A stretch of 64,000 bases of DNA from an uncultured Allomuricauda sp. Its GTDB lineage: Bacteria > Bacteroidota > Bacteroidia > Flavobacteriales > Flavobacteriaceae. The stretch spans positions 79,894 through 143,893 of the forward strand of contig CANLYK010000005.1 in assembly GCA_947495325.1 (NCBI GenBank), given 5' to 3'. Below the pieces are notes generated by a model, which was not told the origin of the DNA, made no database searches, and was given only the letters and a program-made list of their open reading frames with translations. A program made the translations under genes and the position numbers. The number at the start of each line of letters is the position of its first letter. The first letter of the stretch is position 1. This document shows positions 1 through 64,000 of this stretch, piece after piece.

Positions 1-372
1 CAGATGATACGTAACGGTAAGCCTATGGAACCCGCTCCGTTTACCGTCAATTTTGTGGAATCAGGAACCTACAGATTTCATTTAAGAAGATGGCCGTCAG
101 AAAGTGGTTTGGCATTGGGTGCGGAACTAAATGATGGAAAACCTGAAACACTCTATACAGCACCCATTGCGGACGGGAACCCTATGAAATTTAAAAAGGC
201 ATATTTAAAGATTGCAGATAAAAATATGGATGTAAGTGTTGATAATAATGCCACGGCCGCAGTACTGGAAATGGAAGTTCCACAAGGGCAAACGGAACTG
301 CTGGCTTATTTTGATATGGAAGATGGAACACCTTGTAATGCATTTTACATCGATGTGGAAAAGTTAAATTAG
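1..372 (+). CDS. 3' end of a CDS truncated by the window edge. C-terminal domain of unknown function, possibly the tail of a secreted sulfatase or other glycan-active enzyme.
   Basis: Frame 1 is open from base 1 (CAG precedes the first ATG at 4) to TAG at 370-372. There is no start context upstream, so the ATG at 4 is probably internal. The family guess rests only on neighbourhood and a vaguely familiar YRFHLRRWP segment. Confidence 0.4.
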   Translation, partial: QMIRNGKPMEPAPFTVNFVESGTYRFHLRRWPSESGLALGAELNDGKPETLYTAPIADGNPMKFKKAYLKIADKNMDVSVDNNATAAVLEMEVPQGQTELLAYFDMEDGTPCNAFYIDVEKLN

Positions 373-445
373 AAAGGGACTATAACATCAAATCAAGGTT
401 AATAATCAATCACAAATAATAGTTATTCCCAAAAAACAAAGAAAT

Positions 446-1921
446 ATGAATAGATTACTAAAATCAGCGTTTTTAATTGCACTGATTTCGCTACTTTTTA
501 TCCAATGTAAAACAGAGGGAAAAAAAATAGAGGAAAAAAAGCGTCCAAACTTTTTATTTGTATTGGTTGATGATCAATCTCCATTTGATTTGCAAACCTA
601 TGACCCACAATCAATTTTAGAAACATCAAATATTAGCAATCTAGCCAATGAGGGGGTTGTTTTTGAAAACGCCTATCATATGGGTTCTTGGTCTGGTGCA
701 GTCTGTACTCCATCAAGGCATATGATTATGAGTGGACGAACATTATGGCATCTTCCTTCCAGAGGGAATTTTATCAATCCTAATGATCCGGATAGTCTGG
801 AATTACAGACCATGGGGGCAGTCTTTAATAGAGCCGGATATAAAACCATGAGGACCTGTAAAAAAGGAAACTCGTATCCAGCTGCCAATGCACAGTTCAC
901 CGAAGTGCACGATGCAACTAAACGTGGGGGCACAGAGGAGACCGGAAGTGCGTGGCACGGAAAACAGGTTTTGGATTATCTGGACAAACGGGAAAGTTCA
1001 AAAGACGCAGATCCATTTTTAATATATTTTGGATTTTCACATCCTCATGATACCCGGGATGGAACACCGGAGCTTCTTGCTAAATATGGAGCGGTAAACC
1101 ATAAAGATACACTTAACGTACCCCCTGCTAATGAGAATCAACCTCAATTACAAGACAACTATTTAACAGCGCATCCTTTTTTTCACGGGCATCCGGAACT
1201 TAGGGATGAGGAACGTGTAAGCGGTGTTTGGAAAAATAGGGATGAACAGACCGTTAGGAATGAACTTGGTCGGGAATATGCCTGCTCCGAGAACATTGAT
1301 ATTCAGTTGGGGAAAGTACTTAAAAAGCTTGAGGATATGGGTGAATTGGACAATACCTATATTATCTACACCTCAGACCATGGAATGTCAATAGGTAGAC
1401 ACGGACTAATGGGGAAACAAAATCTTTATGAGCACACATGGCGTGTTCCCTTTATAATAAAGGGACCAGGAATAGAAGGAGGAAAGCGCGTAAAAGGAAA
1501 CTCATATTTGTTAGACGTACTACCTACTCTTTGTGATTTGGCGGGTATTAAAACCCCGGAAACTGTTGAGGGGATTAGCTTAAAACCAGTAATAAATGGT
1601 GAAAAAGAGGTAGTGCGGGATGTTATGTACGGAGTATATTCCGGAGGAACAAAACCAGGTATGCGAAGTGTTAGAAAGGGAGATTGGAAACTCATAAAAT
1701 ATGATACCATGGATGGAGAAGTTCGGGAAACCCAACTTTTCAATTTAAAAGAAAACCCAAACGAATATCTACCTGAACATGGAAAAACCGGTGAAATGGA
1801 AACTGATTTGGCTGAAAACCCAAAGTACGCAGATAAATTAGCCGAAATGGAAGCACTTCTTCTGGAACAGATGAAAGAGCATGATGATCCATACAGGTTT
1901 TGGAATCAAGGAGAATACTAA
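446..1921 (+). CDS. Secreted S1-family sulfatase (formylglycine-dependent arylsulfatase-type)
   Basis: 491-aa ORF with an N-terminal signal peptide (MNRLLKSAFLIALISLLFIQC). It has the sulfatase N-terminal metal-binding FLFVLVDDQ and the formylglycine motif C-T-P-S-R at 704-718 (AVCTPSRHMIMSGR), followed by TSDHG. Confidence 0.9.
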   Translation: MNRLLKSAFLIALISLLFIQCKTEGKKIEEKKRPNFLFVLVDDQSPFDLQTYDPQSILETSNISNLANEGVVFENAYHMGSWSGAVCTPSRHMIMSGRTLWHLPSRGNFINPNDPDSLELQTMGAVFNRAGYKTMRTCKKGNSYPAANAQFTEVHDATKRGGTEETGSAWHGKQVLDYLDKRESSKDADPFLIYFGFSHPHDTRDGTPELLAKYGAVNHKDTLNVPPANENQPQLQDNYLTAHPFFHGHPELRDEERVSGVWKNRDEQTVRNELGREYACSENIDIQLGKVLKKLEDMGELDNTYIIYTSDHGMSIGRHGLMGKQNLYEHTWRVPFIIKGPGIEGGKRVKGNSYLLDVLPTLCDLAGIKTPETVEGISLKPVINGEKEVVRDVMYGVYSGGTKPGMRSVRKGDWKLIKYDTMDGEVRETQLFNLKENPNEYLPEHGKTGEMETDLAENPKYADKLAEMEALLLEQMKEHDDPYRFWNQGEY

Positions 1922-1972
1922 ATAAATCATGCAGCCTTTTCTAAAGGTAAAATCAATAGCAAATCAAATGAG

Positions 1973-2728
1973 ATGAAAATTCAAAAAAACAAGCAACGAT
2001 TTCGTTTAACCTTTTCCATTTCATTTGGGCTGATATTGGTAATCTTTGCCAGCGCATTTTCAGAAATCAACCCAACAAATAGCGGTTTTGTTTCAATTTT
2101 TGATGGCAAGACTTTGGATGGATGGAAAGTCTATGGAAGTCCAGACGATGTTGCCAAAGACTATTGGAAAGTGGAAAACGGTACCATAACCTGCAATACT
2201 ATTGGAGATAGATATCATGCAGCCGTATGGTTGTTTTATGAAGAAGAACTGTCCGATTTTGAGTTGAAAATAAAGTTTCAAGCATACAGGGATAGTCCTG
2301 GGAATAGTGGTATACAGGTACGTAGCAGGTTTTATGAGGGTGGTGACATTGACGGCCCCCAATTTGATATTCATCCACCCGGTCCGTTTAGAACAGGATT
2401 GCTTTATGATGAATCTGACGGTTACAACAGATGGATATATCCCAGTATGCCCAGCCCAGCCCTTAAACCTGAAGAAGCTAACAATACTGCTCCATTTTAT
2501 TATTCAGATGACAAGCCATCATGGAACCAACTTCACATTATCTGTAAAGGAACACATATAAAGTCAATACTTAATGGGGTTGTTGTAACTGATTTTGATG
2601 GAGAGGGCATATTGAATGATCTTATACATAAAGAGCAAAATGTGGGTATGCATGGAAAGATAGCACTTCAGGTTCATGGTAAAAATGAACTACTAATTAG
2701 ATTTAAAGATATTCAATTAAAAAAATAA
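1973..2728 (+). CDS. DUF1080 (3-keto-disaccharide hydrolase-like, PF06439) domain protein, exported
   Basis: 251 aa with a hydrophobic N-terminal signal/anchor. DUF1080 hallmarks are present: FDGKTLDGWKVYG, WKVENGTITC, GIQVRS, IALQVHG...IRFKDIQLK. Confidence 0.8.
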   Translation: MKIQKNKQRFRLTFSISFGLILVIFASAFSEINPTNSGFVSIFDGKTLDGWKVYGSPDDVAKDYWKVENGTITCNTIGDRYHAAVWLFYEEELSDFELKIKFQAYRDSPGNSGIQVRSRFYEGGDIDGPQFDIHPPGPFRTGLLYDESDGYNRWIYPSMPSPALKPEEANNTAPFYYSDDKPSWNQLHIICKGTHIKSILNGVVVTDFDGEGILNDLIHKEQNVGMHGKIALQVHGKNELLIRFKDIQLKK

Positions 2729-2729
2729 A

Positions 2730-3476
2730 ATGAAAAACCTAAAAAAGGATAATATAATTTTTGGAGTACTATTTCTAATGGTGTTATGTTTAAATGCCCA
2801 AAATCGTTTCTACGATTATCGTGACCGTAGTCCAGAGAATAAAATACATATACTTTATACTGCCGGTGGTAACTGGCATGATCATTTGGGAGTTGCCGCC
2901 GTACTTCGCAGATTTTTGGAAGTACGTCATGAATATTATGTTACGTATACTGAAGATTATGATGTTTTTACGAGACCATTGGACCAATACGATGTAATAA
3001 TAATGAATGGAATGCCCAAAAGTATGACCTCTGAACAGCTTTCGGGCTTTCTAAATACAGTAAAGGAAGGAAAGCCGGTATTGGGCTTGCATTCAGCCAC
3101 CGCAGCCTTAAGTAAGGATACCATACAACGAAAGGAATATAGCAAAGTATTGGGAGCAGTATTCAATGGGCATCCACCAATACACAGGTTCCCAGTAGAA
3201 ATTACGGAACAGGACCATCCAATTATAAAGAATATAGGGGCATTTGAGATTTATGACGAGATGTACTTTTTTAAACAGCAGCAAGAAGAATCTACCGTGT
3301 TGATAGAGGCCGAACATGAAGGAAAGAAAACTGCTGTAGCCTGGGCTAGAAGGTATGGAAAGGGAAAGGTTTTTTATACTTCACTTGGACATGGCGTGGG
3401 GGCGGCGACGAATCGTTACTTTCAACAATTGGTGCTAAACGCATTGGAATGGTTGGTGGATAAAACTCCGAAATGA
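2730..3476 (+). CDS. ThuA-like (trehalose-utilisation, PF06283) domain protein with signal peptide
   Basis: 248 aa with signal peptide MKNLKKDNIIFGVLFLMVLCLNAQ. ThuA-like pattern HILYTAGGNWHDH, PVLGLHSA, VFYTSLGHG. The start lies 1 nt after the stop of the preceding gene. Confidence 0.75.
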   Translation: MKNLKKDNIIFGVLFLMVLCLNAQNRFYDYRDRSPENKIHILYTAGGNWHDHLGVAAVLRRFLEVRHEYYVTYTEDYDVFTRPLDQYDVIIMNGMPKSMTSEQLSGFLNTVKEGKPVLGLHSATAALSKDTIQRKEYSKVLGAVFNGHPPIHRFPVEITEQDHPIIKNIGAFEIYDEMYFFKQQQEESTVLIEAEHEGKKTAVAWARRYGKGKVFYTSLGHGVGAATNRYFQQLVLNALEWLVDKTPK

Positions 3477-3582
3477 GAAGAAACAATATGCTGAAGTTTG
3501 GCTGAAATAATCCATTTGTAAGAATTTTAGCTTAAAACCATGTGTTTTGACTTGGAGTCCAGACACAAACCAATGCTTTTTA

Positions 3583-3590
3583 TACATTTG
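3583..3590 (+). promoter_or_regulatory. Candidate Bacteroidota -7 promoter box (TAnnTTTG) for the AraC gene
   Basis: TACATTTG matches TAnnTTTG and lies 36 nt upstream of the ATG at 3626 in a 149-nt intergenic region. Confidence 0.3.
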
Positions 3591-3625
3591 TTAAATTACG
3601 TATCCAGGTATTTTAATTCCAATTT

Positions 3626-4489
3626 ATGAAACTTCATTTACTCGATAGATCAAGCATAGTAGATAGATCACTTACAGTTTCACATAACCTTTATCAGAAT
3701 TTTTTAAGGATATGGCATTTTCATGTTGAATTTGAACTTGTTGTAATAATTCAAAGTTCAGGGATGCGTTTTGTGGGTGACAGTATTGAGAAATTTGATG
3801 TTGGGGATGTTGTTTTGATCGGGAAAAATGTTCCTCATATGTGGTTGAATGATGACAAGTATTTTGAGAAGGATTCTTCACTTGAAGCTGAAGCAATTTC
3901 CGTTCACTTTAAAAAAGATTTTTTGGGCCCGGATTTTTTGAATGTCCCCGAAATGCAACCTATTGCAAACCTTTTGCACAGAGCGGAACAAGGGGTCAAA
4001 TTTTTGAAGACAGATGATAATGTAATAAATGAGTTGAAGCTTTTAGTTAATCTTGATCCAACGGCCCAGATAATCAAAATAATTGAAATTCTAAGCCTTT
4101 TATCCAAACATAAGGAATACCAGCTTCTTTCTAGTAGTGGCTTTTTAAATTCATTCCATAAGACTGAAAATAGGAGGTTGGACAAAATTTATGAGTACGT
4201 TTTTGAAAATTTCAATAGCCCAATTGGATCGGGGGATGTTGCTAAAATTGTGGGAATGAATAAATCTGCATTTAGTAGATTTTTTAAAAAGACCCATAGA
4301 AAACCATTTACAAAATACCTCAATGAAATTAGAATTGGGTACGCTTGTAAATTGCTGTTGGAGAATAATGAAAGCATCACTTCCATTGCATTTTTATCAG
4401 GGTTTAATAATATTTCAAATTTCAACCGACAGTTTAAAATGATTAAGGGAAAGTCCCCTTCTTCATATTTTAATTACCATAAAAGTTAA
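3626..4489 (+). CDS. AraC-family transcriptional regulator (cupin-like sensor domain plus AraC HTH). Candidate regulator of the downstream fucose operon.
   Basis: 287 aa. The C-terminal AraC HTH reads GMNKSAFSRFFKKTHRKPFTKYLNEIRIGYACKLL...GFNNISNFNRQFKMIKGKSP. The N-terminal half is cupin-like (GDVVLIGKNVPHMW). Confidence 0.88.
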   Translation: MKLHLLDRSSIVDRSLTVSHNLYQNFLRIWHFHVEFELVVIIQSSGMRFVGDSIEKFDVGDVVLIGKNVPHMWLNDDKYFEKDSSLEAEAISVHFKKDFLGPDFLNVPEMQPIANLLHRAEQGVKFLKTDDNVINELKLLVNLDPTAQIIKIIEILSLLSKHKEYQLLSSSGFLNSFHKTENRRLDKIYEYVFENFNSPIGSGDVAKIVGMNKSAFSRFFKKTHRKPFTKYLNEIRIGYACKLLLENNESITSIAFLSGFNNISNFNRQFKMIKGKSPSSYFNYHKS

Positions 4490-4567
4490 GATTGGTTATT
4501 TGTTTTTTAAGCAAAAAAAGTATCGAATATGGTATCCTTTTAGGTAGTTTGTAAGCGATAGGAGGGT

Positions 4568-4575
4568 TAGTTTTG
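4568..4575 (+). promoter_or_regulatory. Candidate -7 promoter box (TAnnTTTG) for the fucose operon
   Basis: TAGTTTTG matches TAnnTTTG and ends 22 nt upstream of the ATG at 4597. If this is the promoter, the TTG start at 4573 in the ORF track cannot be used. Confidence 0.3.
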
Positions 4576-4596
4576 TTTAGTTTAAAATTTAACCAA

Positions 4597-5937
4597 ATGG
4601 CAGACTCATTGACGATTACAGAGGTTATTGTAAAGGACATAAGATTCCCAACCAGTAAGTCTCTTGATGGCTCGGATGCTATGAATCCCGATCCAGACTA
4701 TTCAGCAGCATACGTTATCTTAAAAACCGATCATCCTGAAAACATTGAAGGACACGGACTTACTTTTACCATAGGTAGAGGTAATGAATTATGTGTTCAA
4801 GCTATAAAATCACTTTCATATTTAGTAAAAGGTAAATCATTGGACAGTTTCACCTCTAATATGGGTGAATTTTGGAAGATGATAACTGGAGATAGCCAAT
4901 TGCGTTGGCTTGGCCCGGAAAAAGGTGTAATCCATTTAGCTACTGGAGCTGTGGTAAACGCGGTTTGGGACTTGTATGCAAAAATAGAAGGAAAACCACT
5001 TTGGAAACTTTTGGCGGACATGTCCTCAGAAGAATTGGTTTCCTGTATTGACTTCACATATATTACTGACGCCATTACCCCTTCGGAAGCATTACAAATG
5101 CTCAAAAACAACGAAGACTCCAAGCAAAAGCGTATTGATAGTTTGTTGGCCAATGGATATCCGGCGTATACCACATCGGCTGGTTGGTTGGGCTATTCAG
5201 ACGATAAAATGAGACGTCTTTGTCGTGAGGCAAAAGAACAGGGCTTCAAGCATATGAAAATAAAGGTCGGTTCCGATTTGGATGATGATATGCGAAGAGC
5301 TGCAATTATTCGAGAAGAAATTGGAGATGATTTAAAATTAATGATGGATGCCAATCAAAAATGGGATGTGGACGAAGCCATTACCAATATGGAATCGTTA
5401 AAGGTATTTAACCCATGGTGGATTGAAGAACCTACAAGTCCAGATGATATTTTGGGTCATGCTAAAATTGCAAAAGCTGTAAAACCAATAGAGGTTGCTA
5501 CTGGAGAACATTGTCAAAACCGTGTGATTTTCAAACAATTAATGCAAGCAGGCGCTTTGGGTATTTGCCAGATTGATAGTTGCAGGGTAGGAGGGGTAAA
5601 CGAAATATTGGCCATTTTGTTGATGGCTGCTAAATTTAAAATACCAGTTTGCCCACACGCAGGAGGTGTTGGACTCTGTGAATATGTGCAACATTTGTCC
5701 ATGATAGACTATATTGCAATAAGCGGTTCCCAAGAAGATAGGATTATAGAATATGTGGATCATTTACACGAGCATTTTTATGACCCGGTCGTCATTAAAA
5801 ATGGAGCTTATATGCCACCAAAGCTTCCTGGGTATAGTATAACAATGAAAGAAGACTCTTTGAAAACGTATATTTTTCCCAATGGAGAATATTGGAAAAA
5901 TGAGAAAATAGACAAAACTAGTTTATATGAAGTTTAG
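4597..5937 (+). CDS. fucD: L-fuconate dehydratase (enolase superfamily, mandelate racemase subgroup)
   Basis: The N-terminus ITEVIVKDIRFPTSKSLDGSDAMNPDPDYSAAYVILKTD resembles characterised FucD proteins. Metal-ligand regions KIKVG, MMDANQKW and WIEEPTSPDD are present. ATG at 4597 is preferred to the TTG at 4573. Confidence 0.88.
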   Translation: MADSLTITEVIVKDIRFPTSKSLDGSDAMNPDPDYSAAYVILKTDHPENIEGHGLTFTIGRGNELCVQAIKSLSYLVKGKSLDSFTSNMGEFWKMITGDSQLRWLGPEKGVIHLATGAVVNAVWDLYAKIEGKPLWKLLADMSSEELVSCIDFTYITDAITPSEALQMLKNNEDSKQKRIDSLLANGYPAYTTSAGWLGYSDDKMRRLCREAKEQGFKHMKIKVGSDLDDDMRRAAIIREEIGDDLKLMMDANQKWDVDEAITNMESLKVFNPWWIEEPTSPDDILGHAKIAKAVKPIEVATGEHCQNRVIFKQLMQAGALGICQIDSCRVGGVNEILAILLMAAKFKIPVCPHAGGVGLCEYVQHLSMIDYIAISGSQEDRIIEYVDHLHEHFYDPVVIKNGAYMPPKLPGYSITMKEDSLKTYIFPNGEYWKNEKIDKTSLYEV

Positions 5938-6700
5938 CCTAAAAGGAAAAAATGTTTTGATTACCGGAGGTGGAAGTGGTATTGGTAGGGCCATTTCCAA
6001 AACCTTTGCGGGTCAAGGTGCTTTTGTACATATTCTAGAGTTGAATTTAGAAAACGCAAAAGAAACGGTTGATGAAATTGTTAGTGATGGAGGAGAGGCC
6101 CAAGCCTATGAGTGCAATGTTGCGAAACAGCAAGACGTTGTGTCGGCAGTAAAACCCATTCTGGAAACAAAAGGAGTGGATATTTTGGTGAATAACGCTG
6201 GAATTGCGCATATAGGAAATATAGAAAACACTTCAGAATCGGATTTGGACAAGGTTTATAATGTTAATATCAAAGGAGTATACAATTGTATATATGCGGT
6301 AATCGAGCATATGAAAAAAAATGGAGGTGTTATTTTGAATATGGCTTCCATTGCATCCTCGGTTGGCATTTCAGATAGATTTGCCTATTCCATGAGCAAA
6401 GGAGCGGTTCTTACTATGACCTATTCCGTTGCCAAGGACTATTTGGAATATGGAATTCGTTGCAATAGCATTTCTCCAGCTCGGATACATACTCCCTTTG
6501 TTGATGGATTTATCAAAAAAAACTATCCAGGAAACGAAGAGGAAATGTTTGAAAAACTATCCAAAACCCAACCAATTGGGCGAATGGGAACTCCGGAAGA
6601 GGTAGGGAATCTTGCCCTTTATCTATGCTCGGATGAGGCCTCTTTTATTACAGGAACAGATTTTCCAATTGATGGAGGATTTATAAAATTGAATGGTTAA
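5927..6700 (+). CDS. SDR-family dehydrogenase. Probable 2-keto-3-deoxy-L-fuconate dehydrogenase; the alternative role is L-fucose 1-dehydrogenase.
   Basis: 257 aa with Rossmann motif ITGGGSGIG, NNAG, and catalytic YSMSK (YxxxK). It overlaps the fucD stop by 11 nt, suggesting translational coupling. Confidence 0.8.
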   Translation: MKFSLKGKNVLITGGGSGIGRAISKTFAGQGAFVHILELNLENAKETVDEIVSDGGEAQAYECNVAKQQDVVSAVKPILETKGVDILVNNAGIAHIGNIENTSESDLDKVYNVNIKGVYNCIYAVIEHMKKNGGVILNMASIASSVGISDRFAYSMSKGAVLTMTYSVAKDYLEYGIRCNSISPARIHTPFVDGFIKKNYPGNEEEMFEKLSKTQPIGRMGTPEEVGNLALYLCSDEASFITGTDFPIDGGFIKLNG

Positions 6701-6716
6701 TAGAAATAAATAGAAT

Positions 6717-7571
6717 ATGAAATTAATCCGATTTGGAAACGCGGGAAAAGAAAAACCAGGAATTGAGTTAAACAATGGGGAACGATTAGATGTTTCCGGT
6801 TTTGGGGAAGATTTTGACGAATCTTTTTTTGGATCCAATGGTATAGATAGACTTGAATCATGGATAGAAATCCAAACCGAAGAATTACCCAATGTAGATT
6901 TGGAAACCAGACTTGGCCCTCCAATTAAAAGACCTTCAAAAATAGTTTGTGTTGGTCTTAATTATGCTAAACATGCTGAAGAAAGCGGAATGGAGCTTCC
7001 CAAAGAACCGGTGTTGTTCTTCAAGGCTACATCAGCCATTGTGGGTCCAAATGACGATGTTGTAATCCCAAAAGGAAGTAAAAAGACAGATTGGGAGGTT
7101 GAATTGGGAGTGGTCATAGGGCAAAAGGCAAGTTATGTAGAAGAAGCGGATGCAATGAACCATGTTGCAGGGTACGTTTTGCATAATGATTATAGTGAGC
7201 GGGAATTTCAACTTGAAAAAGAAGGCCAATGGGTAAAAGGTAAAAGTTGTGACACATTTGCCCCTATAGGACCGTATGTTGTAAGCAAGGATGAAATAGC
7301 TGACCCCCATAATTTAGACCTTTGGCTAACGCTCAATGGAGAGACGATGCAGCATAGCAATACCTCGGATTTGGTTTTTAATATCCCCCAACTTGTAAGC
7401 TATATTAGTCAATATATGACCTTGTTACCAGGAGATATTATTTCAACAGGAACGCCTTTTGGTGTGGGACTAGGATTTGATCCCCCTAAATACTTAAAAG
7501 CAGGTGATGTGGTTGAGTTGGGCATCAAAGGTTTGGGTACTTCAAAACAGCTTGCCAAGGCATATATGTAA
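6717..7571 (+). CDS. Fumarylacetoacetate hydrolase (FAH) family protein. Probable 2,4-diketo-3-deoxy-L-fuconate hydrolase yielding pyruvate plus L-lactate.
   Basis: 284 aa with FAH-family segments IVCVGLNYAKHAEE, DWEVELGVVIG and PGDIISTGTPFGVG. It sits inside the fucose operon. Confidence 0.82.
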   Translation: MKLIRFGNAGKEKPGIELNNGERLDVSGFGEDFDESFFGSNGIDRLESWIEIQTEELPNVDLETRLGPPIKRPSKIVCVGLNYAKHAEESGMELPKEPVLFFKATSAIVGPNDDVVIPKGSKKTDWEVELGVVIGQKASYVEEADAMNHVAGYVLHNDYSEREFQLEKEGQWVKGKSCDTFAPIGPYVVSKDEIADPHNLDLWLTLNGETMQHSNTSDLVFNIPQLVSYISQYMTLLPGDIISTGTPFGVGLGFDPPKYLKAGDVVELGIKGLGTSKQLAKAYM

Positions 7572-8401
7572 TGAAAATAGATAGTCATCAACATTTTTGG
7601 AAATATGATCCTATTAGAGATAGTTGGATTGATGACTCTATGGAAACTATCCGTAGGGACTTTTTTCCTGATGACTTGGAAGATTTATTGGAACAAAATG
7701 GAATTGATGGCTGTGTAGCAGTACAGGCTGACCAATCTGAAGAAGAAACTGAATTTTTATTGCAGTTGGCCAGCGAAAACAACTTTATAAAAGGTGTTGT
7801 TGGTTGGGTGGATTTATGTGCTTCCAATGTTTCGGAACGATTGGGGCATTTTTCAAAAAATCCATATTTTAAAGGTGTTAGACATATTCTTCAAGCTGAG
7901 AATAACGATTTTATGTTACAAAAATCGTTTCAGCATGGAATTGAGCAATTGAAACAGTTTGATCTATCTTATGATATCTTGGTATTTCCAAATCAATTGA
8001 AGAATAGTATAGCATTGGTAGAACGTTTTCCAGAACAGCGCTTTGTGTTGGACCATTTGGGAAAGCCCAATATTAAAGATGGAGAAATGGACAATTGGAA
8101 AGCTAATATTGAAGCATTGGCGGAATATCCAAATGTATATTGCAAGTTATCAGGAATGGTGACTGAAGCAGACTGGAATAACTGGAAATCACATGATATT
8201 TATCCATATATTGAGAAAATAATAAATGCCTTTGGTGCAGATCGTATCATGTATGGTTCGGACTGGCCCGTATGTTTATTGGCAGGTAAGTACGATGAGG
8301 TATTTGGAATTGTAAAAGAATACATTGGGCAATTGACCAAAGATGAGCAAAATAACATATTAGGAGGTGCAGCAACCAGCTTTTACAAACTATCGGCATA
8401 A
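7571..8401 (+). CDS. Amidohydrolase_2 (COG3618) family protein, probable L-fucono-1,5-lactonase
   Basis: 276 aa with N-terminal metal motif IDSHQHFW and C-terminal MYGSDWPV. It overlaps the preceding gene by 1 nt (TAATG). Confidence 0.82.
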   Translation: MKIDSHQHFWKYDPIRDSWIDDSMETIRRDFFPDDLEDLLEQNGIDGCVAVQADQSEEETEFLLQLASENNFIKGVVGWVDLCASNVSERLGHFSKNPYFKGVRHILQAENNDFMLQKSFQHGIEQLKQFDLSYDILVFPNQLKNSIALVERFPEQRFVLDHLGKPNIKDGEMDNWKANIEALAEYPNVYCKLSGMVTEADWNNWKSHDIYPYIEKIINAFGADRIMYGSDWPVCLLAGKYDEVFGIVKEYIGQLTKDEQNNILGGAATSFYKLSA

Positions 8402-8421
8402 ATTAATAAGATTCGTAGTAA

Positions 8422-9864
8422 ATGAAGTATAATCTAAAACCAATTGCACTACTTTTTTTGATGATATCCCTCTCCTTTTCATGCAAAGAGCAGAAGAAGG
8501 AGAACACAGACCAAATGGCATCAGAGGAAATTGCAAAAGTCGATTATCTGAAGGAATCAGATGAGGATTTTGATGCCCGGATGAAGTGGTGGAGAGATGC
8601 TAAGTTTGGCATGTTTATCCATTGGGGGGTATATTCTGTTCCTGCGGGAATATACAATGGCGAAGAGGTGAAAGGTATTGGCGAATGGATCATGGAAAAA
8701 GGGAAAATACCTGTAGAGGAATATGAAAAATTTGCCAAAAAATTCAACCCGGTAGATTTTGATGCAAGGGAATGGGCAAAGATTATGAAGCAGGCTGGTA
8801 TGAAATATGTGATAATTACTTCAAAGCACCATGATGGTTTTGCCCTTTGGGATTCAAAATATTCAGAGTATGATATGGTGGATTATACACCCTTCAAAAG
8901 AGATATTTTAAAAGAGCTTTCTGCTGCTTGTAAAGAAGAAGGTATTCGTTTTGGGATGTACCATTCCATAATGGACTGGCATCATCCGCAGGCACAAGGA
9001 AAAAAATATCCAAAATATAACAGTTTGGATAGTACGTTGATAAATCCAGAGTTTCCGGAATATGTGGAGAATTATATGAAACCACAACTCAAAGAACTTA
9101 TTGAAAACTATGACCCAGAAGTTCTATGGTTTGATGGAGAATGGATTCCTGCTTATACACATGAAATGGGGCTTGACCTTTACCAATACCTTAGAGAGCT
9201 CAAACCTAGCTTGATTATTAATAATCGAGTGGACAAAGGAAGACAAGGGTATCAAGGAATGAATAGTGATGATAAATATATTGGCGATTTTGGTACACCT
9301 GAACAAGAAATTTTGGAAGGAACAGCAGATGTTGACTGGGAGTCCTGTATGACAATGAACGATACTTGGGGATTTAAAACCAATGATCATAATTGGAAGG
9401 ATGCTGAAGTCTTGATTTTTAATTTGGTGGATGTTGCTGCAAAAGGTGGAAACTATTTACTCAATGTGGGGCCTACAGCTGAAGGTGTTATTCCAGCACC
9501 AAGTGTTGAAAGGTTACAAAAAATGGGAGATTGGTTAAAAATAAATGGAGAAGCCATTTATGAAACCGAAAAGCTTGATAGAAATTACAAAGAAGGTGAA
9601 AACATTCGCTACATTAAGAAAAAAGGAAAAGGTGTTTATTATGTTGCTTCTTTTGATAACACCGCGAATAATATTAAGCTCAATTACGTAAAACCAGCTA
9701 AAGGTTCTGAAATTATGCTCTTGGGCTACGACAAACCCATAGCATATACTTTTTCAGATATAGACGGATTATCTATAGAGTTGCCAAAGGAAGCAAAAAT
9801 TGACTTGGCAGAATCAAGTGCTTGGGTATTTAAGATAATGGGTGAAGAAAGGATTATAGAATAG
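8422..9864 (+). CDS. GH29 alpha-L-fucosidase, lipoprotein
   Basis: 480 aa with lipobox LSFSC. GH29 motifs are present: WWRDAKFGMFIHWG, YVIITSKHHDGFALWDS, WFDGEW, GGNYLLNVGP. Confidence 0.9.
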   Translation: MKYNLKPIALLFLMISLSFSCKEQKKENTDQMASEEIAKVDYLKESDEDFDARMKWWRDAKFGMFIHWGVYSVPAGIYNGEEVKGIGEWIMEKGKIPVEEYEKFAKKFNPVDFDAREWAKIMKQAGMKYVIITSKHHDGFALWDSKYSEYDMVDYTPFKRDILKELSAACKEEGIRFGMYHSIMDWHHPQAQGKKYPKYNSLDSTLINPEFPEYVENYMKPQLKELIENYDPEVLWFDGEWIPAYTHEMGLDLYQYLRELKPSLIINNRVDKGRQGYQGMNSDDKYIGDFGTPEQEILEGTADVDWESCMTMNDTWGFKTNDHNWKDAEVLIFNLVDVAAKGGNYLLNVGPTAEGVIPAPSVERLQKMGDWLKINGEAIYETEKLDRNYKEGENIRYIKKKGKGVYYVASFDNTANNIKLNYVKPAKGSEIMLLGYDKPIAYTFSDIDGLSIELPKEAKIDLAESSAWVFKIMGEERIIE

Positions 9865-9865
9865 A

Positions 9866-10645
9866 ATGGATTTAGAATTAAAGGATAAAGTTATAATTGT
9901 AACCGGAGGTTCCTCTGGAATTGGTAAAGGAATATGTTTAGCTTTAGCTCAAGAAGGAGCCATACTATTCATTCTTGGCAGAAATAAAGAAAATTTAATC
10001 GCCACAGTTTCCCAAATTGAAAATGATGGTGGCCAGGCCAGTTATTTTATTGCTGAGCTTACGGATCCTGAGCAGTGTAAAGATGCAGTGAATACTGCAA
10101 TAGATACATATAAGCGAATAGATGGATTGGTTAACAATGCTGGAATTAATGACTCTGTTGGTCTAGAAAATGGAAACCATGCTGATTTTGTAAGATCCAT
10201 ACATCGTAATCTTACCCATTATTACCTTATGGCGCAGAATGCGTTACCAGAATTAAAGAAAAGCAAGGGAGCAATTGTGAACATTGGTTCCAAAACCTCA
10301 TTCACGGGACAAGGAGGAACATCAGGTTATGCTGCGGCCAATGGAGGCCGAAACGCACTGACCCGCGAATGGGCAGTGGAATTGCTTCCATATTCAATTC
10401 GGGTCAATGCTCTTATTGTGGCGGAATGTTATACCCCATTGTATGAAAAATGGATAAAAACATTTGAAAATCCAGAAGAGAAACTAAGTGAAATTACCGA
10501 TAAGATTCCTTTAGAGAATAGAATGACCACTACTACAGAAATAGCTGATATGGTGTCATTCCTGCTTTCAAAAAAATCAAGCCATACAACAGGCCAACTA
10601 ATATTTGTTGATGGTGGGTATACCCACTTGGACAGATCTTTATAA
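9866..10645 (+). CDS. SDR-family dehydrogenase with an atypical YxxxN active-site motif. Candidate L-fucose 1-dehydrogenase.
   Basis: 259 aa with VTGGSSGIGKG and NNAG. The catalytic segment reads S-G-Y-A-A-A-N-G-G (10328-10342), so Asn sits where SDRs normally have the YxxxK lysine. Confidence 0.75.
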   Translation: MDLELKDKVIIVTGGSSGIGKGICLALAQEGAILFILGRNKENLIATVSQIENDGGQASYFIAELTDPEQCKDAVNTAIDTYKRIDGLVNNAGINDSVGLENGNHADFVRSIHRNLTHYYLMAQNALPELKKSKGAIVNIGSKTSFTGQGGTSGYAAANGGRNALTREWAVELLPYSIRVNALIVAECYTPLYEKWIKTFENPEEKLSEITDKIPLENRMTTTTEIADMVSFLLSKKSSHTTGQLIFVDGGYTHLDRSL

Positions 10646-10662
10646 ATTATTAAAAACCAAAC

Positions 10663-11973
10663 ATGGAAGAAAACCAAAAACCACCAGTAGTATCAAAAAA
10701 AGTAATAATTCCCTTTATTTTGATAACCTCTTTATTTGCACTTTGGGGATTTGCCAATGCGGTAACAGACCCAATGGTTCAGGCATTTAAAAAAGTATTG
10801 GAGCTTTCAAACGCACAGGCTTCTTGGGTACAGATGGCTTTTTATGGCGGATATTTTTGCATGGCCTTACCAGCGGCACTTTTTGTGCGAAAGTATTCTT
10901 ATAAAGTAGGGGTTTTGATTGGGCTGGCATTGTTTGCAGGAGGAGCATTATTGTTTTATCCTGCAGCCACAACGGAACAATTCTGGTTTTTTTGCTTGGG
11001 ATTGTACATTCTTACTTTTGGGCTAGCATTTTTAGAAACTACATCCAATCCCTATATTTTGGCAATGGGACACCCGAAAACGGCAACACAAAGACTAAAT
11101 TTAGCTCAGGCATTCAACCCAGTAGGTTTAATATTGGGGCTTCTGGTAGCGCAGCAGTTTGTATTGAAAAATCTGCAATCTGATGATATCGAAAACTATT
11201 CCGTACTGGATGAAGCCAAAAAGGCCCTAATTCGGACATCGGATTTGGCGGTAATCCGAGATCCTTATGTTATGCTGGGACTGGTTATTATTGGGGTGTT
11301 TATTTTGATAGCTGTAAATAAGATGCCCCAAGCCAAAGGAGATGGGGAAATTCCAAGTGTAGGAAGAATATTTTCCTATCTTTTCTCAAATAAAAAATAC
11401 GCTTTGGGAGTAATTGCCCAAATATGTAATGTTGGCGCACAAATTATGTGCTGGACCTATATTTATCAATATGCAGAGGCTATTGGTATAGACAGTGAAA
11501 CCGCTGCCAATTATCAGTTTGCGGCATTTATCCTTTTCTTGGTCGGGCGGGCTATTGGCACATACCTGCTTCGATTTGTTTCCTCAGGTAGATTATTGAT
11601 GTATTTTTCTTTACTAGCTGGTTTGGCGGCTGTTGGGACAATGGCCATTGATGGTATGCTAGGGCTATATTGTTTAGTCGCCGCATCGTTTTTTATGTCA
11701 CTGATGTTTCCAACAATATATGGTACTGCACTGGAAGGCTTGGATGAGGAACAATCAAAAATTGGAGCCGCAGGTCTTATTATGGCAATTGTAGGCGGGG
11801 CGGTAATGCCAGGTTTGCAAGGTTTGATAATTGATGTTGGTGGAGTAGGAGTTAGTGACACAAAGATCTTGGGAATGGCAGAAGTTAATTTTTCATTTAT
11901 ACTGCCCTTAGTTTGCTTTATCTTCATAGCGTATTATGGAAGTAAAGTACATAAAATCTTAATGGGCAAATAA
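10663..11973 (+). CDS. fucP: L-fucose:H+ symporter (MFS)
   Basis: 436 aa with 12 TM-like segments. It is strongly collinear with remembered E. coli FucP (IIPFILITSLFALWGFAN..., LETTSNPYI, RLNLAQAFNPVG). Confidence 0.9.
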   Translation: MEENQKPPVVSKKVIIPFILITSLFALWGFANAVTDPMVQAFKKVLELSNAQASWVQMAFYGGYFCMALPAALFVRKYSYKVGVLIGLALFAGGALLFYPAATTEQFWFFCLGLYILTFGLAFLETTSNPYILAMGHPKTATQRLNLAQAFNPVGLILGLLVAQQFVLKNLQSDDIENYSVLDEAKKALIRTSDLAVIRDPYVMLGLVIIGVFILIAVNKMPQAKGDGEIPSVGRIFSYLFSNKKYALGVIAQICNVGAQIMCWTYIYQYAEAIGIDSETAANYQFAAFILFLVGRAIGTYLLRFVSSGRLLMYFSLLAGLAAVGTMAIDGMLGLYCLVAASFFMSLMFPTIYGTALEGLDEEQSKIGAAGLIMAIVGGAVMPGLQGLIIDVGGVGVSDTKILGMAEVNFSFILPLVCFIFIAYYGSKVHKILMGK

Positions 11974-11981
11974 AAAATAAG

Positions 11982-12311
11982 ATGAAACGTCATTGTTTTG
12001 CATTGGACTTAAAAGATGATTCTGAATTAATTTCGGAGTACAAAAAATACCATCAAAATGTATGGCCTGAGATTATTGAAAGTATTAAAACCTCTGGAAT
12101 AGAAAGATTGGATATCTACTTGGTGGAAAATAGGTTATTTATGATAATGGATGTTAATGATACCTTCTCATTTGAAGCAAAAGAAAAAACAGATGAGAAT
12201 AACCCAAAAGTCCAAGAATGGGAAACCTTGATGTGGAAATATCAACAAGCACTTCCAAAAGCGCAGCCTGGAGAAAAATGGAGATTGATGGAACATATTT
12301 TTGAATTATGA
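11982..12311 (+). CDS. RhaM-family (DUF718) aldose mutarotase, likely acting on L-fucose here
   Basis: 109 aa. The pattern Y..YH..VWPE...... and its length match L-rhamnose mutarotase YiiL. It lies directly after fucP. Confidence 0.8.
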   Translation: MKRHCFALDLKDDSELISEYKKYHQNVWPEIIESIKTSGIERLDIYLVENRLFMIMDVNDTFSFEAKEKTDENNPKVQEWETLMWKYQQALPKAQPGEKWRLMEHIFEL

Positions 12312-13465
12312 GCAAGAAATTATCATTAAATACAAACTACCCTTCTATATCTGATTTAAGGGAAAGGGCTAAGAAAAAAATTCCAAAGTTTGCATTTGAG
12401 TACTTGGATGGAGGTTGCAACGAAGATGTCAATCTGCATAAAAACACTGCTGAGATTCGAGATGTTGAGTTGTTGCCTTACTATTTGAGCAAACATACTG
12501 GGTCTACTATGAAAACCAATCTCTTTGGTCAAACATATGATGCACCTTTTGGAATAGCACCAGTTGGATTACAAGGACTTATGTGGCCCAATTCCCCGGA
12601 AATCTTGGCAAAAGCAGCTTTTGAGCATAACATTCCTTTTATATTAAGTACGGTAACCACAAGCAGCATTGAACGAGTTGCTGAAATAACCGAGGGAAAA
12701 GCGTGGTTTCAATTGTACCATCCAACGGAGAATAGTTTACGGGATGATATCATCAAAAGAGCTGATGCTGCCGAATGCCCTGTACTGGTAATTCTATGTG
12801 ATGTGCCAACATTCGGTTTTAGACCAAGAGATATAAGAAACGGATTGGCCATGCCACCAAAAATGAACATAAAGAATATAATCCAAGTTTTTGGCAGACC
12901 ACATTGGGCTTTACAAACCCTTAAATATGGACAACCAAACTTTCAGACTTTAAAACCATATATGCCCAAAAACTTGGATTTGAAACAATTGGGAAAATTC
13001 ATGGACCAAACCTTTTCCGGTAGGCTTAACGAAGAAAAAATTAAGCCTATACGGGATATGTGGAAAGGGAAGTTGGTGTTAAAAGGTGTTGCAAACGAAG
13101 CTGATGCAGAAAAAGCCATAAAGTTAGGTCTTGATGGTGTTATTGTATCCAATCATGGAGGAAGACAATTGGACGCCGGTGAATCAACGATTAAACCACT
13201 TTCTCGGATAGCGGAAAAATATGGAGATAAAATTACGGTAATGATGGACAGTGGTCTGCGCTCTGGACCGGATGTTGCTAGATCGTTAGCATCTGGAGCA
13301 GCATTTACCTTTATGGGAAGATCCTTTATGTATGGCGTTTCTGCATTGGGTAAAAAAGGAGGGGATCATACCATATCATTATTAAAAACAGAGCTTCAAC
13401 AAGTAATGGAACAAATTTGCTGTGAAAAAATAGAAGATTTTCCAGCGCATTTAATCAAAAAATAA
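12308..13465 (+). CDS. lldD: FMN-dependent alpha-hydroxy-acid dehydrogenase/oxidase, LldD-like L-lactate dehydrogenase
   Basis: 385 aa, collinear with E. coli LldD (FEYLDGG, PFGIAPVGL, WFQLY, GVIVSNHGGRQLD, DSGLRSGPDV). It has a 4-nt ATGA overlap with the mutarotase gene. Confidence 0.85.
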   Translation: MSKKLSLNTNYPSISDLRERAKKKIPKFAFEYLDGGCNEDVNLHKNTAEIRDVELLPYYLSKHTGSTMKTNLFGQTYDAPFGIAPVGLQGLMWPNSPEILAKAAFEHNIPFILSTVTTSSIERVAEITEGKAWFQLYHPTENSLRDDIIKRADAAECPVLVILCDVPTFGFRPRDIRNGLAMPPKMNIKNIIQVFGRPHWALQTLKYGQPNFQTLKPYMPKNLDLKQLGKFMDQTFSGRLNEEKIKPIRDMWKGKLVLKGVANEADAEKAIKLGLDGVIVSNHGGRQLDAGESTIKPLSRIAEKYGDKITVMMDSGLRSGPDVARSLASGAAFTFMGRSFMYGVSALGKKGGDHTISLLKTELQQVMEQICCEKIEDFPAHLIKK

Positions 13466-13490
13466 AAATTTTCAGAATTAGAGATTAAAC

Positions 13491-16400
13491 ATGGAAATAA
13501 AAAAGGTTTTAGTTGCCAATAGAGGGGAAATTGCAATTCGTATTTTTAGGGCCTGCGTTGAAATTGGCCTAAAAACAGTTGGGATTTATACGTATGAAGA
13601 TAGGTACTCCTTACACCGTTATAAAGCGGATGAATCATATCAGATTGGAGAAGATTCAGACCCCTTAAAACCATACTTGGACATAGATGCGATAATTACA
13701 ATCGCTAAAAAGAATAATGTTGATGCTATTCATCCAGGATATGGCTTTTTATCTGAAAATGCCGAATTGGCACAAAAATGTGCTGACAACGAAATCGTTT
13801 TCGTAGGTCCAAAGGTTTCGGTTTTAAAGGCCCTGGGAGATAAAATAACTGCAAAAGAGGTCGCGGTAGCGAATAATGTCCCCATTATCAGAAGTAGTAG
13901 CAAAGATTTAGATACTATTGATATAGCTTTAAGTGAAGCGGATGTTATTGGATATCCTATTATGCTAAAAGCAGCATCCGGAGGAGGAGGACGTGGAATG
14001 CGGGTCATCCGTACTCCTGAGGACTTAAAAAAAGGCTATCCGGAAGCAAAACGTGAAGCCTTGAATGCTTTCGGGGATGATACCGTGTTTTTGGAAAAAT
14101 TTGTTGAGAATCCGAAGCATATAGAGATTCAGATTGTTGCGGATACCCATGGAAATATTGTCCATCTCTATGAAAGAGATTGTTCCGTGCAACGTCGTTA
14201 TCAAAAGGTAATTGAATTTGCACCTTCTATTGGATTACCACAAGAAACACGCGATAGTCTTTATAAATATGCTGTTGATATTTGCAAAGCAGTTGACTAT
14301 AACAATATAGGCACCGTAGAGTTTTTGGTTGATGAAGATGGGAGCATTTATTTTATAGAGGTAAACCCTAGAATACAAGTTGAGCACACCGTTACCGAAA
14401 TGATTACGAATATCGATTTGGTAAAGGCACAATTGTTTATTGCTGGGGGATACAAACTCTCTGATCAACAAATTAAGATCAAGGATCAAGAATCCATCAA
14501 GATTACTGGATATGCACTGCAATGCAGAATTACAACTGAAGATCCAGCCAATGATTTTAAGCCAGATTATGGTGTGGTAACAACCTATCGAAGTGCTTCA
14601 GGATTGGGAATTCGTTTAGATGCGGGAAGCATATATCAGGGTGTACGTATCTCTCCTTTCTTTGATTCCATGCTGGTAAAAGTTTCAGCACTGAGCAGGA
14701 CCTTGGACGGTTCCTGCCGTAAAATGCGTAGGGCATTGGCAGAGTTCCGTATTAGGGGAATCAATACCAACATGGCCTTTTTGGATAATATCTTGAGCCA
14801 TCCCACATTTAGGGAAGGGAAGGTTACGGTTAACTTTATTAAGAATGAACCGGCACTTTTTGAGATTAAGGAATCCAGAAACCGGGCCAACAAGGTTGTA
14901 CAGTATTTGGCGGAAACCATCGTTAATGGGAATCCAGATGTAAAAAAGGTAAACCCAGACCACGTTTTTTCAAAACCTATTATACCTACATTTCCTAAAA
15001 ACGAGCCTTATTCAAAGGGTACTAAAGACTTGTTAACAGAACTGGGTCCCGAGCAATTTGCAGCATGGTTAAAGAATGAAAAAAAGGTTCATTTTACAGA
15101 TACTACAATGCGCGATGCGCACCAGAGTCTTTTGGCGACTCGCATGCGTACCACGGATATGTTGAAGGTTGCTGAAGGTTTTGCAAAGAATCACCCAGAA
15201 ATTTTCAGCATGGAAGTATGGGGAGGTGCCACTTTTGATGTTTGTTTACGATTCCTTAAGGAAAATCCATGGGAGCGTTTGGCATCATTGCGCAAAGCAA
15301 TGCCCAATTTATTGCTCCAGATGTTGATTCGTGGTTCAAACGGAGTCGGATATACCGCTTATCCGGACAATTTGATTGAAAAATTTGTAGAGCAATCCTG
15401 GGAAACAGGAGTGGATGTTTTCCGTATTTTCGATTCGCTTAATTGGATGAAATCTATTGCCCCATGTATTGAACATGTTAGAAATAGAACCCAAGGTCTT
15501 GCAGAAGCGTCTATTTGCTATACAGGTGATATTTTGGACACCACAAAAACAAAATACAACTTAAAGTATTATATACAACTTGCCAAGGATGTTGAAAATG
15601 CTGGAGCCCATATTTTAGGGGTAAAGGATATGGCAGGGCTTCTTAAACCGGGAGCAGCATATGAACTTATTTCAGCTTTAAAATCAGAGATTAATATTCC
15701 AATTCATTTGCATACCCATGATACCTCGTCCATTCAGGCAGCAATGTATTTAAAGGCAATTGAGGCAGGGGTTGATGTGGTTGACGTGGCTTTGGGAGGA
15801 CTTTCAGGTCTTACTTCCCAGCCTAACTTTAATTCGGTAACGGAAATGCTACGTTTCCACGAGCGTGAAAACAAGCTTGACACGGAAAAGCTTGCTGAAT
15901 ATTCAAACTATTGGGAAACCGTAAGAAACTATTACTACCCTTTTGAATCTGGACTTAAGGCAGGAACAGGAGAAGTATACTCCCATGAAATTCCGGGAGG
16001 ACAATATTCTAATTTAAAGGGTCAAGCGATTGCCTTAGGGTTGGAAGACAAGTTTCCGGAGGTGACCAAAATGTATGGAGAGGTAAATCAACTTTTTGGG
16101 GATATAGTTAAGGTTACACCAAGCTCCAAAGTTGTTGGAGATATGGCACAGTATCTAATCAGTAATGGTTTGACCGTTGAAGATGTTTTGGAACGTGGAG
16201 AGACTATTTCTTTTCCGCAATCGGTAATCAGCTTCTTTAGAGGAGATTTGGGACAACCCGTTGGTGGTTTTCCAAAAAAGCTTCAGAAAATCATTTTAAA
16301 AGATGAAAAACCATATACAGATAGGCCAAATGCCCATCTGGAATCTATAGATTTTGACAAGGAATTTAAAGCTTTCAAACGAAAATTTAAGAAAGGAATG

Positions 16401-16943
16401 GGTCGTGATTTGCAGATAACCGATTTTCTTTCCTATAAATTGTACCCAAAAGTTTTTCAAGATGCATATGATCACCATGTACTCTATGGAAATGTGCTGA
16501 ACATACCGACCAAAAATTTCTTCTATGGCATGGATGTAGGAGAGGAGATTATGGTTGAGATTGACCAAGGAAAAAATATTTTGGTACAGTTACAACTCGT
16601 TGGAGAACCGGATAGTTCTGGTAATGTGAATTTATTTTTTAAAGTGAATGGCCAATTGAGCAACGTCATTGTGAAGGATAAATCCATCAAGGTTGAGAAA
16701 AAGGAAAATGTAAAAGCAGATAGCTCCAACCCAAAGGAAATTGGTTCTCCATTGCAGGGATTATTGTCAAATGTTCTGGTGAAGAAAGGTCAGGAGATAA
16801 AGAAAAATCAGCCTTTGTTCATTATTGAAGCCATGAAAATGGAAACCACGGTTACCGCAACAGAGGAAGGAATTGTGGATCGTATTCAATTGACATCTGG
16901 TTCACTGGTAAACAGCGATGATTTGATTCTGGTTTTGAAATAG
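13491..16943 (+). CDS. pyc: Pyruvate carboxylase, single-chain (biotin carboxylase + carboxyltransferase + BCCP)
   Basis: 1150 aa with an ATP-grasp domain (KAASGGGGRGMRV), a carboxyltransferase domain (FTDTTMRDAHQSLLATR) and a C-terminal biotinyl domain containing EAMKMET. Confidence 0.93.
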   Translation: MEIKKVLVANRGEIAIRIFRACVEIGLKTVGIYTYEDRYSLHRYKADESYQIGEDSDPLKPYLDIDAIITIAKKNNVDAIHPGYGFLSENAELAQKCADNEIVFVGPKVSVLKALGDKITAKEVAVANNVPIIRSSSKDLDTIDIALSEADVIGYPIMLKAASGGGGRGMRVIRTPEDLKKGYPEAKREALNAFGDDTVFLEKFVENPKHIEIQIVADTHGNIVHLYERDCSVQRRYQKVIEFAPSIGLPQETRDSLYKYAVDICKAVDYNNIGTVEFLVDEDGSIYFIEVNPRIQVEHTVTEMITNIDLVKAQLFIAGGYKLSDQQIKIKDQESIKITGYALQCRITTEDPANDFKPDYGVVTTYRSASGLGIRLDAGSIYQGVRISPFFDSMLVKVSALSRTLDGSCRKMRRALAEFRIRGINTNMAFLDNILSHPTFREGKVTVNFIKNEPALFEIKESRNRANKVVQYLAETIVNGNPDVKKVNPDHVFSKPIIPTFPKNEPYSKGTKDLLTELGPEQFAAWLKNEKKVHFTDTTMRDAHQSLLATRMRTTDMLKVAEGFAKNHPEIFSMEVWGGATFDVCLRFLKENPWERLASLRKAMPNLLLQMLIRGSNGVGYTAYPDNLIEKFVEQSWETGVDVFRIFDSLNWMKSIAPCIEHVRNRTQGLAEASICYTGDILDTTKTKYNLKYYIQLAKDVENAGAHILGVKDMAGLLKPGAAYELISALKSEINIPIHLHTHDTSSIQAAMYLKAIEAGVDVVDVALGGLSGLTSQPNFNSVTEMLRFHERENKLDTEKLAEYSNYWETVRNYYYPFESGLKAGTGEVYSHEIPGGQYSNLKGQAIALGLEDKFPEVTKMYGEVNQLFGDIVKVTPSSKVVGDMAQYLISNGLTVEDVLERGETISFPQSVISFFRGDLGQPVGGFPKKLQKIILKDEKPYTDRPNAHLESIDFDKEFKAFKRKFKKGMGRDLQITDFLSYKLYPKVFQDAYDHHVLYGNVLNIPTKNFFYGMDVGEEIMVEIDQGKNILVQLQLVGEPDSSGNVNLFFKVNGQLSNVIVKDKSIKVEKKENVKADSSNPKEIGSPLQGLLSNVLVKKGQEIKKNQPLFIIEAMKMETTVTATEEGIVDRIQLTSGSLVNSDDLILVLK

Positions 16944-16973
16944 GAACAGTTTATTAGATGCTAAGACTTTGTT

Positions 16974-18248
16974 CTAATCCATAAATAATTTGGGTAAGAA
17001 CAGTGAAATCTCAGGAAAGAGGGTAACTAGAATTAAAACCAAGAACGATATCCCCAGAAATGGAAGACTGGATTTACTGACCTCGGACATTGAAACTTTT
17101 CCTATGCTTGATGAAACAAATAAACAGATACCTACTGGAGGTGTTGTCAAGCCAATCATAAGATTGAGCACAGCGATTACCGCAAAATGAATTGGGTCTA
17201 CTCCAACGGCCAATGCAACTTTCAACAAGATTGGAAAAAGAACCAATAGTGCTGCAATGGTTTCCATAAAGGTTCCCACGAATATCAACAGTATGTTTAT
17301 CAAGAGCAAGACCACAAATTTATTGTTTGAAAAATCAAGTATTCCTTCGGAAATTACTTGAGGAAGTCTTTCTGTAAGCAAAATCCAGCCAAATAAATTG
17401 GCAAATCCGATTAAGACCATTAGTGAGGCGGAAGTCTTCATGGAATCCAGGACAATGTGCTGAATATTTTTTAGGTTGAGTTTTTTATAAACGAATGTAC
17501 CTATTAGCAATGCATATAAAACAGCTATAATTGAAGCTTCGGTAGGGGTGAAGATGCCACCAACAATTCCAAAGAGGATTATAAAAGTCATTAAAAGTGA
17601 CCAAAATGTATCTAAAAAACCTTTGGCTACCTGCTTAAAACTACTTCTTGGGTGTTTTGGATATTTTCTTTTTTTTGAGATGTAATACGCAACTCCCATC
17701 ATTCCCATACCCAGCAATAAACCTGGAATAGCTCCTGCAAGGAACAATCGGCCAACAGACAAACCACTTAATGTTGCCGCTATGATCATAGGGACACTAG
17801 GAGGGATAATTGGCCCAACGGTGGAGGAGGAGGCAGTTACAGCACATGAAAAACCAGCATCGTAGCCTTCTTTTTTCATGGCTGGAATTATAACAGCACC
17901 TATACTTGCCGTATCGGAAATGGCTGTTCCAGAAATTCCAGCAAAGAGCATGGAAGTTCCAATATTTGCCAAAGCCAACCCGCCTCGAATATGCCCCATA
18001 AGGTGATTGCAAAACGCTATGATTTTTTCCGTTAACCCTCCTGCATTCATAAGATTACCAGACAGAATAAAACCGGGCACACTCAGTAGAATAAATACAT
18101 CTATTCCAGAATACATTTTGGCTGGAAGTATAACTAAAGGTATTCCCTTTACCAGAACATAGGCCAAACAGGATATCCCCAATGAAAAAGCAATTGGAAA
18201 CCTGAGGACAAGACAAACAATAAAAACTAGTATCAGAACTGTTATCAT
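16974..18248 (-). CDS. dctM: TRAP transporter large permease (DctM family)
   Basis: Polytopic membrane protein. I place the start at the ATG at 18248 (MITVLILVF...), which forms an ATGA overlap with the dctQ stop. The ORF-track start at 18296 would add 16 non-hydrophobic residues inside dctQ. Confidence 0.88.
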   Translation of the reverse strand: MITVLILVFIVCLVLRFPIAFSLGISCLAYVLVKGIPLVILPAKMYSGIDVFILLSVPGFILSGNLMNAGGLTEKIIAFCNHLMGHIRGGLALANIGTSMLFAGISGTAISDTASIGAVIIPAMKKEGYDAGFSCAVTASSSTVGPIIPPSVPMIIAATLSGLSVGRLFLAGAIPGLLLGMGMMGVAYYISKKRKYPKHPRSSFKQVAKGFLDTFWSLLMTFIILFGIVGGIFTPTEASIIAVLYALLIGTFVYKKLNLKNIQHIVLDSMKTSASLMVLIGFANLFGWILLTERLPQVISEGILDFSNNKFVVLLLINILLIFVGTFMETIAALLVLFPILLKVALAVGVDPIHFAVIAVLNLMIGLTTPPVGICLFVSSSIGKVSMSEVSKSSLPFLGISFLVLILVTLFPEISLFLPKLFMD

Positions 18249-18703
18249 TTGGTTTTTTTTAGGTTGGTTTTTAAACTGTAAAATGCATAAATGCAAATAG
18301 ATAAGGACATTACAACAATACTTGTAAATGCTATGGCCATGGGTGCACCCAAGCTAGGCGAACTTTCAGGGATTCCCAAAGCAACGTACTGCAATGCAAA
18401 AATCCCAACGATAGAGAACAGCACAAAAATTGAGAGTGAAATGAGGACTTCTACAATTTGTTGGTGTTTGGGTTTTAATTTGTTGTAAAATATATCCAAA
18501 CTCACATAATAGTCATCCTTCATTGCCAATCCAGCTGCAAAACTCATTGCATACACAAAAAAGAAACGTGAAGCTTCCTCTGTCCAAGACGGTGCGCTAT
18601 CCATCAAAAACCGTGCATAAATTTGCGTCAATGTTGCACTTAGAAACCCTAAGGTGCTAATTAGGGTGCCAAGTTTCAATATGCGTTCAATGAGTTTTTT
18701 CAT
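18245..18703 (-). CDS. dctQ: TRAP transporter small permease (DctQ family)
   Basis: 152 aa with four TM-like segments, between dctP and dctM, with 4-nt overlaps on both sides. Confidence 0.85.
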   Translation of the reverse strand: MKKLIERILKLGTLISTLGFLSATLTQIYARFLMDSAPSWTEEASRFFFVYAMSFAAGLAMKDDYYVSLDIFYNKLKPKHQQIVEVLISLSIFVLFSIVGIFALQYVALGIPESSPSLGAPMAIAFTSIVVMSLSICIYAFYSLKTNLKKTK

Positions 18704-19683
18704 TCTCTCTCTTTTTTCATTTCCTGCACTTGAAAGTACACTTCTTTCATTTCTGGAGACAAGCTATTAAATAGCGCATCACTACACTTCTGGTTAAAAG
18801 CATCTTTGTCTACCTCAACGAAGGTCATACCCTTATTTTCAAGTTCTTGTTGAACACTTTTTTCATTGTTGATAAAAAGTCGATGTTCATAGTGTACCAT
18901 TTCGGCAGCGCACTCGTCAAATATTTTCTTTAGGTCATCAGGAAAAGATTGATATTGCTTTTCTCCAATTACAGGATAGGTCCAGCTTACAACATGTGCG
19001 GTTAGATTGATGTATTCCTGTACTTCCGCAAAGCCGGCACTGTTAATCATGGCAAAAGGATTTTCCTGTGCTTGAATGGTACCTTGCTGCAAGGAGGTAA
19101 ATACCTCAGAAAATGCCATGGGAGTTGGTTTTGCCCCTAAGGCTTCCCACGCTGTTACAAATGAAGGTACGCTTGGAACACGTATAATAAGTCCCTTCAA
19201 ATCATCTGGATGCTTGATGGGTCTATTTGAGGTAAGGTGTCTGGGTCCTCTCTGAAAATACCCCATGGTTCTTAAACCAGTTTTCGTTCGCATTTCACTA
19301 TCAATCTTTTGTCCGATAGGACCATTGATAAGGTTTTGCATGTCTATGGAATCTCTCAATAAAAAGGGCATTTCACTAAAAGCAACAATTTCAATCCAAT
19401 TGTTGAGCATGGAACCTGTAGTGGTCATATCTATTACCCCAGCTTGAATAAGCCGAATTGCCTCTATTTCTTTGGCCAGTTGTTCTGAGTGATAGTTTTC
19501 AACCTTTATTCTACCATTGGAACGCTCCTCTATTTGTGCTGCAAAATATTCAAAGGCTTGGTACCAGGTATGGTTTTCATTGACCAAGTGACTTGCCCTC
19601 AGCAAAAATTCAGGTTCGTCTTTTTCTTGGCAGCCCAAAAAAAAGAAAACGAAAAAAAGGCCAAATAGTGCTATTCTTTGCAT
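18700..19683 (-). CDS. dctP: TRAP transporter substrate-binding protein (DctP family), lipoprotein
   Basis: 327 aa with lipobox FFLGC. DctP-like segments are present (ENPF... , DDLKGLIIRVP). It is the first gene of a P-Q-M triplet. Confidence 0.85.
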   Translation of the reverse strand: MQRIALFGLFFVFFFLGCQEKDEPEFLLRASHLVNENHTWYQAFEYFAAQIEERSNGRIKVENYHSEQLAKEIEAIRLIQAGVIDMTTTGSMLNNWIEIVAFSEMPFLLRDSIDMQNLINGPIGQKIDSEMRTKTGLRTMGYFQRGPRHLTSNRPIKHPDDLKGLIIRVPSVPSFVTAWEALGAKPTPMAFSEVFTSLQQGTIQAQENPFAMINSAGFAEVQEYINLTAHVVSWTYPVIGEKQYQSFPDDLKKIFDECAAEMVHYEHRLFINNEKSVQQELENKGMTFVEVDKDAFNQKCSDALFNSLSPEMKEVYFQVQEMKKERE

Positions 19684-19694
19684 GTAATCCTTTA

Positions 19695-20672
19695 CTATTT
19701 TATTGCGATGGGACGACCAGGTGAACCCGTTGCTCCCTTAAATCTAATAGGAGTAAAAATGAATAGGAAATTATAAGTCTTATCCGAAGCTAATTCTTCA
19801 AGATTAAGGTTTTCCAAATTAAACACACCATTTTGGGCAATTAGAAATTGGTGTACGGGCGCTTCCAAATCTGAATTTGAATTGGGTATAACCTCCGTCC
19901 CAAATTGGTCAGATCCTACCATTGTTACATTTTTGTCCACCACCCATCGAGCAACTTCCAATCCTATGCCCGGTGGATTTTTGTTATACGCTTCTGGGGT
20001 ATTCCAAAGTGTTGCCCATCCAAAGCGAAATAAAATAACATCTCCATTTTCAATATCACTTTCTTTTATCCCTTGTTTTTTAAGAGCACCCTTAACGTCT
20101 TCCACAGTTACCTCATAACTATTGGGAAGAACAGTAAGATTTTTATATCCGGCAATATCAATTAGAAAACCCTTGGTAATTATCGGTTTTATATGCTCCA
20201 CCCCAAGTTTTTTAAGTCCTGCGCTATCATATATTTCTTCTCCTGTAAATCCGTTATAATAGACATCTTTGATTGAACCGTCATCAAATTTCATCTGAGC
20301 GCCAACATGTCCTGGGCCATCAAACTGTGTGCCCACTTGACCAATTTCGGTTATCAAAAGTTCTTCATTAAAGATGAGGTTATTTTCACCAACAGGTCCA
20401 CCACTTGGTGCTCCTGGACTTCTCATTTCATAGATTCTTTTGCCAAAAAGGGGCATTCCAGCTTCGTAAATTTGTCCAAGTTCATATACCTTTCCCGTTT
20501 CTACCAACTTGATAGATTGCACTATTTTTTCAGGAGTAATCCAATTCGATGCTCCGGCTTGATCACCTTCTCCCCAGATTGGGTGTGGCCACCAAGGTCC
20601 TTTTTCTTTGCTCTGGCCCTGAAGCGCTATGAATGGAATCAATAACACCGCAATTGATAGTACTTTTTTCAT
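19695..20672 (-). CDS. Secreted cyclase-family protein (PF04199, kynurenine-formamidase-like fold) with a degenerate metal motif
   Basis: 325 aa with a signal peptide. The family signature region reads QVGTQFDGPGH (20307-20339), where I remember the canonical motif as HxGTHxDxPxH. Confidence 0.65.
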   Translation of the reverse strand: MKKVLSIAVLLIPFIALQGQSKEKGPWWPHPIWGEGDQAGASNWITPEKIVQSIKLVETGKVYELGQIYEAGMPLFGKRIYEMRSPGAPSGGPVGENNLIFNEELLITEIGQVGTQFDGPGHVGAQMKFDDGSIKDVYYNGFTGEEIYDSAGLKKLGVEHIKPIITKGFLIDIAGYKNLTVLPNSYEVTVEDVKGALKKQGIKESDIENGDVILFRFGWATLWNTPEAYNKNPPGIGLEVARWVVDKNVTMVGSDQFGTEVIPNSNSDLEAPVHQFLIAQNGVFNLENLNLEELASDKTYNFLFIFTPIRFKGATGSPGRPIAIK

Positions 20673-20870
20673 TAAAAATTGTGTTTTGATGATTTATACC
20701 TCTTTGAGATGTATATGCGATTGATTTTTAAATCTTTCGACTATACTTTACTTCTGTTAATTGAGATTAATGATTTTAAATTTAGCCAATTCTAGCTTGA
20801 CCGTACAAGAAAGTACAAAGTTTGTAACAGATGATTCCCAAACCATTACATTACGGTCTTAAAAGAAGAT

Positions 20871-20890
20871 GGTTTTTTTAGTAAAAAACC
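20871..20890 (-). terminator. Weak intrinsic-terminator-like hairpin after the Na+/solute symporter gene
   Basis: GGTTTTTT-tagt-AAAAAACC, an 8-bp stem with a 4-nt loop. It starts 5 nt past the stop codon on the minus strand and is followed by AUCUUCUUUU. The stem is almost all A-U. Confidence 0.35.
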
Positions 20891-20895
20891 TTGAT

Positions 20896-22467
20896 TTATG
20901 ATAGGAGAATGTAAATTAGAATGGTGAGTGCTACTAAAACTATACCCGAAACATTGACCCATCGCCAGCTTTTATCACTGGTATCTTGTTCAATGGTGTC
21001 TACATAGTCTTTACTCGGATACATTTTGGATACCACTAACATAATAATAAAGTTCAGGACAAACTCTATTCCCCAAAGATGGACAAAATGGATGTTGACT
21101 TCTAAGATAAATGTTGCAAGTATGTAAAATGCAAAACCAAAAAACAATCCGGCCTTGGCTCCTTTTGCATTTACCTGTTTAACAAAGATACCGGCCAGGA
21201 TTACGGAGGAGATTGGAATAAAAAAGATTCCATTCAATTCCTGAAGTAAAAAATAAAGACCATCTGGGGCATAGGCTACTAATGGAGCAACTGCAATAGC
21301 AACAATGGCCAATATTATGGATACCATTTTACCATAATAAACCAGTTTTTCGTCACTAACACTTTTATTGATCAGCTTTTTATAGATGTCATAACAGAAA
21401 ACTGTGGATGCAGAATTTAAAACACTGTTGAAAGTACTAAGAACTGCTCCCAAGATTACTGCAGCGAAAAAACCATATAAATAAGCTGGCAACACCTTTT
21501 TTACCAACATTGGATAAATAAGGTCTGGTGTTTCGTAGTAAGCGTCTTTAAAATAGTAAAAGGCAATCAAACCTGGTAGTACAATTATCAATGGCACCAA
21601 CAGTTTTAAAACACCTGTATAGATTAATCCTTTTTGTGCTTCAACGAGGTTTTTTGCCCCAAAAGCTCTTTGGATAATGGATTGGTTCATTCCCCAGAAA
21701 TAAATTTGGTTGATCATTAGCCCGGTAAACAAAACTGAAAAAGGTAATACCGAATCTGGTGCTCCAATAATGTCAAATTTATCTGGTGCAAAATCATATA
21801 CTGTACTTAAACCATCAAATACATTCCCTTTTCCTATTTGATACAATGCTATGGCCGGAATCAACAACCCACCTAACATAAGACCTATACCATTTAACGT
21901 ATCGGAATAGGCAACTGCTTTTAACCCACCAAAAATTGCATAAAGGGATCCAATCACCCCTATTGCCAAAACGGTATATAAAAGGCCTTCACTTTTGGTA
22001 ATGTTGAACAGTTCAGAAAAATTAAAAACGCTTTCTATGTTTATTGCCCCAGTGTAAAGAACTATTGGAAGTAGGGTAACTACAAAAGAAAGCATCAATA
22101 ATAATGCAACAACGGATCTTGTAACTCCATCAAAACGTTTTTCAAGAAACTCCGGTATGGTGGTTAGACCCATGCGAATAAAACGGGGAAGAAAAAAAAT
22201 GGCAGCTATTACCAGAGCAATTGCTGAAGTAACCTCCCAAGCAATGACTATAATTCCATTTTTATAGGAACTCCCATTCATTCCTATTAAATGTTCCGTT
22301 GAAATATTTGTAAGAATCATGGAACCTGCAATAATAGGCCCCGTAAGACTTTTTCCCGCTAAAAAGTACTCCTTTCCAGTTTTAAAATTATCCTTGCGTA
22401 ATTTATAAACCGTGTAAAAAATCACGAAAAAGGTAAAACCAAAAAAACCGAGGAGTGTCAATAACAT
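20896..22467 (-). CDS. Sodium:solute symporter (SSF/SGLT family). Candidate Na+/myo-inositol transporter by context.
   Basis: 523 aa with about 13-14 TM segments. SSF-like segments are present: YFLAGKSLTGPIIAGSMILTNIS, GGLKAVAYSDTLNG. It lies 15 nt downstream of the MIOX gene. Confidence 0.85.
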   Translation of the reverse strand: MLLTLLGFFGFTFFVIFYTVYKLRKDNFKTGKEYFLAGKSLTGPIIAGSMILTNISTEHLIGMNGSSYKNGIIVIAWEVTSAIALVIAAIFFLPRFIRMGLTTIPEFLEKRFDGVTRSVVALLLMLSFVVTLLPIVLYTGAINIESVFNFSELFNITKSEGLLYTVLAIGVIGSLYAIFGGLKAVAYSDTLNGIGLMLGGLLIPAIALYQIGKGNVFDGLSTVYDFAPDKFDIIGAPDSVLPFSVLFTGLMINQIYFWGMNQSIIQRAFGAKNLVEAQKGLIYTGVLKLLVPLIIVLPGLIAFYYFKDAYYETPDLIYPMLVKKVLPAYLYGFFAAVILGAVLSTFNSVLNSASTVFCYDIYKKLINKSVSDEKLVYYGKMVSIILAIVAIAVAPLVAYAPDGLYFLLQELNGIFFIPISSVILAGIFVKQVNAKGAKAGLFFGFAFYILATFILEVNIHFVHLWGIEFVLNFIIMLVVSKMYPSKDYVDTIEQDTSDKSWRWVNVSGIVLVALTILIYILLS

Positions 22468-22482
22468 TGGAGTTGGATTGTC

Positions 22483-23361
22483 TTAAAACTTCAATGTTTC
22501 TGGTAAATATTTTGATACTAAATCTTGGTAATAGGGTTTTAACGCCTCTGCATCCGGTGGAGTGGGAGCTTTGGAGTATAAATCGTATGGATTGAATTTT
22601 TTGACCCATTCGAACATTTCATGATCTTTTTCATTCATTAGGTGGGCATAAGCTCCTTCTTTGTGCTGGGCATAAAAAGAATGATAACGAATAATATACA
22701 ATGCCGGGTCCGGTAAATGATTTTTCATAATCTGATACAAATATTCATCATGTCCCCAGCTCATTTTCACATTGTCCAAGCCGCAGTTCGGCTCATATAC
22801 ACCATATTTGGATGTAAACCTTTCATCTGTACTATCGGGATTGTCTTTAAAGAATTCTGGATATACAATTTTGTCCGAAAAACTGCATCCAACAGGAAAA
22901 GTGTCTCCAACAACGGCCCATTGCGGTTCCCCGAACAAGCACAGTACTTTTCCAATATCATGTATGAAACCGGTAAGCACAAACCAATCTGGATGGCCAT
23001 CTTGTTTTATGGCTTCTGAAGTTTGTAGCAAATGCTGTAGTTGATCTAAGTCAATATCCGGGTCACTATCGTCAACAAGGGTATTTAGATATTCAACGGC
23101 ACCCCAAAGTGACATCTCCTTTTTATCAAACTTTAAAAACTCTTTCTCCTTTTCGCAAACAAAGTCATATGTCTGGAAGGTGTGGTTTAAACGGTAGAAT
23201 TCTTTTACCCCTTCGACCCTTTCAGAGTCGACATAGTTTCTGAATTCTTCTTTTTCTTTTGCCGTGGCATCAGGATCAGGATATCTTTCCAATAAACTAT
23301 TTTCCCAATCATCAACTTGTTCCATTGGGTTTTTGTCTGTTGCTTTGGAAGAATTCTTCAT
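22483..23361 (-). CDS. myo-Inositol oxygenase (MIOX, HD-domain di-iron enzyme)
   Basis: 292 aa, collinear with remembered mammalian MIOX. There is an identical block GEPQWAVVGDTFPVGC, plus LVDDSDPDIDL, HDIGKVL, MSWGHDEYLYQ, IIRYHSFY, NPYDLYSK and LKPYYQDL. Confidence 0.92.
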   Translation of the reverse strand: MKNSSKATDKNPMEQVDDWENSLLERYPDPDATAKEKEEFRNYVDSERVEGVKEFYRLNHTFQTYDFVCEKEKEFLKFDKKEMSLWGAVEYLNTLVDDSDPDIDLDQLQHLLQTSEAIKQDGHPDWFVLTGFIHDIGKVLCLFGEPQWAVVGDTFPVGCSFSDKIVYPEFFKDNPDSTDERFTSKYGVYEPNCGLDNVKMSWGHDEYLYQIMKNHLPDPALYIIRYHSFYAQHKEGAYAHLMNEKDHEMFEWVKKFNPYDLYSKAPTPPDAEALKPYYQDLVSKYLPETLKF

Positions 23362-23492
23362 AGAATTTTAATTTAATGGTATGTTATTTTAAAACATATA
23401 GCTCAATTACACATGATAAAATTATAATTTCCTGTAAGAGCTTATATGGAGTATTTTGCCAAAAGCATGGATTGATTTTTATATGAAATGGC

Positions 23493-26400
23493 TTATATAA
23501 TATCCACTCTTACTTCATCTTTTATAAGTTTACTTGGTGGATATCCAAATTGTCTTTTAAAACATCTACTAAAATATAAAGGATCATTAAAACCAACAAG
23601 CGTAGTTACTTCTGAAACATTATACTTTTTGGTCTTTAAAAGAATTGCTGATTTCTTCAAACGTACGGTACGAATAAATTCGTTGGGGGCTAAATCCGTC
23701 AGTTCTTTAATTTTCCGATATAATTTAGAGGAACTCATACCTAATTCTGCACATAGGAATGCCGTTGTCAGGTCCGTTTCTTTTAGATTTTTATCGATGA
23801 GCTGGGTAACTTTTTGCATAAATTTCTCATCAATTGGAGAATGGGTAAGAAGACTTATTTCACTTTCGGCTTCCACAGAAAATTTGGATTTTAATCCCAT
23901 TCTGGTAGTAATGATATTTACTATCCTGGTTCTTAATAGTGATGGATCAAATGGTTTGACCAAGTAGCCATCAGCTCCAACATTAAATCCTTTTACCTTA
24001 TCTTCATTTTCAGAAAGTGCCGTCAAAAGGATTACGGGTATATGGCTAATAAATTCATCACTTTTGAGCGCGGCACAAAACTCCAATCCATCCATAACGG
24101 GCATCATTACATCTGCAACACATATTATGGGTTTGATCTGCTTGCAGAGGCGAAGACCTTCTTCTCCATTTTCTGCACTATATACCTTGTAATAATCCGA
24201 TAAGTAGTCTATAAGATAATTTCGAAGCTCGGTATTATCTTCTATCACCACAATTTTTTGCTTTAAATTGACAGAATTAAGTATCTTTTTCTTCGGTTTC
24301 ACCACTTGTACTTCTTTGGTGATTTGATATGGCAATAGCTCATTGATTTCAAAATCCTCATAGAATTTGCGACTAATAGGAACTTTTATGGTGAATATGG
24401 TTCCTTCTCCCGACTTACTTTTAAAAGCTATGCTGCCCTTATGCAACTCAACCAAAGACTTTACCAAGGATAGCCCTATTCCTGAACCAGTCGTACTTTC
24501 TTTACTGTTTCTAGCTTGATAGAATCTGGAAAAAATATTCTTTTGACTGGCTTCGGGAATACCTATTCCATCATCACTTACCTCAATGATCAAATGTTCG
24601 GCCATATCATCACTCAACCCTAAAAACAAATCTACGTTGCCATGATTATTGGAAAACTTTAAGGCATTGGACAACAAATTGTATAGGATTTTGTCCAGCT
24701 TGTCTTTATCAATCCAACCTGAAATAGTTTCGTTTTCACAGTTGAAATTAAAAGAAATATTCTTGTTTTTGGCGAGTTCCTTAAAGGATTCAAAAATACT
24801 TTTTGATTGTTCCAAAATATCAATTTTTGACACCTTCAATTGTAGTTCGCCCGTTTGTGCTTTTCTAAAATCCAGTATTTGAGTAACCAGGTTTAATAGT
24901 CTATTGGCATTATGATGGATCAATTTGGCTCTTGTTTCCTGATACTCGTTCTGAGTTTTACCTGCTTGTTTCAACAGGTCTTTTGCTGGACCTAAAATTA
25001 AGGTCAAAGGTGTTCTTAATTCATGTGAGATGTTGGTGAAAAACCTAAACTTCTCATTGTTCAGTTTTTCATTTCGTTCTTGTTTCAGTTTTTCAAGTAG
25101 CAAAGCTTGCTTTAGCTTCATCCTATTTTTTAATTCTTTTTTACCAAGAAATATGAGAAGGGCTATTATCAATATAAACAGGAAAAATGCTTTGTAAGTA
25201 AACCAAAAAGGTGGCAAAACCCTAATGTTGAAACTTGCTGTCTCACCCCAATACCCATTACTGTTACTGGAGCGGACCTTGAAAGTATAGTTGTCTGGAT
25301 ATAAATTGGTGTATTGTACGGTTCTAGAACTATTATTGGCCGAAATCCAATTTTCATCAAAACCTTCCAGCATATATTCAAATTGGTTCAATCGTTCATT
25401 TGAATAGGAGGGATTTGAGAACTGGATTGAAAAATTACGGTTGTTATATTTGAGTGTGACCTCTCTTTGAAAATTTAAATCTTTGTCCAAAACAGTTTGT
25501 CCATTGATTTCCATTGCTGGGTATACCGTTTTATTTTGGACTTTAAATTCAGAGATAAAAGGTTTTGGAGACCATTGATTTTCTTTTATGGTGTAGGGTG
25601 AAAAATGGATAACACCGTTTTTACCTCCTAGAAATATCTTGGAACCTGCTATGTGATAAAAACCACTTGAGCTGAAAACATCTAACCTATTTCCACTTTT
25701 AACATGATAAACATTAAGGGCCCCGCTGCTAGGCTTTAATCGACCAATACTGTTATTCATGTTCAGCCAAAGGTTTCCATTGGTATCCATTACCATATCG
25801 GTAATCCATTTTCCTATAAGTTCTTTGGGTTCTTTTATGGCGACAAAATTGTTCAATTCTGGTTTGAAGGTGCTTAGGCCCATTCGAGTAGCAGCCCAAA
25901 CTTTATTATCGGTATCTATTAGTACATCACTGACATTGTTGTGTGGCAAAGATTCTTTATCCTCAGTATTGGATTGGTAGATTGTTGTACTCTTGGTAGA
26001 AATATCATACGTGACCACACCATCTTCCGTTGCAAACCATAATTTTTTGTTCTCCTTGTCAAAAGCAATTTTATTAATAGAACTTCCTTCTGCTATTTTG
26101 CTTGTATCGGGAATAGGCCTTAGGCTTTTCTTGTTCAATAGTATAGCTCCCTCTCCAAATGAGCCAATGGCCATTCTATTTTGGTCTATACTTTTAAAGG
26201 TCAAAACAGGCGAAGACTTAAAACCAACATCTACGATATCGGTTTCCTTGGTCACATAATTATATACCAATACCTCACCGTTCCATAGACCGCAATAAAA
26301 GATTCTTCCATCTGTGGAATAGATACTAGCTATATCTGAAGTTTTGTTGTAAAGTGGGGTGATTAAGTCATCATCAAAAAGAAACAAGCCATTATGCCGT

Positions 26401-27572
26401 GTTGCAACGATAAGTTTTTCATCAAAAGTTTTGGAAAACCCTCTAATTCCGGGTGCTTGATTGTCAATATGTTCTGATATACCCTTGTTTAACTTAAATT
26501 GATTTTCATAAGGATCGTATTTATCCAAACCGTCCTCGGTTCCAATCCATAAAACATCTGAAGTATCGAAGTAAAGAGAAGATATCAGGTTGTCCACAAG
26601 TGAGGTATCATCCGAAAGAATCGTATAATGCCATTCAAACTTTCCTTTTGCAATATCTTCCAATTGATCACAGACCAACAACCCCCCTAAAGTCCCCAGC
26701 CAATAACGCCCTTCCGGAGAACGTGCGATTGATACAAAATATGGACCAACTTGATCTCTAGTATAGCTATCATCGATATAGAGGTTTTCAAAAACATCAT
26801 TTTCCTTATCCAATTTGTACAAACCACTTCGGGTGCCTACGAAAATATCTGACTTATGATCTTCGTAGATAAAGTATATATAGGGATTTTTCTCATTGGA
26901 AAAAGGAATAGATAAGGAATACGTTATTGTTTGATCAATTTTCCCATAATTATCAAAGCTGAGTTTCGCAATGGATCTTTTTTCATAGCTACCTATCCAA
27001 ATATTGCCCTTTTTATCTTCAAAAATTTCTTTTATGTACTCAAAACCTTCAAGAGGTATTTTTTTGAATTTTTTAGATTCGGGATAGAACCTAAATAGTC
27101 CTTTGGTTTTTGTACCGACCCAAACGCTTTTCATTCTGTCTACCAGAACCGAACGAATTTCATGGTCCGTGATGCTGTTGGGATTGTTTTTTTCTGGTAA
27201 GAAGGTTTCAAAATTATGGGTCTCGATATCAAGTTTGGTTAATCCATTTCTTGTACCTATCCAAAGATTATTGGAATCACTGTCAAACTCAAGAGCTGTA
27301 ATGTCATCATCGTTTAAGCTATTTTCATTGGAAAAAGAACTCAGGTACGATTTAAATTCATAACCATCAAAGCGATTAAGGCCTGAAAAGGTTCCCAGCC
27401 AAAGAAAACCGTTGTTGTCCTGGACAATATGACGGACCGAGTTGTGGGACAACCCACTATTATCATTATAATGCTCAAACTTTATGTTCTGTGCATATAA
27501 AAAAGTTATGCCACTGATAAACAGTACAAGGCATAGTTGTTTTTTTATTGCAAAACATGATTTGAATAACAT
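23493..27572 (-). CDS. Hybrid two-component system regulator (HTCS): periplasmic beta-propeller/Y_Y_Y sensor, HisKA, HATPase, REC, AraC HTH
   Basis: 1359 aa with repeated WIGT/WLGT propeller motifs, a TM segment FFLFILIIALLIFL, H-box FFTNISHELRTPL and G-box GSGIGLSLV. The REC domain reads VVIEDN...DVMMPVMDG...KPF. The C-terminal HTH reads GFNDPLYFSRCFKRQFGYPPS. Confidence 0.93.
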   Translation of the reverse strand: MLFKSCFAIKKQLCLVLFISGITFLYAQNIKFEHYNDNSGLSHNSVRHIVQDNNGFLWLGTFSGLNRFDGYEFKSYLSSFSNENSLNDDDITALEFDSDSNNLWIGTRNGLTKLDIETHNFETFLPEKNNPNSITDHEIRSVLVDRMKSVWVGTKTKGLFRFYPESKKFKKIPLEGFEYIKEIFEDKKGNIWIGSYEKRSIAKLSFDNYGKIDQTITYSLSIPFSNEKNPYIYFIYEDHKSDIFVGTRSGLYKLDKENDVFENLYIDDSYTRDQVGPYFVSIARSPEGRYWLGTLGGLLVCDQLEDIAKGKFEWHYTILSDDTSLVDNLISSLYFDTSDVLWIGTEDGLDKYDPYENQFKLNKGISEHIDNQAPGIRGFSKTFDEKLIVATRHNGLFLFDDDLITPLYNKTSDIASIYSTDGRIFYCGLWNGEVLVYNYVTKETDIVDVGFKSSPVLTFKSIDQNRMAIGSFGEGAILLNKKSLRPIPDTSKIAEGSSINKIAFDKENKKLWFATEDGVVTYDISTKSTTIYQSNTEDKESLPHNNVSDVLIDTDNKVWAATRMGLSTFKPELNNFVAIKEPKELIGKWITDMVMDTNGNLWLNMNNSIGRLKPSSGALNVYHVKSGNRLDVFSSSGFYHIAGSKIFLGGKNGVIHFSPYTIKENQWSPKPFISEFKVQNKTVYPAMEINGQTVLDKDLNFQREVTLKYNNRNFSIQFSNPSYSNERLNQFEYMLEGFDENWISANNSSRTVQYTNLYPDNYTFKVRSSNSNGYWGETASFNIRVLPPFWFTYKAFFLFILIIALLIFLGKKELKNRMKLKQALLLEKLKQERNEKLNNEKFRFFTNISHELRTPLTLILGPAKDLLKQAGKTQNEYQETRAKLIHHNANRLLNLVTQILDFRKAQTGELQLKVSKIDILEQSKSIFESFKELAKNKNISFNFNCENETISGWIDKDKLDKILYNLLSNALKFSNNHGNVDLFLGLSDDMAEHLIIEVSDDGIGIPEASQKNIFSRFYQARNSKESTTGSGIGLSLVKSLVELHKGSIAFKSKSGEGTIFTIKVPISRKFYEDFEINELLPYQITKEVQVVKPKKKILNSVNLKQKIVVIEDNTELRNYLIDYLSDYYKVYSAENGEEGLRLCKQIKPIICVADVMMPVMDGLEFCAALKSDEFISHIPVILLTALSENEDKVKGFNVGADGYLVKPFDPSLLRTRIVNIITTRMGLKSKFSVEAESEISLLTHSPIDEKFMQKVTQLIDKNLKETDLTTAFLCAELGMSSSKLYRKIKELTDLAPNEFIRTVRLKKSAILLKTKKYNVSEVTTLVGFNDPLYFSRCFKRQFGYPPSKLIKDEVRVDII

Positions 27573-27617
27573 ACTACAATTTACATTTTTAATAATTAAA
27601 GAGCATTCTTTTTAGGA

Positions 27618-29444
27618 TTACAATCGCTCTATTGTATTAGTTTTTAGATTAATCATAAAATTTCCGGATGGATGCCCATGCATCGCCTTATAAAAAATAT
27701 TGCCCCAGAGCGACATTTCCAAATTTTCACAATTCATCAAGTGCTTGCATACCAATTCATATTGTGCCAATCTTTTGCTACCAATCTTTCCTTTTGCCAA
27801 TTCCCCTGCGTTTCTCAATTTGTAGAAATCATATACCATATCTAAACCGGTCCATTTATTTAGAGCCATATATTCAGGTTTATTTTTACTGAGTTTGCCA
27901 ATTGAGGGGATTGACTTGGTGTTCTTTAGTTCCAATTTCAATAGATCATTTCCAGTCGATTTTTCCAATTTTGTGATAAGTTCAGTTGGCCAATCGTTTT
28001 TTAAAAAGCGTAATCGCACAAGTTCTTTTAAATGCTGTTCAGTAAAATCGATATAGGTTTTAGATGCTAATATTTCTTTATCCCAAATCGTATTTGTTGC
28101 CGATTTCTTTAGATGTTGATGTTCTTGCTCATACAACAGGAAAAGGGAACTGAAATTTGAAACGGAATCCACGACAACAGTCTCTATTTCCATTTCTTCT
28201 TTTGAATTGATGGTAAGTATTTTGAAAGCGGGTATATAGCCGGCCAAAGAGGGTGTTTGAATATTGTAGAGTGTTTTTCCGCTTTTAGCTTTGTGGATTC
28301 CAGTATCATTCATGTGCATATGACCTCCAAAATGAAGCTGTATTCCTAAATCTGCAAATAATTCTGCAATGGTATCTTTTGGAACTCTATGCATCTGCAT
28401 CTTGTCCTTTCCAAAAAGTTGCTCCATTTCTTTGGAAGCTCCATCATAAAATTCAACCATTGGGTAATGGCTAAAAGCTATCAAAATCTTTTCCCTCTTT
28501 TCAGCTTCTGAGGAAACTTTTCGTATCCAAGGTAGTAGATGTTTTTTATGGGTCAATATGTTATTATACCCAATACTGGCACTGGAGGTTTCGTTGATTT
28601 TAGAAGAATTGCCACTAATATATATGTTCGCATCTATACCCAATAACCAAATGTCTTTTATAGGTTCCACTAAATAGCTGGCATCTGGTATGGAAATCTG
28701 TTTTTCATTATCCGAGAATTTTCTTTTTTCCACTGCTGAAATTGAAACAGCTTCAGTTAATGTATAATTATCATAATCGTACAATGAAAAGGGTGTTTCC
28801 CAATACAAAAATTCTTTTTTCGGAAAAAACCCAAAGGATGAGAGTTCATTTAAAATCTCTAAATATCCCCATTGTTTAATTTCGGACGAAATTATAGGAT
28901 GCAGTTTATGATTACTGCTTATAAGAGAGCTATCGCTTAAAATGGCTAGCTCATTGCCTTGAGCGCCTAGAAAATTAGTTTTTCCAGCTTCTCTGCTATA
29001 AGGCCTCACAGGATCATGGTTACCAGTGGTCAGAAAAAACTGGATACCATGGTTTACTGTGTAAGCATCAAGTATTTTTTTTAGTGCCTTAATATTTATG
29101 GGTTGCCCGTCATCACTAAAATCACCAGGTAAAACAACAAGAGTTATGTTTCTTGAAACAATTTCATCCAAAGCTGTTTTAAAAGCGAAATAATTCTCGT
29201 TAAATAATCGCGTTGATCGCAGTTGCGACCCCATTGTTCTTATGGTATTGTAACTGCCGGTAGCTGGATTTTTGATTCCCTTATAGTTGGCATCGATAAA
29301 ATTTGCATGAATATCCTGTAGGTGTACATCGGCCAAAAAGGCAATCTTGACAGGTTCTGAAATCGTTTTTTGTTCGCTTTTACATGAGCCAATAACTACA
29401 AAACAGAGAATCTGAATAAAATAAAAGTAAAATCTATTTTTCAT
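27618..29444 (-). CDS. Calcineurin-like metallophosphoesterase lipoprotein with a roughly 200-aa helical C-terminal extension
   Basis: 608 aa with lipobox VIGSC. The ordered metallophosphoesterase motifs are present: LADVHL (DxH), PGDFSDDG (GDxxD), TGNHD (GNHD), FSHYP (H), GGHMHM (GHxH). Confidence 0.85.
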   Translation of the reverse strand: MKNRFYFYFIQILCFVVIGSCKSEQKTISEPVKIAFLADVHLQDIHANFIDANYKGIKNPATGSYNTIRTMGSQLRSTRLFNENYFAFKTALDEIVSRNITLVVLPGDFSDDGQPINIKALKKILDAYTVNHGIQFFLTTGNHDPVRPYSREAGKTNFLGAQGNELAILSDSSLISSNHKLHPIISSEIKQWGYLEILNELSSFGFFPKKEFLYWETPFSLYDYDNYTLTEAVSISAVEKRKFSDNEKQISIPDASYLVEPIKDIWLLGIDANIYISGNSSKINETSSASIGYNNILTHKKHLLPWIRKVSSEAEKREKILIAFSHYPMVEFYDGASKEMEQLFGKDKMQMHRVPKDTIAELFADLGIQLHFGGHMHMNDTGIHKAKSGKTLYNIQTPSLAGYIPAFKILTINSKEEMEIETVVVDSVSNFSSLFLLYEQEHQHLKKSATNTIWDKEILASKTYIDFTEQHLKELVRLRFLKNDWPTELITKLEKSTGNDLLKLELKNTKSIPSIGKLSKNKPEYMALNKWTGLDMVYDFYKLRNAGELAKGKIGSKRLAQYELVCKHLMNCENLEMSLWGNIFYKAMHGHPSGNFMINLKTNTIERL

Positions 29445-29456
29445 TAAGGCTCTCTT

Positions 29457-30530
29457 TTAATTGTTCATTCTTTCATAACTACCGTCCTTAAAAATAATTT
29501 GAAACTGTGATGGAAACAATTGCGAGGGAACATAATAATCAGTGGATATGACGTGTGCCCCTGAAGCTTTTGCTTTTTCAAACCTGTTATAGTCCATGGT
29601 CCGGGCTTCTTTGGTACCTGCATCGGCGCGGGTCCTAACCATATAGCCTTTGGTTACCAATTCTTTTATATAATCGAAATCTTTAACAGGGTCGTTAATA
29701 ATTCTAAAAGCAGCTTCTGGGTTGCCTTCCGGGCTGTTTACAAAAAGCATTCGATTTTTTAATGATGGATGGTTTTTAATATAGCGGTCGATTTTTTCCT
29801 TTTTCTCGTCCAAAACAAAAAGGAATCGACCTTGTACTGAATCTAGTTCTGGCCAACCTTTTTCTAAAATGGCATTTTCCAAGCTTGGAAAATCTCCTCG
29901 TACCATATCTGGTGTAATCAATTGCTCTAATGGGAACACACTTTTTATTTCTATATCAATGCTATCAAGAGCGGCAGTTGTGAAGGGTAATGGTTTTTTG
30001 GTTTGCGGAACTTGGCTATCCTTTGCATTTATCAATATTATGATCGGAGTGTGGTTTTGATTCTTATCTGACCATTTTTTTAGCTCTTTCAATCCGTTCT
30101 TAAAAAGTAGTTGGTGGCTTCTAAAGTCAATATCCTGAACATGGAACATTTTTAAACCAGGTTGTTCCAATATTTTCTTTTCATCAAAGGGCAAAGGCAC
30201 CACGCCTCTTTTTTTTACAATTTCTATTCCGCCGGGATTGGCAAATCGTCCACCAAGAGGGTCATGAAAAATATCAAGTTCTAAATTTCTAAGGCCTAAA
30301 TCCAATTGCTCCGTTAGTGAAGGATGTCCATATTGCAATGATTCTGCCGTGCGGGAATCATGTACAAAAAGATATTCCCATAAGGGTTGCTCTATTGGTA
30401 TTTTATAACTGTTATGGCTTCCAATGACCTGAATCTGATTTAAAGCCTCTTTTTGCATTTGGCCCTGACAATTTACCATGACAAGTACACAAAAAGAAAG
30501 TAGCATATTTAGATAATTCTTTTTCATCAC
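29457..30530 (-). CDS. PLC-like phosphodiesterase, resembling the bacterial Ca2+-dependent PI-PLC-like family (PF16670), exported
   Basis: 357 aa with a signal peptide. VIGSHNSYK near the N-terminus is typical of the catalytic His region of PI-PLC X-domain TIM barrels. LELDIFHD follows at the expected spacing. The assignment is from memory and was not searched. Confidence 0.6.
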   Translation of the reverse strand: MMKKNYLNMLLSFCVLVMVNCQGQMQKEALNQIQVIGSHNSYKIPIEQPLWEYLFVHDSRTAESLQYGHPSLTEQLDLGLRNLELDIFHDPLGGRFANPGGIEIVKKRGVVPLPFDEKKILEQPGLKMFHVQDIDFRSHQLLFKNGLKELKKWSDKNQNHTPIIILINAKDSQVPQTKKPLPFTTAALDSIDIEIKSVFPLEQLITPDMVRGDFPSLENAILEKGWPELDSVQGRFLFVLDEKKEKIDRYIKNHPSLKNRMLFVNSPEGNPEAAFRIINDPVKDFDYIKELVTKGYMVRTRADAGTKEARTMDYNRFEKAKASGAHVISTDYYVPSQLFPSQFQIIFKDGSYERMNN

Positions 30531-30558
30531 TTGTAAGCCTTATGTATAAAAATTGATA

Positions 30559-31848
30559 TTATTTTATAAAATCTACATTCGTCAGTTTCACTACAATTGG
30601 ATTGGGCCAGATTTTATCGTTATATAATCTATGAGCTTTACTTATTGATATTTCCAAAGAATTTTCATGTTGCGTAAATGTAGAAATAGGATTGTTTTCG
30701 GGCCAATATTCTACTACTAAATCATTTTGCCCCAATACCGATATAGTAGTCTTCTCTGTAGCTTTCAGGTATTTTATTAAAAAATTCCTGCGGAATCCTT
30801 TAAACCAATCTTTTTGACCGGTAATAAAAACATACACAGCATTTTCTTTTTCATTTTGGGTAAACCATAAATCGCCATCTCTTATTTTGTGGGGTGACGG
30901 GCGAATACTTTTTATGGCTTCATCATTAACAAACATCCAAAGTGCTACTTCCCTTAAACGTTCTTCTTGTTCAATGGGTAATTCACCATTTGGTTTTGGT
31001 CCTACGTTTAAAAGGAAATTACCTCCTTTTGCGCGAATTTCTATTAGTTTATTGATGAGGTCTGTTCCTGGTTTATATGTTTCGTTAGTTGGTTTATATT
31101 GCCACTGTGTGCCCATGGTCATACAGGTTTCCCAAGGCCCTTGCATAGCTGCGTTAGGAATTTTTTGTTCCGGTGTGTTCATTTCACCACGAGTTACAAT
31201 TACATCGGGGTATTTGGAATGCACATATTGCACTATTGGTCCATTTTCAAAAGAATCAAAAAACACTACGTCTATTTTCCCATAATTTGTAAATAACTCA
31301 TCCAGTTGCTTTAAATCATACGCTAAAAGCTCTGGGTTATCAGTTACCTGACTCATATGTCGTTTCCTGGAAATTAAGGTTCCTTGTTCATGAAGAAAAT
31401 GAAAATCTTCAGGGGAAAAATAGATACCCACTTTAATGCCAAATTTCCTTAAAGAATTGAATAACATTGCTGTTATATCTTTTCCATAAGGGGTGTTCAT
31501 TATGTTAAAATCTGTTGTCTTGGTATCCCACATACAAAAGCCATTATGGTGTTTAGTGGTAAAAACAACATATTCTGCTCCAGCTAATTTGAACAATCTG
31601 GCCCATTCGTCTGAATCAAATTTGTTTGGATAGAACGTTTTGGGAAGTTCATTTATATACTTATCCAGATAATCATCTGAAGCTCCTACCATAGAATGGC
31701 TTATAACACTGCCCAACTGGGAATCCATGCTCCAGTGAACAAATATTCCAAAGCCCATATCCATAAAATCTTGTTCGAGCGCTGGTTTGTTTTTAAGCTG
31801 TCCTGTGAGCGTAAAACCTACTAGGCATAAAAGTGGAAAAAGCCGCAT
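30559..31848 (-). CDS. GH29 alpha-L-fucosidase (second copy, divergent from 8422-9864)
   Basis: 429 aa with a signal peptide and motifs FGIFVHWS, YVVFTTKHHNGFCMWDT and GGNFLLNVGP. Confidence 0.88.
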   Translation of the reverse strand: MRLFPLLCLVGFTLTGQLKNKPALEQDFMDMGFGIFVHWSMDSQLGSVISHSMVGASDDYLDKYINELPKTFYPNKFDSDEWARLFKLAGAEYVVFTTKHHNGFCMWDTKTTDFNIMNTPYGKDITAMLFNSLRKFGIKVGIYFSPEDFHFLHEQGTLISRKRHMSQVTDNPELLAYDLKQLDELFTNYGKIDVVFFDSFENGPIVQYVHSKYPDVIVTRGEMNTPEQKIPNAAMQGPWETCMTMGTQWQYKPTNETYKPGTDLINKLIEIRAKGGNFLLNVGPKPNGELPIEQEERLREVALWMFVNDEAIKSIRPSPHKIRDGDLWFTQNEKENAVYVFITGQKDWFKGFRRNFLIKYLKATEKTTISVLGQNDLVVEYWPENNPISTFTQHENSLEISISKAHRLYNDKIWPNPIVVKLTNVDFIK

Positions 31849-31908
31849 AATAATATAAAAGTTGTTTAATCCTTAAGTTTTGACAATCTATTTATTGTCT
31901 GGACAAAA

Positions 31909-34230
31909 TTATTCAATAGGTTTTGAAGCAACCATTTTAAGCTCAAGTGTACCACCTTTAATAAGGTCGTTATGGAATATGTGGTAATCATTCAATTGTT
32001 CACTATTCCATTGAATTTTATCAATGTACATATTCTCGGAACTATTATTTATAGTTTTGATCTCTAGCTTTTCTCCTGGATAATAGTCGTTGTTCAATTG
32101 TATGGTTATTTTATCAAAAATAGGACTACCTATTTCATATTTAGGGTTTTCCATAACTCCACCATTCATTTGAAACATACCTATTTTCATTAATACTGCG
32201 AGACTACCCATAAGTCCTTGGTCTTCATCACCATTATATCCGGTAGAAGGGGATAAACCACTAAAAACGGATTGTACAACTTTACGCGACCAGTATTGTG
32301 AAAGATCAGGTCTGCCTAATTTAGTGAAAATTTGGGCTGTCTGCATGGAAGGCTGATTGCCATAATTAATAGGGATGCGACTATATTCTGGATGTATTTC
32401 ACGATCATGTGAACTGCCTGCTGTAAATTGTTGCCCTTCTGAGTTTTTAAATTGTGTATTCAGTTTTTCGATTGCTTTTTCAGTTCCTCCCATCAAATAA
32501 GCTAAGCCTTTTAGATCATGGGGAACAAACCAAGTGGATTGGGCACCATTGGATTCATTGAACCCATTTTCATAGAGGTAAGGGTCAAAATCCTTTTTCC
32601 AAACACCATCTATGTTTTTAGGACGCATCCAGCCTGTAGAGGAATCATATACATTTTTATAATTCTGGGACCTTTCCATGAAATGGGTATAATCTTCTTC
32701 ATGATCCAATTTTTTTGCAAGTTGGGCCAATACAAAATCCTGATAGGCATATTCCAGGGTAAGGCTGGCACCATCCTGGTGTATTCCAAATTTACCTTCT
32801 GGTATAGGGTAAGGTACATAACCGTTCTTCAAATAGTGAGCAAGGCCACCTCCTAAGTTGGTTTCATGCTCATAGCCTGCTTTTTCCATAATACCACCAA
32901 GCATATGGTTCTTTTTTAAGGCTGAATAAATAGTATCTAGGTTTTCTGTTATCAACCCTTGTTGAATGGCACTTACAATAAAAGGAGTACTTGATGCACC
33001 TGTCATTACATAGGTGTAATTGCCGCCAGAAGGGCCTCTAGGTATAAGGCCGCCATCTTTACCATATTGTAAGAGAGAATAAACAAATTCTTTTTTAATT
33101 TCTGGATATGCCAATCCCCAAAGCGTATTTATGGTCCATTGTGCTCCCCAAAAAGCATCAGAATTATAATGGTTAAAGACAGGGGTGCCATCATCCTTTA
33201 AAGGTAACTGGCCTATTCTAAAGCTTTCTTGGGTATTGTCTGGGTAAGCTCCGTTTATATCACTTATTATACGGCGCCCTTGCAATGCATGCCAAAGGTC
33301 GGTGTAGAACCGTCTCCTATCTTTGTATGTTGCTCCTTCAACAGTAATTCTACTCAACAAATTGTTCCACTCTTCTTTGGATTCGTCTACTACTTTATCA
33401 AAATCCCAATGTGGTAGCTCTGTATCTAGATTGTTCTTTGCATTTTCAATAGAGGTATATGAAATTCCTATCTTCATTAAGAGGGGAATGCTGGATTTCT
33501 CCAAATGTAGCATGTAGTTCCCTGTTTGCTCATCAGAATCGACCTCATTAACAGGGGTATTTAATTCAACATGGAAGAAAATGGTATTGGGCTTTGGTTT
33601 TCGTCTGGTAGGTGCAACTGTGAATTTACCATTCAATTGGGTTGCGTTTATTTGCGTAATAACCCCATCTAACGTATTACAAGGACCCAATTCTCCATTA
33701 AGATTAAAAAGAATAGCATTCTGTGTATTCTCTGGGAAGGTATACTTGTGTATACCAGTACGTTTTGTACTACTGAGCTCTACTTTAGTGTTATAACGAT
33801 TTAACTGTAAAGAATGATATCCTGGAGAAACTTTTTCATCGTCATGACTGAACTTGGAATAAAAATCTGTAAAAATTTTTGCTTTGTTCTTTTTATTTAA
33901 TGTCAAAGGCATTACCGAAAGCCCAGATAATTGCCAACCATGAACATGACTAAATCCTTTTATAGTATCTATCTCATATCTATAACCACTGCCCCAGGTA
34001 CCTGTAAGTTTAGTATCCGGACTTAGATTTACCATTCCAAATGGTCTGCTTGCTGATGTAAATAGAAACCACCTTGAGTTTTCCGTATCCAATTGTGGAT
34101 AGACCATATCTACTGGCGCTATGCTGGATTCCAGATTAGGTTGAGATACTTTATATGCGGGGCTATTACATGCGTTCCACAAGAGTAGTGAAAGTGTGAA
34201 CGATATGATAAGTGCCTTTTTTAAAACCAT
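31909..34230 (-). CDS. Divergent GH92-family glycoside hydrolase (alpha-mannosidase-like), lipoprotein
   Basis: 773 aa with lipobox WNAC. GH92-like landmarks are RPFGMVNLSPDT, GYRY..DTIKGFSHVH, NESNGAQSTWFVPHD, YGNQPSMQ (canonical NEPS) and GDEDQGLMGS (canonical DDxG.MS). Confidence 0.8.
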   Translation of the reverse strand: MVLKKALIISFTLSLLLWNACNSPAYKVSQPNLESSIAPVDMVYPQLDTENSRWFLFTSASRPFGMVNLSPDTKLTGTWGSGYRYEIDTIKGFSHVHGWQLSGLSVMPLTLNKKNKAKIFTDFYSKFSHDDEKVSPGYHSLQLNRYNTKVELSSTKRTGIHKYTFPENTQNAILFNLNGELGPCNTLDGVITQINATQLNGKFTVAPTRRKPKPNTIFFHVELNTPVNEVDSDEQTGNYMLHLEKSSIPLLMKIGISYTSIENAKNNLDTELPHWDFDKVVDESKEEWNNLLSRITVEGATYKDRRRFYTDLWHALQGRRIISDINGAYPDNTQESFRIGQLPLKDDGTPVFNHYNSDAFWGAQWTINTLWGLAYPEIKKEFVYSLLQYGKDGGLIPRGPSGGNYTYVMTGASSTPFIVSAIQQGLITENLDTIYSALKKNHMLGGIMEKAGYEHETNLGGGLAHYLKNGYVPYPIPEGKFGIHQDGASLTLEYAYQDFVLAQLAKKLDHEEDYTHFMERSQNYKNVYDSSTGWMRPKNIDGVWKKDFDPYLYENGFNESNGAQSTWFVPHDLKGLAYLMGGTEKAIEKLNTQFKNSEGQQFTAGSSHDREIHPEYSRIPINYGNQPSMQTAQIFTKLGRPDLSQYWSRKVVQSVFSGLSPSTGYNGDEDQGLMGSLAVLMKIGMFQMNGGVMENPKYEIGSPIFDKITIQLNNDYYPGEKLEIKTINNSSENMYIDKIQWNSEQLNDYHIFHNDLIKGGTLELKMVASKPIE

Positions 34231-34234
34231 TTGC

Positions 34235-36298
34235 TTAAATTTTAGTGATTTGGGTTACATTTCGTTCTACTTGATTCAGCATTTCTTGGGTAGGAAAACC
34301 ATTATTGGGTCTTCTGATAGCAGGGTCGTACCATTTCTCCCATTTTGGGTTTTTGTCGCCTTCCAAACGATTCTGATATATTTTGGCCAAATTCTTTTTT
34401 GCATCCTCAAGAATAACAAGAGCTTCCTTTAAGTAGGTAACATTACTGGAAGTCTCATATTTTCTTTTCAGTAGTGACATTTGGTGAAGGTTACTTTCAA
34501 ATAGCATCAAATCGGAATACAATAATGTGGGTAAATACACATATGAATAATAAAACCCATCTTCTTTTGATAATTTCAATCCTTTTTTTGCCTCGGTCAA
34601 GGCACTGTCTATATGCTTTTTGGTGAAGCGCACATGCTCAAGGTCATTTTCTACCCTTTCAAACTCATAGGGCACAGGCGGTTTTCCGGGTCTTTCTATA
34701 GGTGAATTTGACAGATAGGCTATGGCTTCACGTATTTCCCATAGATGTTGTACATAACCAATTCTACCAGAAGATTGCGCTTTGTTCAATAACTTCATTG
34801 ATTTTACGGCATGTACTGCAGTGTTCTTATCAAAATATCGATGCGACCACTCTTCATAATATTGCTCTGCGGAAAAAGTATCTGGATTTTGGCAAACATC
34901 ACTATAGGCTTCTATATTGAATATAAAAGGTCTAAAGTTTTGACCATTGACCATACAGTATTCATAAGCTCCATAGTCATTGAATATTTTTTTCATTTTG
35001 GCCTCCACTTTTTCCGGATACGGATTGTGGACAGTATGATTTAACCAAAAACCAGCATGCATGTAGGTGCCAAACGTGTAGTCATCTGTAGTTTGTGGCA
35101 AATGTTCAAAATCGCCAAAACCATCATCTGCCCATGCAATGATCCAATCTTTTGGTGGCCTGAAGCCATCATTATACATTTGCATGGCATCAGAGTAACA
35201 AATTAGTGCCTTGGTAGCATCATTTTTATAGGAGTCGACCAAATCATCAAAAACTGTAAACACTTCATTGAATACTTCTATTTTGTCTTCGCCACAGCTA
35301 CTTTTGTATTCCCAATCCCAAACTTGATTTCGAGGTCTTAGAATAAAAATATCTGTTTTTGCTAATGGAGTCTCTTCAAAATAGTAGCGCCAAGCCTTGA
35401 TCCAATCTTCTTTATAATCAGCCCAACAACTTGCTTTCTCTTCATCCATGGGATGTATTTGGTAACCCAAAGAAAAATCGACTTGAATTTTCATACCCTT
35501 GCTATGGGCATAGTCCATCATTTTCTCTAGGTAGGGAATATCAATTTGATAGTCTGGATGAAGCTCTTGGTATTCTGGACGTAGATAAAATTCCGGTCTC
35601 CCCAACATATCGAAAAACTGAATTGCATTGTATCTGAGCTTGACCAAGGAATTGATCATTTCGGTGTAGCTTTCCCAATCATATTCCAATAATTTTCCCC
35701 TGTAGCTGGCCAATTCATCCACATCATTTTCAAAATAACATAAAATGGGTACTTTGGGTGGGGCAATCGTTTTACTTTCAAAGGCAAATAAGTCTATTTC
35801 ATCAATCTTATTAGGTATCTTTCCAGTCCAATATGCCAATGGATCTATACCCAAAACTTCTTCGGCATAATCGTAAACTGCATATTGCATACCTTGAACA
35901 TTGGAGCCAGCCAATATGATAGCATTTTGTCCACTTTCCAAATTGGACTTTGACCAAATGCCTCCTCTTGGACCTGGATTTTCCTTAGATAGACCTAACA
36001 ATCCTTCCTTAACCAGATTGCCAATAACTTGATTTGATTCTGTAGTGCCCAGAACGAAGATTGTACCGTTTTTTGGAAATTGACTACCTTCAGAAATAAC
36101 CAGAATCGTCTTGTCCGTTACTTTTTGAAGATCAACTTTGAAATCGTTTATTGTATTTATTTCGATTTCATTAGCAGTTTTCCCAAGGACCAAATAAACC
36201 TTATTTGATTCGTCATTGGAACATGCTATGTTCAAAAAGAAAAAAAGGACAGCCACTGTAGCATAAATGCTACTGCTTATGGTTTTATGTATCCCCAT
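34235..36298 (-). CDS. GH115-like glycoside hydrolase (alpha-glucuronidase fold) lacking the usual C-terminal beta-sandwich, lipoprotein
   Basis: 687 aa with lipobox NIAC. The N-terminal domain pattern is IFVLGT..SNQVIGNLVKEG...IILAGSNVQGMQYAVYDYAEEVLGIDPLAYW. After it come FENDVDE, LVKLRYNAIQF and IIAWADDGFGDFEHLP, which parallel GH115 segments as I remember them. DUF4838 is an alternative assignment. Confidence 0.5.
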   Translation of the reverse strand: MGIHKTISSSIYATVAVLFFFLNIACSNDESNKVYLVLGKTANEIEINTINDFKVDLQKVTDKTILVISEGSQFPKNGTIFVLGTTESNQVIGNLVKEGLLGLSKENPGPRGGIWSKSNLESGQNAIILAGSNVQGMQYAVYDYAEEVLGIDPLAYWTGKIPNKIDEIDLFAFESKTIAPPKVPILCYFENDVDELASYRGKLLEYDWESYTEMINSLVKLRYNAIQFFDMLGRPEFYLRPEYQELHPDYQIDIPYLEKMMDYAHSKGMKIQVDFSLGYQIHPMDEEKASCWADYKEDWIKAWRYYFEETPLAKTDIFILRPRNQVWDWEYKSSCGEDKIEVFNEVFTVFDDLVDSYKNDATKALICYSDAMQMYNDGFRPPKDWIIAWADDGFGDFEHLPQTTDDYTFGTYMHAGFWLNHTVHNPYPEKVEAKMKKIFNDYGAYEYCMVNGQNFRPFIFNIEAYSDVCQNPDTFSAEQYYEEWSHRYFDKNTAVHAVKSMKLLNKAQSSGRIGYVQHLWEIREAIAYLSNSPIERPGKPPVPYEFERVENDLEHVRFTKKHIDSALTEAKKGLKLSKEDGFYYSYVYLPTLLYSDLMLFESNLHQMSLLKRKYETSSNVTYLKEALVILEDAKKNLAKIYQNRLEGDKNPKWEKWYDPAIRRPNNGFPTQEMLNQVERNVTQITKI

Positions 36299-36346
36299 TA
36301 GTTATAAATGACTTTTCTGATTTCGAAAATGGTTAGACCTCAAATA

Positions 36347-36376
36347 ATATAGGCAGGCAAATGGGCCTGCCTATAT
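36347..36376 (-). terminator. Strong intergenic stem-loop between susD and the downstream hydrolase genes (attenuator or RNA-stabilising hairpin)
   Basis: ATATAGGCAGGC-aaatgg-GCCTGCCTATAT is a perfect 12-bp stem with a 6-nt loop in the 120-nt susD/GH115-like spacer. On the minus strand only a modest U-rich tail (UAUUUGAGG) follows. Confidence 0.5.
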
Positions 36377-36418
36377 TTTGAAATTAACTAAACTAACTCA
36401 AACTACTATTTTTTAAAC

Positions 36419-38068
36419 CTAGTATCCTGGATTTTGTAATAACGAGCCATCTGAAAGTTCTAATTCAGAAGATGGAATTGGTCTTAACAAATGAATACTA
36501 GAGTCGAAAGTACCATGGTCTATAACATGTGGATTGTATAAATTTATACGTTCTTCCAATTTACCGGTGCGTTTTAACACTGCCCAGCGATTAGCTTCAC
36601 CTGCCAATTCTAAAGCCCTTTCGTTAAGTATATCGTCTATGGTAACCGAAGCATATTCATTGGCAACTCCTGTTGCCCGCTCCCTAACAATATTTAAATG
36701 CATTAGGGCAGATGCCGTATTTCCAGCTCCTAAATAAGCCTCGGCAGCCAATAAATGTGTGCCGGCTACCCTAAAGACAAAGGTATCACGTGCCCCATCC
36801 GTAGTCTCATTAAAAATCTCATCATCAAACTTCTTGAAAATAGGGAAATTTGTCCTTTCAGGATTAAGAGAGTACAGGTAATTAACTCCTGGAATATCAT
36901 CTGGTAAACCAAATAGGTACTGATCTGGTTGATATACCCAATAGCGATCTAACCTTTCTGCTAATTCTGCTGCATCCAATGCTACTTTTGGGTAGTAAAC
37001 TACGGTATCTCCTGCTACTATTGGATCGGGTGCCGTAGGCTCATCGCCATCAGCAAGTATAGCCCTATGGATAGTTGCATCTTCCCTAGAATCATTATCT
37101 GCAAATAGCGTATAAAAATAGGGAGTAGGCATCATACTGGCGCTACTAAAACCATAGGGTGTTGTTGTTCTGTTTACCCCAGGGTAATTGGCAACTTGGT
37201 TCATGAAAATAGAATGTTTGGTATTTACCTGGTCAGTAGTTAATCCTCCTGAACCCCACTGTACTGCAAATAATATTTCATCATTAACCTGATTATCATA
37301 ACTAAAGACTTCAGCAAAGGTTTGGCTTCTAATGTCATAAGATCCAATAGCTGCTTCTGCAAGAGTTGCAGCGGTATCAAAATCTGTAGCACTTGCAAAC
37401 GAAGAATAGCCTCTGGTTAAATAAACCTCTGCCAATACATGTTGTGCCGCTCTTTTAGAAAACCGGCCAGTGTCAGGAGCATCCAATAAATCAGGGATTG
37501 CTGCTTCCAAATCTGCAATGATTTGTGCGTAGGTTTCTTCTTCAGTACTTCTAGTATAGTCTGATCGAATAGTAGTAGGTTCATCTAATTCCAATACCAT
37601 ACCACCATATTGTTGCACCATATTGAAAAATGCTAAGCCGCGCAATGCTCTCGCTTGCGCAATACCATACGCTTTTTCACCCAATTTGGAATCGCTCCAG
37701 TTAATCTGGTTTTCGTATCTATTAATGGCAGTATTTGCTTTTGAAACAAGATCATAGTTTCTTATCCAAGCACTGCCTCCGGTCCCAGAAGTAAAACCAA
37801 AATAATCATTCGTGGTAGAAAATGAATTTAATTCACCCTTAATAGTAAACAAATCAGTTCCCAAAAACTTTAAATTGTAATCTTTATAAATATCCCTTAG
37901 GGAGACATAAATTCCAACTACTAATTGATCAGCCGTATTTTCATCAATAAAATTTTCGCTTGTTATATCTGAAAAAATATCTTCTTCAATATAACTATCA
38001 CATGCATTAAAGGTTATCATACCTATTAGTATGAAACCAATGTGTTTGATTTTTCTAGATAGTTTCAT
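36419..38068 (-). CDS. susD: SusD/RagB-family outer-membrane glycan-binding lipoprotein
   Basis: 549 aa with lipobox TFNAC, 14 nt downstream of susC. It has SusD-like helical/TPR content and the C-terminal segment RALELAGEANRWAVLKR. Confidence 0.9.
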   Translation of the reverse strand: MKLSRKIKHIGFILIGMITFNACDSYIEEDIFSDITSENFIDENTADQLVVGIYVSLRDIYKDYNLKFLGTDLFTIKGELNSFSTTNDYFGFTSGTGGSAWIRNYDLVSKANTAINRYENQINWSDSKLGEKAYGIAQARALRGLAFFNMVQQYGGMVLELDEPTTIRSDYTRSTEEETYAQIIADLEAAIPDLLDAPDTGRFSKRAAQHVLAEVYLTRGYSSFASATDFDTAATLAEAAIGSYDIRSQTFAEVFSYDNQVNDEILFAVQWGSGGLTTDQVNTKHSIFMNQVANYPGVNRTTTPYGFSSASMMPTPYFYTLFADNDSREDATIHRAILADGDEPTAPDPIVAGDTVVYYPKVALDAAELAERLDRYWVYQPDQYLFGLPDDIPGVNYLYSLNPERTNFPIFKKFDDEIFNETTDGARDTFVFRVAGTHLLAAEAYLGAGNTASALMHLNIVRERATGVANEYASVTIDDILNERALELAGEANRWAVLKRTGKLEERINLYNPHVIDHGTFDSSIHLLRPIPSSELELSDGSLLQNPGY

Positions 38069-38082
38069 TTTACTCTTTTTTA

Positions 38083-41000
38083 TTAATAGGTTAATTTTAA
38101 ACCGAATAAGACTGTTTTTACAGCATATGTCATATTGTAGGAATTCTGAAGACCAGTTTCTGGATCAGGACCCAAGTAATCTGTAAACGTAAACGGATTT
38201 TGAACATCTAAAGACAGTCGCAAGTTTGACACTTTTAATTTTTCCAAAAGATCTTGTGGAAATTGATATCCTAGACCAATATTTGCAACACGCACAAAAG
38301 ATAAGTCTTCATAGGTCCATCCAGTTCCTCCATAGTCAGGGGATGTGAAGGTTCCGCCTGGATTATTAGGTGTCCAATAATCTATATCCAAGCTATTGAA
38401 TGTTGCACGATCCGCAGCTGGTGCAAAATTTTGTAGAAATTCAGAATGCCCATAAGCACCTTGTCTGGTATTTACCTGAACATTAAGCTCCAAATTTTTA
38501 TAATTAAAGGTATTGGTCATACCTGCAATCCAATCAGGAGAGTTTTGGCCTAACACTACCTTGTCATCTTGGTCAATAACACCATCATTATCTTGATCTA
38601 CAAACTTGTATTGTCCAGGACGATAACCGTAAGAGTTTGCCTCTGCAGCTTCATCCACTTGCCAAATTCCTTCAACTGCATAATTCCAAATAGCATCAAC
38701 TGGAGCGCCAATTTTTAAGACCCCGTGGTTTCCAAAAGGAATTTCATCTAAATCACCATCAATTTCCAAAATTTCATTCGTGTTTTTGGTGAAATTGATG
38801 CTAGTACGCCATGTAAAATCATTGGTTCTTACATTAATTGTGTTCAGCGTAAGTTCTACCCCACTATTACGAACTGATCCAAAATTACCAAGAGCTGTAT
38901 CGTAACCGGTAATATCAGATAATGCTCTACCAAGAATACTACCTTCAGTAGTTTTGTTGTAGTATTCAAAGCCTGCACTTAATCTGTTATCCAAAATAGA
39001 GAAATCCAATCCAAAGTTATATTCTTTGGAAACTTCCCACGTTAAATCTGCATTTGGTAAACCATCAACTATTTTTCCTACAGTTGAATCATCCCCGAAT
39101 ATGTAATTGGAAGCTCCTAAAAATGCTAATGAACTATAAGCACCTATGGTACTGTCATTACCAGCTTCTCCATAACTTAAACGAAGTTTTAGGTTGTTCA
39201 GCCAATCTACGTCTTGCAAAAATTCTTCTTCGCTAGCTCGCCAAGCAAAAGCTGCGGATGGAAAGAAGTTCCACTTATTTCCGGCAGAGAGTTTAGAAGA
39301 ACCATCATATCTTCCAGTAAAAGTAAATAGGTATCTATCTTTAAAAGTATAGTTTAAACGACCGGCAAAAGAGGCCAAGGTCTGTTTTGAATAAAAACTA
39401 CCATAGTCATTAGGAACGTCTCCTCCTCCTTGAGTATTGAAGAAAAGATAAGCATCCGTATCAAAATTCCGAACCTGAATATCACTACCTTCCAAATTAT
39501 TATAGTACAATGAAGTAATCAACGTAGTTTTCAGATTATGATCATCGGCCAAATCAAAATCAAAATCCAATATGTTATCCCAAGTATATGAAGTGTTGAA
39601 ATCTGATTCATAATATGATCGTATACGACTTGGGTCGTTACGTGAAGACTTTGTCAACAATCCACGATATTCCCCAAAACGTTGGGCATTGATATTTGGA
39701 GCAAATTGTGTTTTAAAATTAATCCAATCGGTAGGCTTATAGTTTAAAAATACATTAGCAATAACATCTAATGATCTGTTATTTACGCGCCAAGCTCCAT
39801 CAGCATCATAAATTGGATTAACAAAGCGTAAATCTTGGTCATCAGGAAATAAAATAGGGTCTCCATTAACATCGTTTGGATTTACAGTAGGTGCCAATCG
39901 TAAAGAACTTCGAAATAGTTCTCTACTACCTTGTTCACGTTCCGATAGTGCCAAATAAGCTTTGATGCCTACCGTAAGTTTATCTGAAACCCTTTTTGAT
40001 ATGGAAGCACTCAAATTATAACGCTCAAACTCTTCAATGCCCATTACACCTTCATCATGCAAATACCCCAGTGATCCGTTATAGACTAAACCATTACTGC
40101 CACCAGACATACCTACAGTATGACTAGTCTGAACTCCTGTTTGTCTGAACAGGTCCATCCAATCGGTATATCTCCCATTGGCAACATTGCTCGCCTCCTC
40201 GTTTGAAATTTGAAATTCCGTTGAACGGTCTATAACTACATTGTTATAATCGTCTACGGTTCCAGTACCTGCCCATGCTCTTGCCCTTAATACGTCATCT
40301 ACAAAATTAACATATTCAGGACCGTTAAATAAGTCTGGGATATTAGTGGCAGAACGCAAACCAAATGAAGCATCATATGTAAAAACAGTTTTACCTTCAA
40401 TACCATTCTTGGTCGTTATAATGACAACCCCATTTGCACCACGTGATCCATAAATTGCAGTAGCAGAAGCATCTTTTAAAATATCCATTTGTTGAATATC
40501 GGCCGGATTCAATACATTAATATCCTCAAAGAAAATACCATCTACCACATATAAAGGTTTTGAAAGGTCATCGCTAAGATTATCACTAATACCATCACGC
40601 CCGGCATTGGTATTTGTAATTACTGTATTTCCCCTTATTTTTATGGAAAGTGGCGCTCCAGGTTTGGAGCTTAAGGCTCGTACATCAACACCAGCTACTC
40701 TACCTTGTATCGCTTGTCCAATGTCTGTCTTTCGCTGTTCGGTTAATGTTTCGTTGCTTACTGATGCAACAGCTCCGGTAAGGTCACTTTTCTTTACAGA
40801 GCCATAACCTATGACCACCACTTCATCAAGACCGGTTGATGAGGTTGTTAATTGTACGGAATAGTTTGAAGAGCCGTCCAGAACAATTTCTTTGGTTTCG
40901 AAACCGATATATGACACTACAATAGTAGCATCACTACCTGATACGGAAATACTAAAATTTCCATCAAAATCAGTTACGACTCCATTAGTGGTTCCTTTTT

Positions 41001-41127
41001 CTTGCACATTGGCTCCTGGTAATGGTACGTTTTGATCGTCAACCACAACTCCAGTAATTTGGGTTTGGGCTAAAGAACCAGACGAAACCGCGAATACCAA
41101 TGTCAGTATTAAAAGTTTCAATTTCAT
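38083..41127 (-). CDS. susC: SusC/RagA-family TonB-dependent outer-membrane transporter
   Basis: 1014 aa with a signal peptide. It has a carboxypeptidase-regulatory-like domain (ITGVVVDDQNVPLPGANVQ), a plug (LDEVVVIGYGSVKKSDLTGAV, IKIRG) and a barrel ending in GLKLTY. There is no STN/anti-sigma extension. Confidence 0.93.
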   Translation of the reverse strand: MKLKLLILTLVFAVSSGSLAQTQITGVVVDDQNVPLPGANVQEKGTTNGVVTDFDGNFSISVSGSDATIVVSYIGFETKEIVLDGSSNYSVQLTTSSTGLDEVVVIGYGSVKKSDLTGAVASVSNETLTEQRKTDIGQAIQGRVAGVDVRALSSKPGAPLSIKIRGNTVITNTNAGRDGISDNLSDDLSKPLYVVDGIFFEDINVLNPADIQQMDILKDASATAIYGSRGANGVVIITTKNGIEGKTVFTYDASFGLRSATNIPDLFNGPEYVNFVDDVLRARAWAGTGTVDDYNNVVIDRSTEFQISNEEASNVANGRYTDWMDLFRQTGVQTSHTVGMSGGSNGLVYNGSLGYLHDEGVMGIEEFERYNLSASISKRVSDKLTVGIKAYLALSEREQGSRELFRSSLRLAPTVNPNDVNGDPILFPDDQDLRFVNPIYDADGAWRVNNRSLDVIANVFLNYKPTDWINFKTQFAPNINAQRFGEYRGLLTKSSRNDPSRIRSYYESDFNTSYTWDNILDFDFDLADDHNLKTTLITSLYYNNLEGSDIQVRNFDTDAYLFFNTQGGGDVPNDYGSFYSKQTLASFAGRLNYTFKDRYLFTFTGRYDGSSKLSAGNKWNFFPSAAFAWRASEEEFLQDVDWLNNLKLRLSYGEAGNDSTIGAYSSLAFLGASNYIFGDDSTVGKIVDGLPNADLTWEVSKEYNFGLDFSILDNRLSAGFEYYNKTTEGSILGRALSDITGYDTALGNFGSVRNSGVELTLNTINVRTNDFTWRTSINFTKNTNEILEIDGDLDEIPFGNHGVLKIGAPVDAIWNYAVEGIWQVDEAAEANSYGYRPGQYKFVDQDNDGVIDQDDKVVLGQNSPDWIAGMTNTFNYKNLELNVQVNTRQGAYGHSEFLQNFAPAADRATFNSLDIDYWTPNNPGGTFTSPDYGGTGWTYEDLSFVRVANIGLGYQFPQDLLEKLKVSNLRLSLDVQNPFTFTDYLGPDPETGLQNSYNMTYAVKTVLFGLKLTY

Positions 41128-41477
41128 AATTATACAGTTATTAGTTTTTGATAAAATTATGTTAACTCCAACTTGAAATGATGGACATATCTTTCGGAAA
41201 TATGGACAAATTGTTTAAGTCATAACAAATAAGCTTGAAAAATATGTATAAGTAACTGTTTATCAATTGATTGAAAGTTATATTTGAATGATAACATAAT
41301 TTTAGGGTTTATTTTAACCATAAACATTACTTAAATTAGCTTGGCATATGTAAAAAACATGGGTAATAAATTTGTTGACCAAATATGAATTAATCCATGT
41401 TTTTGAATGGTTTATCCATTTGTAATATTTAGCATTCAGGTAAGTTTAAAAGTTTATTTATCAACTTATATATAATT

Positions 41478-42866
41478 ATGAAAAATCCTTTTTTTGGTGT
41501 AAAAACGGCGCTAGTTTGTTTGGGGCTATCGATTTTTGGTTGCTCAGAAAATCCTAAGGACAATGCTCCTTGGGTAGATTTATTTGATGGTACTTCTTTA
41601 GAAGGTTGGACCCAAAAAGGTGGCAGTGCATTATATGAGGTTAGGGATGGAACAATAGTAGGTAGTACGGTTCACGATACACCAAATTCTTTTTTGACAT
41701 CCAATAAAATGTATAGCGATTTTATACTTGAATTGGAATTTAAGGTGGATTCTTCTATGAATTCAGGCATACAAATACGAAGCAATAGCTTTCCATATTA
41801 CAGAGATGGCAGGGTACATGGATACCAGGTTGAAATTGATCCTTCCGACCGTGCTTGGAGTGGTGGAATTTATGACGAAGCCAGAAGAGGTTGGTTAAAT
41901 CCATTAACAGATAATCCTGAGGCTCAAAATGCATTTAAACAAAATGATTGGAACCATTATCGCATTGAAGCTATAGGCGATACCATAAAAACATGGGTGA
42001 ACACTATTCCGGCATCACATCTTGTAGACGAGAAAACAGACAGCGGATTTATCTGTCTGCAAGTACACAGTATAGGTCCAAAGAAGAAGGAAGGCACAGA
42101 AATTATATGGAAGAATATTAAGATAATCACGGACAGTGTTTCAAAATACAGTAGAAAAAGTCCTATTTCGCCCATAATCACCAAAAACAAGTTAACCATT
42201 GATGAGAAGAAAAAAGGATGGAAACTATTATGGGATGGAAAAACAACTGATGGATGGAGAGGTGCCAGATTGGATGAGTTTCCAGGCCAAGGTTGGGAAA
42301 TTAAAGATGGTGAACTTACAGTTTTGTCATCTGGTGGTGAAGAGTCAGCTGCTGGTGGCGATATAGTTACCAAAGAATTATACGGCGATTTTGAGTTAAA
42401 AGTGGATTTTAAATTAACGGAGGGAGCAAATAGCGGAATTAAATATTATGTGGATACTGATATTAATAAGGGACCAGGTTCATCAATAGGTTTGGAATAC
42501 CAAATTCTTGATGACCAGCGGCACCCAGATGCCAAACTGGGAAATCATGATGGTAGTAGAACAGTAGCATCATTATATGATTTAATCCAAGCTGATATCA
42601 ATAAACCCATAAACCCCATTGGAGATTGGAATACGGCACATATTATTTCGAAGGACAATCATGTGGAACATTGGCTCAATGGAGCAAAAGTGTTGGAGTA
42701 TGAAAGAAAGAGCGAAGATTATCGGAAACTAGTTTCAGAGAGTAAATATGTAAAATGGCCCAATTTTGGTGAATCCGAAAAGGGACACATATTATTACAA
42801 GATCATGGAGACCATGTATCATTCAAAAATGTAAAAATTCGACCTATCAATAATATAAAAGAGTAA
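41478..42866 (+). CDS. Lipoprotein with two tandem DUF1080 (3-keto-disaccharide hydrolase-like) domains
   Basis: 462 aa with lipobox IFGCS. Two copies of the pattern are present: LFDGTSLEGWTQ...YEVRDGTIVG...GIQIRS...ICLQVHS, and LWDGKTTDGWRG...WEIKDGELTV...GIKYY...ILLQDHG..VSFKNVKI. Confidence 0.85.
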   Translation: MKNPFFGVKTALVCLGLSIFGCSENPKDNAPWVDLFDGTSLEGWTQKGGSALYEVRDGTIVGSTVHDTPNSFLTSNKMYSDFILELEFKVDSSMNSGIQIRSNSFPYYRDGRVHGYQVEIDPSDRAWSGGIYDEARRGWLNPLTDNPEAQNAFKQNDWNHYRIEAIGDTIKTWVNTIPASHLVDEKTDSGFICLQVHSIGPKKKEGTEIIWKNIKIITDSVSKYSRKSPISPIITKNKLTIDEKKKGWKLLWDGKTTDGWRGARLDEFPGQGWEIKDGELTVLSSGGEESAAGGDIVTKELYGDFELKVDFKLTEGANSGIKYYVDTDINKGPGSSIGLEYQILDDQRHPDAKLGNHDGSRTVASLYDLIQADINKPINPIGDWNTAHIISKDNHVEHWLNGAKVLEYERKSEDYRKLVSESKYVKWPNFGESEKGHILLQDHGDHVSFKNVKIRPINNIKE

Positions 42867-42871
42867 GCAAT

Positions 42872-44221
42872 ATGAGTTCAAATAGAAGGGAATTTATTAA
42901 GAAAACGGCCATTGGAGCAGTAGGTGTTACACTGGGATCATCTAAGGTTAATGCCATGTCCGCTAAGAGTTATTCAAATATTATAGGTGCTAATGATAGG
43001 ATCAATGTTGCAATCCAGGGGCTGGGAAGAAGATATCAAGCCTTTCTCGGTGCCATTGCGGATAAAAAAAGTAACGTAAAATTACTTTATCTGTGCGATG
43101 TGATGAAAAGTCAGCGAGATAGCGCGGCGGAAGTAGTATCAAAAGCTTTGAGCCATAAGCCTGCTTTAGAAAATGATATCAGAAAAGTAATCAATGATAA
43201 AGATGTTGATGCCATTTTTATGGCAACACCCGATCATTGGCATGCGCCAGGAGCATGTATGGCAATGCAGGCAGGGAAACATGTGTATTTGGAGAAGCCT
43301 TGCAGCCACAATCCCCGAGAAGGTGAATTATTGGTGGCGTATCAAGAGAAATATGGCAGGATTGTTCAGATGGGGAACCAACAACGCTCTTCGGCACAAT
43401 CACAAGAAATTATTAATGATATCCACAACGGGATAATTGGAGATGTCTACAATGCCATTGCATTTTACACCAGTAAAAGAGGACGGGTACCTAATCAAAC
43501 AAAAACAAATCCACCAGAAGGATTAGACTGGGAGTTGTTTCAGGGACCAGCGCCAAGAAGGGAATACACGGATAATACTTGGGATTATAATTGGCATTGG
43601 TACGGTTGGGATTATGGAACTGCAGAAATGGGAAACAATGCTACCCATGAACTGGATATTGCGCGCTGGGCCTTAGATGCGAAATATCCTGAAAGTGTAG
43701 CGGTGAATTCTGGAAAATTCCATTATAAGGATGATGGATGGGAAATGTATGATACAATGGAAGCTACCTTCAAATTTTCAGGAAACAAAACAATTCAATG
43801 GGATGGTAGAAGTAGAAACGGTTATGATAAATATGGAGCAGGAAGGGGAACCATTATCTATGGATCCAAAGGATCCGTTTTTATAGATCGAGATGGGTAT
43901 AAGTTGTTTGATCTGAAAGGTGCAGTAATCAAGGAAAATATTTCCAAAGGCATTGAAGCAGGCAACTCCCTTGGAGGGGGTGGAGGCCTTTCAACAATGC
44001 ATACATTGAATTTCTTTGATGCAATTAGAGGAAAAGCTGAATTAACATCACCAATAGAACAAGGAGCAATTAGTCAAATGCTTACGCATTACGCCAACAT
44101 TGCACATAGAATTGATGATTCCTTTGAAGTTGACGAAAATTCGGGCAGAATATACAATAGAGAGGCAATGAAACTTTGGTCAAGAACGTATGAGCCCGGT
44201 TGGGAAATTAAACCGGTATAG
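42872..44221 (+). CDS. TAT-exported Gfo/Idh/MocA-family NAD(P)-dependent oxidoreductase (possibly GH109-like)
   Basis: 449 aa with a twin-arginine signal SNRREFIKKTAIGAVGVTLGSSKVNA, Rossmann IGANDRINVAIQGLGRR, and the GFO signature EKP in HVYLEKP. Confidence 0.85.
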   Translation: MSSNRREFIKKTAIGAVGVTLGSSKVNAMSAKSYSNIIGANDRINVAIQGLGRRYQAFLGAIADKKSNVKLLYLCDVMKSQRDSAAEVVSKALSHKPALENDIRKVINDKDVDAIFMATPDHWHAPGACMAMQAGKHVYLEKPCSHNPREGELLVAYQEKYGRIVQMGNQQRSSAQSQEIINDIHNGIIGDVYNAIAFYTSKRGRVPNQTKTNPPEGLDWELFQGPAPRREYTDNTWDYNWHWYGWDYGTAEMGNNATHELDIARWALDAKYPESVAVNSGKFHYKDDGWEMYDTMEATFKFSGNKTIQWDGRSRNGYDKYGAGRGTIIYGSKGSVFIDRDGYKLFDLKGAVIKENISKGIEAGNSLGGGGGLSTMHTLNFFDAIRGKAELTSPIEQGAISQMLTHYANIAHRIDDSFEVDENSGRIYNREAMKLWSRTYEPGWEIKPV

Positions 44222-44269
44222 TTATTGATAAACTTCTTACTTTTAACAATCTCATTTATTAAGTAGTAC

Positions 44270-45460
44270 ATGAAAAGGAGAGATTTTGTTGCCACAACCG
44301 GTATTGCTGCTGGTTCAGCTTTATTTTCGACTAGTGTTTTGGGACAGTTGTCCAAGCTTTCAAATGCAAATGATACGTTGCAAATCGGTGTAATTGGAAC
44401 AGGAGATAGAGGTAATGGGTTGATACCCTTACTCAATAAAATTAAAAATGTTGAGGTCGTTGCTTGTTGTGATGTTCTTCCCTTTCGTCTTGAAAAGGGG
44501 ATTTCCTCAGTTAGCGGGAAGGCCACTGCTTATAAAGATTATAGAAAATTACTGGACAATAAGGATGTGGATGCCGTGCTCATAGCCACACCTTTTAGTA
44601 CGCATTCTAAAATTGCGATTGATGCCATTGATGCTAGAAAGCATGTATTTTGTGAGAAGACCATGGCCAAGGGTTATGGAAGTATAAAAGATTTGGTTGC
44701 CAAAGAAGAAGCTTCAAATGTTGTTTTCCAAACAGGACATCAATACCATAGTTCCAAACTTTATGTACACGTTGTAGACCTTATAAAAAAGGGAAAAATA
44801 GGGAAGATTCAAGCTTTTGAATGTCAGTGGAACCGTAATGGGAATTGGAGACGTTCCGTACCAAGTCCAGAATTGGAGCGAGTTGTAAACTGGAGAATGT
44901 ACCGAGAATTTTCAGGGGGTCTTTTGGCTGAATTATGTTCGCACCAAATAGATTTTGTGAACTGGGTTTTGGAGGCACTTCCGGATACCGTGATGGGTGT
45001 AGGAGGTGTTGATTATTGGAAAGATGGTAGGGAAACCTATGATAATATTCATTTAATCTATAGCTATCCTAATGGAGTTAAGGCAAAATTCACATGTCTT
45101 ACCGGTAATGCCAAAGACGATTATAAAATAAGAGTTTTTGGAGACAAGGGAACTATTATCCTGGATTATGCAAAAGCCTGGTTTTACCCCGAAGGCAAGA
45201 TGAACAAAAAGATGGGTGAAGTAGACGGTGTTTCAGGGGCCACCATTGGTTGGGACGAAGGAAAGGGAATACCCATTAATGTAGAACACACAGAGCCTAC
45301 AGAACAGGCATTGATTGATTTTAGGGATAATATTGTGCAATCCAAAATACCAATTTCCAATGTCAAGACAGGTGCCAATGCGGCTTTATGCGTTCAAATG
45401 GGACTTGATGCTATGTACAATCAAAAAATCATTCATCGCAAGGATATTGAAGGACTGTAA
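44270..45460 (+). CDS. TAT-exported Gfo/Idh/MocA-family oxidoreductase (second, divergent copy)
   Basis: 396 aa with a twin-arginine signal MKRRDFVATTGIAAGSALF, Rossmann LQIGVIGTGDRG, and HVFCEKT. Confidence 0.85.
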   Translation: MKRRDFVATTGIAAGSALFSTSVLGQLSKLSNANDTLQIGVIGTGDRGNGLIPLLNKIKNVEVVACCDVLPFRLEKGISSVSGKATAYKDYRKLLDNKDVDAVLIATPFSTHSKIAIDAIDARKHVFCEKTMAKGYGSIKDLVAKEEASNVVFQTGHQYHSSKLYVHVVDLIKKGKIGKIQAFECQWNRNGNWRRSVPSPELERVVNWRMYREFSGGLLAELCSHQIDFVNWVLEALPDTVMGVGGVDYWKDGRETYDNIHLIYSYPNGVKAKFTCLTGNAKDDYKIRVFGDKGTIILDYAKAWFYPEGKMNKKMGEVDGVSGATIGWDEGKGIPINVEHTEPTEQALIDFRDNIVQSKIPISNVKTGANAALCVQMGLDAMYNQKIIHRKDIEGL

Positions 45461-45467
45461 AAACCAA

Positions 45468-46139
45468 TTACTGATTCTTATATCGATAAAGAAATGGCCC
45501 GCCTTTTATCCCGGATTTTTTTTCACCCGTATTCAGTAGAATATCCATTTGAAATATCCGCTTTCTAAAATTGCGCTTGTCCAATTGTAGCCCAAGAATA
45601 TTTTCATATAAATTTTGCAATTCGGGCAAAGTGAATTTTTCAGGGAGCAATTTGCCAACGATAAGCCTATCCTTCAAATTGTTTTTAAGAAAACTGTGGG
45701 CATCATGTATAATCTGTCTATGGTCAAAACCCATTTTTTCGGGAATATTATCAATGTCGAACCAAGAAATTTCCTCAACATTACTTTTTAGTGTCAAAGG
45801 ATGGTTTTCTGGTTGTACCAAAGCATAGTACGATACTGTTATAACCCTTTTCAAAGGATGTCGGTCAGGAGAGGTATAAACTTTGACTTGTTCAAAATGA
45901 ATTTCCCTAAATCCGGTGAGGGAAAACAGTACTTTGTTGGCACAGCCTTCCAATGTTTCTTCTTTTTCCATTGCTCCTCCCGGTAGCATCCAATGGTTTG
46001 TATACCCACCTACAGAGCGTTTTGTAAGTAAAATTTTCAATTTGTTGTCCAGATATCCAAATACGGCAATATCTGCAGTCACAGAACATTCAAATGAATC
46101 CGGTCTAACCTGAAAATTGTGGAGTTGTTTCTTTTTCAT
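45468..46139 (-). CDS. NrtR-like transcriptional regulator: degenerate Nudix domain plus C-terminal winged-helix
   Basis: 223 aa. The Nudix-box region GGAMEKEETLEGCANKVLFSLTG lacks the REx2EE catalytic glutamates. The C-terminal part (FTLPELQNLYENILGLQLDKRNFRKRI) resembles the NrtR/AraR wHTH. It is divergent from uxuB. Confidence 0.7.
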   Translation of the reverse strand: MKKKQLHNFQVRPDSFECSVTADIAVFGYLDNKLKILLTKRSVGGYTNHWMLPGGAMEKEETLEGCANKVLFSLTGFREIHFEQVKVYTSPDRHPLKRVITVSYYALVQPENHPLTLKSNVEEISWFDIDNIPEKMGFDHRQIIHDAHSFLKNNLKDRLIVGKLLPEKFTLPELQNLYENILGLQLDKRNFRKRIFQMDILLNTGEKKSGIKGGPFLYRYKNQ

Positions 46140-46203
46140 TGAGGGTGAAAATAGTAATGATTTTTTAATTTGTCGATTGACAATAAAAACCTTAATTTAG
46201 TAA

Positions 46204-46222
46204 CTGTGTATAAAGTACACAG
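46204..46222. promoter_or_regulatory. Candidate operator palindrome in the regulator/uxuB divergent intergenic region
   Basis: CTGTGTA-taaag-TACACAG is a perfect 7-bp inverted repeat, 54 nt upstream of the uxuB ATG. Weaker inverted repeats flank it: TTGTC-gatt-GACAA (46170-46183) and TAATAATT-n8-AATTATTA (46225-46248). Confidence 0.4.
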
Positions 46223-46275
46223 AATAATAATTACAGCAAAAATTATTACTGAATTTTTACTTGAAAAATCAAAAC

Positions 46276-47097
46276 ATGGAAAACAATTTATTTGATATTT
46301 CATCAAAGGTTATATTGATTACCGGCGGAGGAGGCGTTCTTGGCGGCAGCATGGCAGAATATTTATTGGGCAACGGTGCAACCGTGGTCATTTTGGATTA
46401 CAAGCAGGACATTGTGGATGCTGCAGTGGATAGACTTAAAAAAGTTAGCGACAAGGTATCTGGTTTTGTGTGTAATGCGTTAGAGGAGGAGAGCCTTCAA
46501 TCTGTTTCCGATGCCCTTGTCAAGGAAAATGGCAGAATAGATGTGTTGATCAATGCAGCCGGAGGAAATATGCCTGGAGCAACCATCGGTGTGGATCAGT
46601 CAATTTTTGATGTTAATATTGAACATTTCAAAAAAGTTGTCGATTTAAACCTATTTGGCTCCATTCTTCCCTCATTGATATTTGGAAAAGAAATGGTGAA
46701 GCAAAAAAAGGGGGTGGTTATCAATATTTCGTCAATGACGGCCCAAAGTGCAATTACACGGGTAGTGGGCTACTCAGCTTCAAAAGCAGCCATAGACAAC
46801 TATACCAAATGGCTAGCAGTTGAATTGGCTTTGAAATTTGGGGAAGGACTACGTGTGAATGCCATTGCACCAGGGTTTTTTATTGGAAATCAGAATAGAG
46901 ATTTATTAATTAATAAGGAGGACGGTTCATATACTGAAAGAGGTGATACAATTATTAGGAATACACCTATGAAACGTTTTGGGGAGGCGGATGAATTGAA
47001 TGGGTCAATTCACTATTTATGTTCGGATGCTTCAAAATTTGTAACAGGAACTGTGCTTCCAATTGATGGAGGTTTTAGTGCATTTAGTGGAGTATAA
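46276..47097 (+). CDS. uxuB: SDR-type D-mannonate oxidoreductase (fructuronate reductase)
   Basis: About 273 aa from the ATG at 46276 (the ORF track uses TTG at 46261). It has ITGGGGVLGG and YSASKAA (YxxxK) and lies immediately upstream of uxuA/uxaC, as in other Bacteroidota. Confidence 0.75.
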   Translation: MENNLFDISSKVILITGGGGVLGGSMAEYLLGNGATVVILDYKQDIVDAAVDRLKKVSDKVSGFVCNALEEESLQSVSDALVKENGRIDVLINAAGGNMPGATIGVDQSIFDVNIEHFKKVVDLNLFGSILPSLIFGKEMVKQKKGVVINISSMTAQSAITRVVGYSASKAAIDNYTKWLAVELALKFGEGLRVNAIAPGFFIGNQNRDLLINKEDGSYTERGDTIIRNTPMKRFGEADELNGSIHYLCSDASKFVTGTVLPIDGGFSAFSGV

Positions 47098-47106
47098 AAG
47101 AGTGGT

Positions 47107-48282
47107 ATGGAACAGACATGGCGATGGTACGGGCCAAATGACCCGGTAAAGTTATCAGACGTAAAACAAGCAGGAGCTACAGGAGTGGTTTCAGCCCTAC
47201 ATCATATTCCCAATGGTGAAATATGGACAGTGGAAGAAATTACAAAGCGTAAAAAAATCATAGAAGATGCAGGACTAAGGTGGAGCGTTGTGGAAAGTAT
47301 TCCAGTTCATGAAAACATTAAAACACGTTCTGGAGAGTTTCAGGTTTATATTGAAAACTATAAGACCAGCATAGAGAATTTGGCAAAATGCGGTATTTAT
47401 ATTGTGTGCTATAACTTTATGCCCGTCTTGGATTGGACACGAACCTCTTTGGACTATGAAGTAAAAGATGGTTCTAAGGCCTTACGGTTCGATACCACTG
47501 CATTTGCCGCTTTTGAACTATACTTGCTTAAAAGACCAGGCGCGGAAACAACATACTCAAAGGAACAAAAGGAGGAAGCAAAAGTTTATTTTGATAGCCT
47601 TTCAACTGACGAAAAAGAAAAACTGGTTAAAAATATTATTGCGGGACTTCCAGGAGCGGAAGAAGGGTATACTTTGGAACAGTTTCAAGATATTTTGGAT
47701 ACCTATAAAGAAATTGATGCCCAAACCTTAAAGGAAAACCTAGTTTGCTTTTTAAAGCAGATTATTCCCGTAGCATCTGGCAACAATGTAATGATGTGCA
47801 TTCATCCAGATGACCCTCCATATCCTATATTGGGATTGCCACGTGTTGTGAGTACCGAGGAGGATTATGCCCACCTTTTTGAGCAAGTACCGGATATTTC
47901 AAATGGAATGACGTTTTGTACAGGTTCCTTAGGAGTACGGGCCGATAATGATTTAGTGGGGATTTTTAAAAGATTTGCGGATAGAGTTCACTTTTTACAT
48001 TTAAGAAGCACCAAAAGAGACCGCAAAGGAAACTTTTATGAAGCCAATCATTTGGAAGGAGATGTGGATATGTACAGTGTTGTAAAACACATATTGTTGG
48101 AACAAAAAAGAAGGAAAGCAGAAGGTAGGAAGGATGCCCAAATCCCTATGCGACCAGATCATGGACATCAAATGTTGGATGATCTTCACAAAAAGACCAA
48201 TCCTGGCTATTCGGGTATTGGTAGGTTGCGTGGATTGGCAGAATTAAGAGGATTAGCTGTCGGAATTTCTAAAAATCTATAG
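47107..48282 (+). CDS. uxuA: Mannonate dehydratase
   Basis: 391 aa. The N-terminus [34 protein letters not shown] is essentially identical to E. coli UxuA. Confidence 0.93.
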
Positions 48283-48285
48283 TAC

Positions 48286-49704
48286 GTGGGCCAAATACAA
48301 TCAAAAATATTCATCACAGACAATTTTTTGCTCAACTCAAAAGAAGCGGAAACCTTGTACCATCAGCATGCAAAACAAATGCCTATTATTGATTATCACA
48401 ATCATTTATCCCCACAAGAGATTGCAGAGGATAAACCAATAGGAAATATTACCAAAGCTTGGCTAAGTGGGGACCATTATAAGTGGAGGGGAATGCGTGC
48501 GAATGGTGTGGAAGAAAAATATATTACAGGCGATGCGTCTTTGGAAGATAAGTTTGTAAAGTGGGCAGAAACTGTTCCGTATACCCTTAGAAATCCACTA
48601 TTTCATTGGACCCAGTTAGAATTAAAAAGGTATTTTGATGTTGATACTATTTTGCAGTCAAGCTCGGCAAAGGAGATTTATGGTGAAGCAAATCAGATAT
48701 TGGCATCAAAGACCCCAGCACAACTGTTGGAAGAAATGAATGTTGAGGTAGTTTGTACGACGGATGACCCAACAGACGATTTGAAATATCATAAACAAAT
48801 AGCTGAAAAAGGATTTTTCACGAAGGTATTTCCAACTTTTCGTTCCGATAATTTGTTTTTGATTGGACAATCGGAATTCCCAGATTATGTAAAAAAACTA
48901 GAAAGCACGGTTTCGCATGATATAAAAGATTTGTCCACTTTCCTTGAAGCTATTGACCAAAGGTTGGCACATTTTCACAATCATGGATGTCGCCTTTCCG
49001 ATTTTGGAATTGGTGATGCATTGGCAATGGAAGAATTTACTTTGGAAGAGGTCAGGGAGATTTTTGAAAAAGCATCAAAAAGAGGTGTTCTCTCAACCAT
49101 TGAGATAAACAAGTATCGTACTTGTGTTTTTTTACACCTCAGCAGGAAATATCACGAAATGAATTGGGTGCAGCAATTTCATTTAGGGCCTATTCGGAAC
49201 AATAACAGTCGTTTGCGAAAGGAAATAGGTGCCGACGTAGGCTGTGATTCCATAGGGGAATATCCAATGGCTTCGTTTTTGTCAAAACTTTTTGATTCAC
49301 TTGATGCAACCAATCAACTGGCAAAAACAATTACATACAATTTAAACCCATCCCAAAATGAAGTTTTTGCGACGATGATGGGCAACTATAGCGAAGCAGG
49401 AGTTCCGGGAAAAATGCAATGGGGATCAGGATGGTGGTTTTTGGACCAAAAAGACGGGATGGAAAAACAGCTCAACACCCTATCCAATATGGGACTGTTG
49501 AGTCGATTTGTGGGCATGCTAACGGATAGCCGTAGTTTTTTATCTTTTCCACGGCATGAATATTTTAGAAGGATTTTATGTAATTTGATTGCTCAAGATG
49601 CCATAGATGGATTAGTGCCCCATGACATCCCTTTTTTGGGTAAGATGATACAGGATATCTGTTATAACAATGCTTCAAATTATTTTGATTTTAAGAACGT
49701 ATGA
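48286..49704 (+). CDS. uxaC: Glucuronate (uronate) isomerase
   Basis: 472 aa with a GTG start and no in-frame ATG before the conserved N-terminus. DNFLL...LYH..AK.MPIIDYHNHLSPQEIAED is collinear with E. coli UxaC. Confidence 0.9.
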   Translation: MGQIQSKIFITDNFLLNSKEAETLYHQHAKQMPIIDYHNHLSPQEIAEDKPIGNITKAWLSGDHYKWRGMRANGVEEKYITGDASLEDKFVKWAETVPYTLRNPLFHWTQLELKRYFDVDTILQSSSAKEIYGEANQILASKTPAQLLEEMNVEVVCTTDDPTDDLKYHKQIAEKGFFTKVFPTFRSDNLFLIGQSEFPDYVKKLESTVSHDIKDLSTFLEAIDQRLAHFHNHGCRLSDFGIGDALAMEEFTLEEVREIFEKASKRGVLSTIEINKYRTCVFLHLSRKYHEMNWVQQFHLGPIRNNNSRLRKEIGADVGCDSIGEYPMASFLSKLFDSLDATNQLAKTITYNLNPSQNEVFATMMGNYSEAGVPGKMQWGSGWWFLDQKDGMEKQLNTLSNMGLLSRFVGMLTDSRSFLSFPRHEYFRRILCNLIAQDAIDGLVPHDIPFLGKMIQDICYNNASNYFDFKNV

Positions 49705-50669
49705 GGTATACATTAATTCTATTGGTTTTTAGCGCATTACTTTCCTGTAAGGAGGAAAAGGCTGGCGAGACGCTTTATTTTGCCCATAGCCTACCACAAT
49801 CGCATCCTGTGCATAAAGGAGCCTTAAAATTTAAAGAGGTTTTGGCCCAAAAATCTGGAGGCAAACTAACGGTGAAGATTTTCCCGGATGCACAATTGGG
49901 TTCAGAACGCGAAGTGCTCGAATTACTTCAAATAGGTAGTTTGGCCATAACTAAAGTAAGTGCGGCAACACTTTCAAACTTTGTTCCTGAATATGAAGTT
50001 TTAGGAGTGCCGTACCTTTTTCGGAACAAAGAACACCAAAATGCAGTACTTGATGGGGAAATAGGAAAATCAATTTTAGAAAAAGGAAGCAAGTTTTGGC
50101 TACGGGGACTCTGTTATTATGATGCGGGCAGTAGAAGTTTTTACACGAAAACAAAACCGGTTAGGAAACCAGAAGATTTAAAAGGCCTTAAAATACGTGT
50201 TATGAACAATCAAATGGCCATAAACATGGTCAATGCCCTCGGAGGTTCTGCAACGCCAATGGCTTATGGAGAACTGTATACGGCCATACAGCAGGGGGTA
50301 GTGGATGGTGCTGAAAATAATCCACCATCTTTTGTGTCATCAAATCACTATGAGGTAAGCAAATATTACACAATTGATGAACATTCCGCAGTTCCAGATG
50401 TGGTTTTGATAGGGACAAAGTTCTGGGACAAACTTTCTGAACAAGAAAGAAAGTGGGTAGAAGAAGCTGCGATTGAATCAGCTGAAGCACAAAAAGAATA
50501 CTGGCAAGCATCTGTGGAAGAATCTATGGCAAAAGCCATAGAAGCAGGAGTAGAGATTATTATTCCAGATAAGTCCTTATTTGCAGATAAATCCAAATCT
50601 GTTTTAGAAGAATTTCAACAAACCCATCCCGAATTGGCCGAATTGGTTCGTCAAATAAAAGCCAAATAA
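49701..50669 (+). CDS. dctP: TRAP transporter substrate-binding protein (DctP family), probable hexuronate-binding
   Basis: 322 aa with lipobox LLSC and an ATGA overlap with uxaC. It has DctP-like segments (PEDLKGLKIRV, GVVDGAENNP). Confidence 0.85.
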   Translation: MRYTLILLVFSALLSCKEEKAGETLYFAHSLPQSHPVHKGALKFKEVLAQKSGGKLTVKIFPDAQLGSEREVLELLQIGSLAITKVSAATLSNFVPEYEVLGVPYLFRNKEHQNAVLDGEIGKSILEKGSKFWLRGLCYYDAGSRSFYTKTKPVRKPEDLKGLKIRVMNNQMAINMVNALGGSATPMAYGELYTAIQQGVVDGAENNPPSFVSSNHYEVSKYYTIDEHSAVPDVVLIGTKFWDKLSEQERKWVEEAAIESAEAQKEYWQASVEESMAKAIEAGVEIIIPDKSLFADKSKSVLEEFQQTHPELAELVRQIKAK

Positions 50670-50671
50670 TT

Positions 50672-51163
50672 ATGAAAACCTTCGATGTAATTTTTAACAA
50701 AATCAATAAAACCCTTGAGGTGTTACTTGTTATAATATTTGCAATCTTGGTATTGGATGTTGCTTGGCAGGTATTTTCAAGATATGTTTTGAATCGTTCA
50801 TTTTCATTTACTGAAGAGTTGGCACGTTTCTCATTAATCTGGCTGTCTATTTTGGGTGCGGCTTATTTAAATGCAAAAAGGGAACACTTGTCCATGGATT
50901 TCTTATACAAAAAACTCTCGGAGGGCAAACGCAAAAAAGCTTTGTACTTTATTGAAATGTGCATTTTTCTATTTGCCCTTATAGTTATGGTAATAGGTGG
51001 GTTTAATTTGGTATATACCACCTTACACTTAGAACAGCTGTCCGGAACATTGCGGGTGCCATTGGGTTATATCTATGCAGTACTTCCTATCAGTGGAATA
51101 CTCATTATGAGCTTTGCGCTTTACCACATTTCCAAAATATATACTGACCAAATAAAAGAATGA
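50672..51163 (+). CDS. dctQ: TRAP transporter small permease (DctQ family)
   Basis: 163 aa with four TM-like segments, between dctP and dctM. Confidence 0.85.
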   Translation: MKTFDVIFNKINKTLEVLLVIIFAILVLDVAWQVFSRYVLNRSFSFTEELARFSLIWLSILGAAYLNAKREHLSMDFLYKKLSEGKRKKALYFIEMCIFLFALIVMVIGGFNLVYTTLHLEQLSGTLRVPLGYIYAVLPISGILIMSFALYHISKIYTDQIKE

Positions 51164-51164
51164 T

Positions 51165-52469
51165 ATGAGTATTGAAGTACTGAGTATTATAGTATTGTTT
51201 GTTAGCTTTTTTGTGCTTTTAATGATGAAAGTACCGGTGGCGTATAGTATAGGAATTTCAACCACCCTAAGCTTGTTATTGAATATAGATCAGTTACCGG
51301 GCATTACAACCATTGCGCAGCGAATGACCACAGGTATAGATAGCTTTGCCCTTTTGGCAATACCGTTTTTTGTTTTGGCCGGGGAAATTATGAAACGGGG
51401 TGGCATTGCAAATAGACTGATAAATTTTGCCAAATCTTTGGTAGTGAGCCTCCCAGGAGGATTGGCCTATGTAAATGTATTGGCATCAATGCTTTTTGGA
51501 GCCATTTCCGGCTCCGCTATTGCAGCCACTTCCGCAATTGGAAGTATAATGACAGATAGGATGGAGGAAGAAGGTTTTCCTCGCGAATTTAGCGCTTCGG
51601 TCAATATTACCTCATCAACTACCGGATTGCTAATTCCACCAAGTAATATTTTGATTGTATATGCGCTTGCCAGTGGAGGAGCAGCCTCTGTGGCAGCTCT
51701 TTTCATTGCGGGGTATTTGCCAGGTATTTTATTGGGAGTTGCCTTGATGGGCTACATTGCTTTTGTAGCCATAAAACGCGATTTTTCCAAAGGGGACCGT
51801 TTGCCATTTATACAAATATGGACTTATTTTAGAAAGGCATTTTTTAGTTTATTGTTATTGGTCATAGTTGTGGGCGGTATTGTGGCAGGAATATTTACGG
51901 CTACTGAGGCTTCTGTCATTGCGGTTCTTTATGCAGCAGTTTTAGCATTGGTCTACGGAGTCATCAAAACCAAGGATTTTCCATCTATATTATTGACAAG
52001 TGCAAAAACTACGGCGGTGGTCATGTTTTTAATTTGTACCTCAATGGCTATGTCATGGTTGTTCTCATTTGAGGGCATACCGGAATTGATGAGTACTTTT
52101 TTACTAGATCAGTTCAGCAATAAATTTATTATTTTCTTGGTAATCAATGTCATACTTCTGATTATAGGTACCTTCATGGACATAACTCCGGCAGTGCTTA
52201 TTTTCACCCCAATTTTTCTACCTGTGGTTATGGAACTAGGGATGGATCCTGTTCATTTTGGAATTGTATTGGTACTAAACTTATGTATAGGACTCTGCAC
52301 GCCACCAGTTGGTACGATATTGTTTGTGGGCAGTGGAGTGGCCAATGTGTCGGTATCACAAGTTATTAAACCGTTACTGCCCTTTTTGGCTATAATGGTA
52401 ATTGTATTGCTTCTAATCCTTTATATTCCTCAAATTACTATGATTTTACCAGACCTTTTTGGTCTTTAA
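51165..52469 (+). CDS. dctM: TRAP transporter large permease (DctM family)
   Basis: 434 aa polytopic protein, a paralogue of 16974-18248 (shared segments such as FTATEASVIAVLYA and GLCTPPVG). Confidence 0.9.
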   Translation: MSIEVLSIIVLFVSFFVLLMMKVPVAYSIGISTTLSLLLNIDQLPGITTIAQRMTTGIDSFALLAIPFFVLAGEIMKRGGIANRLINFAKSLVVSLPGGLAYVNVLASMLFGAISGSAIAATSAIGSIMTDRMEEEGFPREFSASVNITSSTTGLLIPPSNILIVYALASGGAASVAALFIAGYLPGILLGVALMGYIAFVAIKRDFSKGDRLPFIQIWTYFRKAFFSLLLLVIVVGGIVAGIFTATEASVIAVLYAAVLALVYGVIKTKDFPSILLTSAKTTAVVMFLICTSMAMSWLFSFEGIPELMSTFLLDQFSNKFIIFLVINVILLIIGTFMDITPAVLIFTPIFLPVVMELGMDPVHFGIVLVLNLCIGLCTPPVGTILFVGSGVANVSVSQVIKPLLPFLAIMVIVLLLILYIPQITMILPDLFGL

Positions 52470-52575
52470 AATTGTTTAGTGAATAATAAGGAAATAGCGA
52501 TTGATTTATGGTACCATTTTATTAAGTATCATATCCTGCAAGGGCTAAAAAATCTTAACCCAAGATGGGATTGCA

Positions 52576-53469
52576 CTACGGACAAACACCCACATCATCT
52601 AAATAGAAGGTTCCAGGTACATCATCTCCAGGGCCAATAAACATTTGAACCCTAATATATTGTCCTGTTGGAACAAATGACGCGCCATCCAAAACACCAA
52701 GTGCACCATCAGAATTACCTGTAAAGCCTGCAATTGCATTGGCAAAATCAAATCGCATTTCTTCCCATCCGGTACCGGTGTGAATCAAAGTCACTTCAAC
52801 TTCACGTTCTGTTTCGTTGTTAGGGTCTTGTTGCATACTTAGTCTTATAGGTACTTCAACATTCGACCAAAATTTCAACCTAACAACCTTATCTTCATCA
52901 CTAAAATCAATAGGAGCTGAATTTTGAATTCCGAACCCATCAAAATTACCACCACCATCTTGTACTATTTCCAGCACATTTGAAGCTTCTGAATTGGCTC
53001 CAGAAACATCTGGATTCGCAACCACTTGAAGATCTACACCATTGAATCCAAAAGAAAACGCACCGTCATTACCGTTGTCCCATGTAAGTGGTGAACTTAA
53101 AATTTGTGCACAAGGGTCAGCGGGAGGTATTACCTCAAATTGTTGTTCAGTAACAGAATTATTGGGAGCGATGGCTCTAATGGTTACAAAGAAATTATCA
53201 TCAGCTTCAGGATAACTAAATGTAACTTCTTGCTGTATACCTATAAGCATGGCGGTATCACCAGGAAGTCCGGATATAACTTCAAATGCTGTTGCTCCAA
53301 TTGCCGTAGGACTAACGGTAACCGAAAAAGGTGGTTCCATATTGTTGAATTGAACATTGGCTTGAACTTCGGATGGAGCCGGACCTTCCATCAAAATAGC
53401 ATCAAATCCAGCCTCTCTATCACAGGAAATTAAGGAAATACACATTATTCCAAGAACAAACAGTCGCAT
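52576..53469 (-). CDS. Lipoprotein with an Ig/PKD-like N-terminal part and a CBM-like C-terminal beta-sandwich. Candidate surface glycan-binding protein.
   Basis: 297 aa with lipobox LISC. The C-terminal half has the pattern VVANPDVSGANSEASNVLEIVQDGG...FDGFGI...PIDFS...GTFYLDDV, common in carbohydrate-binding modules of marine Bacteroidota. No family could be assigned. Confidence 0.55.
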   Translation of the reverse strand: MRLFVLGIMCISLISCDREAGFDAILMEGPAPSEVQANVQFNNMEPPFSVTVSPTAIGATAFEVISGLPGDTAMLIGIQQEVTFSYPEADDNFFVTIRAIAPNNSVTEQQFEVIPPADPCAQILSSPLTWDNGNDGAFSFGFNGVDLQVVANPDVSGANSEASNVLEIVQDGGGNFDGFGIQNSAPIDFSDEDKVVRLKFWSNVEVPIRLSMQQDPNNETEREVEVTLIHTGTGWEEMRFDFANAIAGFTGNSDGALGVLDGASFVPTGQYIRVQMFIGPGDDVPGTFYLDDVGVCP

Positions 53470-53636
53470 AATCGATTTTCTTTAAATTTATCAGAACAAT
53501 ATAACTTATTACTTCCTTTGAAAAAGGGATTACTATTTTTTTGAAGGACGTTTGCAACATTTGAGACTTAAAATGCTACAAATTTTATTTTGGCTAGAAC
53601 TAAATTGCGTTTTCTTCGGGATTCAATTCAATATGG

Positions 53637-56600
53637 ATGATAAACGGTAAATCAGATTACTTCACTCTTTTTAAGCTTACGCTCCTATTTATATTTTTTA
53701 TACATATAATAGGGGTCCATTCTCAAACGGATTTTGAATCACTTGAGTTCAATATGGTCAAGGAGAATATATTCCAGCGCCCCATTACCACAATGATAAT
53801 GGATAAAAATGGTTTCATATGGATTGGAACAGATGGGGCAGGGTTATACAAGTTCAATGGTTTTTCCTATACCTATTATGGACACGATTTAAAAGATGTA
53901 AACAGTATCAACAGTAATTCCATAAATTCTTTATTCCTTGATGCTACGGGACAACTTTGGATAGGGACCGATGCAGGACTGTGTGTGTACCAGGAACAAC
54001 AAAATTCGTTCAAACGTTTTACAACAGGAAGTAATGGTAATACTGGGAATAATTATGTTAGCATACTATGTTTTGTGCAGTATGAAGAAAGATTTCTTGT
54101 AGGAACTTATGATGGAATAAAAGAGTTGGATATACAAACGGGTTCGCTCCAGGATTATGGATTGAGAGGATTTGCAATTTTAGATCTGCAATTTTCTTCG
54201 AAAGGAAACTTATATATAGCCTCAAATCAGGGATTGAAGTTAGAGCAGTACCATCAAAGAGGACAGATTGAGAATATATCTTTAATAAATCAAGAAACGG
54301 GACAGTACATAACCAATTTACATTTGGACGAACGTGAGAACCTATGGGTAGGTACACGGAGAAGTGGAACATTTAAAAGGGATCTAAAAAAAGTAAGTAT
54401 CCCTTTCTCTAAACTGGACATTGTTGAGAGTGCTACCATGGCTATTACCAGTGGCATGAACCATGTTTTTGTTGCCGTGGAAAATGAAGGACTGGTTATT
54501 TTGGATATGACCGGCAAAGTTGTGAAAGAGTATCGCTATAATGTCCAAGATAGTCATACCATTGGTTCTGATTCTGTTTGGTCCCTGCTATTGGATACTG
54601 AAAATCGGCTCTGGTTGGGTTACTATGAAAATGGCCTAGGTTTTTTTGATGAACATCATAATAAATTTAAATCAATACAAACAGAAGACGTTGGGAACAG
54701 TATCTATAGTAACGATATAAAGGCATTTGCAAAAACCGAAGATGGAAAAGTTTGGATAGCCCAAATCAATGGGATAGATATTCTTAATACGAATACAGGT
54801 GATATTACCAATGTGTATGGAACAACCGATTCGGAATACAAAGGTTTAAAAAAAGGACTTTACGTTGAAGATATTTTTGTTGATAGCAAGGAGAATGTTT
54901 GGATAGCTACTTGGGGAGGGGGTATCTTCTTTTTGAAACAGGGTTCCAAAACCTTTGTGAACTTCACCAAGGAGAATACGGGTGGTGTTCTTAAAACAGA
55001 TAAGGTTAGGTGTTTTACGGAAGATGGTAACGGAAAAGTTTGGATAGGTTCCTTTTTGGAAGGGGTATATTATTTTGATTCAAAAAAGGGACAAATACAA
55101 GTTCCCAAAGGTGAGTCGTATGCCAATTCAGAAGTTGTTAGTAAGGACATTAAGGCCATTTATTATGATAGCTATGGTGTTATTTGGGTTGGTACTACCT
55201 CTGGGCTTTATCATATTGAAAATCAGGATGACAACGAGTATAGTGTTACCGCCCATAGCAATGCGATTTCATCTAAATTTGCCGGTCACCCAAGCTCCAG
55301 TCGTATATTGGATATTTTTGAAACCCAAGATGGAACAGTATGGTGCGGAACCAATGGTGGCGGCTTGTTTTTCTATAAAAGAGAAGAACAGAATTTTGAA
55401 CGATTGGAGTTGGAGGATCGTGACCTTACTTATGTCAATGCCATATTTGAACCTTTTAGAAACGAACTCTGGGTTAGTAGTAAACAAGGTGTCCTAAAAA
55501 TAGATCGCGAAACAAACAAAGTGGTTCAGTTTACTACCCATGACGGGCTTTTAGAAAATTTCCTTACTGATCGCGCTGTAATAATGGATGATAACAACCT
55601 ATTCTATTTAGGGACCAAGAGTGGTATCAATATTATAGAGCCCCAGAATATTGTTTACAATCCATATTTGGCCAAGCCTTATCTGAAAGATGTCAAACTT
55701 TTCAATAAGAAAGTCAACCAAAAAGATAAGAACAGTCCCTTGGATGCCTCAAAGGAAACAAATGTAATTACGCTAAAGCATTACCAAACGGTCTTGACCA
55801 TTGATTATGAGGCAATAAGCTACACCAGACCGGAAAAGAACCAGTACGCTTACTTTTTGGAAGGCTTTGAAAACACCTGGAACTATGTAGGTTCAAAAAC
55901 AAGTGCTACATATACCAATTTAGAATCGGGAGATTATACCTTTAAATTAAAAGCATCAAACAACGATGAAATTTGGAATGATGCATCGGTCATATTAAAA
56001 ATCCATGTATTGCCTCCTTGGTGGAAAACCATATGGGCGTATTTGCTTTATGTTCTGTTTTTGGGTTTTTTGGTGTTCTCCATAATGTATTTTTACAGAA
56101 AGCGGATAAATGAAAGAAACACTTTCAGACTTGAACGAGAGCGAAGAAAGCAAAGGGAAGAGCTCCAACAGCAAAAGCTTCAATTTTTCACAAATATTTC
56201 GCATGAATTTCGAACCCCACTTACTTTAATCATCAATCCAATAAAGGAATTAGTGGATTTTAATGAAACTGAGTTTTCTGGATCAGTGCGTCAAAAACAT
56301 CATATAATCCATAAAAATGCAGAACGCCTTTCCAGATTGATCAATGAACTGATGGATTTTAGGAAGTTACAATCCGAAAAACTTCAATTGAAGGTGAGTC
56401 AGTTTAACATAGTAAAACAAACAAAAAATATACTTAGTTTCTTCAATGAAGAGTCTAAAAGAAGGTCAATGCGCCTAGATTTAAAGTATGACAATGTTAA
56501 TCTAGATGTATGGGGCGATAGTGGAATGCTTGACAAAATTTTATTCAACTTATTGTCCAATGCTTTTAAAGTAACCCCTAATGAAGGTCGAATACTTATA

Positions 56601-57752
56601 AGCATAGTCGCCGGGAATAAAAAAGTATTGCCTTTAGTAAGTAAGGAAACACCAATTCCAGTGATAGAAATCAGCATCAAAGATAACGGTCCGGGAATAG
56701 ACCAAAAGGATTACAAAAAGATATTCAAGAGATTTTATCAGATTAGTGAATTGAACAAGTCGTACTACGGAAGTACAGGTGTTGGTTTAGAAATGGTAAA
56801 GAGTTTTATTGAACTGCATAGAGGTGTCATAGAAGTTGAGAGTGAATTGAGTAAGGGTTCAATTTTTAAAGTATTCATACCCTATGGTAAAGAATTCTTT
56901 AAGAGCACCGAATATCCATCAGCACAAAAAGATGAGCAAATGGTGCTGTCCGATACTGAGACGAAATCTGAACCTAAGACTTATAAGATTGAAGAAATTC
57001 TATCCAAAAAAACATTGAAAAAGAAGTTGTTGATCGTAGAGGACAATGTTGATCTTCAAGACTATCTAATATCAATTTTTGAGGAAGATTATGAGTTGAT
57101 TTTGGCATCTGATGGTCAGGAAGGTTGGCTTAAAACAATGGAACATCGTCCAGATATTATTATCACCGACATCATTATGCCGCTAATGGATGGGATAGAA
57201 TTTAGTAAAAAAGTGAAAAACGACCCAAGCTTGAACCATACTCCAATTGTAGTACTAACTGCGAAGGACCTGACCAAGGACAGAATAAAAGGAATGGAGG
57301 CAGGAGCAGAGGCCTACATTGTAAAACCCTTTGATAAGAAGGAACTAAAGGTTGTTTTGGAACAATTACTCTTGAAAAAGGATCGTTTGTTGGAACAATA
57401 TGCAAATGTGCCACAAGAAAAAAAGGAAGCAGATTATGATAACGATTTTATCCACAGAGTGGTTGCCTATGTACAAGACAATATTGAAAATTCTTCCCTG
57501 AATGTCGAAAAGTTATCATCCCATCTTTGTTTGAGCCGCAGCCAGGTCTATCGAAAAATAAAAAGTCTAACTGGGTTATCTCCCATTGAATTTATTAGAA
57601 GGGTTAGACTGGAAAGGTCTAGAACACTTTTTCAAAACGATAAGAACCTTAATGTTAGCGAAGTGGCCCATAAAGTTGGATTTTTATCAGCTTCGTATTT
57701 TACGGTTTGCTACAAAAAACAATTCGGGGAACTTCCCAAAAGTGGAAAATAA
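53637..57752 (+). CDS. Hybrid two-component system regulator (HTCS), second copy
   Basis: 1371 aa with propeller repeats (WIGTDGAGLY, WIGTDAGL, WVGTRRSG ...), a TM segment AYLLYVLFLGFLVF, H-box FFTNISHEFRTPL and STGVGLEMV. The REC domain reads LLIVEDN...TDIIMPLMDG...VKPF. The AraC HTH reads GFLSASYFTVCYKKQFGELP. Confidence 0.93.
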   Translation: MINGKSDYFTLFKLTLLFIFFIHIIGVHSQTDFESLEFNMVKENIFQRPITTMIMDKNGFIWIGTDGAGLYKFNGFSYTYYGHDLKDVNSINSNSINSLFLDATGQLWIGTDAGLCVYQEQQNSFKRFTTGSNGNTGNNYVSILCFVQYEERFLVGTYDGIKELDIQTGSLQDYGLRGFAILDLQFSSKGNLYIASNQGLKLEQYHQRGQIENISLINQETGQYITNLHLDERENLWVGTRRSGTFKRDLKKVSIPFSKLDIVESATMAITSGMNHVFVAVENEGLVILDMTGKVVKEYRYNVQDSHTIGSDSVWSLLLDTENRLWLGYYENGLGFFDEHHNKFKSIQTEDVGNSIYSNDIKAFAKTEDGKVWIAQINGIDILNTNTGDITNVYGTTDSEYKGLKKGLYVEDIFVDSKENVWIATWGGGIFFLKQGSKTFVNFTKENTGGVLKTDKVRCFTEDGNGKVWIGSFLEGVYYFDSKKGQIQVPKGESYANSEVVSKDIKAIYYDSYGVIWVGTTSGLYHIENQDDNEYSVTAHSNAISSKFAGHPSSSRILDIFETQDGTVWCGTNGGGLFFYKREEQNFERLELEDRDLTYVNAIFEPFRNELWVSSKQGVLKIDRETNKVVQFTTHDGLLENFLTDRAVIMDDNNLFYLGTKSGINIIEPQNIVYNPYLAKPYLKDVKLFNKKVNQKDKNSPLDASKETNVITLKHYQTVLTIDYEAISYTRPEKNQYAYFLEGFENTWNYVGSKTSATYTNLESGDYTFKLKASNNDEIWNDASVILKIHVLPPWWKTIWAYLLYVLFLGFLVFSIMYFYRKRINERNTFRLERERRKQREELQQQKLQFFTNISHEFRTPLTLIINPIKELVDFNETEFSGSVRQKHHIIHKNAERLSRLINELMDFRKLQSEKLQLKVSQFNIVKQTKNILSFFNEESKRRSMRLDLKYDNVNLDVWGDSGMLDKILFNLLSNAFKVTPNEGRILISIVAGNKKVLPLVSKETPIPVIEISIKDNGPGIDQKDYKKIFKRFYQISELNKSYYGSTGVGLEMVKSFIELHRGVIEVESELSKGSIFKVFIPYGKEFFKSTEYPSAQKDEQMVLSDTETKSEPKTYKIEEILSKKTLKKKLLIVEDNVDLQDYLISIFEEDYELILASDGQEGWLKTMEHRPDIIITDIIMPLMDGIEFSKKVKNDPSLNHTPIVVLTAKDLTKDRIKGMEAGAEAYIVKPFDKKELKVVLEQLLLKKDRLLEQYANVPQEKKEADYDNDFIHRVVAYVQDNIENSSLNVEKLSSHLCLSRSQVYRKIKSLTGLSPIEFIRRVRLERSRTLFQNDKNLNVSEVAHKVGFLSASYFTVCYKKQFGELPKSGK

Positions 57753-57995
57753 ACTTGTTGAAGCCTGGATTTTCTAAGTAAAAAACAGAATGTAAATATC
57801 CATTATATCTACTAAAACCCTTAGTTATTAAGGGGTTGACTTCAAATGCAACATATGAAATATTTATTGCATCAAATAGAATGCCCTTAAGCCATCCTTA
57901 AATATAACTTGCGTAGAGCCAAATTTTATCAATGTCCAAAATGCATGGATACGTAAAAAATTTAGCCTGAAATTAAATCTAAACTAATTTGAAAA

Positions 57996-60900
57996 ATGAA
58001 GCTAAAGAAGTTATTTTTTATTCTTTTCTTGGTCGTAACGGGTCAAGCGATAGGGCAATTGGTTACGGGAACGGTTACTGCTGATGGGCCCTTGCCCGGA
58101 GCATCTGTTTTTGTAAAGGGGACTCAAATAGGAGTGGTAACCGATTTTGATGGCAAGTACACACTTGATAAGGTAGAAAACGGGAATATTTTAGTGTTTT
58201 CGTACATAGGTTACAAAGCCAGAGAAGTCACTTATACGGGTCAAAAAGAAATAAATGTTGAACTTATTGAAGACTTGGTCAGTCTTGATGAGGTGGTTAT
58301 TGTAACCTATGGAACTCAGAGAAACACACCTGTTTCCGTAGTGAAAGCTGAAGCCTTGAGCGAGTTTCCAACCACAGACATTGGTCAGGCTTTACAGGGT
58401 AGAGCTGCTGGTGTCAATATTACAAATGGGGGTTCTCCAGGGTCGCAAACTTTAGTACAGATTCGTGGTGTTAACACGTTTGGTGATGGTACCCCACTTT
58501 ATGTGGTAGATGGAGTCTTTACCAATAGTATCAACAGTATTGATTTAGGAAATATCGAAAAGATTGACGTATTAAAAGATGCTGCTTCCCTTGCCGTTTA
58601 CGGTTCAAGAGGTACAAATGGTGTTATTCTCATCTCCACAAAGAAGGGTAGAGAGGGCAAAGCTTCCTTTAAAGTGGAAGCATCTTCAGGAATTCAGCAA
58701 TTTAACAGGAGGTATGATCTTCTAAATACGGAACAGTACATTCAGTTTTTAAGAGAAGTTAATGCATTGGCGGGTCAAAATGGCGGACCTGACTTTCCCG
58801 TGGAGAGGATTAATGAAAATCCTCTGTTTGATGGTAATGGTGTGGATACGAATTGGCAAGATGCTTATTTTCAAACGGCACCTATGTATAATATTAACGG
58901 TAATGTAAATGGCGGAAGTGAAAGAGCGAAGTTTAATTTAGGTTTTTCCCATCTAGACCAGGAGGGTGTATTTATAGAAACAGGTTTTACACGTACAACG
59001 TTAAATGTAAACACAGATGCCAATATTTCCAATTGGCTGGATATAGGACAAACACTTTCTTTAGCCCACAGTAGAACGAGATTCCCAGAGCGCGAAGGGG
59101 GTAGGGATCCATTGCAAAATATTATAGGTCAGGCTCCTTATGTTCCAATAATTACGGAGAACGGTCTTTTCGGAGGGACTAATTCAAGTGATTTGAACGA
59201 TTCAAGAAATCAAATCAGAATACAGGATAATCAAGATAACCTAACAAGATTTTCTTCTGCTATTGGAAGTATTTATGCAAAATTCAAATTGGCCAAAGGA
59301 CTTTCATTTAGATCTCAATATGGACTAGATGCCAATTTATTGCTTCAAGATAATCAAATAAGGGCATATGCGGAAGATGGAGGTAGGTTTGCAAATGCAA
59401 CCAATTTTATCAGTAAAACAAGACAAACGGTAACCCAACAGGTTTTTACCAATACCTTGGCTTTTGATAGGGATTTTGACAAACACTCTATCAATTTATC
59501 TGCTGTAGTTGAACAAGCGCAGATACGTTTGGAATCTACATCTATTTCGGATAACAATGAACTATCTTCAGAAATACCCGAAGCTTTTTCCCCGAATGCG
59601 AGAGCTACTTCATTCTCTGTTCCAGAAAATCTTAATTCCATTCTTTTCCTTGGTGGTTACGAGTTTGATAACCGATACTCCATAAGCGGTTCAGGAAGAC
59701 GTGATACTTCATCAAGATTTGCACCTGAAAATGCATCGGAATGGTTTTTTTCAGGAGCATTGGGATGGAATGTTTCCAATGAACCTTGGTTCGATGTAGA
59801 TGCCATAAATAGTTTAAAATTAAGAGCAAGTTATGGGGAAACAGGTAATAACAGAACAGGAAATTCCGTCAACCAGTTTCTACCAACACTTGGCTTAAAT
59901 CTACCTACTTCCTTAGATGATGAAACTTCATCAGGGATTAGTCCAAATAACGCTGCAAATCCCGATTTGCGGTGGGAAACACAGATCAAGCAGAACTATG
60001 GTCTAAATATGGGGCTCTTGAATGATCAGATTCAGTTTGGCGTAGATTATTTTAAAAATCGAAGTGAAGATCTTTTAATACCGGTTGAACTGCCCGCTTC
60101 GGCTGGAATTCCAGGGAACTCCAGTACAGGGTCTACGGTAATTAGAAATGTGGGAGTGGTTGAAGTAGATGGTTTGGAGTTTACTTTGGGATACAATGAC
60201 TATGAAGGTGAATTTAAATGGAGTTTTTGGGCAAATTTGACTACCTCCGAAAGTATCGTGGAGAGCCTTGGAACTTCTGGAGAACCCATAGAAAGGGCAA
60301 CATTGAACCCTCCTTTTGATTCTGCCTTGAACAGATTGGCCGTAGATGAAGCCCCCTTTCACTTTTTTGGCTTGGTAGCTGATGGCGTTTTTTCTACCCA
60401 AGAACAAATAGATGCTGAACTACCAAATAATAATACTTCAGCGGTACCTGTTCAACCTGGTGATGTAAGGTTTTTAGATATTAGCGGAGATGGCCTAATT
60501 GATTTGGAAGATAGAGCCGTTATTGGAGATCCTAATCCAGAGTTTACATATGCCATCAACCTTAAGGCGGAGTACAATGGCTGGGACTTTGATGTTTTGC
60601 TCAATGGAGTACAGGGTGTAGATGCATTTAATAGTAACATATTTTATTTGGAAGGACTGGACAATGGTCTAAACTATGGAACACGAATTATACGCAGATG
60701 GCAAAATCCAGGAGATATCACTGACATACCTCGGTTTCGGTTTGGATCTAACATTAACAATGCGGTATCTTCAAGATATGTAGAAGATGCTTCTTACCTA
60801 AGACTTAGAAATGTTACTGTTGGATACACTTTTCCAAACGCATTAATCAATAAATCTGGGAACGGTATCATAAAAAAGATGCGCTTGTATGTTCAAGGAC

Positions 60901-61052
60901 AGAACTTGCTGACATTTACCAACTATACAGGACTAGATCCTGAAATAGCTCCATTTTACAATGCACAAGGGTTGGTAGATGGCTTGGGAATCGATAGAAG
61001 TGCCCAACCAAGACCAATTACCGTGTTAAGTGGTATTCAAATAGAATTTTAG
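57996..61052 (+). CDS. susC: SusC/RagA-family TonB-dependent transporter (PUL 2)
   Basis: 1018 aa with a signal peptide, a carboxypeptidase-regulatory-like domain (VTGTVTADGPLPGASVFVKG), a plug (LDEVVIVTYGTQR, VQIRG) and a barrel ending in IQIEF. Confidence 0.93.
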   Translation: MKLKKLFFILFLVVTGQAIGQLVTGTVTADGPLPGASVFVKGTQIGVVTDFDGKYTLDKVENGNILVFSYIGYKAREVTYTGQKEINVELIEDLVSLDEVVIVTYGTQRNTPVSVVKAEALSEFPTTDIGQALQGRAAGVNITNGGSPGSQTLVQIRGVNTFGDGTPLYVVDGVFTNSINSIDLGNIEKIDVLKDAASLAVYGSRGTNGVILISTKKGREGKASFKVEASSGIQQFNRRYDLLNTEQYIQFLREVNALAGQNGGPDFPVERINENPLFDGNGVDTNWQDAYFQTAPMYNINGNVNGGSERAKFNLGFSHLDQEGVFIETGFTRTTLNVNTDANISNWLDIGQTLSLAHSRTRFPEREGGRDPLQNIIGQAPYVPIITENGLFGGTNSSDLNDSRNQIRIQDNQDNLTRFSSAIGSIYAKFKLAKGLSFRSQYGLDANLLLQDNQIRAYAEDGGRFANATNFISKTRQTVTQQVFTNTLAFDRDFDKHSINLSAVVEQAQIRLESTSISDNNELSSEIPEAFSPNARATSFSVPENLNSILFLGGYEFDNRYSISGSGRRDTSSRFAPENASEWFFSGALGWNVSNEPWFDVDAINSLKLRASYGETGNNRTGNSVNQFLPTLGLNLPTSLDDETSSGISPNNAANPDLRWETQIKQNYGLNMGLLNDQIQFGVDYFKNRSEDLLIPVELPASAGIPGNSSTGSTVIRNVGVVEVDGLEFTLGYNDYEGEFKWSFWANLTTSESIVESLGTSGEPIERATLNPPFDSALNRLAVDEAPFHFFGLVADGVFSTQEQIDAELPNNNTSAVPVQPGDVRFLDISGDGLIDLEDRAVIGDPNPEFTYAINLKAEYNGWDFDVLLNGVQGVDAFNSNIFYLEGLDNGLNYGTRIIRRWQNPGDITDIPRFRFGSNINNAVSSRYVEDASYLRLRNVTVGYTFPNALINKSGNGIIKKMRLYVQGQNLLTFTNYTGLDPEIAPFYNAQGLVDGLGIDRSAQPRPITVLSGIQIEF

Positions 61053-61071
61053 ATTGATAAAAATTGTAAAG

Positions 61072-62613
61072 ATGAAAAGAATCAGTAATTATTTTTTAAA
61101 GAGCATACCACTGTCTTTAATGTTATTGTTTGTGGCTTGCGATGATGAAGTTCCTGTTGAAAACACAAATGCTTTGAATCCCGAAATCTTTTTCGAATCC
61201 TTGGCTCAGGTGGAAGCAGCAGTTAATGCGTCATATAATCAATTCCAAGTTCTCTATCAACGTAATGGATATATTTTTCCAGATGCCATGTCAGATGAAG
61301 TCGTTTCCAGTGGCGATCCAAATTTTGCACCCTTCAATAGGTTTGAGTTAAACGCAACTCTTGGAGGTATTGCGCAGTACTGGACGGCATGTTTTAACGG
61401 TGTTGGTGCCTGTAATTTTGTGATAGGTAATGAAGAAAGGATGAGAACCAATACGGCAACAAGTGATTTCTCGCAAGCAGATGTCGATGATGCTTTGGGA
61501 CAAGCTTATTTCCTTAGGGCACTCTATTATTTCCATTTGGTAAAACGATTTGGAGGAGTACCACTGAAAACAGATTTGGCGACTGCACTTGACGATACGC
61601 CTAGAGCAACGGCTGATGCGGTTTATGGGCAAATCATAGCCGATTTACAATTATCTACCCAGCTTACTTTTCCTAAAGGAACTACAGAAGTAGGGCGAGT
61701 TACTAGGGAAGCAGCTTTTGGTTTGTTGGGCAAAGTGTATTTGCATAGGGAAATGTATACCGAAGCGCAACAGGCATTTAACAACATAAATAATCATAGT
61801 TTACTCCCTTTGGAAAATTATAGGGATAATTTTAGCGAAACTGGCGAGCATAATGATGAGTCTATGTTTGAAATAGGATATAATGGCGAAGTAGGAACGG
61901 AGTCAGAACGTTGGGCACAAACAGGAGTGGGAACGTCAGAAGTAACATTTCACTCTCAAGAATATGCGGGATGGGGGAACGCTAGACCTTCTTCCAAGGT
62001 AATTGCCGAATTTGAAGATGATGACCCTAGATTTGATATTGCCATTCTAGAGGATGGTACCAGTTATGGACCTGGAGATGCGTTTGAATTTCCTTGCCCA
62101 GGATGTGGAGGTGGCCCGGTATGGTATAAGTTTTCACAGTTGTATGATGAAGAAAGTGTTTCAGAGAATAGTAGTGTAAATGTCAGGATTATGAGATATG
62201 CAGATATTATCTTAATGCAAGCTGAAGTTGAGTTGAATTTGGGGAACAATACAGGAGCCGTAGATTTACTTAATGAAATAAGAGATCGCGCCGAGATGCC
62301 CAGATATGGAACGGCCACTATGGATGCCCGTGGTTTTCCTGTGAACACAACAGAACAAATCTTTGATGCCATTGTTCACGAAAGATTTGTTGAGCTCTGT
62401 GCGGAACAAGTGCGATTTGATGATTTGGTAAGATGGAATTTGGATGATCAAGAACTTTCAATTTTCCCAGATCAAAATTTCAATAACCCTGATGAATCCC
62501 TCAGAACAGTAAGAGTATATGATCCAACTGTCCATAGGGTAATGCCCATACCACAAAATGAAATAGACAGTAACACGGAAATTGGACAAGGAGACCAGAA
62601 TCCTGGATATTAA
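61072..62613 (+). CDS. susD: SusD/RagB-family lipoprotein (PUL 2)
   Basis: About 513 aa from the ATG at 61072 (MKRISNYF...; the ORF track uses TTG at 61054). It has lipobox LFVAC, SusD-like segments AYFLRALYYFHLVKRFGGVPL and ERFVELCAEQVRFDDLVRW, and directly follows susC. Confidence 0.9.
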   Translation: MKRISNYFLKSIPLSLMLLFVACDDEVPVENTNALNPEIFFESLAQVEAAVNASYNQFQVLYQRNGYIFPDAMSDEVVSSGDPNFAPFNRFELNATLGGIAQYWTACFNGVGACNFVIGNEERMRTNTATSDFSQADVDDALGQAYFLRALYYFHLVKRFGGVPLKTDLATALDDTPRATADAVYGQIIADLQLSTQLTFPKGTTEVGRVTREAAFGLLGKVYLHREMYTEAQQAFNNINNHSLLPLENYRDNFSETGEHNDESMFEIGYNGEVGTESERWAQTGVGTSEVTFHSQEYAGWGNARPSSKVIAEFEDDDPRFDIAILEDGTSYGPGDAFEFPCPGCGGGPVWYKFSQLYDEESVSENSSVNVRIMRYADIILMQAEVELNLGNNTGAVDLLNEIRDRAEMPRYGTATMDARGFPVNTTEQIFDAIVHERFVELCAEQVRFDDLVRWNLDDQELSIFPDQNFNNPDESLRTVRVYDPTVHRVMPIPQNEIDSNTEIGQGDQNPGY

Positions 62614-62641
62614 AAGTTGAGTTAGTTAATTTAATTTAAAT

Positions 62642-62664
62642 GGGCGAAAATTTTTTTTTCGCTC
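62642..62664 (+). terminator. Intrinsic-terminator-like hairpin after susD (PUL 2)
   Basis: GGGCGAAAA-ttttt-TTTTCGCTC is a 9-bp stem with one G-U pair, followed by ATTTATTTTTTT. It starts 29 nt after the susD stop. Confidence 0.5.
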
Positions 62665-62707
62665 ATTTATTTTTTTATTAGTGGAGTTGGATAGTACTAT
62701 TGGGATT

Positions 62708-64000
62708 ATGTATAAAATAAAAGAAAGTATGCTGATAAGATTTTTACTGACAGTTTTCAGTGTGGGTATGTTTATTGCCTGCGTCAATGCTGACCATAAA
62801 AACACTCAAACTTCTGGTAAAACTATTGAAAACAAAATTTTCACAAAACTAAAATCCAAAACCACAGGGATAACTTTTAAGAATCAACTTGTAGAAAACG
62901 ATACCCTAAACTATTTTACCTATCCCTATATATACATGGGAGGTGGGGTCTCTGCAGGGGATATCAATAATGATGGTCTCACCGATCTTTTTTTTACGGG
63001 CAATACGGTTACTAATAAACTCTACCTTAACCATGGAGACTTGGTGTTCAAGGATATTACTTTGGAATCCGGTATGGGAGGAGATGAAAGATGGTATACG
63101 GGAACAACAATGGCAGATGTCAATGGAGATGGCCTATTGGATATTTATTGTCTGGTGGCCGGTCAATCTGGAAACAAACAAAACCAACTTTTTATTAACC
63201 AGGGCAACAGTACTTTTAAGGAAATGGCAGCCGAATATGGATTAAATGATGCTGGAAATAGTGTTGATGCTACTTTTTTTGATTTTGACCAAGATGGGGA
63301 TTTGGATGTGTATGTCGCCAATTACCCTATTACCCCATTTGAATACAATAGCTTTCATTACAAAATGCGAATGGATAGGGTTACAGATTTAGAAACCGAT
63401 AATCTGTATAGAAATGACGGTGGGCATTTTACAAAAATCACAGAATCCTCAGGAGTTAAACTATATAGTCTTTCCTTAAGCGTTACGGCTTCAGACCTTA
63501 ACGAAGATGGTTGGACAGATCTGTATGTATCAAATGATTTTGGCACACCTGACTGTCTGTACATCAATCAAAAAGATGGAACCTTTAAGGACGAGATAAA
63601 AAACGCAACCGCGCATACCTCATTTTATGGAATGGGAGTAGATATTGCCGATTTTAATAACGATGGGTTTCTGGATATTGTCCAAATGGATATGGATGCC
63701 GCATCAAACCGCAGGTCAAAGGCAAATATGGCCAGTATGAACCCGGAGTTATTTGCAAATATTGAACGTGTGGGGTTTCAATACCAATACATGCAGAACA
63801 CGCTACAAATGAACACGGGTTTTGAACACCAAGGCATTCCAAAGTTTAAGGATATTTCCAGACTTGCAGGTATTTCATCCACAGATTGGAGCTGGGCCCC
63901 TTTGTTGGCCGATTTTGATAACGATGGTCATAAGGACCTATTTGTATCTAATGGCACCCGCAGGGAAATCAACAATAAAGATTACTTTGAAAATCTAAAA
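62708..64000 (+). CDS. FG-GAP/VCBS-repeat protein of the CRTAC1 / ASPIC-UnbV type, lipoprotein. 3' end lies beyond the window.
   Basis: This gene is not in the supplied ORF track because it has no stop in the window. I translated the frame starting at ATG 62708 by hand and found it open for all 431 codons to base 64000. It has lipobox MFIAC and repeated Ca-binding-like FG-GAP motifs: GDINNDGLTDLFF, ADVNGDGLLDIYC, FDFDQDGDLDVYVAN, SDLNEDGWTDLYVSND, ADFNNDGFLDIVQ, ADFDNDGHKDLFVSNG. Confidence 0.8.
   Translation, partial: MYKIKESMLIRFLLTVFSVGMFIACVNADHKNTQTSGKTIENKIFTKLKSKTTGITFKNQLVENDTLNYFTYPYIYMGGGVSAGDINNDGLTDLFFTGNTVTNKLYLNHGDLVFKDITLESGMGGDERWYTGTTMADVNGDGLLDIYCLVAGQSGNKQNQLFINQGNSTFKEMAAEYGLNDAGNSVDATFFDFDQDGDLDVYVANYPITPFEYNSFHYKMRMDRVTDLETDNLYRNDGGHFTKITESSGVKLYSLSLSVTASDLNEDGWTDLYVSNDFGTPDCLYINQKDGTFKDEIKNATAHTSFYGMGVDIADFNNDGFLDIVQMDMDAASNRRSKANMASMNPELFANIERVGFQYQYMQNTLQMNTGFEHQGIPKFKDISRLAGISSTDWSWAPLLADFDNDGHKDLFVSNGTRREINNKDYFENLK

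Follow-up and report, generated by a model that had tools for sequence, protein, structure and literature searches.

What does a PUL-type locus degrade when it places two phosphoesterases among its hydrolases and a myo-inositol oxygenase behind its regulator? We examined this question for positions 20896-41127 of the window, a 64,000-nucleotide stretch of contig CANLYK010000005.1 from an uncultured marine Allomuricauda sp. of the family Flavobacteriaceae. A first-pass annotation had assigned the locus to head groups of the GIPC or GPI type. Our analysis modestly favors an HTCS-regulated PUL-type locus for glycosyl-inositol-phospho-lipid head groups, with Man-GlcA-Ins-P-type GlcA-α1,2-inositol-phosphoceramide, fucosylated or not, as the predicted best fit.

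Gene content and organization of the locus

An ORF check recovered exactly the same ten minus-strand ORFs at 20896-41127 as the first-pass annotation, and all ten gene calls were matched by Pfam. The genes are co-directional with gaps of 4-131 bp (14, 120, 4, 60, 28, 12, 45, 131, and 15 bp in the order from susC to the SSF gene). The uninterrupted string that had been described, running from susC to the HTCS gene and on to MIOX and a symporter, therefore agreed with both the ORF coordinates and Pfam. Promoter and terminator scans of the window were uninformative (66 promoter-like sites versus 72.9 expected from shuffles).

The string starts with a SusC-type TonB-dependent transporter (38083..41127, 1014 aa; Pfam CarbopepD_reg_2, Plug, and TonB_dep_Rec_b-barrel; TIGR04056, 820 bits) and a SusD-type surface glycan-binding lipoprotein (36419..38068, 549 aa; Pfam SusD_RagB and SusD-like_3), whose N-terminal lipobox (...FNAC) is followed by acidic residues. 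Two PUL hallmarks are present: the adjoining susC and susD homologues (TIGR04056 and SusD_RagB, 14-bp gap), and three glycoside hydrolase genes with a dedicated HTCS on the same strand. The hydrolases are a divergent GH115-family lipoprotein (34235..36298, 687 aa), predicted to be an α-glucuronidase for GlcA-α1,2-inositol, a GH92 α-mannosidase lipoprotein (31909..34230, 773 aa), and a GH29 α-L-fucosidase with an SPI signal peptide (30559..31848, 429 aa; Alpha_L_fucos, 231 bits). The GH92 protein had been called divergent, a description that we abandoned, as its 431-bit Glyco_hydro_92 match with both the N-terminal (Glyco_hydro_92N) and catalytic domains, together with TIGR01180, is that of an ordinary GH92.

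Between the glycosidases and the HTCS gene, and within the operon (gaps of 12-45 bp), lie a PI-PLC-C1 family lipoprotein resembling Ca2+-dependent phosphoinositide phospholipase C (PLC; 29457..30530, 357 aa) and a metallophosphoesterase lipoprotein with what appears to be a C-terminal helical domain (MPE; 27618..29444, 608 aa; PF00149), the latter predicted to act on inositol phosphate or its cyclic form. They are followed by the hybrid two-component system sensor/regulator (HTCS; 23493..27572, 1359 aa; Reg_prop, Y_Y_Y, HisKA, HATPase_c, Response_reg, and HTH_18), the myo-inositol oxygenase (MIOX; 22483..23361, 292 aa), and a Na+/solute symporter predicted to import myo-inositol (SSF; 20896..22467, 523 aa; PF00474; NF007790, 673 bits). 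The MIOX match covers profile positions 2-249 of 249 (PF05153, 372 bits), and the protein has no signal peptide.

On the plus strand, the UxaC/UxuB/UxuA module annotated at 46276-49704 was recovered by Pfam at 46261..49704, comprising a UxuB-like SDR (adh_short_C2), the mannonate dehydratase UxuA (442 bits), and the glucuronate isomerase UxaC (644 bits). It is adjoined by a TRAP transporter (DctPQM, 49701..52469; DctP, DctQ, and DctM) predicted to take up hexuronates. This SDR-UxuA-UxaC module is the predicted sink for GlcA and for the MIOX product.

Two candidate enzymes for lipid release and dephosphorylation

The first-pass reading of 29457-30530 as PLC-like held over its full length, as the PF16670 match spans profile positions 3-328 of 329 (418 bits). 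PF16670 also includes Ca2+-dependent bacterial PI-PLCs such as S. antibioticus PLC1. Homologues were numerous (2745 found, some with a fused esterase domain), and residues H39-N40, E84-L-D86 (E-x-D), and H130 were invariant across an alignment of 13 homologues; by analogy with PLC X-domains, we take the H-N, E-x-D, and second His to be the catalytic histidines and Ca2+ ligands. No biochemically characterized close relative was found, the matches being 5fyo (E 6e-5) and 3h4w (E 0.03) over ~110 residues. Because these solved PI-PLCs are only distantly related, their substrate specificity is not transferable to the window protein. Classical bacterial PI-PLCs require the inositol 2-OH to be free, whereas GIPC is glycosylated at that position, and this counts against the GIPC reading. 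The founding PI-PLC-C1 member, from Streptomyces, probably uses a 1,6-cyclic route.

The metallophosphoesterase keeps D39-x-H41, G107-D108, G141-N-H-D144, H326, and G374-H-x-H377 invariant across 26 sequences. Its model (pLDDT 84.6) best matched the phosphodiesterase Lmo2642 in Foldseek (E 4e-17), followed by SMPDL3A, SMPDL3B, and acid sphingomyelinase at E ~1e-8 to 1e-7 with TM scores of only 0.3-0.5. Either enzyme may perform the lipid cleavage and the other the dephosphorylation, with PLC as the primary candidate for the former.

The first reaction proposed for the window locus, from GIPC to ceramide and Man-GlcA-Ins-P, is that of the Botrytis cinerea GIPC-PLC (BCIN07g04350), a secreted ‘sphingomyelinase’ that frees inositol-phosphate glycans from plant GIPC, so such glycans occur in nature (PMC11496612). 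The acid-sphingomyelinase/SMPDL3-like folds among the best matches of the window MPE recall this fungal enzyme. In contrast to the bacterial locus, in which PI-PLC-C1 is the main candidate, the Botrytis enzyme is eukaryotic and virulence-associated and has no described downstream catabolic pathway.

The GH115-like protein

The assignment of 34235-36298 to GH115 was upheld by Pfam, by profile comparison with the PDB, and by fold. The PF15979 match is weak (72 bits against a gathering cut-off of 27; residues 188-508), and the profile comparison matched GH115 chains only. For the AlphaFold model (pLDDT 86), the top 11 Foldseek matches were all GH115 (E 3e-21 to 4e-18, TM 0.61-0.66, ~15% identity), and the α-uronidase families GH138 and GH67 came next. 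Fold and domain order are shared with the α-glucuronidases BoAgu115A, SdeAgu115A, and BtGH115A (TM 0.63-0.66), whereas the window protein is only ~15% identical to them, shorter at 687 aa, and devoid of the GH115_C domain.

The active site of BoAgu115A comprises Asp206, Arg328, Asp332, Glu375, Tyr420, His422, and Asp424 (PMC3879575). Asp206, Glu375, Tyr420, and His422 have invariant equivalents (D192, D370, Y412, and H414 in the window protein), the Asp424 position is occupied by Gly416, and the Arg328/Asp332 loop is not alignable. Judged from the alignment, the protein thus appears to have kept both carboxylate-binding residues of BoAgu115A, Tyr and His, as well as its putative catalytic Asp (PMC3879575). 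Known GH115 substrates are xylan and arabinogalactan, whereas GlcA-inositol is predicted here. This divergent protein is the sole GH115 gene of the window, which lacks a canonical one; that gap, the low identity, and the replaced Asp424 weigh against the GIPC reading.

Conservation of the locus among Bacteroidota

The comparative set consisted of 64 full-length PLC-anchored loci, 43 with and 21 without an orthologous HTCS. Among the 43 HTCS-type loci, MPE was present in 42, GH92 in 40, and a GH115-family gene in 41, the last compared with 2/21 of the non-HTCS loci (Fisher 5e-12). A canonical GH115 (PF15979, 440 bits, plus GH115_C) lay between PLC and MPE in 34/43, and MPE was directly upstream of the HTCS gene in 42/43. 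HTCS orthologues (45-65% identity) were found downstream of MPE in 47 of the 72 PLC loci with enough flank. Orthologues in related loci were 54-98% identical for SusC, 55-97% for SusD, and 62-90% for GH92. GH29 orthologues (72-83% identity) occurred in 15/43 loci, and several relatives carry the fucose permease FucP after the HTCS gene or after MIOX-SSF.

Across Flavobacteriaceae, the order PLC-MPE-HTCS is kept, GH92 and GH115 lying upstream of it and MIOX(-SSF) downstream, and the same arrangement was found in Cyclobacteriaceae, Prolixibacteraceae, Marinifilum, and Saccharicrinis. Cellulophaga baltica DSM 24729, Maribacter stanieri DSM 19891, and Flavobacterium glycines Gm-149 are examples of cultured carriers. 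The co-occurrence of MIOX and PLC genes with the PUL, which the first-pass annotation had singled out as a check, hence recurs across Flavobacteriaceae and beyond. As the arrangement is repeated in many species and genera with orthologues 50-85% identical, it is not a matter of chance.

MIOX(-SSF) followed the HTCS gene in 19/43 HTCS-type loci, and MIOX was absent from the other 24, which counts against the proposed reading; a reverse scan placed an HTCS gene upstream of MIOX in 24/47 MIOX loci. The presence of MIOX was associated with that of the GH115-like gene (14 loci with both, 21 with neither, and 8 discordant; p 9e-5), and its linkage has outlasted rearrangement in L079 and L087. Members of the SSF homologue cluster (at least 30% identity over at least 60% of the length) were present in 58/80 MIOX-anchored loci, some of them ~5 kb downstream and only ~33% identical; a stricter filter, requiring SSF to be at least 55% identical and to lie no more than 2.5 kb downstream of MIOX, left 33 of the 61 loci with enough flank. 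In L093 and L160, MIOX-SSF is embedded in uxuB-uxuA-MIOX-SSF-uxaC-dctP, and uxu/uxaC genes flank MIOX-SSF in these two and in L040. In L093, L160, and several loci of the PUSI type, the TRAP genes DctPQM lie together with UxaC.

The conserved core (PLC, MPE, GH92, and GH115) corresponds one-to-one with the bonds of Man-α-GlcA-α-Ins-P-Cer, which favors GIPC as the substrate. Of the two substrate types in the first-pass annotation, the GlcA-inositol (GIPC) reading was strengthened by the canonical GH115 of the relatives, whereas GPI was much less supported, since the core matches Man/GlcN(Ac)-GlcA-Ins-P-ceramide. Flavobacterium loci further contain GH89 (NAGLU, 496 bits) beside an HGSNAT-like N-acetyltransferase (profile versus PDB, E 3e-37). 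Together they would supply what is required for a terminal GlcN(Ac)-α1,4-uronic acid, the second major GIPC head group of plants (PMC8553973). The same pair, NAGLU and HGSNAT, operates on heparan sulfate in the lysosome, where the GlcN(Ac)-α1,4-GlcA being trimmed is of the disaccharide type found in GlcN(Ac)-GIPC; the Flavobacterium homologues differ in their bacterial, periplasmic or inner-membrane context, and neither gene occurs in the window. GH43, GH51, GH27, and GH2, also added in Flavobacterium, fit Ara/Gal decorations.

Relation to known systems and alternative explanations

Canonical HTCS-regulated PULs of Bacteroidota, such as those of Bacteroides for α-mannan and xylan, have in common with the window susC-susD, exo-glycosidases that are periplasmic or lipoproteins (GH92, GH29, and GH115), an HTCS, and tight co-directional packing. 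In contrast to them, the window has no endo-acting glycanase, two in-operon phosphoesterases, and attached inositol transporter and oxygenase genes, and it is predicted to act on the head group of a glycolipid instead of a polysaccharide. An α-mannan or N-glycan PUL, in which an endo-acting mannanase or endo-β-N-acetylglucosaminidase (GH76, GH99, or GH18) would accompany GH92, GH125, or GH130, does not fit, there being one GH92 only and, by Pfam, no endo-enzyme family among the ten genes.

A SusC/D-like pair with PI-PLC-C1 and an MPE of ~600 aa (PF16670 and PF00149) is also found in PUSI, the ‘phosphate utilisation system’ of Flavobacterium johnsoniae, which includes PusC1/PusD1 (Fjoh_4168/4169), the ECF sigma factor Fjoh_4171, and the Pi-starvation-induced PF00149 and PF16670 pair Fjoh_4172/4173, and for which lipid head groups were proposed as likely substrates (Lidbury et al. 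2021, PMC8115612). The first-pass annotation was aware of no described PUL of this kind, which stood only in part: we found no description of a bacterial pathway for GIPC head groups in the literature, but the combination of SusCD, PLC, and MPE is already described as PUSI (PMC8115612). PUSI-like loci (PhoA-GDPD2, SusC, SusD, PLC, and MPE) were present within our PLC set, with PLC ~59% and MPE ~44% identical to those of the window. PUSI has no glycoside hydrolases, relies on the Pho regulon and an ECF sigma factor, and was read as phosphorus scavenging (PMC8115612), whereas the SusCD pair of the window is unrelated (~31% identity) and is joined by three glycoside hydrolases (GH115, GH92, and GH29), an HTCS, and MIOX-SSF, which together point to a carbon-catabolic design. 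Given its place in a Pi-starvation regulon, the PLC-MPE pair could serve phosphorus acquisition (PMC8115612).

An ordinary α-mannoside/uronate PUL (SusCD, GH115-like, GH92, and HTCS, as in Zobellia) might instead lie beside a phosphorus-scavenging, PUSI-like PLC-MPE cassette and an independent cassette for inositol uptake and MIOX, with no shared substrate. Zobellia and Arenibacter carry a minimal orthologous PUL (SusC 73-81% and HTCS 57.5-58% identical to the window) near which PLC, MPE, and MIOX were not found, which means that the imported glycan need not derive from lipid. In at least 20 species, PLC-MPE is found beside PhoA and another SusCD pair but no CAZymes, and it is under Pi control in F. 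johnsoniae (PMC8115612). MIOX-SSF stands alone or within uxu operons in many metagenome contigs. However, the tight placement of PLC and MPE inside the operon, which different families and orders have kept along with a GH115 gene between the two, argues against mere adjacency, as do the near absence of GH115 from non-HTCS PLC loci, the MIOX linkage that survived rearrangement, and the correlation of MIOX with the GH115-like gene. We regard this explanation as unlikely.

We also doubt that the locus serves other inositol-phosphate glycoconjugates, namely GPI anchors (Man3-GlcN-Ins-P-lipid), protist GIPLs, or fungal Man-Ins-P-ceramides with Man, Gal, or Fuc, for which GH92 would be the main trimming enzyme and the GH115-like one would cut a non-GlcA α-linkage to inositol. 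The near universality of GH92, the recurrence of the α-1,6-mannosidase GH125, GH2, and GH29 among related loci, and the suitability of HGSNAT-like and GH89 proteins for GlcN-α1,6-Ins all agree with this explanation, and the window itself holds only the divergent GH115-like gene. Against it stand the canonical GH115 α-glucuronidase between PLC and MPE in most relatives, and the apparent uronate-carboxylate-binding residues of the GH115-like enzyme, whose nearest folds are all uronidases. GPI anchors are, moreover, much scarcer than GIPC. Records of GlcA-containing GIPCs come from land plants, and we found none for marine algae; inositol-phosphoceramides occur in red seaweeds, and the GIPC of one red alga examined is free of hexuronic acid, which favors the other glycoconjugates (PMC8401436, PMC8553973).

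It is very improbable that sphingomonad glycosphingolipids (α-GlcA-ceramide, or the Man-Gal-GlcN-α1,4-GlcA-ceramide GSL-4A, whose sugars match the GH115, GH89 and HGSNAT-like, GH27, and GH92 proteins of relatives) or another α-GlcA glycolipid are the substrate, with the phosphoesterases acting on unrelated co-extracted phospholipids, as the universally kept PLC and MPE, and MIOX and SSF, would be left unexplained, and no ceramide glucuronidase-type enzyme is implied.

Proposed route and implications

For the GIPC head-group reading, we propose a route in which each step is based on family membership and conserved gene context. The PI-PLC-C1 lipoprotein would cut the lipid-phosphate bond to give a soluble inositol-phosphate glycan, which SusC/SusD would import. 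Periplasmic exo-glycosidases would then trim it, GH29 removing fucose, GH92 α-mannose, and the GH115-family enzyme the inositol-linked α-GlcA, and MPE would remove the phosphate or open a cyclic phosphate, leaving free myo-inositol and Pi. Inositol would enter through the SSF symporter and GlcA through the TRAP system. Cytoplasmic MIOX would convert inositol to D-glucuronate, which, with the released glucuronate, would pass through UxaC, UxuB, and UxuA to KDG, and a breakdown intermediate would be sensed by the HTCS. The hydrolases were predicted to carry lipoprotein or secretion signals and MIOX to carry neither, which fits this route.

GIPCs have been described as ‘the major sphingolipids on earth’. 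The locus could tentatively represent the first bacterial pathway for complete GIPC head-group catabolism, widespread in marine and soil Bacteroidota, with three new enzyme specificities and a MIOX route. If so, PI-PLC-C1 would be a phospholipase C for GIPC, GlcA-α1,2-inositol would be cleaved by GH115 and by a new subfamily of it, and the MPE would be a periplasmic inositol-phosphate phosphoesterase. Both halves of the GlcA-Ins core would then enter one pathway, through the conversion of inositol to glucuronate by MIOX.

Gene string and encoded proteins

Ten minus-strand ORFs, separated by 4-131 bp, were found at exactly the coordinates claimed in the first-pass annotation, and its family assignments for all ten were upheld by Pfam and NCBIfam. 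Pfam identified SusC (38083-41127), SusD (36419-38068), a weak but significant GH115-like protein (34235-36298; 72 bits against a cut-off of 27), GH92 (31909-34230), GH29 (30559-31848), a full-length PI-PLC-C1 protein (PLC; PF16670, 29457-30530; 418 bits), a metallophosphoesterase (MPE; 27618-29444), a hybrid two-component system (HTCS; 23493-27572), myo-inositol oxygenase (MIOX; 22483-23361; 372 bits), and a Na+/solute symporter (SSF; 20896-22467), the last also named by NCBIfam. The GH92 gene, previously called divergent, proved to be an ordinary member of its family (431 bits), and an NCBIfam search returned no name for PLC, MPE, MIOX, GH115-like, or GH29. SusD, GH115-like, GH92, PLC, and MPE carry lipoprotein boxes; a signal peptide is present in GH29 and absent from MIOX. 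These predicted signals would fit a periplasmic or surface route finishing in the cytoplasm. A scan for sigma-70 promoters and terminators gave signals no higher than background. Within the glycosidase portion of the operon, the only sizeable gap is the 120-bp susD-GH115 spacer, where a GC-containing hairpin (36354-36373, minus strand) may act as an attenuator or as a processing site.

Sequence searches of the PDB with PLC, MPE, and GH115-like gave weak matches only, and structure prediction was required for the latter two. For GH115-like, a profile search against the PDB matched GH115 chains only, and the top fold matches of its model (pLDDT 86) were all GH115 (Foldseek; TM 0.63-0.66, ~15% identity), followed by GH138 and GH67, both α-uronidase families. 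Alignment with the characterised α-glucuronidase BoAgu115A recovered the published numbering of Lys374/Glu375, Tyr420, and His422 (PMC3879575), and alignment with SdeAgu115A (4zmh) spanned the F-L-N-D motif containing Asp206. The invariant residues D192, D370, Y412, and H414 of GH115-like correspond to Asp206, Glu375, Tyr420, and His422 of BoAgu115A, the last two of which bind the carboxylate (PMC3879575); Gly occupies the Asp424 position, and the Arg328/Asp332 loop could not be aligned. Based on this active-site mapping, the protein is predicted to be a distant GH115-family member that plausibly retains uronic acid binding.

MPE retains every metallophosphoesterase motif, and the nearest fold to its model (pLDDT 84.6) was the Listeria phosphodiesterase Lmo2642, followed by SMPDL3A, SMPDL3B, and acid sphingomyelinase. 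PLC is a strong Pfam member, yet it is remote from two solved bacterial Ca2+-dependent PI-PLCs. The PI-PLC of S. antibioticus probably follows a 1,6-cyclic mechanism, and by such a route cleavage might be feasible even with an O-2-glycosylated inositol. Fusions of PI-PLC-C1 to an N-terminal α/β-hydrolase esterase (Abhydrolase_3, Peptidase_S9, BD-FAE) occur in several genera, giving PLC genes of ~612-618 aa (sequences P0008, P0024, P0043, P0062, and P0115; relatives' loci L012, L013, L025, and L026); elsewhere, PLC is directly preceded by a SASA plus BD-FAE esterase gene. These fusions and neighbours suggest that the natural substrate carries an O-acyl or O-acetyl group.

Conservation in relatives

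A PLC-alignment scan was performed on one genome per GTDB species, and the best 80 of at least 582 loci were annotated by tblastn with the window proteins, all-against-all ORF clustering, and Pfam searches of cluster representatives. Among these best 80, an orthologue of the window HTCS was present in 43 of the 64 full-length loci (HTCS-type); the remaining 21 include a class resembling PUSI, the phosphate-starvation SusCD, PLC, and MPE cluster of Flavobacterium johnsoniae. MPE was found in 42/43 HTCS-type and 9/21 other loci, GH92 in 40/43 and 2/21, and any GH115-family gene in 41/43 and 2/21 (Fisher 5e-12, phylogeny ignored), respectively. Canonical GH115 (440 bits plus GH115_C), which is absent from the window, occurred in 34/43 and 2/21, nearly always between PLC and MPE, and the window-type GH115-like gene in 17/43 and 0/21. 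MIOX (19/43 and 1/21) follows the HTCS in HTCS-type loci, usually together with SSF, and its presence was correlated with that of GH115-like (both in 14 loci, neither in 21, discordant in 8; p 9e-5, phylogeny ignored). A split in specificity between HTCS-type and PUSI-type copies is not supported, as neighbour-joining analysis of PLC and MPE gave no clean separation and PLC was 57-73% identical throughout.

HTCS-type loci range over many Flavobacteriaceae genera, Cyclobacteriaceae, Prolixibacteraceae, Marinifilum, Ancylomarina, and Saccharicrinis. Candidate carriers in culture are Cellulophaga baltica DSM 24729, Maribacter stanieri DSM 19891, Mariniflexile gromovii KCTC 12570, and Flavobacterium glycines Gm-149. 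The accessory genes of these loci include GH29, GH3, GH125, GH2, GH28, GH27, GH43, GH51, GH78-like, SASA/BD-FAE esterase or the esterase-PLC fusion, and the fucose permease FucP. Soil and freshwater Flavobacterium show the order DUF4861-GH28-GH92-GH43-GH89-HGSNAT-like-PLC-GH115-MPE-HTCS, in which the HGSNAT-like protein is securely assigned by its profile match to human HGSNAT (E 3e-37). In many HTCS-type loci, GH92 and PLC are separated by members of two conserved families of ~190 aa (19 loci) and ~600 aa (8 loci), neither with a Pfam or NCBIfam match (e.g., L019:6316-6882 and L019:7099-8895; also L020, L030, L034, and L101-L151).

Predicted substrate and alternative readings

The conserved core, predicted to comprise an inositol-lipid PLC, α-glucuronidase, α-mannosidase, phosphoesterase, SusCD, and HTCS, maps one-to-one onto Man-α1,4-GlcA-α1,2-Ins-1-P-ceramide. 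GH89 and the N-acetyltransferase for α-GlcN in Flavobacterium map onto GlcN(Ac)-GlcA-IPC, the other main plant head group, and the Ara-, Gal-, and Hex-active families onto known decorations of glycosyl-inositol-phosphoceramides (GIPC) (PMC8553973). A secreted fungal enzyme has been shown to release exactly Man-GlcA-Ins-P from plant GIPC (PMC11496612). Since the core and the Flavobacterium additions match GIPC bonds and this release is known, we favour the reading, drawn from gene content, of the window locus as a GIPC head-group utilisation locus. Because of the sphingomyelinase-like fold neighbours of MPE, PLC and MPE are each candidates for either lipid cleavage or phosphate removal.

No documentation of GlcA-type GIPC was found in marine algae; inositol-phosphoceramides are present in red seaweeds (PMC8401436), and one red alga has GIPC without hexuronate (PMC8553973). 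Full-text literature, covering few subscription journals, yielded no paper joining PUL, PI-PLC, GH115, and MIOX, no bacterial route of GIPC catabolism or degradation, and no account of a 1,6-cyclic mechanism for the S. antibioticus PI-PLC. A Maribacter arabinogalactan proteome paper names GH115 without any mention of phospholipase or inositol, and it could not be tied to the window locus (PMC11036162).

The locus might instead consist of separable modules lying side by side, which we consider unlikely. Separability itself follows from Arenibacter algicola (L162, 5117-18539) and Zobellia (L163, 5183-18474), where a clearly orthologous minimal PUL (SusC-SusD-GH115-like-GH92-HTCS) has no PLC, MPE, or MIOX nearby and also lacks GH29 and SSF, and from PLC-MPE occurring with a different SusCD in the Pi-starvation-induced PUSI of F. 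johnsoniae (PMC8115612). SusC and SusD of the minimal PUL were 72-84% identical to those of the window, higher than the two glycosidases (62-66%), and Zobellia has its PLC-MPE in a PUSI-like cluster apart from this PUL (L067, L075). However, the placement of PLC and MPE between the glycosidases and the HTCS is kept across orders. PUSI has been described as the commonest PUS in Flavobacterium and proposed as a scavenger of lipid head groups (PMC8115612); ~20 loci of this kind, often with a PhoA-GDPD2 phosphatase, were present in the PLC set (best 80 of at least 582). In five of the relatives' loci (L036, L046, L049, L060, and L076; hosts Pricia, Euzebyella, Cytophaga sp., and a Flavobacteriaceae MAG), convergent uxaC and a TRAP transporter come immediately after a PUSI-like cluster (PhoA-GDPD2, SusC, SusD, PLC, and usually MPE). 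In these loci, the cluster of the phosphate type is also tied to the catabolism of hexuronates.

Other inositol glycolipids, namely GPI or fungal or protist GIPL, are a substrate about as unlikely as the side-by-side modules, and the GPI-anchor reading is a minor rival only, since in most relatives a canonical α-glucuronidase separates PLC from MPE. An ordinary N-glycan/mannan PUL with unrelated neighbours, the alternative offered in the first-pass annotation, was rejected as the main reading because PLC and MPE sit between the glycosidases and the HTCS, a position conserved across orders.

MIOX and neighbouring genes

In a MIOX-anchored set of 80 metagenome loci (MIOX identity 70-82%), 33 of the 61 loci with enough flank had SSF of at least 55% identity no more than 2.5 kb downstream of MIOX, and an SSF-family homologue occurred anywhere in 58/80. 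The HTCS was directly upstream of MIOX in 24 of the 47 loci with enough flank, and MPE was upstream in 23/43. Rearranged loci keep MIOX-SSF beside the PUL: the pair is divergent from GH92-...-PLC-HGSNAT-GH115-MPE-HTCS in L079 and adjoins the GH92 orthologue in L087. In L093 (3-5500) and L160 (8008-14900), MIOX-SSF is embedded in uxuB-uxuA-MIOX-SSF-uxaC-dctP, which gives direct contextual support for entry of the MIOX product into the glucuronate pathway and implies a MIOX-based myo-inositol catabolism to KDG in Bacteroidota, replacing the Iol pathway.

In the window, a 3-keto-disaccharide-hydrolase (DUF1080) protein and two TAT-signal GFO/IDH/MocA oxidoreductases (41478-45460, plus strand) are encoded divergently from susC. 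A Nudix/NrtR-type regulator (AraR-like winged-helix; 45468-46139, minus strand), kept in the closest relative, L161, separates the GFO genes from the uxu operon; SDR, UxuA, UxaC, and a TRAP transporter are encoded there in this order (46261-52469, plus strand). Homologues of the DUF1080/GFO genes recur beside MIOX/uxu genes in unrelated metagenome contigs (loci listed for these operon genes: L123, L124, L147, L149, L160, L161, L162, and L163), and a short 3keto-disac_hyd gene adjoins the minimal PUL in Zobellia and Arenibacter. The genes at 41478-45460 may form a module for oxidative (3-keto) cleavage of glycosides or for inositol isomers, tied to the same pathway.

Directly downstream of SSF, the minus strand also encodes a secreted protein of the PF04199 'putative cyclase' family and another TRAP DctPQM transporter (16974-20672), which are candidate members of the locus. 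Catabolism of sulfated fucan or fucose is suggested by a separate cluster (446-16943, plus strand) encoding a sulfatase, an AraC regulator, an enolase-superfamily dehydratase, an MFS transporter, a second GH29 fucosidase with a C-terminal domain, an FMN-dependent dehydrogenase, and a pyruvate carboxylase-like biotin enzyme. A second, unrelated PUL begins at 53637-62613 (plus strand) with HTCS (1371 aa), SusC (1018 aa), and SusD (519 aa).

Implications

The locus is of a known kind, a PUL, whose predicted substrate class is new and whose set of enzymes is unusual; its nearest precedent is PUSI. GIPC make up a large share of plasma-membrane lipid in plants, some algae, fungi, and protists. Inositol-phosphate glycans modulate plant immunity, and bacteria consuming them could therefore matter in plant-microbe interactions. 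If true, the GIPC reading would bring glycolipid head groups, beside polysaccharides, into the PUL paradigm and assign functions to the very common PLC-MPE pair, a new GH115 subfamily, and bacterial MIOX. It would also mean that Bacteroidota in the sea, the rhizosphere, and possibly the gut draw large and so far overlooked amounts of carbon and phosphorus from eukaryotic membranes.

Follow-up and report, generated by a model that had tools for sequence, protein, structure and literature searches.

A flavobacterial polysaccharide-utilisation-type locus that pairs a PI-PLC with a metallophosphoesterase and probably targets the head groups of glycosylated inositol-phosphate lipids

The Pus1 system of F. 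johnsoniae consists of PusCD1, PI-PLC1 (Fjoh_4172) and the calcineurin-like protein Fjoh_4173, and is required for growth on PtdIns or GroPI as phosphorus source (bioRxiv 10.64898/2026.09.03.749221, September 2026). According to the same preprint, the metallophosphoesterase homologue of F. johnsoniae is a structural homologue of fungal GIPC-PLC, and the authors speculate on GIPC (bioRxiv 10.64898/2026.09.03.749221). Pus1 is governed by phosphate starvation via an ECF sigma factor, encodes few CAZymes, serves phosphorus acquisition and has enzymes with SPI signal peptides; the main text of its description does not mention MIOX. The secreted 'sphingomyelinase' GIPC-PLC1 (BCIN07g04350) of Botrytis cinerea converts plant GIPC into phytoceramide and an inositol-phosphate glycan (PMC11496612). 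A MIOX-containing locus, PUL39, was reported to affect plant colonisation, its 'substrate not clear' (bioRxiv 10.64898/2025.12.01.691665).

The locus described here shares with Pus1 the combination of a SusCD-like transporter with a PI-PLC (PLC) and a calcineurin-like metallophosphoesterase (MPE). It was analysed within the window, the whole stretch of 64,000 nucleotides, which contained the following features:

20896..22467, minus strand: Na+/solute symporter (SSF, YidK-type), presumed inositol importer from its domain match and its pairing with MIOX
22483..23361, minus strand: myo-inositol oxygenase (MIOX), cytoplasmic, inositol to D-glucuronate (PF05153, mouse MIOX match)
23493..27572, minus strand: hybrid two-component sensor/regulator, HTCS (Pfam scan)
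27618..29444, minus strand: MPE, calcineurin-like metallophosphoesterase with a C-terminal helical domain and an Lmo2642/ASM-like fold, predicted lipoprotein (Pfam, motifs, model)
29457..30530, minus strand: PLC, Ca2+-type PI-PLC (PF16670 PI-PLC-C1), predicted lipoprotein (ORF, Pfam, fold, motif)
30559..31848, minus strand: GH29 alpha-L-fucosidase (Pfam scan)
31909..34230, minus strand: GH92 alpha-mannosidase, predicted lipoprotein (Pfam scan, lipobox)
34235..36298, minus strand: distant GH115 relative, candidate alpha-glucuronidase, predicted lipoprotein (PF15979, E 8e-20; BtGH115A 5by3, 1e-12)
36419-38068 (SusD) and 38083-41127 (SusC), minus strand: outer-membrane import pair (TIGR04056, 820 bits; SusD Pfam domains)
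41478..45460, plus strand: possible accessory module of a lipoprotein with two 3-keto-disaccharide-hydrolase-like domains and two Tat-exported GFO/IDH/MocA oxidoreductases
46261-47097, plus strand: D-mannonate oxidoreductase (UxuB)
47107-48282, plus strand: UxuA
48286-49704, plus strand: UxaC
49701-50669 (DctP) and 51165-52469 (DctM), plus strand: TRAP transporter subunits
50672-51163, plus strand: ORF of 163 aa between DctP and DctM

With adjoining susC and susD, the glycosidase genes and the HTCS, the locus has the architecture and regulator type of classical Bacteroidota PULs (SusCD, CAZymes, HTCS), from which it differs by two additional phosphoesterases that are tied to MIOX and a symporter. 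The earlier note had described these two genes as exported phosphoesterases lying between GH29 and the HTCS among PUL glycosidases, with spacers of 12-45 nt. This description was confirmed: the ORFs of PLC and MPE have exactly the coordinates given there, the spacers measure 28 nt (GH29-PLC), 12 nt (PLC-MPE) and 45 nt (MPE-HTCS), and the pair is flanked by GH29, GH92, the distant GH115 relative, SusD, SusC and the HTCS. Terminator and promoter scans of the locus gave results at chance level, so that it is the short spacers and the conserved gene order that suggest co-transcription. The accessory module is divergent from susC and adjoins MIOX-SSF in at least eight other loci. Fucose catabolism genes were abundant in the window, which also contained one sulfatase; neither a ceramidase nor a lipase was found in it.

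The PLC is a full-length protein of 357 aa. Its ORF opens with a GTG at 30530 which is immediately followed by an ATG at 30527, the likelier true start. It matched PF16670 (PI-PLC-C1) with an E-value of 3.3e-125 and 417.9 bits (cutoff 29.9) over profile positions 3-328 (326/329). The earlier note had recognised a PI-PLC X-barrel type by the motif VIGSHNSYK, located at residues 35-43, and had set Foldseek searches with AlphaFold models as a check. These searches assigned the 357-aa protein to a phosphodiesterase family: the AF2 model (pLDDT 83) had the PI-PLC X-type TIM-barrel fold of the solved PF16670 members, with 5fyr as best match (1e-13, TM 0.64 on target), followed by 3h4w (2e-11) and rat PLC-delta1 (5e-7). 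Residues H39, N40, E84 and D86 were invariant in 37 close homologues and 13 diverse sequences; we take this H-N ... E-x-D set to be the catalytic histidine and the Ca2+ ligands of SaPLC1 and PLC-delta1. The barrel and these residues are common to the Ca2+-dependent bacterial PI-PLCs SaPLC1 of Streptomyces (3h4w/3h4x) and that of Pseudomonas sp. 62186 (5fyo/5fyp/5fyr), which nevertheless show merely 14-16% identity to the window PLC in structural alignments. Both are secreted and were studied on PI only, whereas the window protein carries a Cys21 lipobox and is encoded within a PUL. The PLC is a predicted Ca2+-dependent inositol-phosphodiester hydrolase.

The MPE comprises 608 aa and matched PF00149 (E 6e-13, 50.1 bits, cutoff 21.5). 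The five metallophosphoesterase motifs (DxH, GD, GNH(D/E), H, GHxH) and the helical tail that had been noticed before are present, the motifs as D39/H41, D108, N142/H143, H326 and H375/H377, invariant in 39 homologues, and the tail as C-terminal helices over approximately residues 431-588 of the AF2 model (pLDDT 87). A Cys21 lipobox predicts a lipoprotein here as well. In Foldseek the best match was Lmo2642 (2xmo; 2e-14, TM 0.68 on target), followed by SMPDL3B, SMPDL3A and ASM with E-values of 6e-8 to 3e-7 and modest TM scores of 0.36-0.51 on target; purple acid phosphatases and phytases were also among the matches. The analogy to acid sphingomyelinase drawn in the earlier note appears to hold at the level of the fold, where Lmo2642 scores higher. 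At the sequence level the MPE did not classify with the ASM family: PF00149 was the sole family at E <= 0.01, with no ASM-specific C-terminal Pfam model detected, a search of the PDB retrieved only Lmo2642 (best, 2e-6) and Mre11, and a saposin-like N-terminal region was absent from the protein. Lmo2642, a Listeria metallophosphoesterase, is the best match in both sequence and fold, yet shares 13% identity and has an unrelated gene context; it is presumably a cyclic-nucleotide phosphodiesterase, and its reported substrates are nucleotides. Going by the model, the nearest structural relatives of the MPE are phosphodiesterases, namely Lmo2642 and the SMPDL3/ASM group. A likeness to Botrytis cinerea GIPC-PLC1 is indicated by the preprint's remark on the F. 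johnsoniae homologue and by the fold neighbours ASM and SMPDL3A/B, and by analogy the MPE may cleave a ceramide-O-phosphate bond. Unlike the window MPE, the Botrytis enzyme is eukaryotic, has an acid optimum, is associated with virulence and lacks a downstream catabolic pathway.

The genes straight after the HTCS, overlooked in the earlier note, encode MIOX and the Na+/solute symporter. The MIOX assignment is based on PF05153 (E 2e-111), a full-length match to mouse MIOX (2huo, 2.7e-87) and the conserved blocks HDxGK, WGHDEY and RYHSFY; an orthologue from F. johnsoniae was active in a heterologous host (PMC10294642). A glucuronate pathway of UxaC, UxuA and mannonate oxidoreductase is encoded in the same window, which contains the predicted MIOX route from inositol via glucuronate to KDG, and the cluster at 46261..52469 would consume the MIOX product as well as released GlcA. 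The substrate list of the earlier note can be narrowed accordingly. Its lipid-P-inositol is strongly supported by MIOX and the symporter downstream, the glucuronate pathway and the synteny of PLC-MPE-HTCS-MIOX, while nothing pointed to its phosphomannan or teichoic-like links. A polymer with sugar-phosphate-sugar links, for example yeast phosphomannan or a glycan resembling teichoic acid, in which a glycosyl-phosphate diester would be cut first and the monoester thereafter, would agree with the presence of GH92, and in the yeast-mannan PULs of Bacteroides such GH92 enzymes occur together with phosphatases. However, the enzymes of PF16670 act on inositol phosphodiesters, a role for MIOX and the symporter would be missing, the conserved core is MPE-HTCS-MIOX, and mannan enzymes of the GH76, GH99 and GH38 types were not seen in the window or the scanned neighbours. 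We regard such a polymer as highly unlikely.

PLC and MPE are part of a gene cluster that is widely conserved in flavobacteria. In over 40 species they are flanked by glycosidases on one side and the HTCS on the other, and the synteny PLC-MPE-HTCS-MIOX(-SSF) was found in Maribacter, Cellulophaga, Flagellimonas, Polaribacter, Christiangramia, Algibacter, Mariniflexile, Flavobacterium, Marinifilum, Ancylomarina and Prolixibacteraceae. The MPE is the constant partner of HTCS-MIOX: MPE-HTCS-MIOX recurred in 70 of 80 MPE-centred loci, the HTCS (about 60-65% identity between genera) always came after the MPE, and MIOX came after the HTCS in 29 of the 38 loci with room for it. SSF was paired with MIOX in 72/79 MIOX loci, and UxuA, UxaC or SDR genes occurred near MIOX in other genomes too. 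The PLC was added in most of the marine and sediment relatives sampled. Of 47 non-identical PUL-type PLC loci, 46 had the MPE directly beside the PLC, a pairing that far exceeds chance. The glycosidases varied. GH92 was the commonest in the locus family; GH29 was present in 24/61 PUL-type loci, and the GH115-like gene type of the window was kept next to SusD in 23/61. In 39 of the 61 PLC-containing PUL-type loci a true GH115 alpha-glucuronidase (Pfam 4e-132) separated PLC from MPE, and GH89 alpha-GlcNAcase, GH125, GH3, GH2 and GH28 were variable accessories.

This glycosidase repertoire bears on a GPI-anchor glycan core (Man3-GlcN-Ins-P-lipid) as substrate, which the PI-PLC would release, GH92 would trim of its mannoses and the MPE would free from ethanolamine-phosphate, as PGAP5-type metallophosphoesterases do. 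The frequency of GH92 and the GH125 of some loci fit such a core; moreover, bacterial PI-PLCs are classically used to release GPI, and PGAP5 belongs to the metallophosphoesterases. But GPI cores are without GlcA, Fuc and GlcNAc, for which GH115, GH29 and GH89 of the locus family speak, and PGAP5-like proteins did not rank high among the fold matches of the MPE. SaPLC1, the founding PF16670 enzyme, reportedly depends on the 6-OH of inositol for its mechanism, a position that carries the glycan in GPI. A GPI substrate is very unlikely.

The resemblance to Pus1 raises the alternative that PLC and MPE form a phosphorus-scavenging module for plain PI or glycerophosphoinositol beside an unrelated glycan PUL, for instance one for an algal polysaccharide of fucose, mannose and glucuronate, so that a single glyco-inositol-phosphate substrate would not exist. 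The need of F. johnsoniae for Pus1 on PtdIns/GroPI, the occurrence of loci with Pus1-like content in Algoriphagus, Zobellia, Pricia and others, and the fucose catabolism genes and sulfatase of the window are in line with it. In neighbour-joining trees of PLC and of MPE, however, PUL-type sequences, among them the window pair, formed blocks separate from the Pus-type, a class assigned by gene content and set apart in a comparison without Fjoh sequences. Set against the Pus-type loci L022, L026, L028 and L029, SusC and SusD of the window did not reach a qualifying match to SusD and showed only approximately 30% identity to SusC. By regulation, too, the locus did not group with Pus1: set against the Pus-like locus L026, it encodes an HTCS in place of the ECF sigma/anti-sigma pair, has three glycosidase genes (GH29, GH92 and the GH115-like gene) and lacks PhoA. 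It further departs from Pus1 by MIOX, SSF and the lipoprotein nature predicted for PLC and MPE. Since the pair is embedded with glycosidases, the HTCS, GH115 and MIOX-SSF, in an arrangement that is retained across species, carbon use fits better than phosphorus use, and we consider the scavenging module improbable.

For the division of labour between the two phosphoesterases, two readings come into question. The earlier proposal was a strict two-step order, phosphodiester cleavage followed by removal of the phosphomonoester. Spelled out for this locus, the PI-PLC would cut the diester of lipid-P-inositol, perhaps with a cyclic inositol phosphate as product, and the MPE, as a cyclic phosphodiesterase or a monoesterase, would open or remove the phosphate to yield the free inositol glycan; the substrate of the locus would be the same and only the enzyme roles would differ. 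Several observations agree with this order. MIOX needs free inositol, and a classical phosphomonoesterase was not found in the locus. The best structural match of the MPE is the presumed cyclic-nucleotide phosphodiesterase Lmo2642, and phosphatases and phytases are among its fold matches. In Pus-type loci a PhoA-GDPD fusion is the constant phosphatase and the MPE is optional (26/44), while PUL-type loci lack PhoA and their MPE is constant. In three gammaproteobacterial loci a neutral ceramidase (PF04734, 5e-155) adjoins a PLC homologue that has no MPE, which suggests release of ceramide by PLC alone; as ceramide-based GPIs exist, this link would be compatible with a GPI as well. Against the strict order, the PLC was absent within 10 kb in 66 of the 80 MPE-centred loci. 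The MPE is thus independent of an adjacent PLC, and there it would cut the diester itself or take head groups released by others; its nearest characterised relatives are also diesterases (ASM/SMPDL3, Lmo2642 and, per the preprint on the F. johnsoniae homologue, Botrytis GIPC-PLC). The strict order appears rather unlikely, and the broader variant, in which the inositol-phosphate glycan comes from the PLC of the locus or of another organism and its phosphate is then removed or opened by the MPE, is possible but somewhat doubtful. With a confidence just short of even, we tentatively assign the core role to the ASM-like MPE, which would cut the ceramide-O-P bond of ring-glycosylated inositol lipids like the Botrytis GIPC-PLC and may also act on the phosphate, while the PI-PLC would serve as an accessory that acts upstream on diesters of the PI, GroPI or IPC type. 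The MPE may still be a monoesterase or have both functions, because MIOX requires free inositol and another phosphatase is absent from the loci.

Taken as a whole, the locus is, on balance, probably a polysaccharide-utilisation-type system that handles the polar head group of an inositol-phosphate lipid bearing sugars, with PLC and MPE as its phosphoester-cleaving module. Of the candidate substrates, a sphingolipid of the GIPC type, (Fuc/Man/GlcNAc...)-GlcA-Ins-1-P-ceramide, as it would come from the membranes of plants, algae or fungi, is the likeliest. Head groups of the Man-GlcA-Ino-P (PMC11496612) and GlcN(Ac)-GlcA-IPC types (PMC8553973) are documented, and the glycosidase set of the locus family matches head groups such as Man/GlcNAc-GlcA-Ins-P-ceramide. 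Some points count against GIPC: the window's GH115-like gene is only remotely related to GH115, and the glycosidases could in principle act on another glycan to which the same HTCS responds. Arabidopsis GIPC does not typically contain fucose. A literature search for a marine source of GIPC-type lipid gave nothing useful.

For the pathway we infer the substrate, the localisation of the enzymes and the order of steps. The lipoprotein phosphodiesterases would free the inositol-phosphate glycan from the lipid, and SusCD would import it. Fucose, mannose and glucuronic acid would then be removed by GH29, GH92 and the GH115-like enzyme, followed by the phosphate. Free myo-inositol would be taken up via the SSF symporter and oxidised by MIOX to D-glucuronate, which UxaC, UxuB and UxuA of the same window would catabolise, while a conserved core fragment would be sensed by the HTCS.

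To our knowledge, head-group stripping of inositol-phosphate glycolipids together with inositol use via inositol oxygenase has not yet been shown in bacteria. The locus family may, with a likelihood slightly below one half, represent the first system by which bacteria catabolise glycosyl-inositol-phosphoceramides, built from a lipoprotein phosphodiesterase of ASM-like type, to which a PI-PLC may or may not be added, tailored glycosidases and a MIOX route instead of the iol pathway, and distributed among marine, freshwater and rhizosphere Bacteroidota in versions tuned to different heads. If this is true, versions with GH115 and GH89 would serve the GlcA/GlcNAc heads of plant type, and those with two GH92 the mannose-rich heads of fungal type.

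The PI-PLC-type gene (PLC) and the metallophosphoesterase gene (MPE) belong to a single compact run on the minus strand that extends from SusC through to a Na+/solute symporter (SSF), a cyclase-family gene and a TRAP transporter. The spacers bordering the two genes measure 28, 12 and 45 nt.

Genes of the run from SusC to the symporter
38083-41127 (-): SusC
36419-38068 (-): SusD, lipoprotein-type Cys after the signal peptide
34235-36298 (-): distant GH115 relative (GH115-like; PF15979 at only 8e-20, BtGH115A at 1e-12), lipoprotein-type Cys
31909-34230 (-): GH92, lipoprotein-type Cys after the signal peptide
30559-31848 (-): GH29
29457-30530 (-): PLC, 357 aa, PF16670 (PI-PLC-C1), lipoprotein-type Cys
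27618-29444 (-): MPE, 608 aa, PF00149, lipoprotein-type Cys
23493-27572 (-): hybrid two-component sensor (HTCS)
22483-23361 (-): myo-inositol oxygenase (MIOX), PF05153 at 2e-111
20896-22467 (-): SSF Na+/solute symporter

Promoter and terminator scans of the gene string stayed at chance level and are thus uninformative on an operon. The sole notable stem-loop within the string, in a scan that was overall at chance level, is a GC-containing hairpin at 36354-36373 (-), within the 120 nt that separate susD from the GH115-like gene. Beyond the symporter, at 16974-20672 (-), lie a cyclase-family protein with signal peptide (PF04199) and a DctPQM TRAP transporter, both also present after the symporter of L001/L053, the closest MAG; they may take up a uronate or aldonate or catalyse a lactonase-like step.

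The earlier note, which had read the two genes as a phosphodiester-cleaving pair, placed both open reading frames correctly and assigned them to the right families. The PLC matched PF16670 over the entire profile (E 3e-125) and carries the VIGSHNSYK motif named there at residues 35-43; the residues H39, N40, E84 and D86 were invariant in homologue alignments. Its AlphaFold model (pLDDT 83) was closest to the Ca2+-dependent PI-PLC of Pseudomonas (1e-13), followed by that of Streptomyces antibioticus (2e-11), rat PLC-delta1 and GDPD enzymes, so that profile and structure together assign the 357-aa protein to the PI-PLCs. All five motifs of the MPE were invariant in the homologue alignment. The MPE model (pLDDT 87) is helical in its C-terminal part, roughly residues 431-588, and retrieved Lmo2642 as top match (2e-14), then SMPDL3B, SMPDL3A and human acid sphingomyelinase (ASM) at about 1e-7 with TM values of 0.36-0.51 on the target; matches to purple-acid phytases were weak. 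Against NCBIfam, none of PLC, MPE, MIOX and GH115-like protein matched a specific model.

An alpha/beta-hydrolase esterase domain precedes the PLC in fusion proteins from several genera, among them Polaribacter, Gramella, Mariniflexile, Formosa and Algibacter (proteins P0128, P0144, P0146, P0163, P0179, P0182, P0193, P0197 and P0235), and at one locus (L005:8344-9975) a BD-FAE+SASA esterase gene lies immediately upstream of the PLC. These esterases hint at a substrate that carries an ester, acyl or acetyl.

Synteny was assessed in four scans (PLC-centred, MIOX-centred, wider PLC and MPE-centred) with one genome per species. The PLC-centred scan revealed a shared order SusCD-GH115-like-GH92-(GH29)-PLC-MPE-HTCS-MIOX-SSF in Maribacter, Cellulophaga, Flagellimonas/Muricauda, Polaribacter, Christiangramia, Algibacter, Mariniflexile, Saonia and Croceivirga, as well as in one MAG whose cluster proteins, SusC excepted, are 77-97% identical to those of the window. 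Cultured carriers of the locus include Cellulophaga baltica DSM 24729, Maribacter stanieri DSM 19891, Algibacter miyuki CECT 8300 and the Flavobacterium strains Root186 and Root420. Between PLC and MPE, 39 of 61 loci encode an unambiguous GH115 alpha-glucuronidase (Pfam 4e-132, with GH115_C; one GH115 example is L011:11031-14036). Larger loci contain further accessories, namely GH125, GH28, GH2, GH3, an additional GH29, an acetyl-esterase and the alpha-N-acetylglucosaminidase GH89 (for instance L009:5152-7389). In the MIOX-centred scan the MIOX-SSF pair was nearly universal (72/79 loci), with MPE-HTCS immediately upstream in 27 of the 79.

Two kinds of loci were separated by the wider PLC scan. 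Pus-type loci, found in Algoriphagus, Zobellia, Pricia and others, encode a PhoA-GDPD fusion, a PLC, a conserved SusCD-like pair and, in some cases, an MPE, but neither CAZymes nor HTCS or MIOX; the window belongs to the other kind, the PUL-type loci. In neighbour-joining trees of both PLC and MPE the two types formed separate contiguous blocks, which identifies the window pair as a distinct orthologous group. Among non-identical PUL-type loci the MPE adjoins the PLC in 46 of 47, and the synteny counts as a whole led us to reject a chance adjacency of the two genes. It is likewise unlikely that the pair is a Pus-like phosphorus-scavenging module which merely happens to adjoin a glycan PUL of another purpose: the clades are separate, an HTCS and a MIOX are present, and a GH115 gene is often inserted between PLC and MPE.

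The MPE-centred scan, in which Flavobacterium from soil and freshwater is over-represented, contained MPE-HTCS-MIOX in 70 of 80 loci, but in 66 of the 80 a PLC was absent within 10 kb; the commonest form consisted of SusCD, two GH92, MPE, HTCS and MIOX. The conserved core is therefore MPE-HTCS-MIOX, with the PLC as a frequent accessory. In the MPE tree the PLC-less loci form one derived Flavobacterium sub-clade. At one MPE-HTCS-MIOX locus that lacks a PLC gene, in Flavobacterium fluvii, a fragment of about 50 aa with approximately 60% identity to the PLC (L127:1463-1621) lies some 2 kb upstream of the MPE and may be a remnant of PLC loss.

Judged from its sequence, the MIOX of the window is genuine: it aligned with mouse MIOX over the full length (2.7e-87), with the conserved blocks present. 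The orthologue from F. johnsoniae converted inositol to glucuronate upon heterologous expression (PMC10294642). The window also encodes the following set.

46261-52469: D-mannonate oxidoreductase, UxuA, UxaC and a second TRAP transporter

These three enzymatic steps consume D-glucuronate, which is both the product of MIOX and the sugar expected from an alpha-glucuronidase. Together with PLC, MPE and MIOX they complete a logic that leads from an inositol phosphodiester via inositol and glucuronate to central metabolism. Divergent from susC, at 41478-45460 (+), are genes for a lipoprotein that contains two 3-keto-disaccharide-hydrolase-like domains and for a pair of Tat-exported GFO/IDH/MocA oxidoreductases, which weakly match models of glycoside 3-dehydrogenase and of inositol 2-dehydrogenase. 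Homologues of this module adjoin MIOX-SSF in at least eight other genomes (L054, L066, L078, L083, L093, L096, L107, L111), and it may allow a glycosyl-inositol bond, or other isomers of inositol, to be processed oxidatively.

Among the substrates named in the earlier note, an inositol phosphate gained support from MIOX, the symporter and the conserved locus, while phosphomannan and teichoic-type polymers were rejected since they leave MIOX and symporter without a role. Phytate or free inositol phosphate, to which the weak phytase fold matches of the MPE pointed, is unlikely, as both the PI-PLC and the glycosidases would be unexplained. Glycans of GPI anchors do not fit the enzymes for GlcA, Fuc and GlcNAc. 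Besides their occurrence in plants, glycosyl-inositol-phosphoceramides (GIPCs) are also major sphingolipids of fungi. Plant GIPC head groups comprise Man-GlcA-Ino-P in Arabidopsis and GlcN(Ac)-GlcA-IPC in tobacco and tomato, with additional hexoses and pentoses (PMC11496612; PMC8553973), and in the plant plasma membrane GIPCs reportedly account for up to 40% of the outer leaflet (bioRxiv 10.64898/2026.09.03.749221). The locus family offers one enzyme per feature of such a head group: alpha-mannosidases (GH92, GH125), alpha-GlcNAcase (GH89), alpha-glucuronidase (GH115 and GH115-like), inositol-phosphodiester and ASM-like phosphoesterases, a presumed inositol importer and MIOX. A constant inositol-phosphate module with variable glycosidases would be as predicted from the head-group diversity of plants, algae and fungi; loci that have two GH92 but lack GH115 would be suited to fungal inositol-phosphoceramides rich in mannose, and the minimal set of the window (GH29, GH92, GH115-like) suggests that its marine source organism uses a head group decorated with Fuc, Man and GlcA. 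The literature, searched for GIPCs of marine or algal origin, was uninformative.

Ceramide lipids are independently linked to the PLC family by marine gammaproteobacteria, where a neutral/alkaline ceramidase (PF04734, 5e-155) neighbours a PLC homologue.

L031:7821-9890: ceramidase of the marine strain HTCC2143, immediately upstream on the same strand
L034:7745-9760: ceramidase of an Oceanicoccus MAG, immediately upstream on the same strand
L038:7711-9651: ceramidase of an unclassified MAG, adjoining in divergent orientation

A secretory lipase homologue is also present in L031 and L034, and the MPE is absent from all three loci.

Classical PI-PLCs attack via the inositol 2-OH, the position that bears GlcA in GIPCs, so that a metal-hydroxide diesterase would be the natural solution. 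SaPLC1 reportedly uses the inositol 6-OH, with a 1,6-cyclic intermediate, and should for that reason accept O-2-substituted inositol, which is a lead rather than evidence. The MPE could act as the core lipid-cleaving diesterase, a reading to which we give slightly less than even confidence. It is favoured by the 2-OH chemistry, the ASM/SMPDL3 fold matches, the many PLC-less loci and two reports: a secreted Botrytis enzyme annotated as sphingomyelinase cleaves GIPC to phytoceramide and inositol-phosphate glycan (PMC11496612), and Fjoh_4173, the calcineurin-like protein beside PI-PLC1 in pus1 of F. johnsoniae, is stated to be structurally homologous to this GIPC-PLC (bioRxiv 10.64898/2026.09.03.749221). 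Pus1 was required for growth on PtdIns and GroPI as phosphorus source; GIPC was beyond the tests of that study (same preprint). The order in the earlier note, PLC followed by MPE as monoesterase, appears a serious but rather doubtful possibility. MIOX requires free inositol, yet the locus has no other phosphatase, and Pus-type loci have PhoA as constant phosphatase with the MPE optional. The top fold match of the MPE, Lmo2642, is presumably a cyclic-nucleotide phosphodiesterase, which also speaks for that order. Both views could be reconciled if the MPE were bifunctional or if a periplasmic phosphatase were encoded elsewhere; the remaining probability goes to some other division of labour.

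Fucose is clearly a major sugar for the source organism. At 446-11973 (+) the window contains a sulfatase, a 3-keto-disaccharide-hydrolase-like protein, ThuA and an AraC regulator, then a complete non-phosphorylative set for L-fucose catabolism (enolase-superfamily dehydratase, SDR, FAA-hydrolase, amidohydrolase_2, L-fucose dehydrogenase [NF052481, 400 bits] and MFS permease) and another GH29. An FMN-dependent dehydrogenase of the L-lactate-dehydrogenase type and a pyruvate carboxylase at 12308-16943 (+), flanked by the fucose cluster on one side and the TRAP genes on the other, are consistent with the handling of fucose-derived lactate and pyruvate. A second, separate PUL starts at 53637-62613 (+) with an HTCS (53637-57752) and SusC (57996-61052); a 519-aa open reading frame at 61054-62613 (+) is its possible SusD partner.

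Both enzyme families are already known, and a PLC-MPE pair beside a SusCD-like transporter has been described as Pus1 in F. johnsoniae; the locus type of the window adds the coupling to CAZymes, HTCS and MIOX, of which the 8.3 million papers and preprints searched contained no description. We know of no bacterial GIPC turnover pathway. No literature came up on MIOX within flavobacterial PULs or on GIPC as a PUL substrate; the sole related works were the 2024 fungal GIPC-PLC paper (PMC11496612) and the phosphatidylinositol-scavenging preprint (bioRxiv 10.64898/2026.09.03.749221). A MIOX-containing PUL with a plant-colonisation phenotype was reported with its substrate 'not clear' (bioRxiv 10.64898/2025.12.01.691665). 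Through the locus, glyco-inositol-phosphate head groups would be catabolised as a carbon source, and there is a substantial chance that it represents the first bacterial system for GIPC head-group utilisation. If so, SusCD-type systems would gain a new substrate class and many 'inositol oxygenase family' genes of Bacteroidota a physiological role. GH115, GH115-like, GH89, GH92, MPE and PLC would become candidate tools for GIPC glycan analysis, and the locus would be a sign that carbon as well as phosphorus flows out of eukaryotic membranes in oceans and soils.
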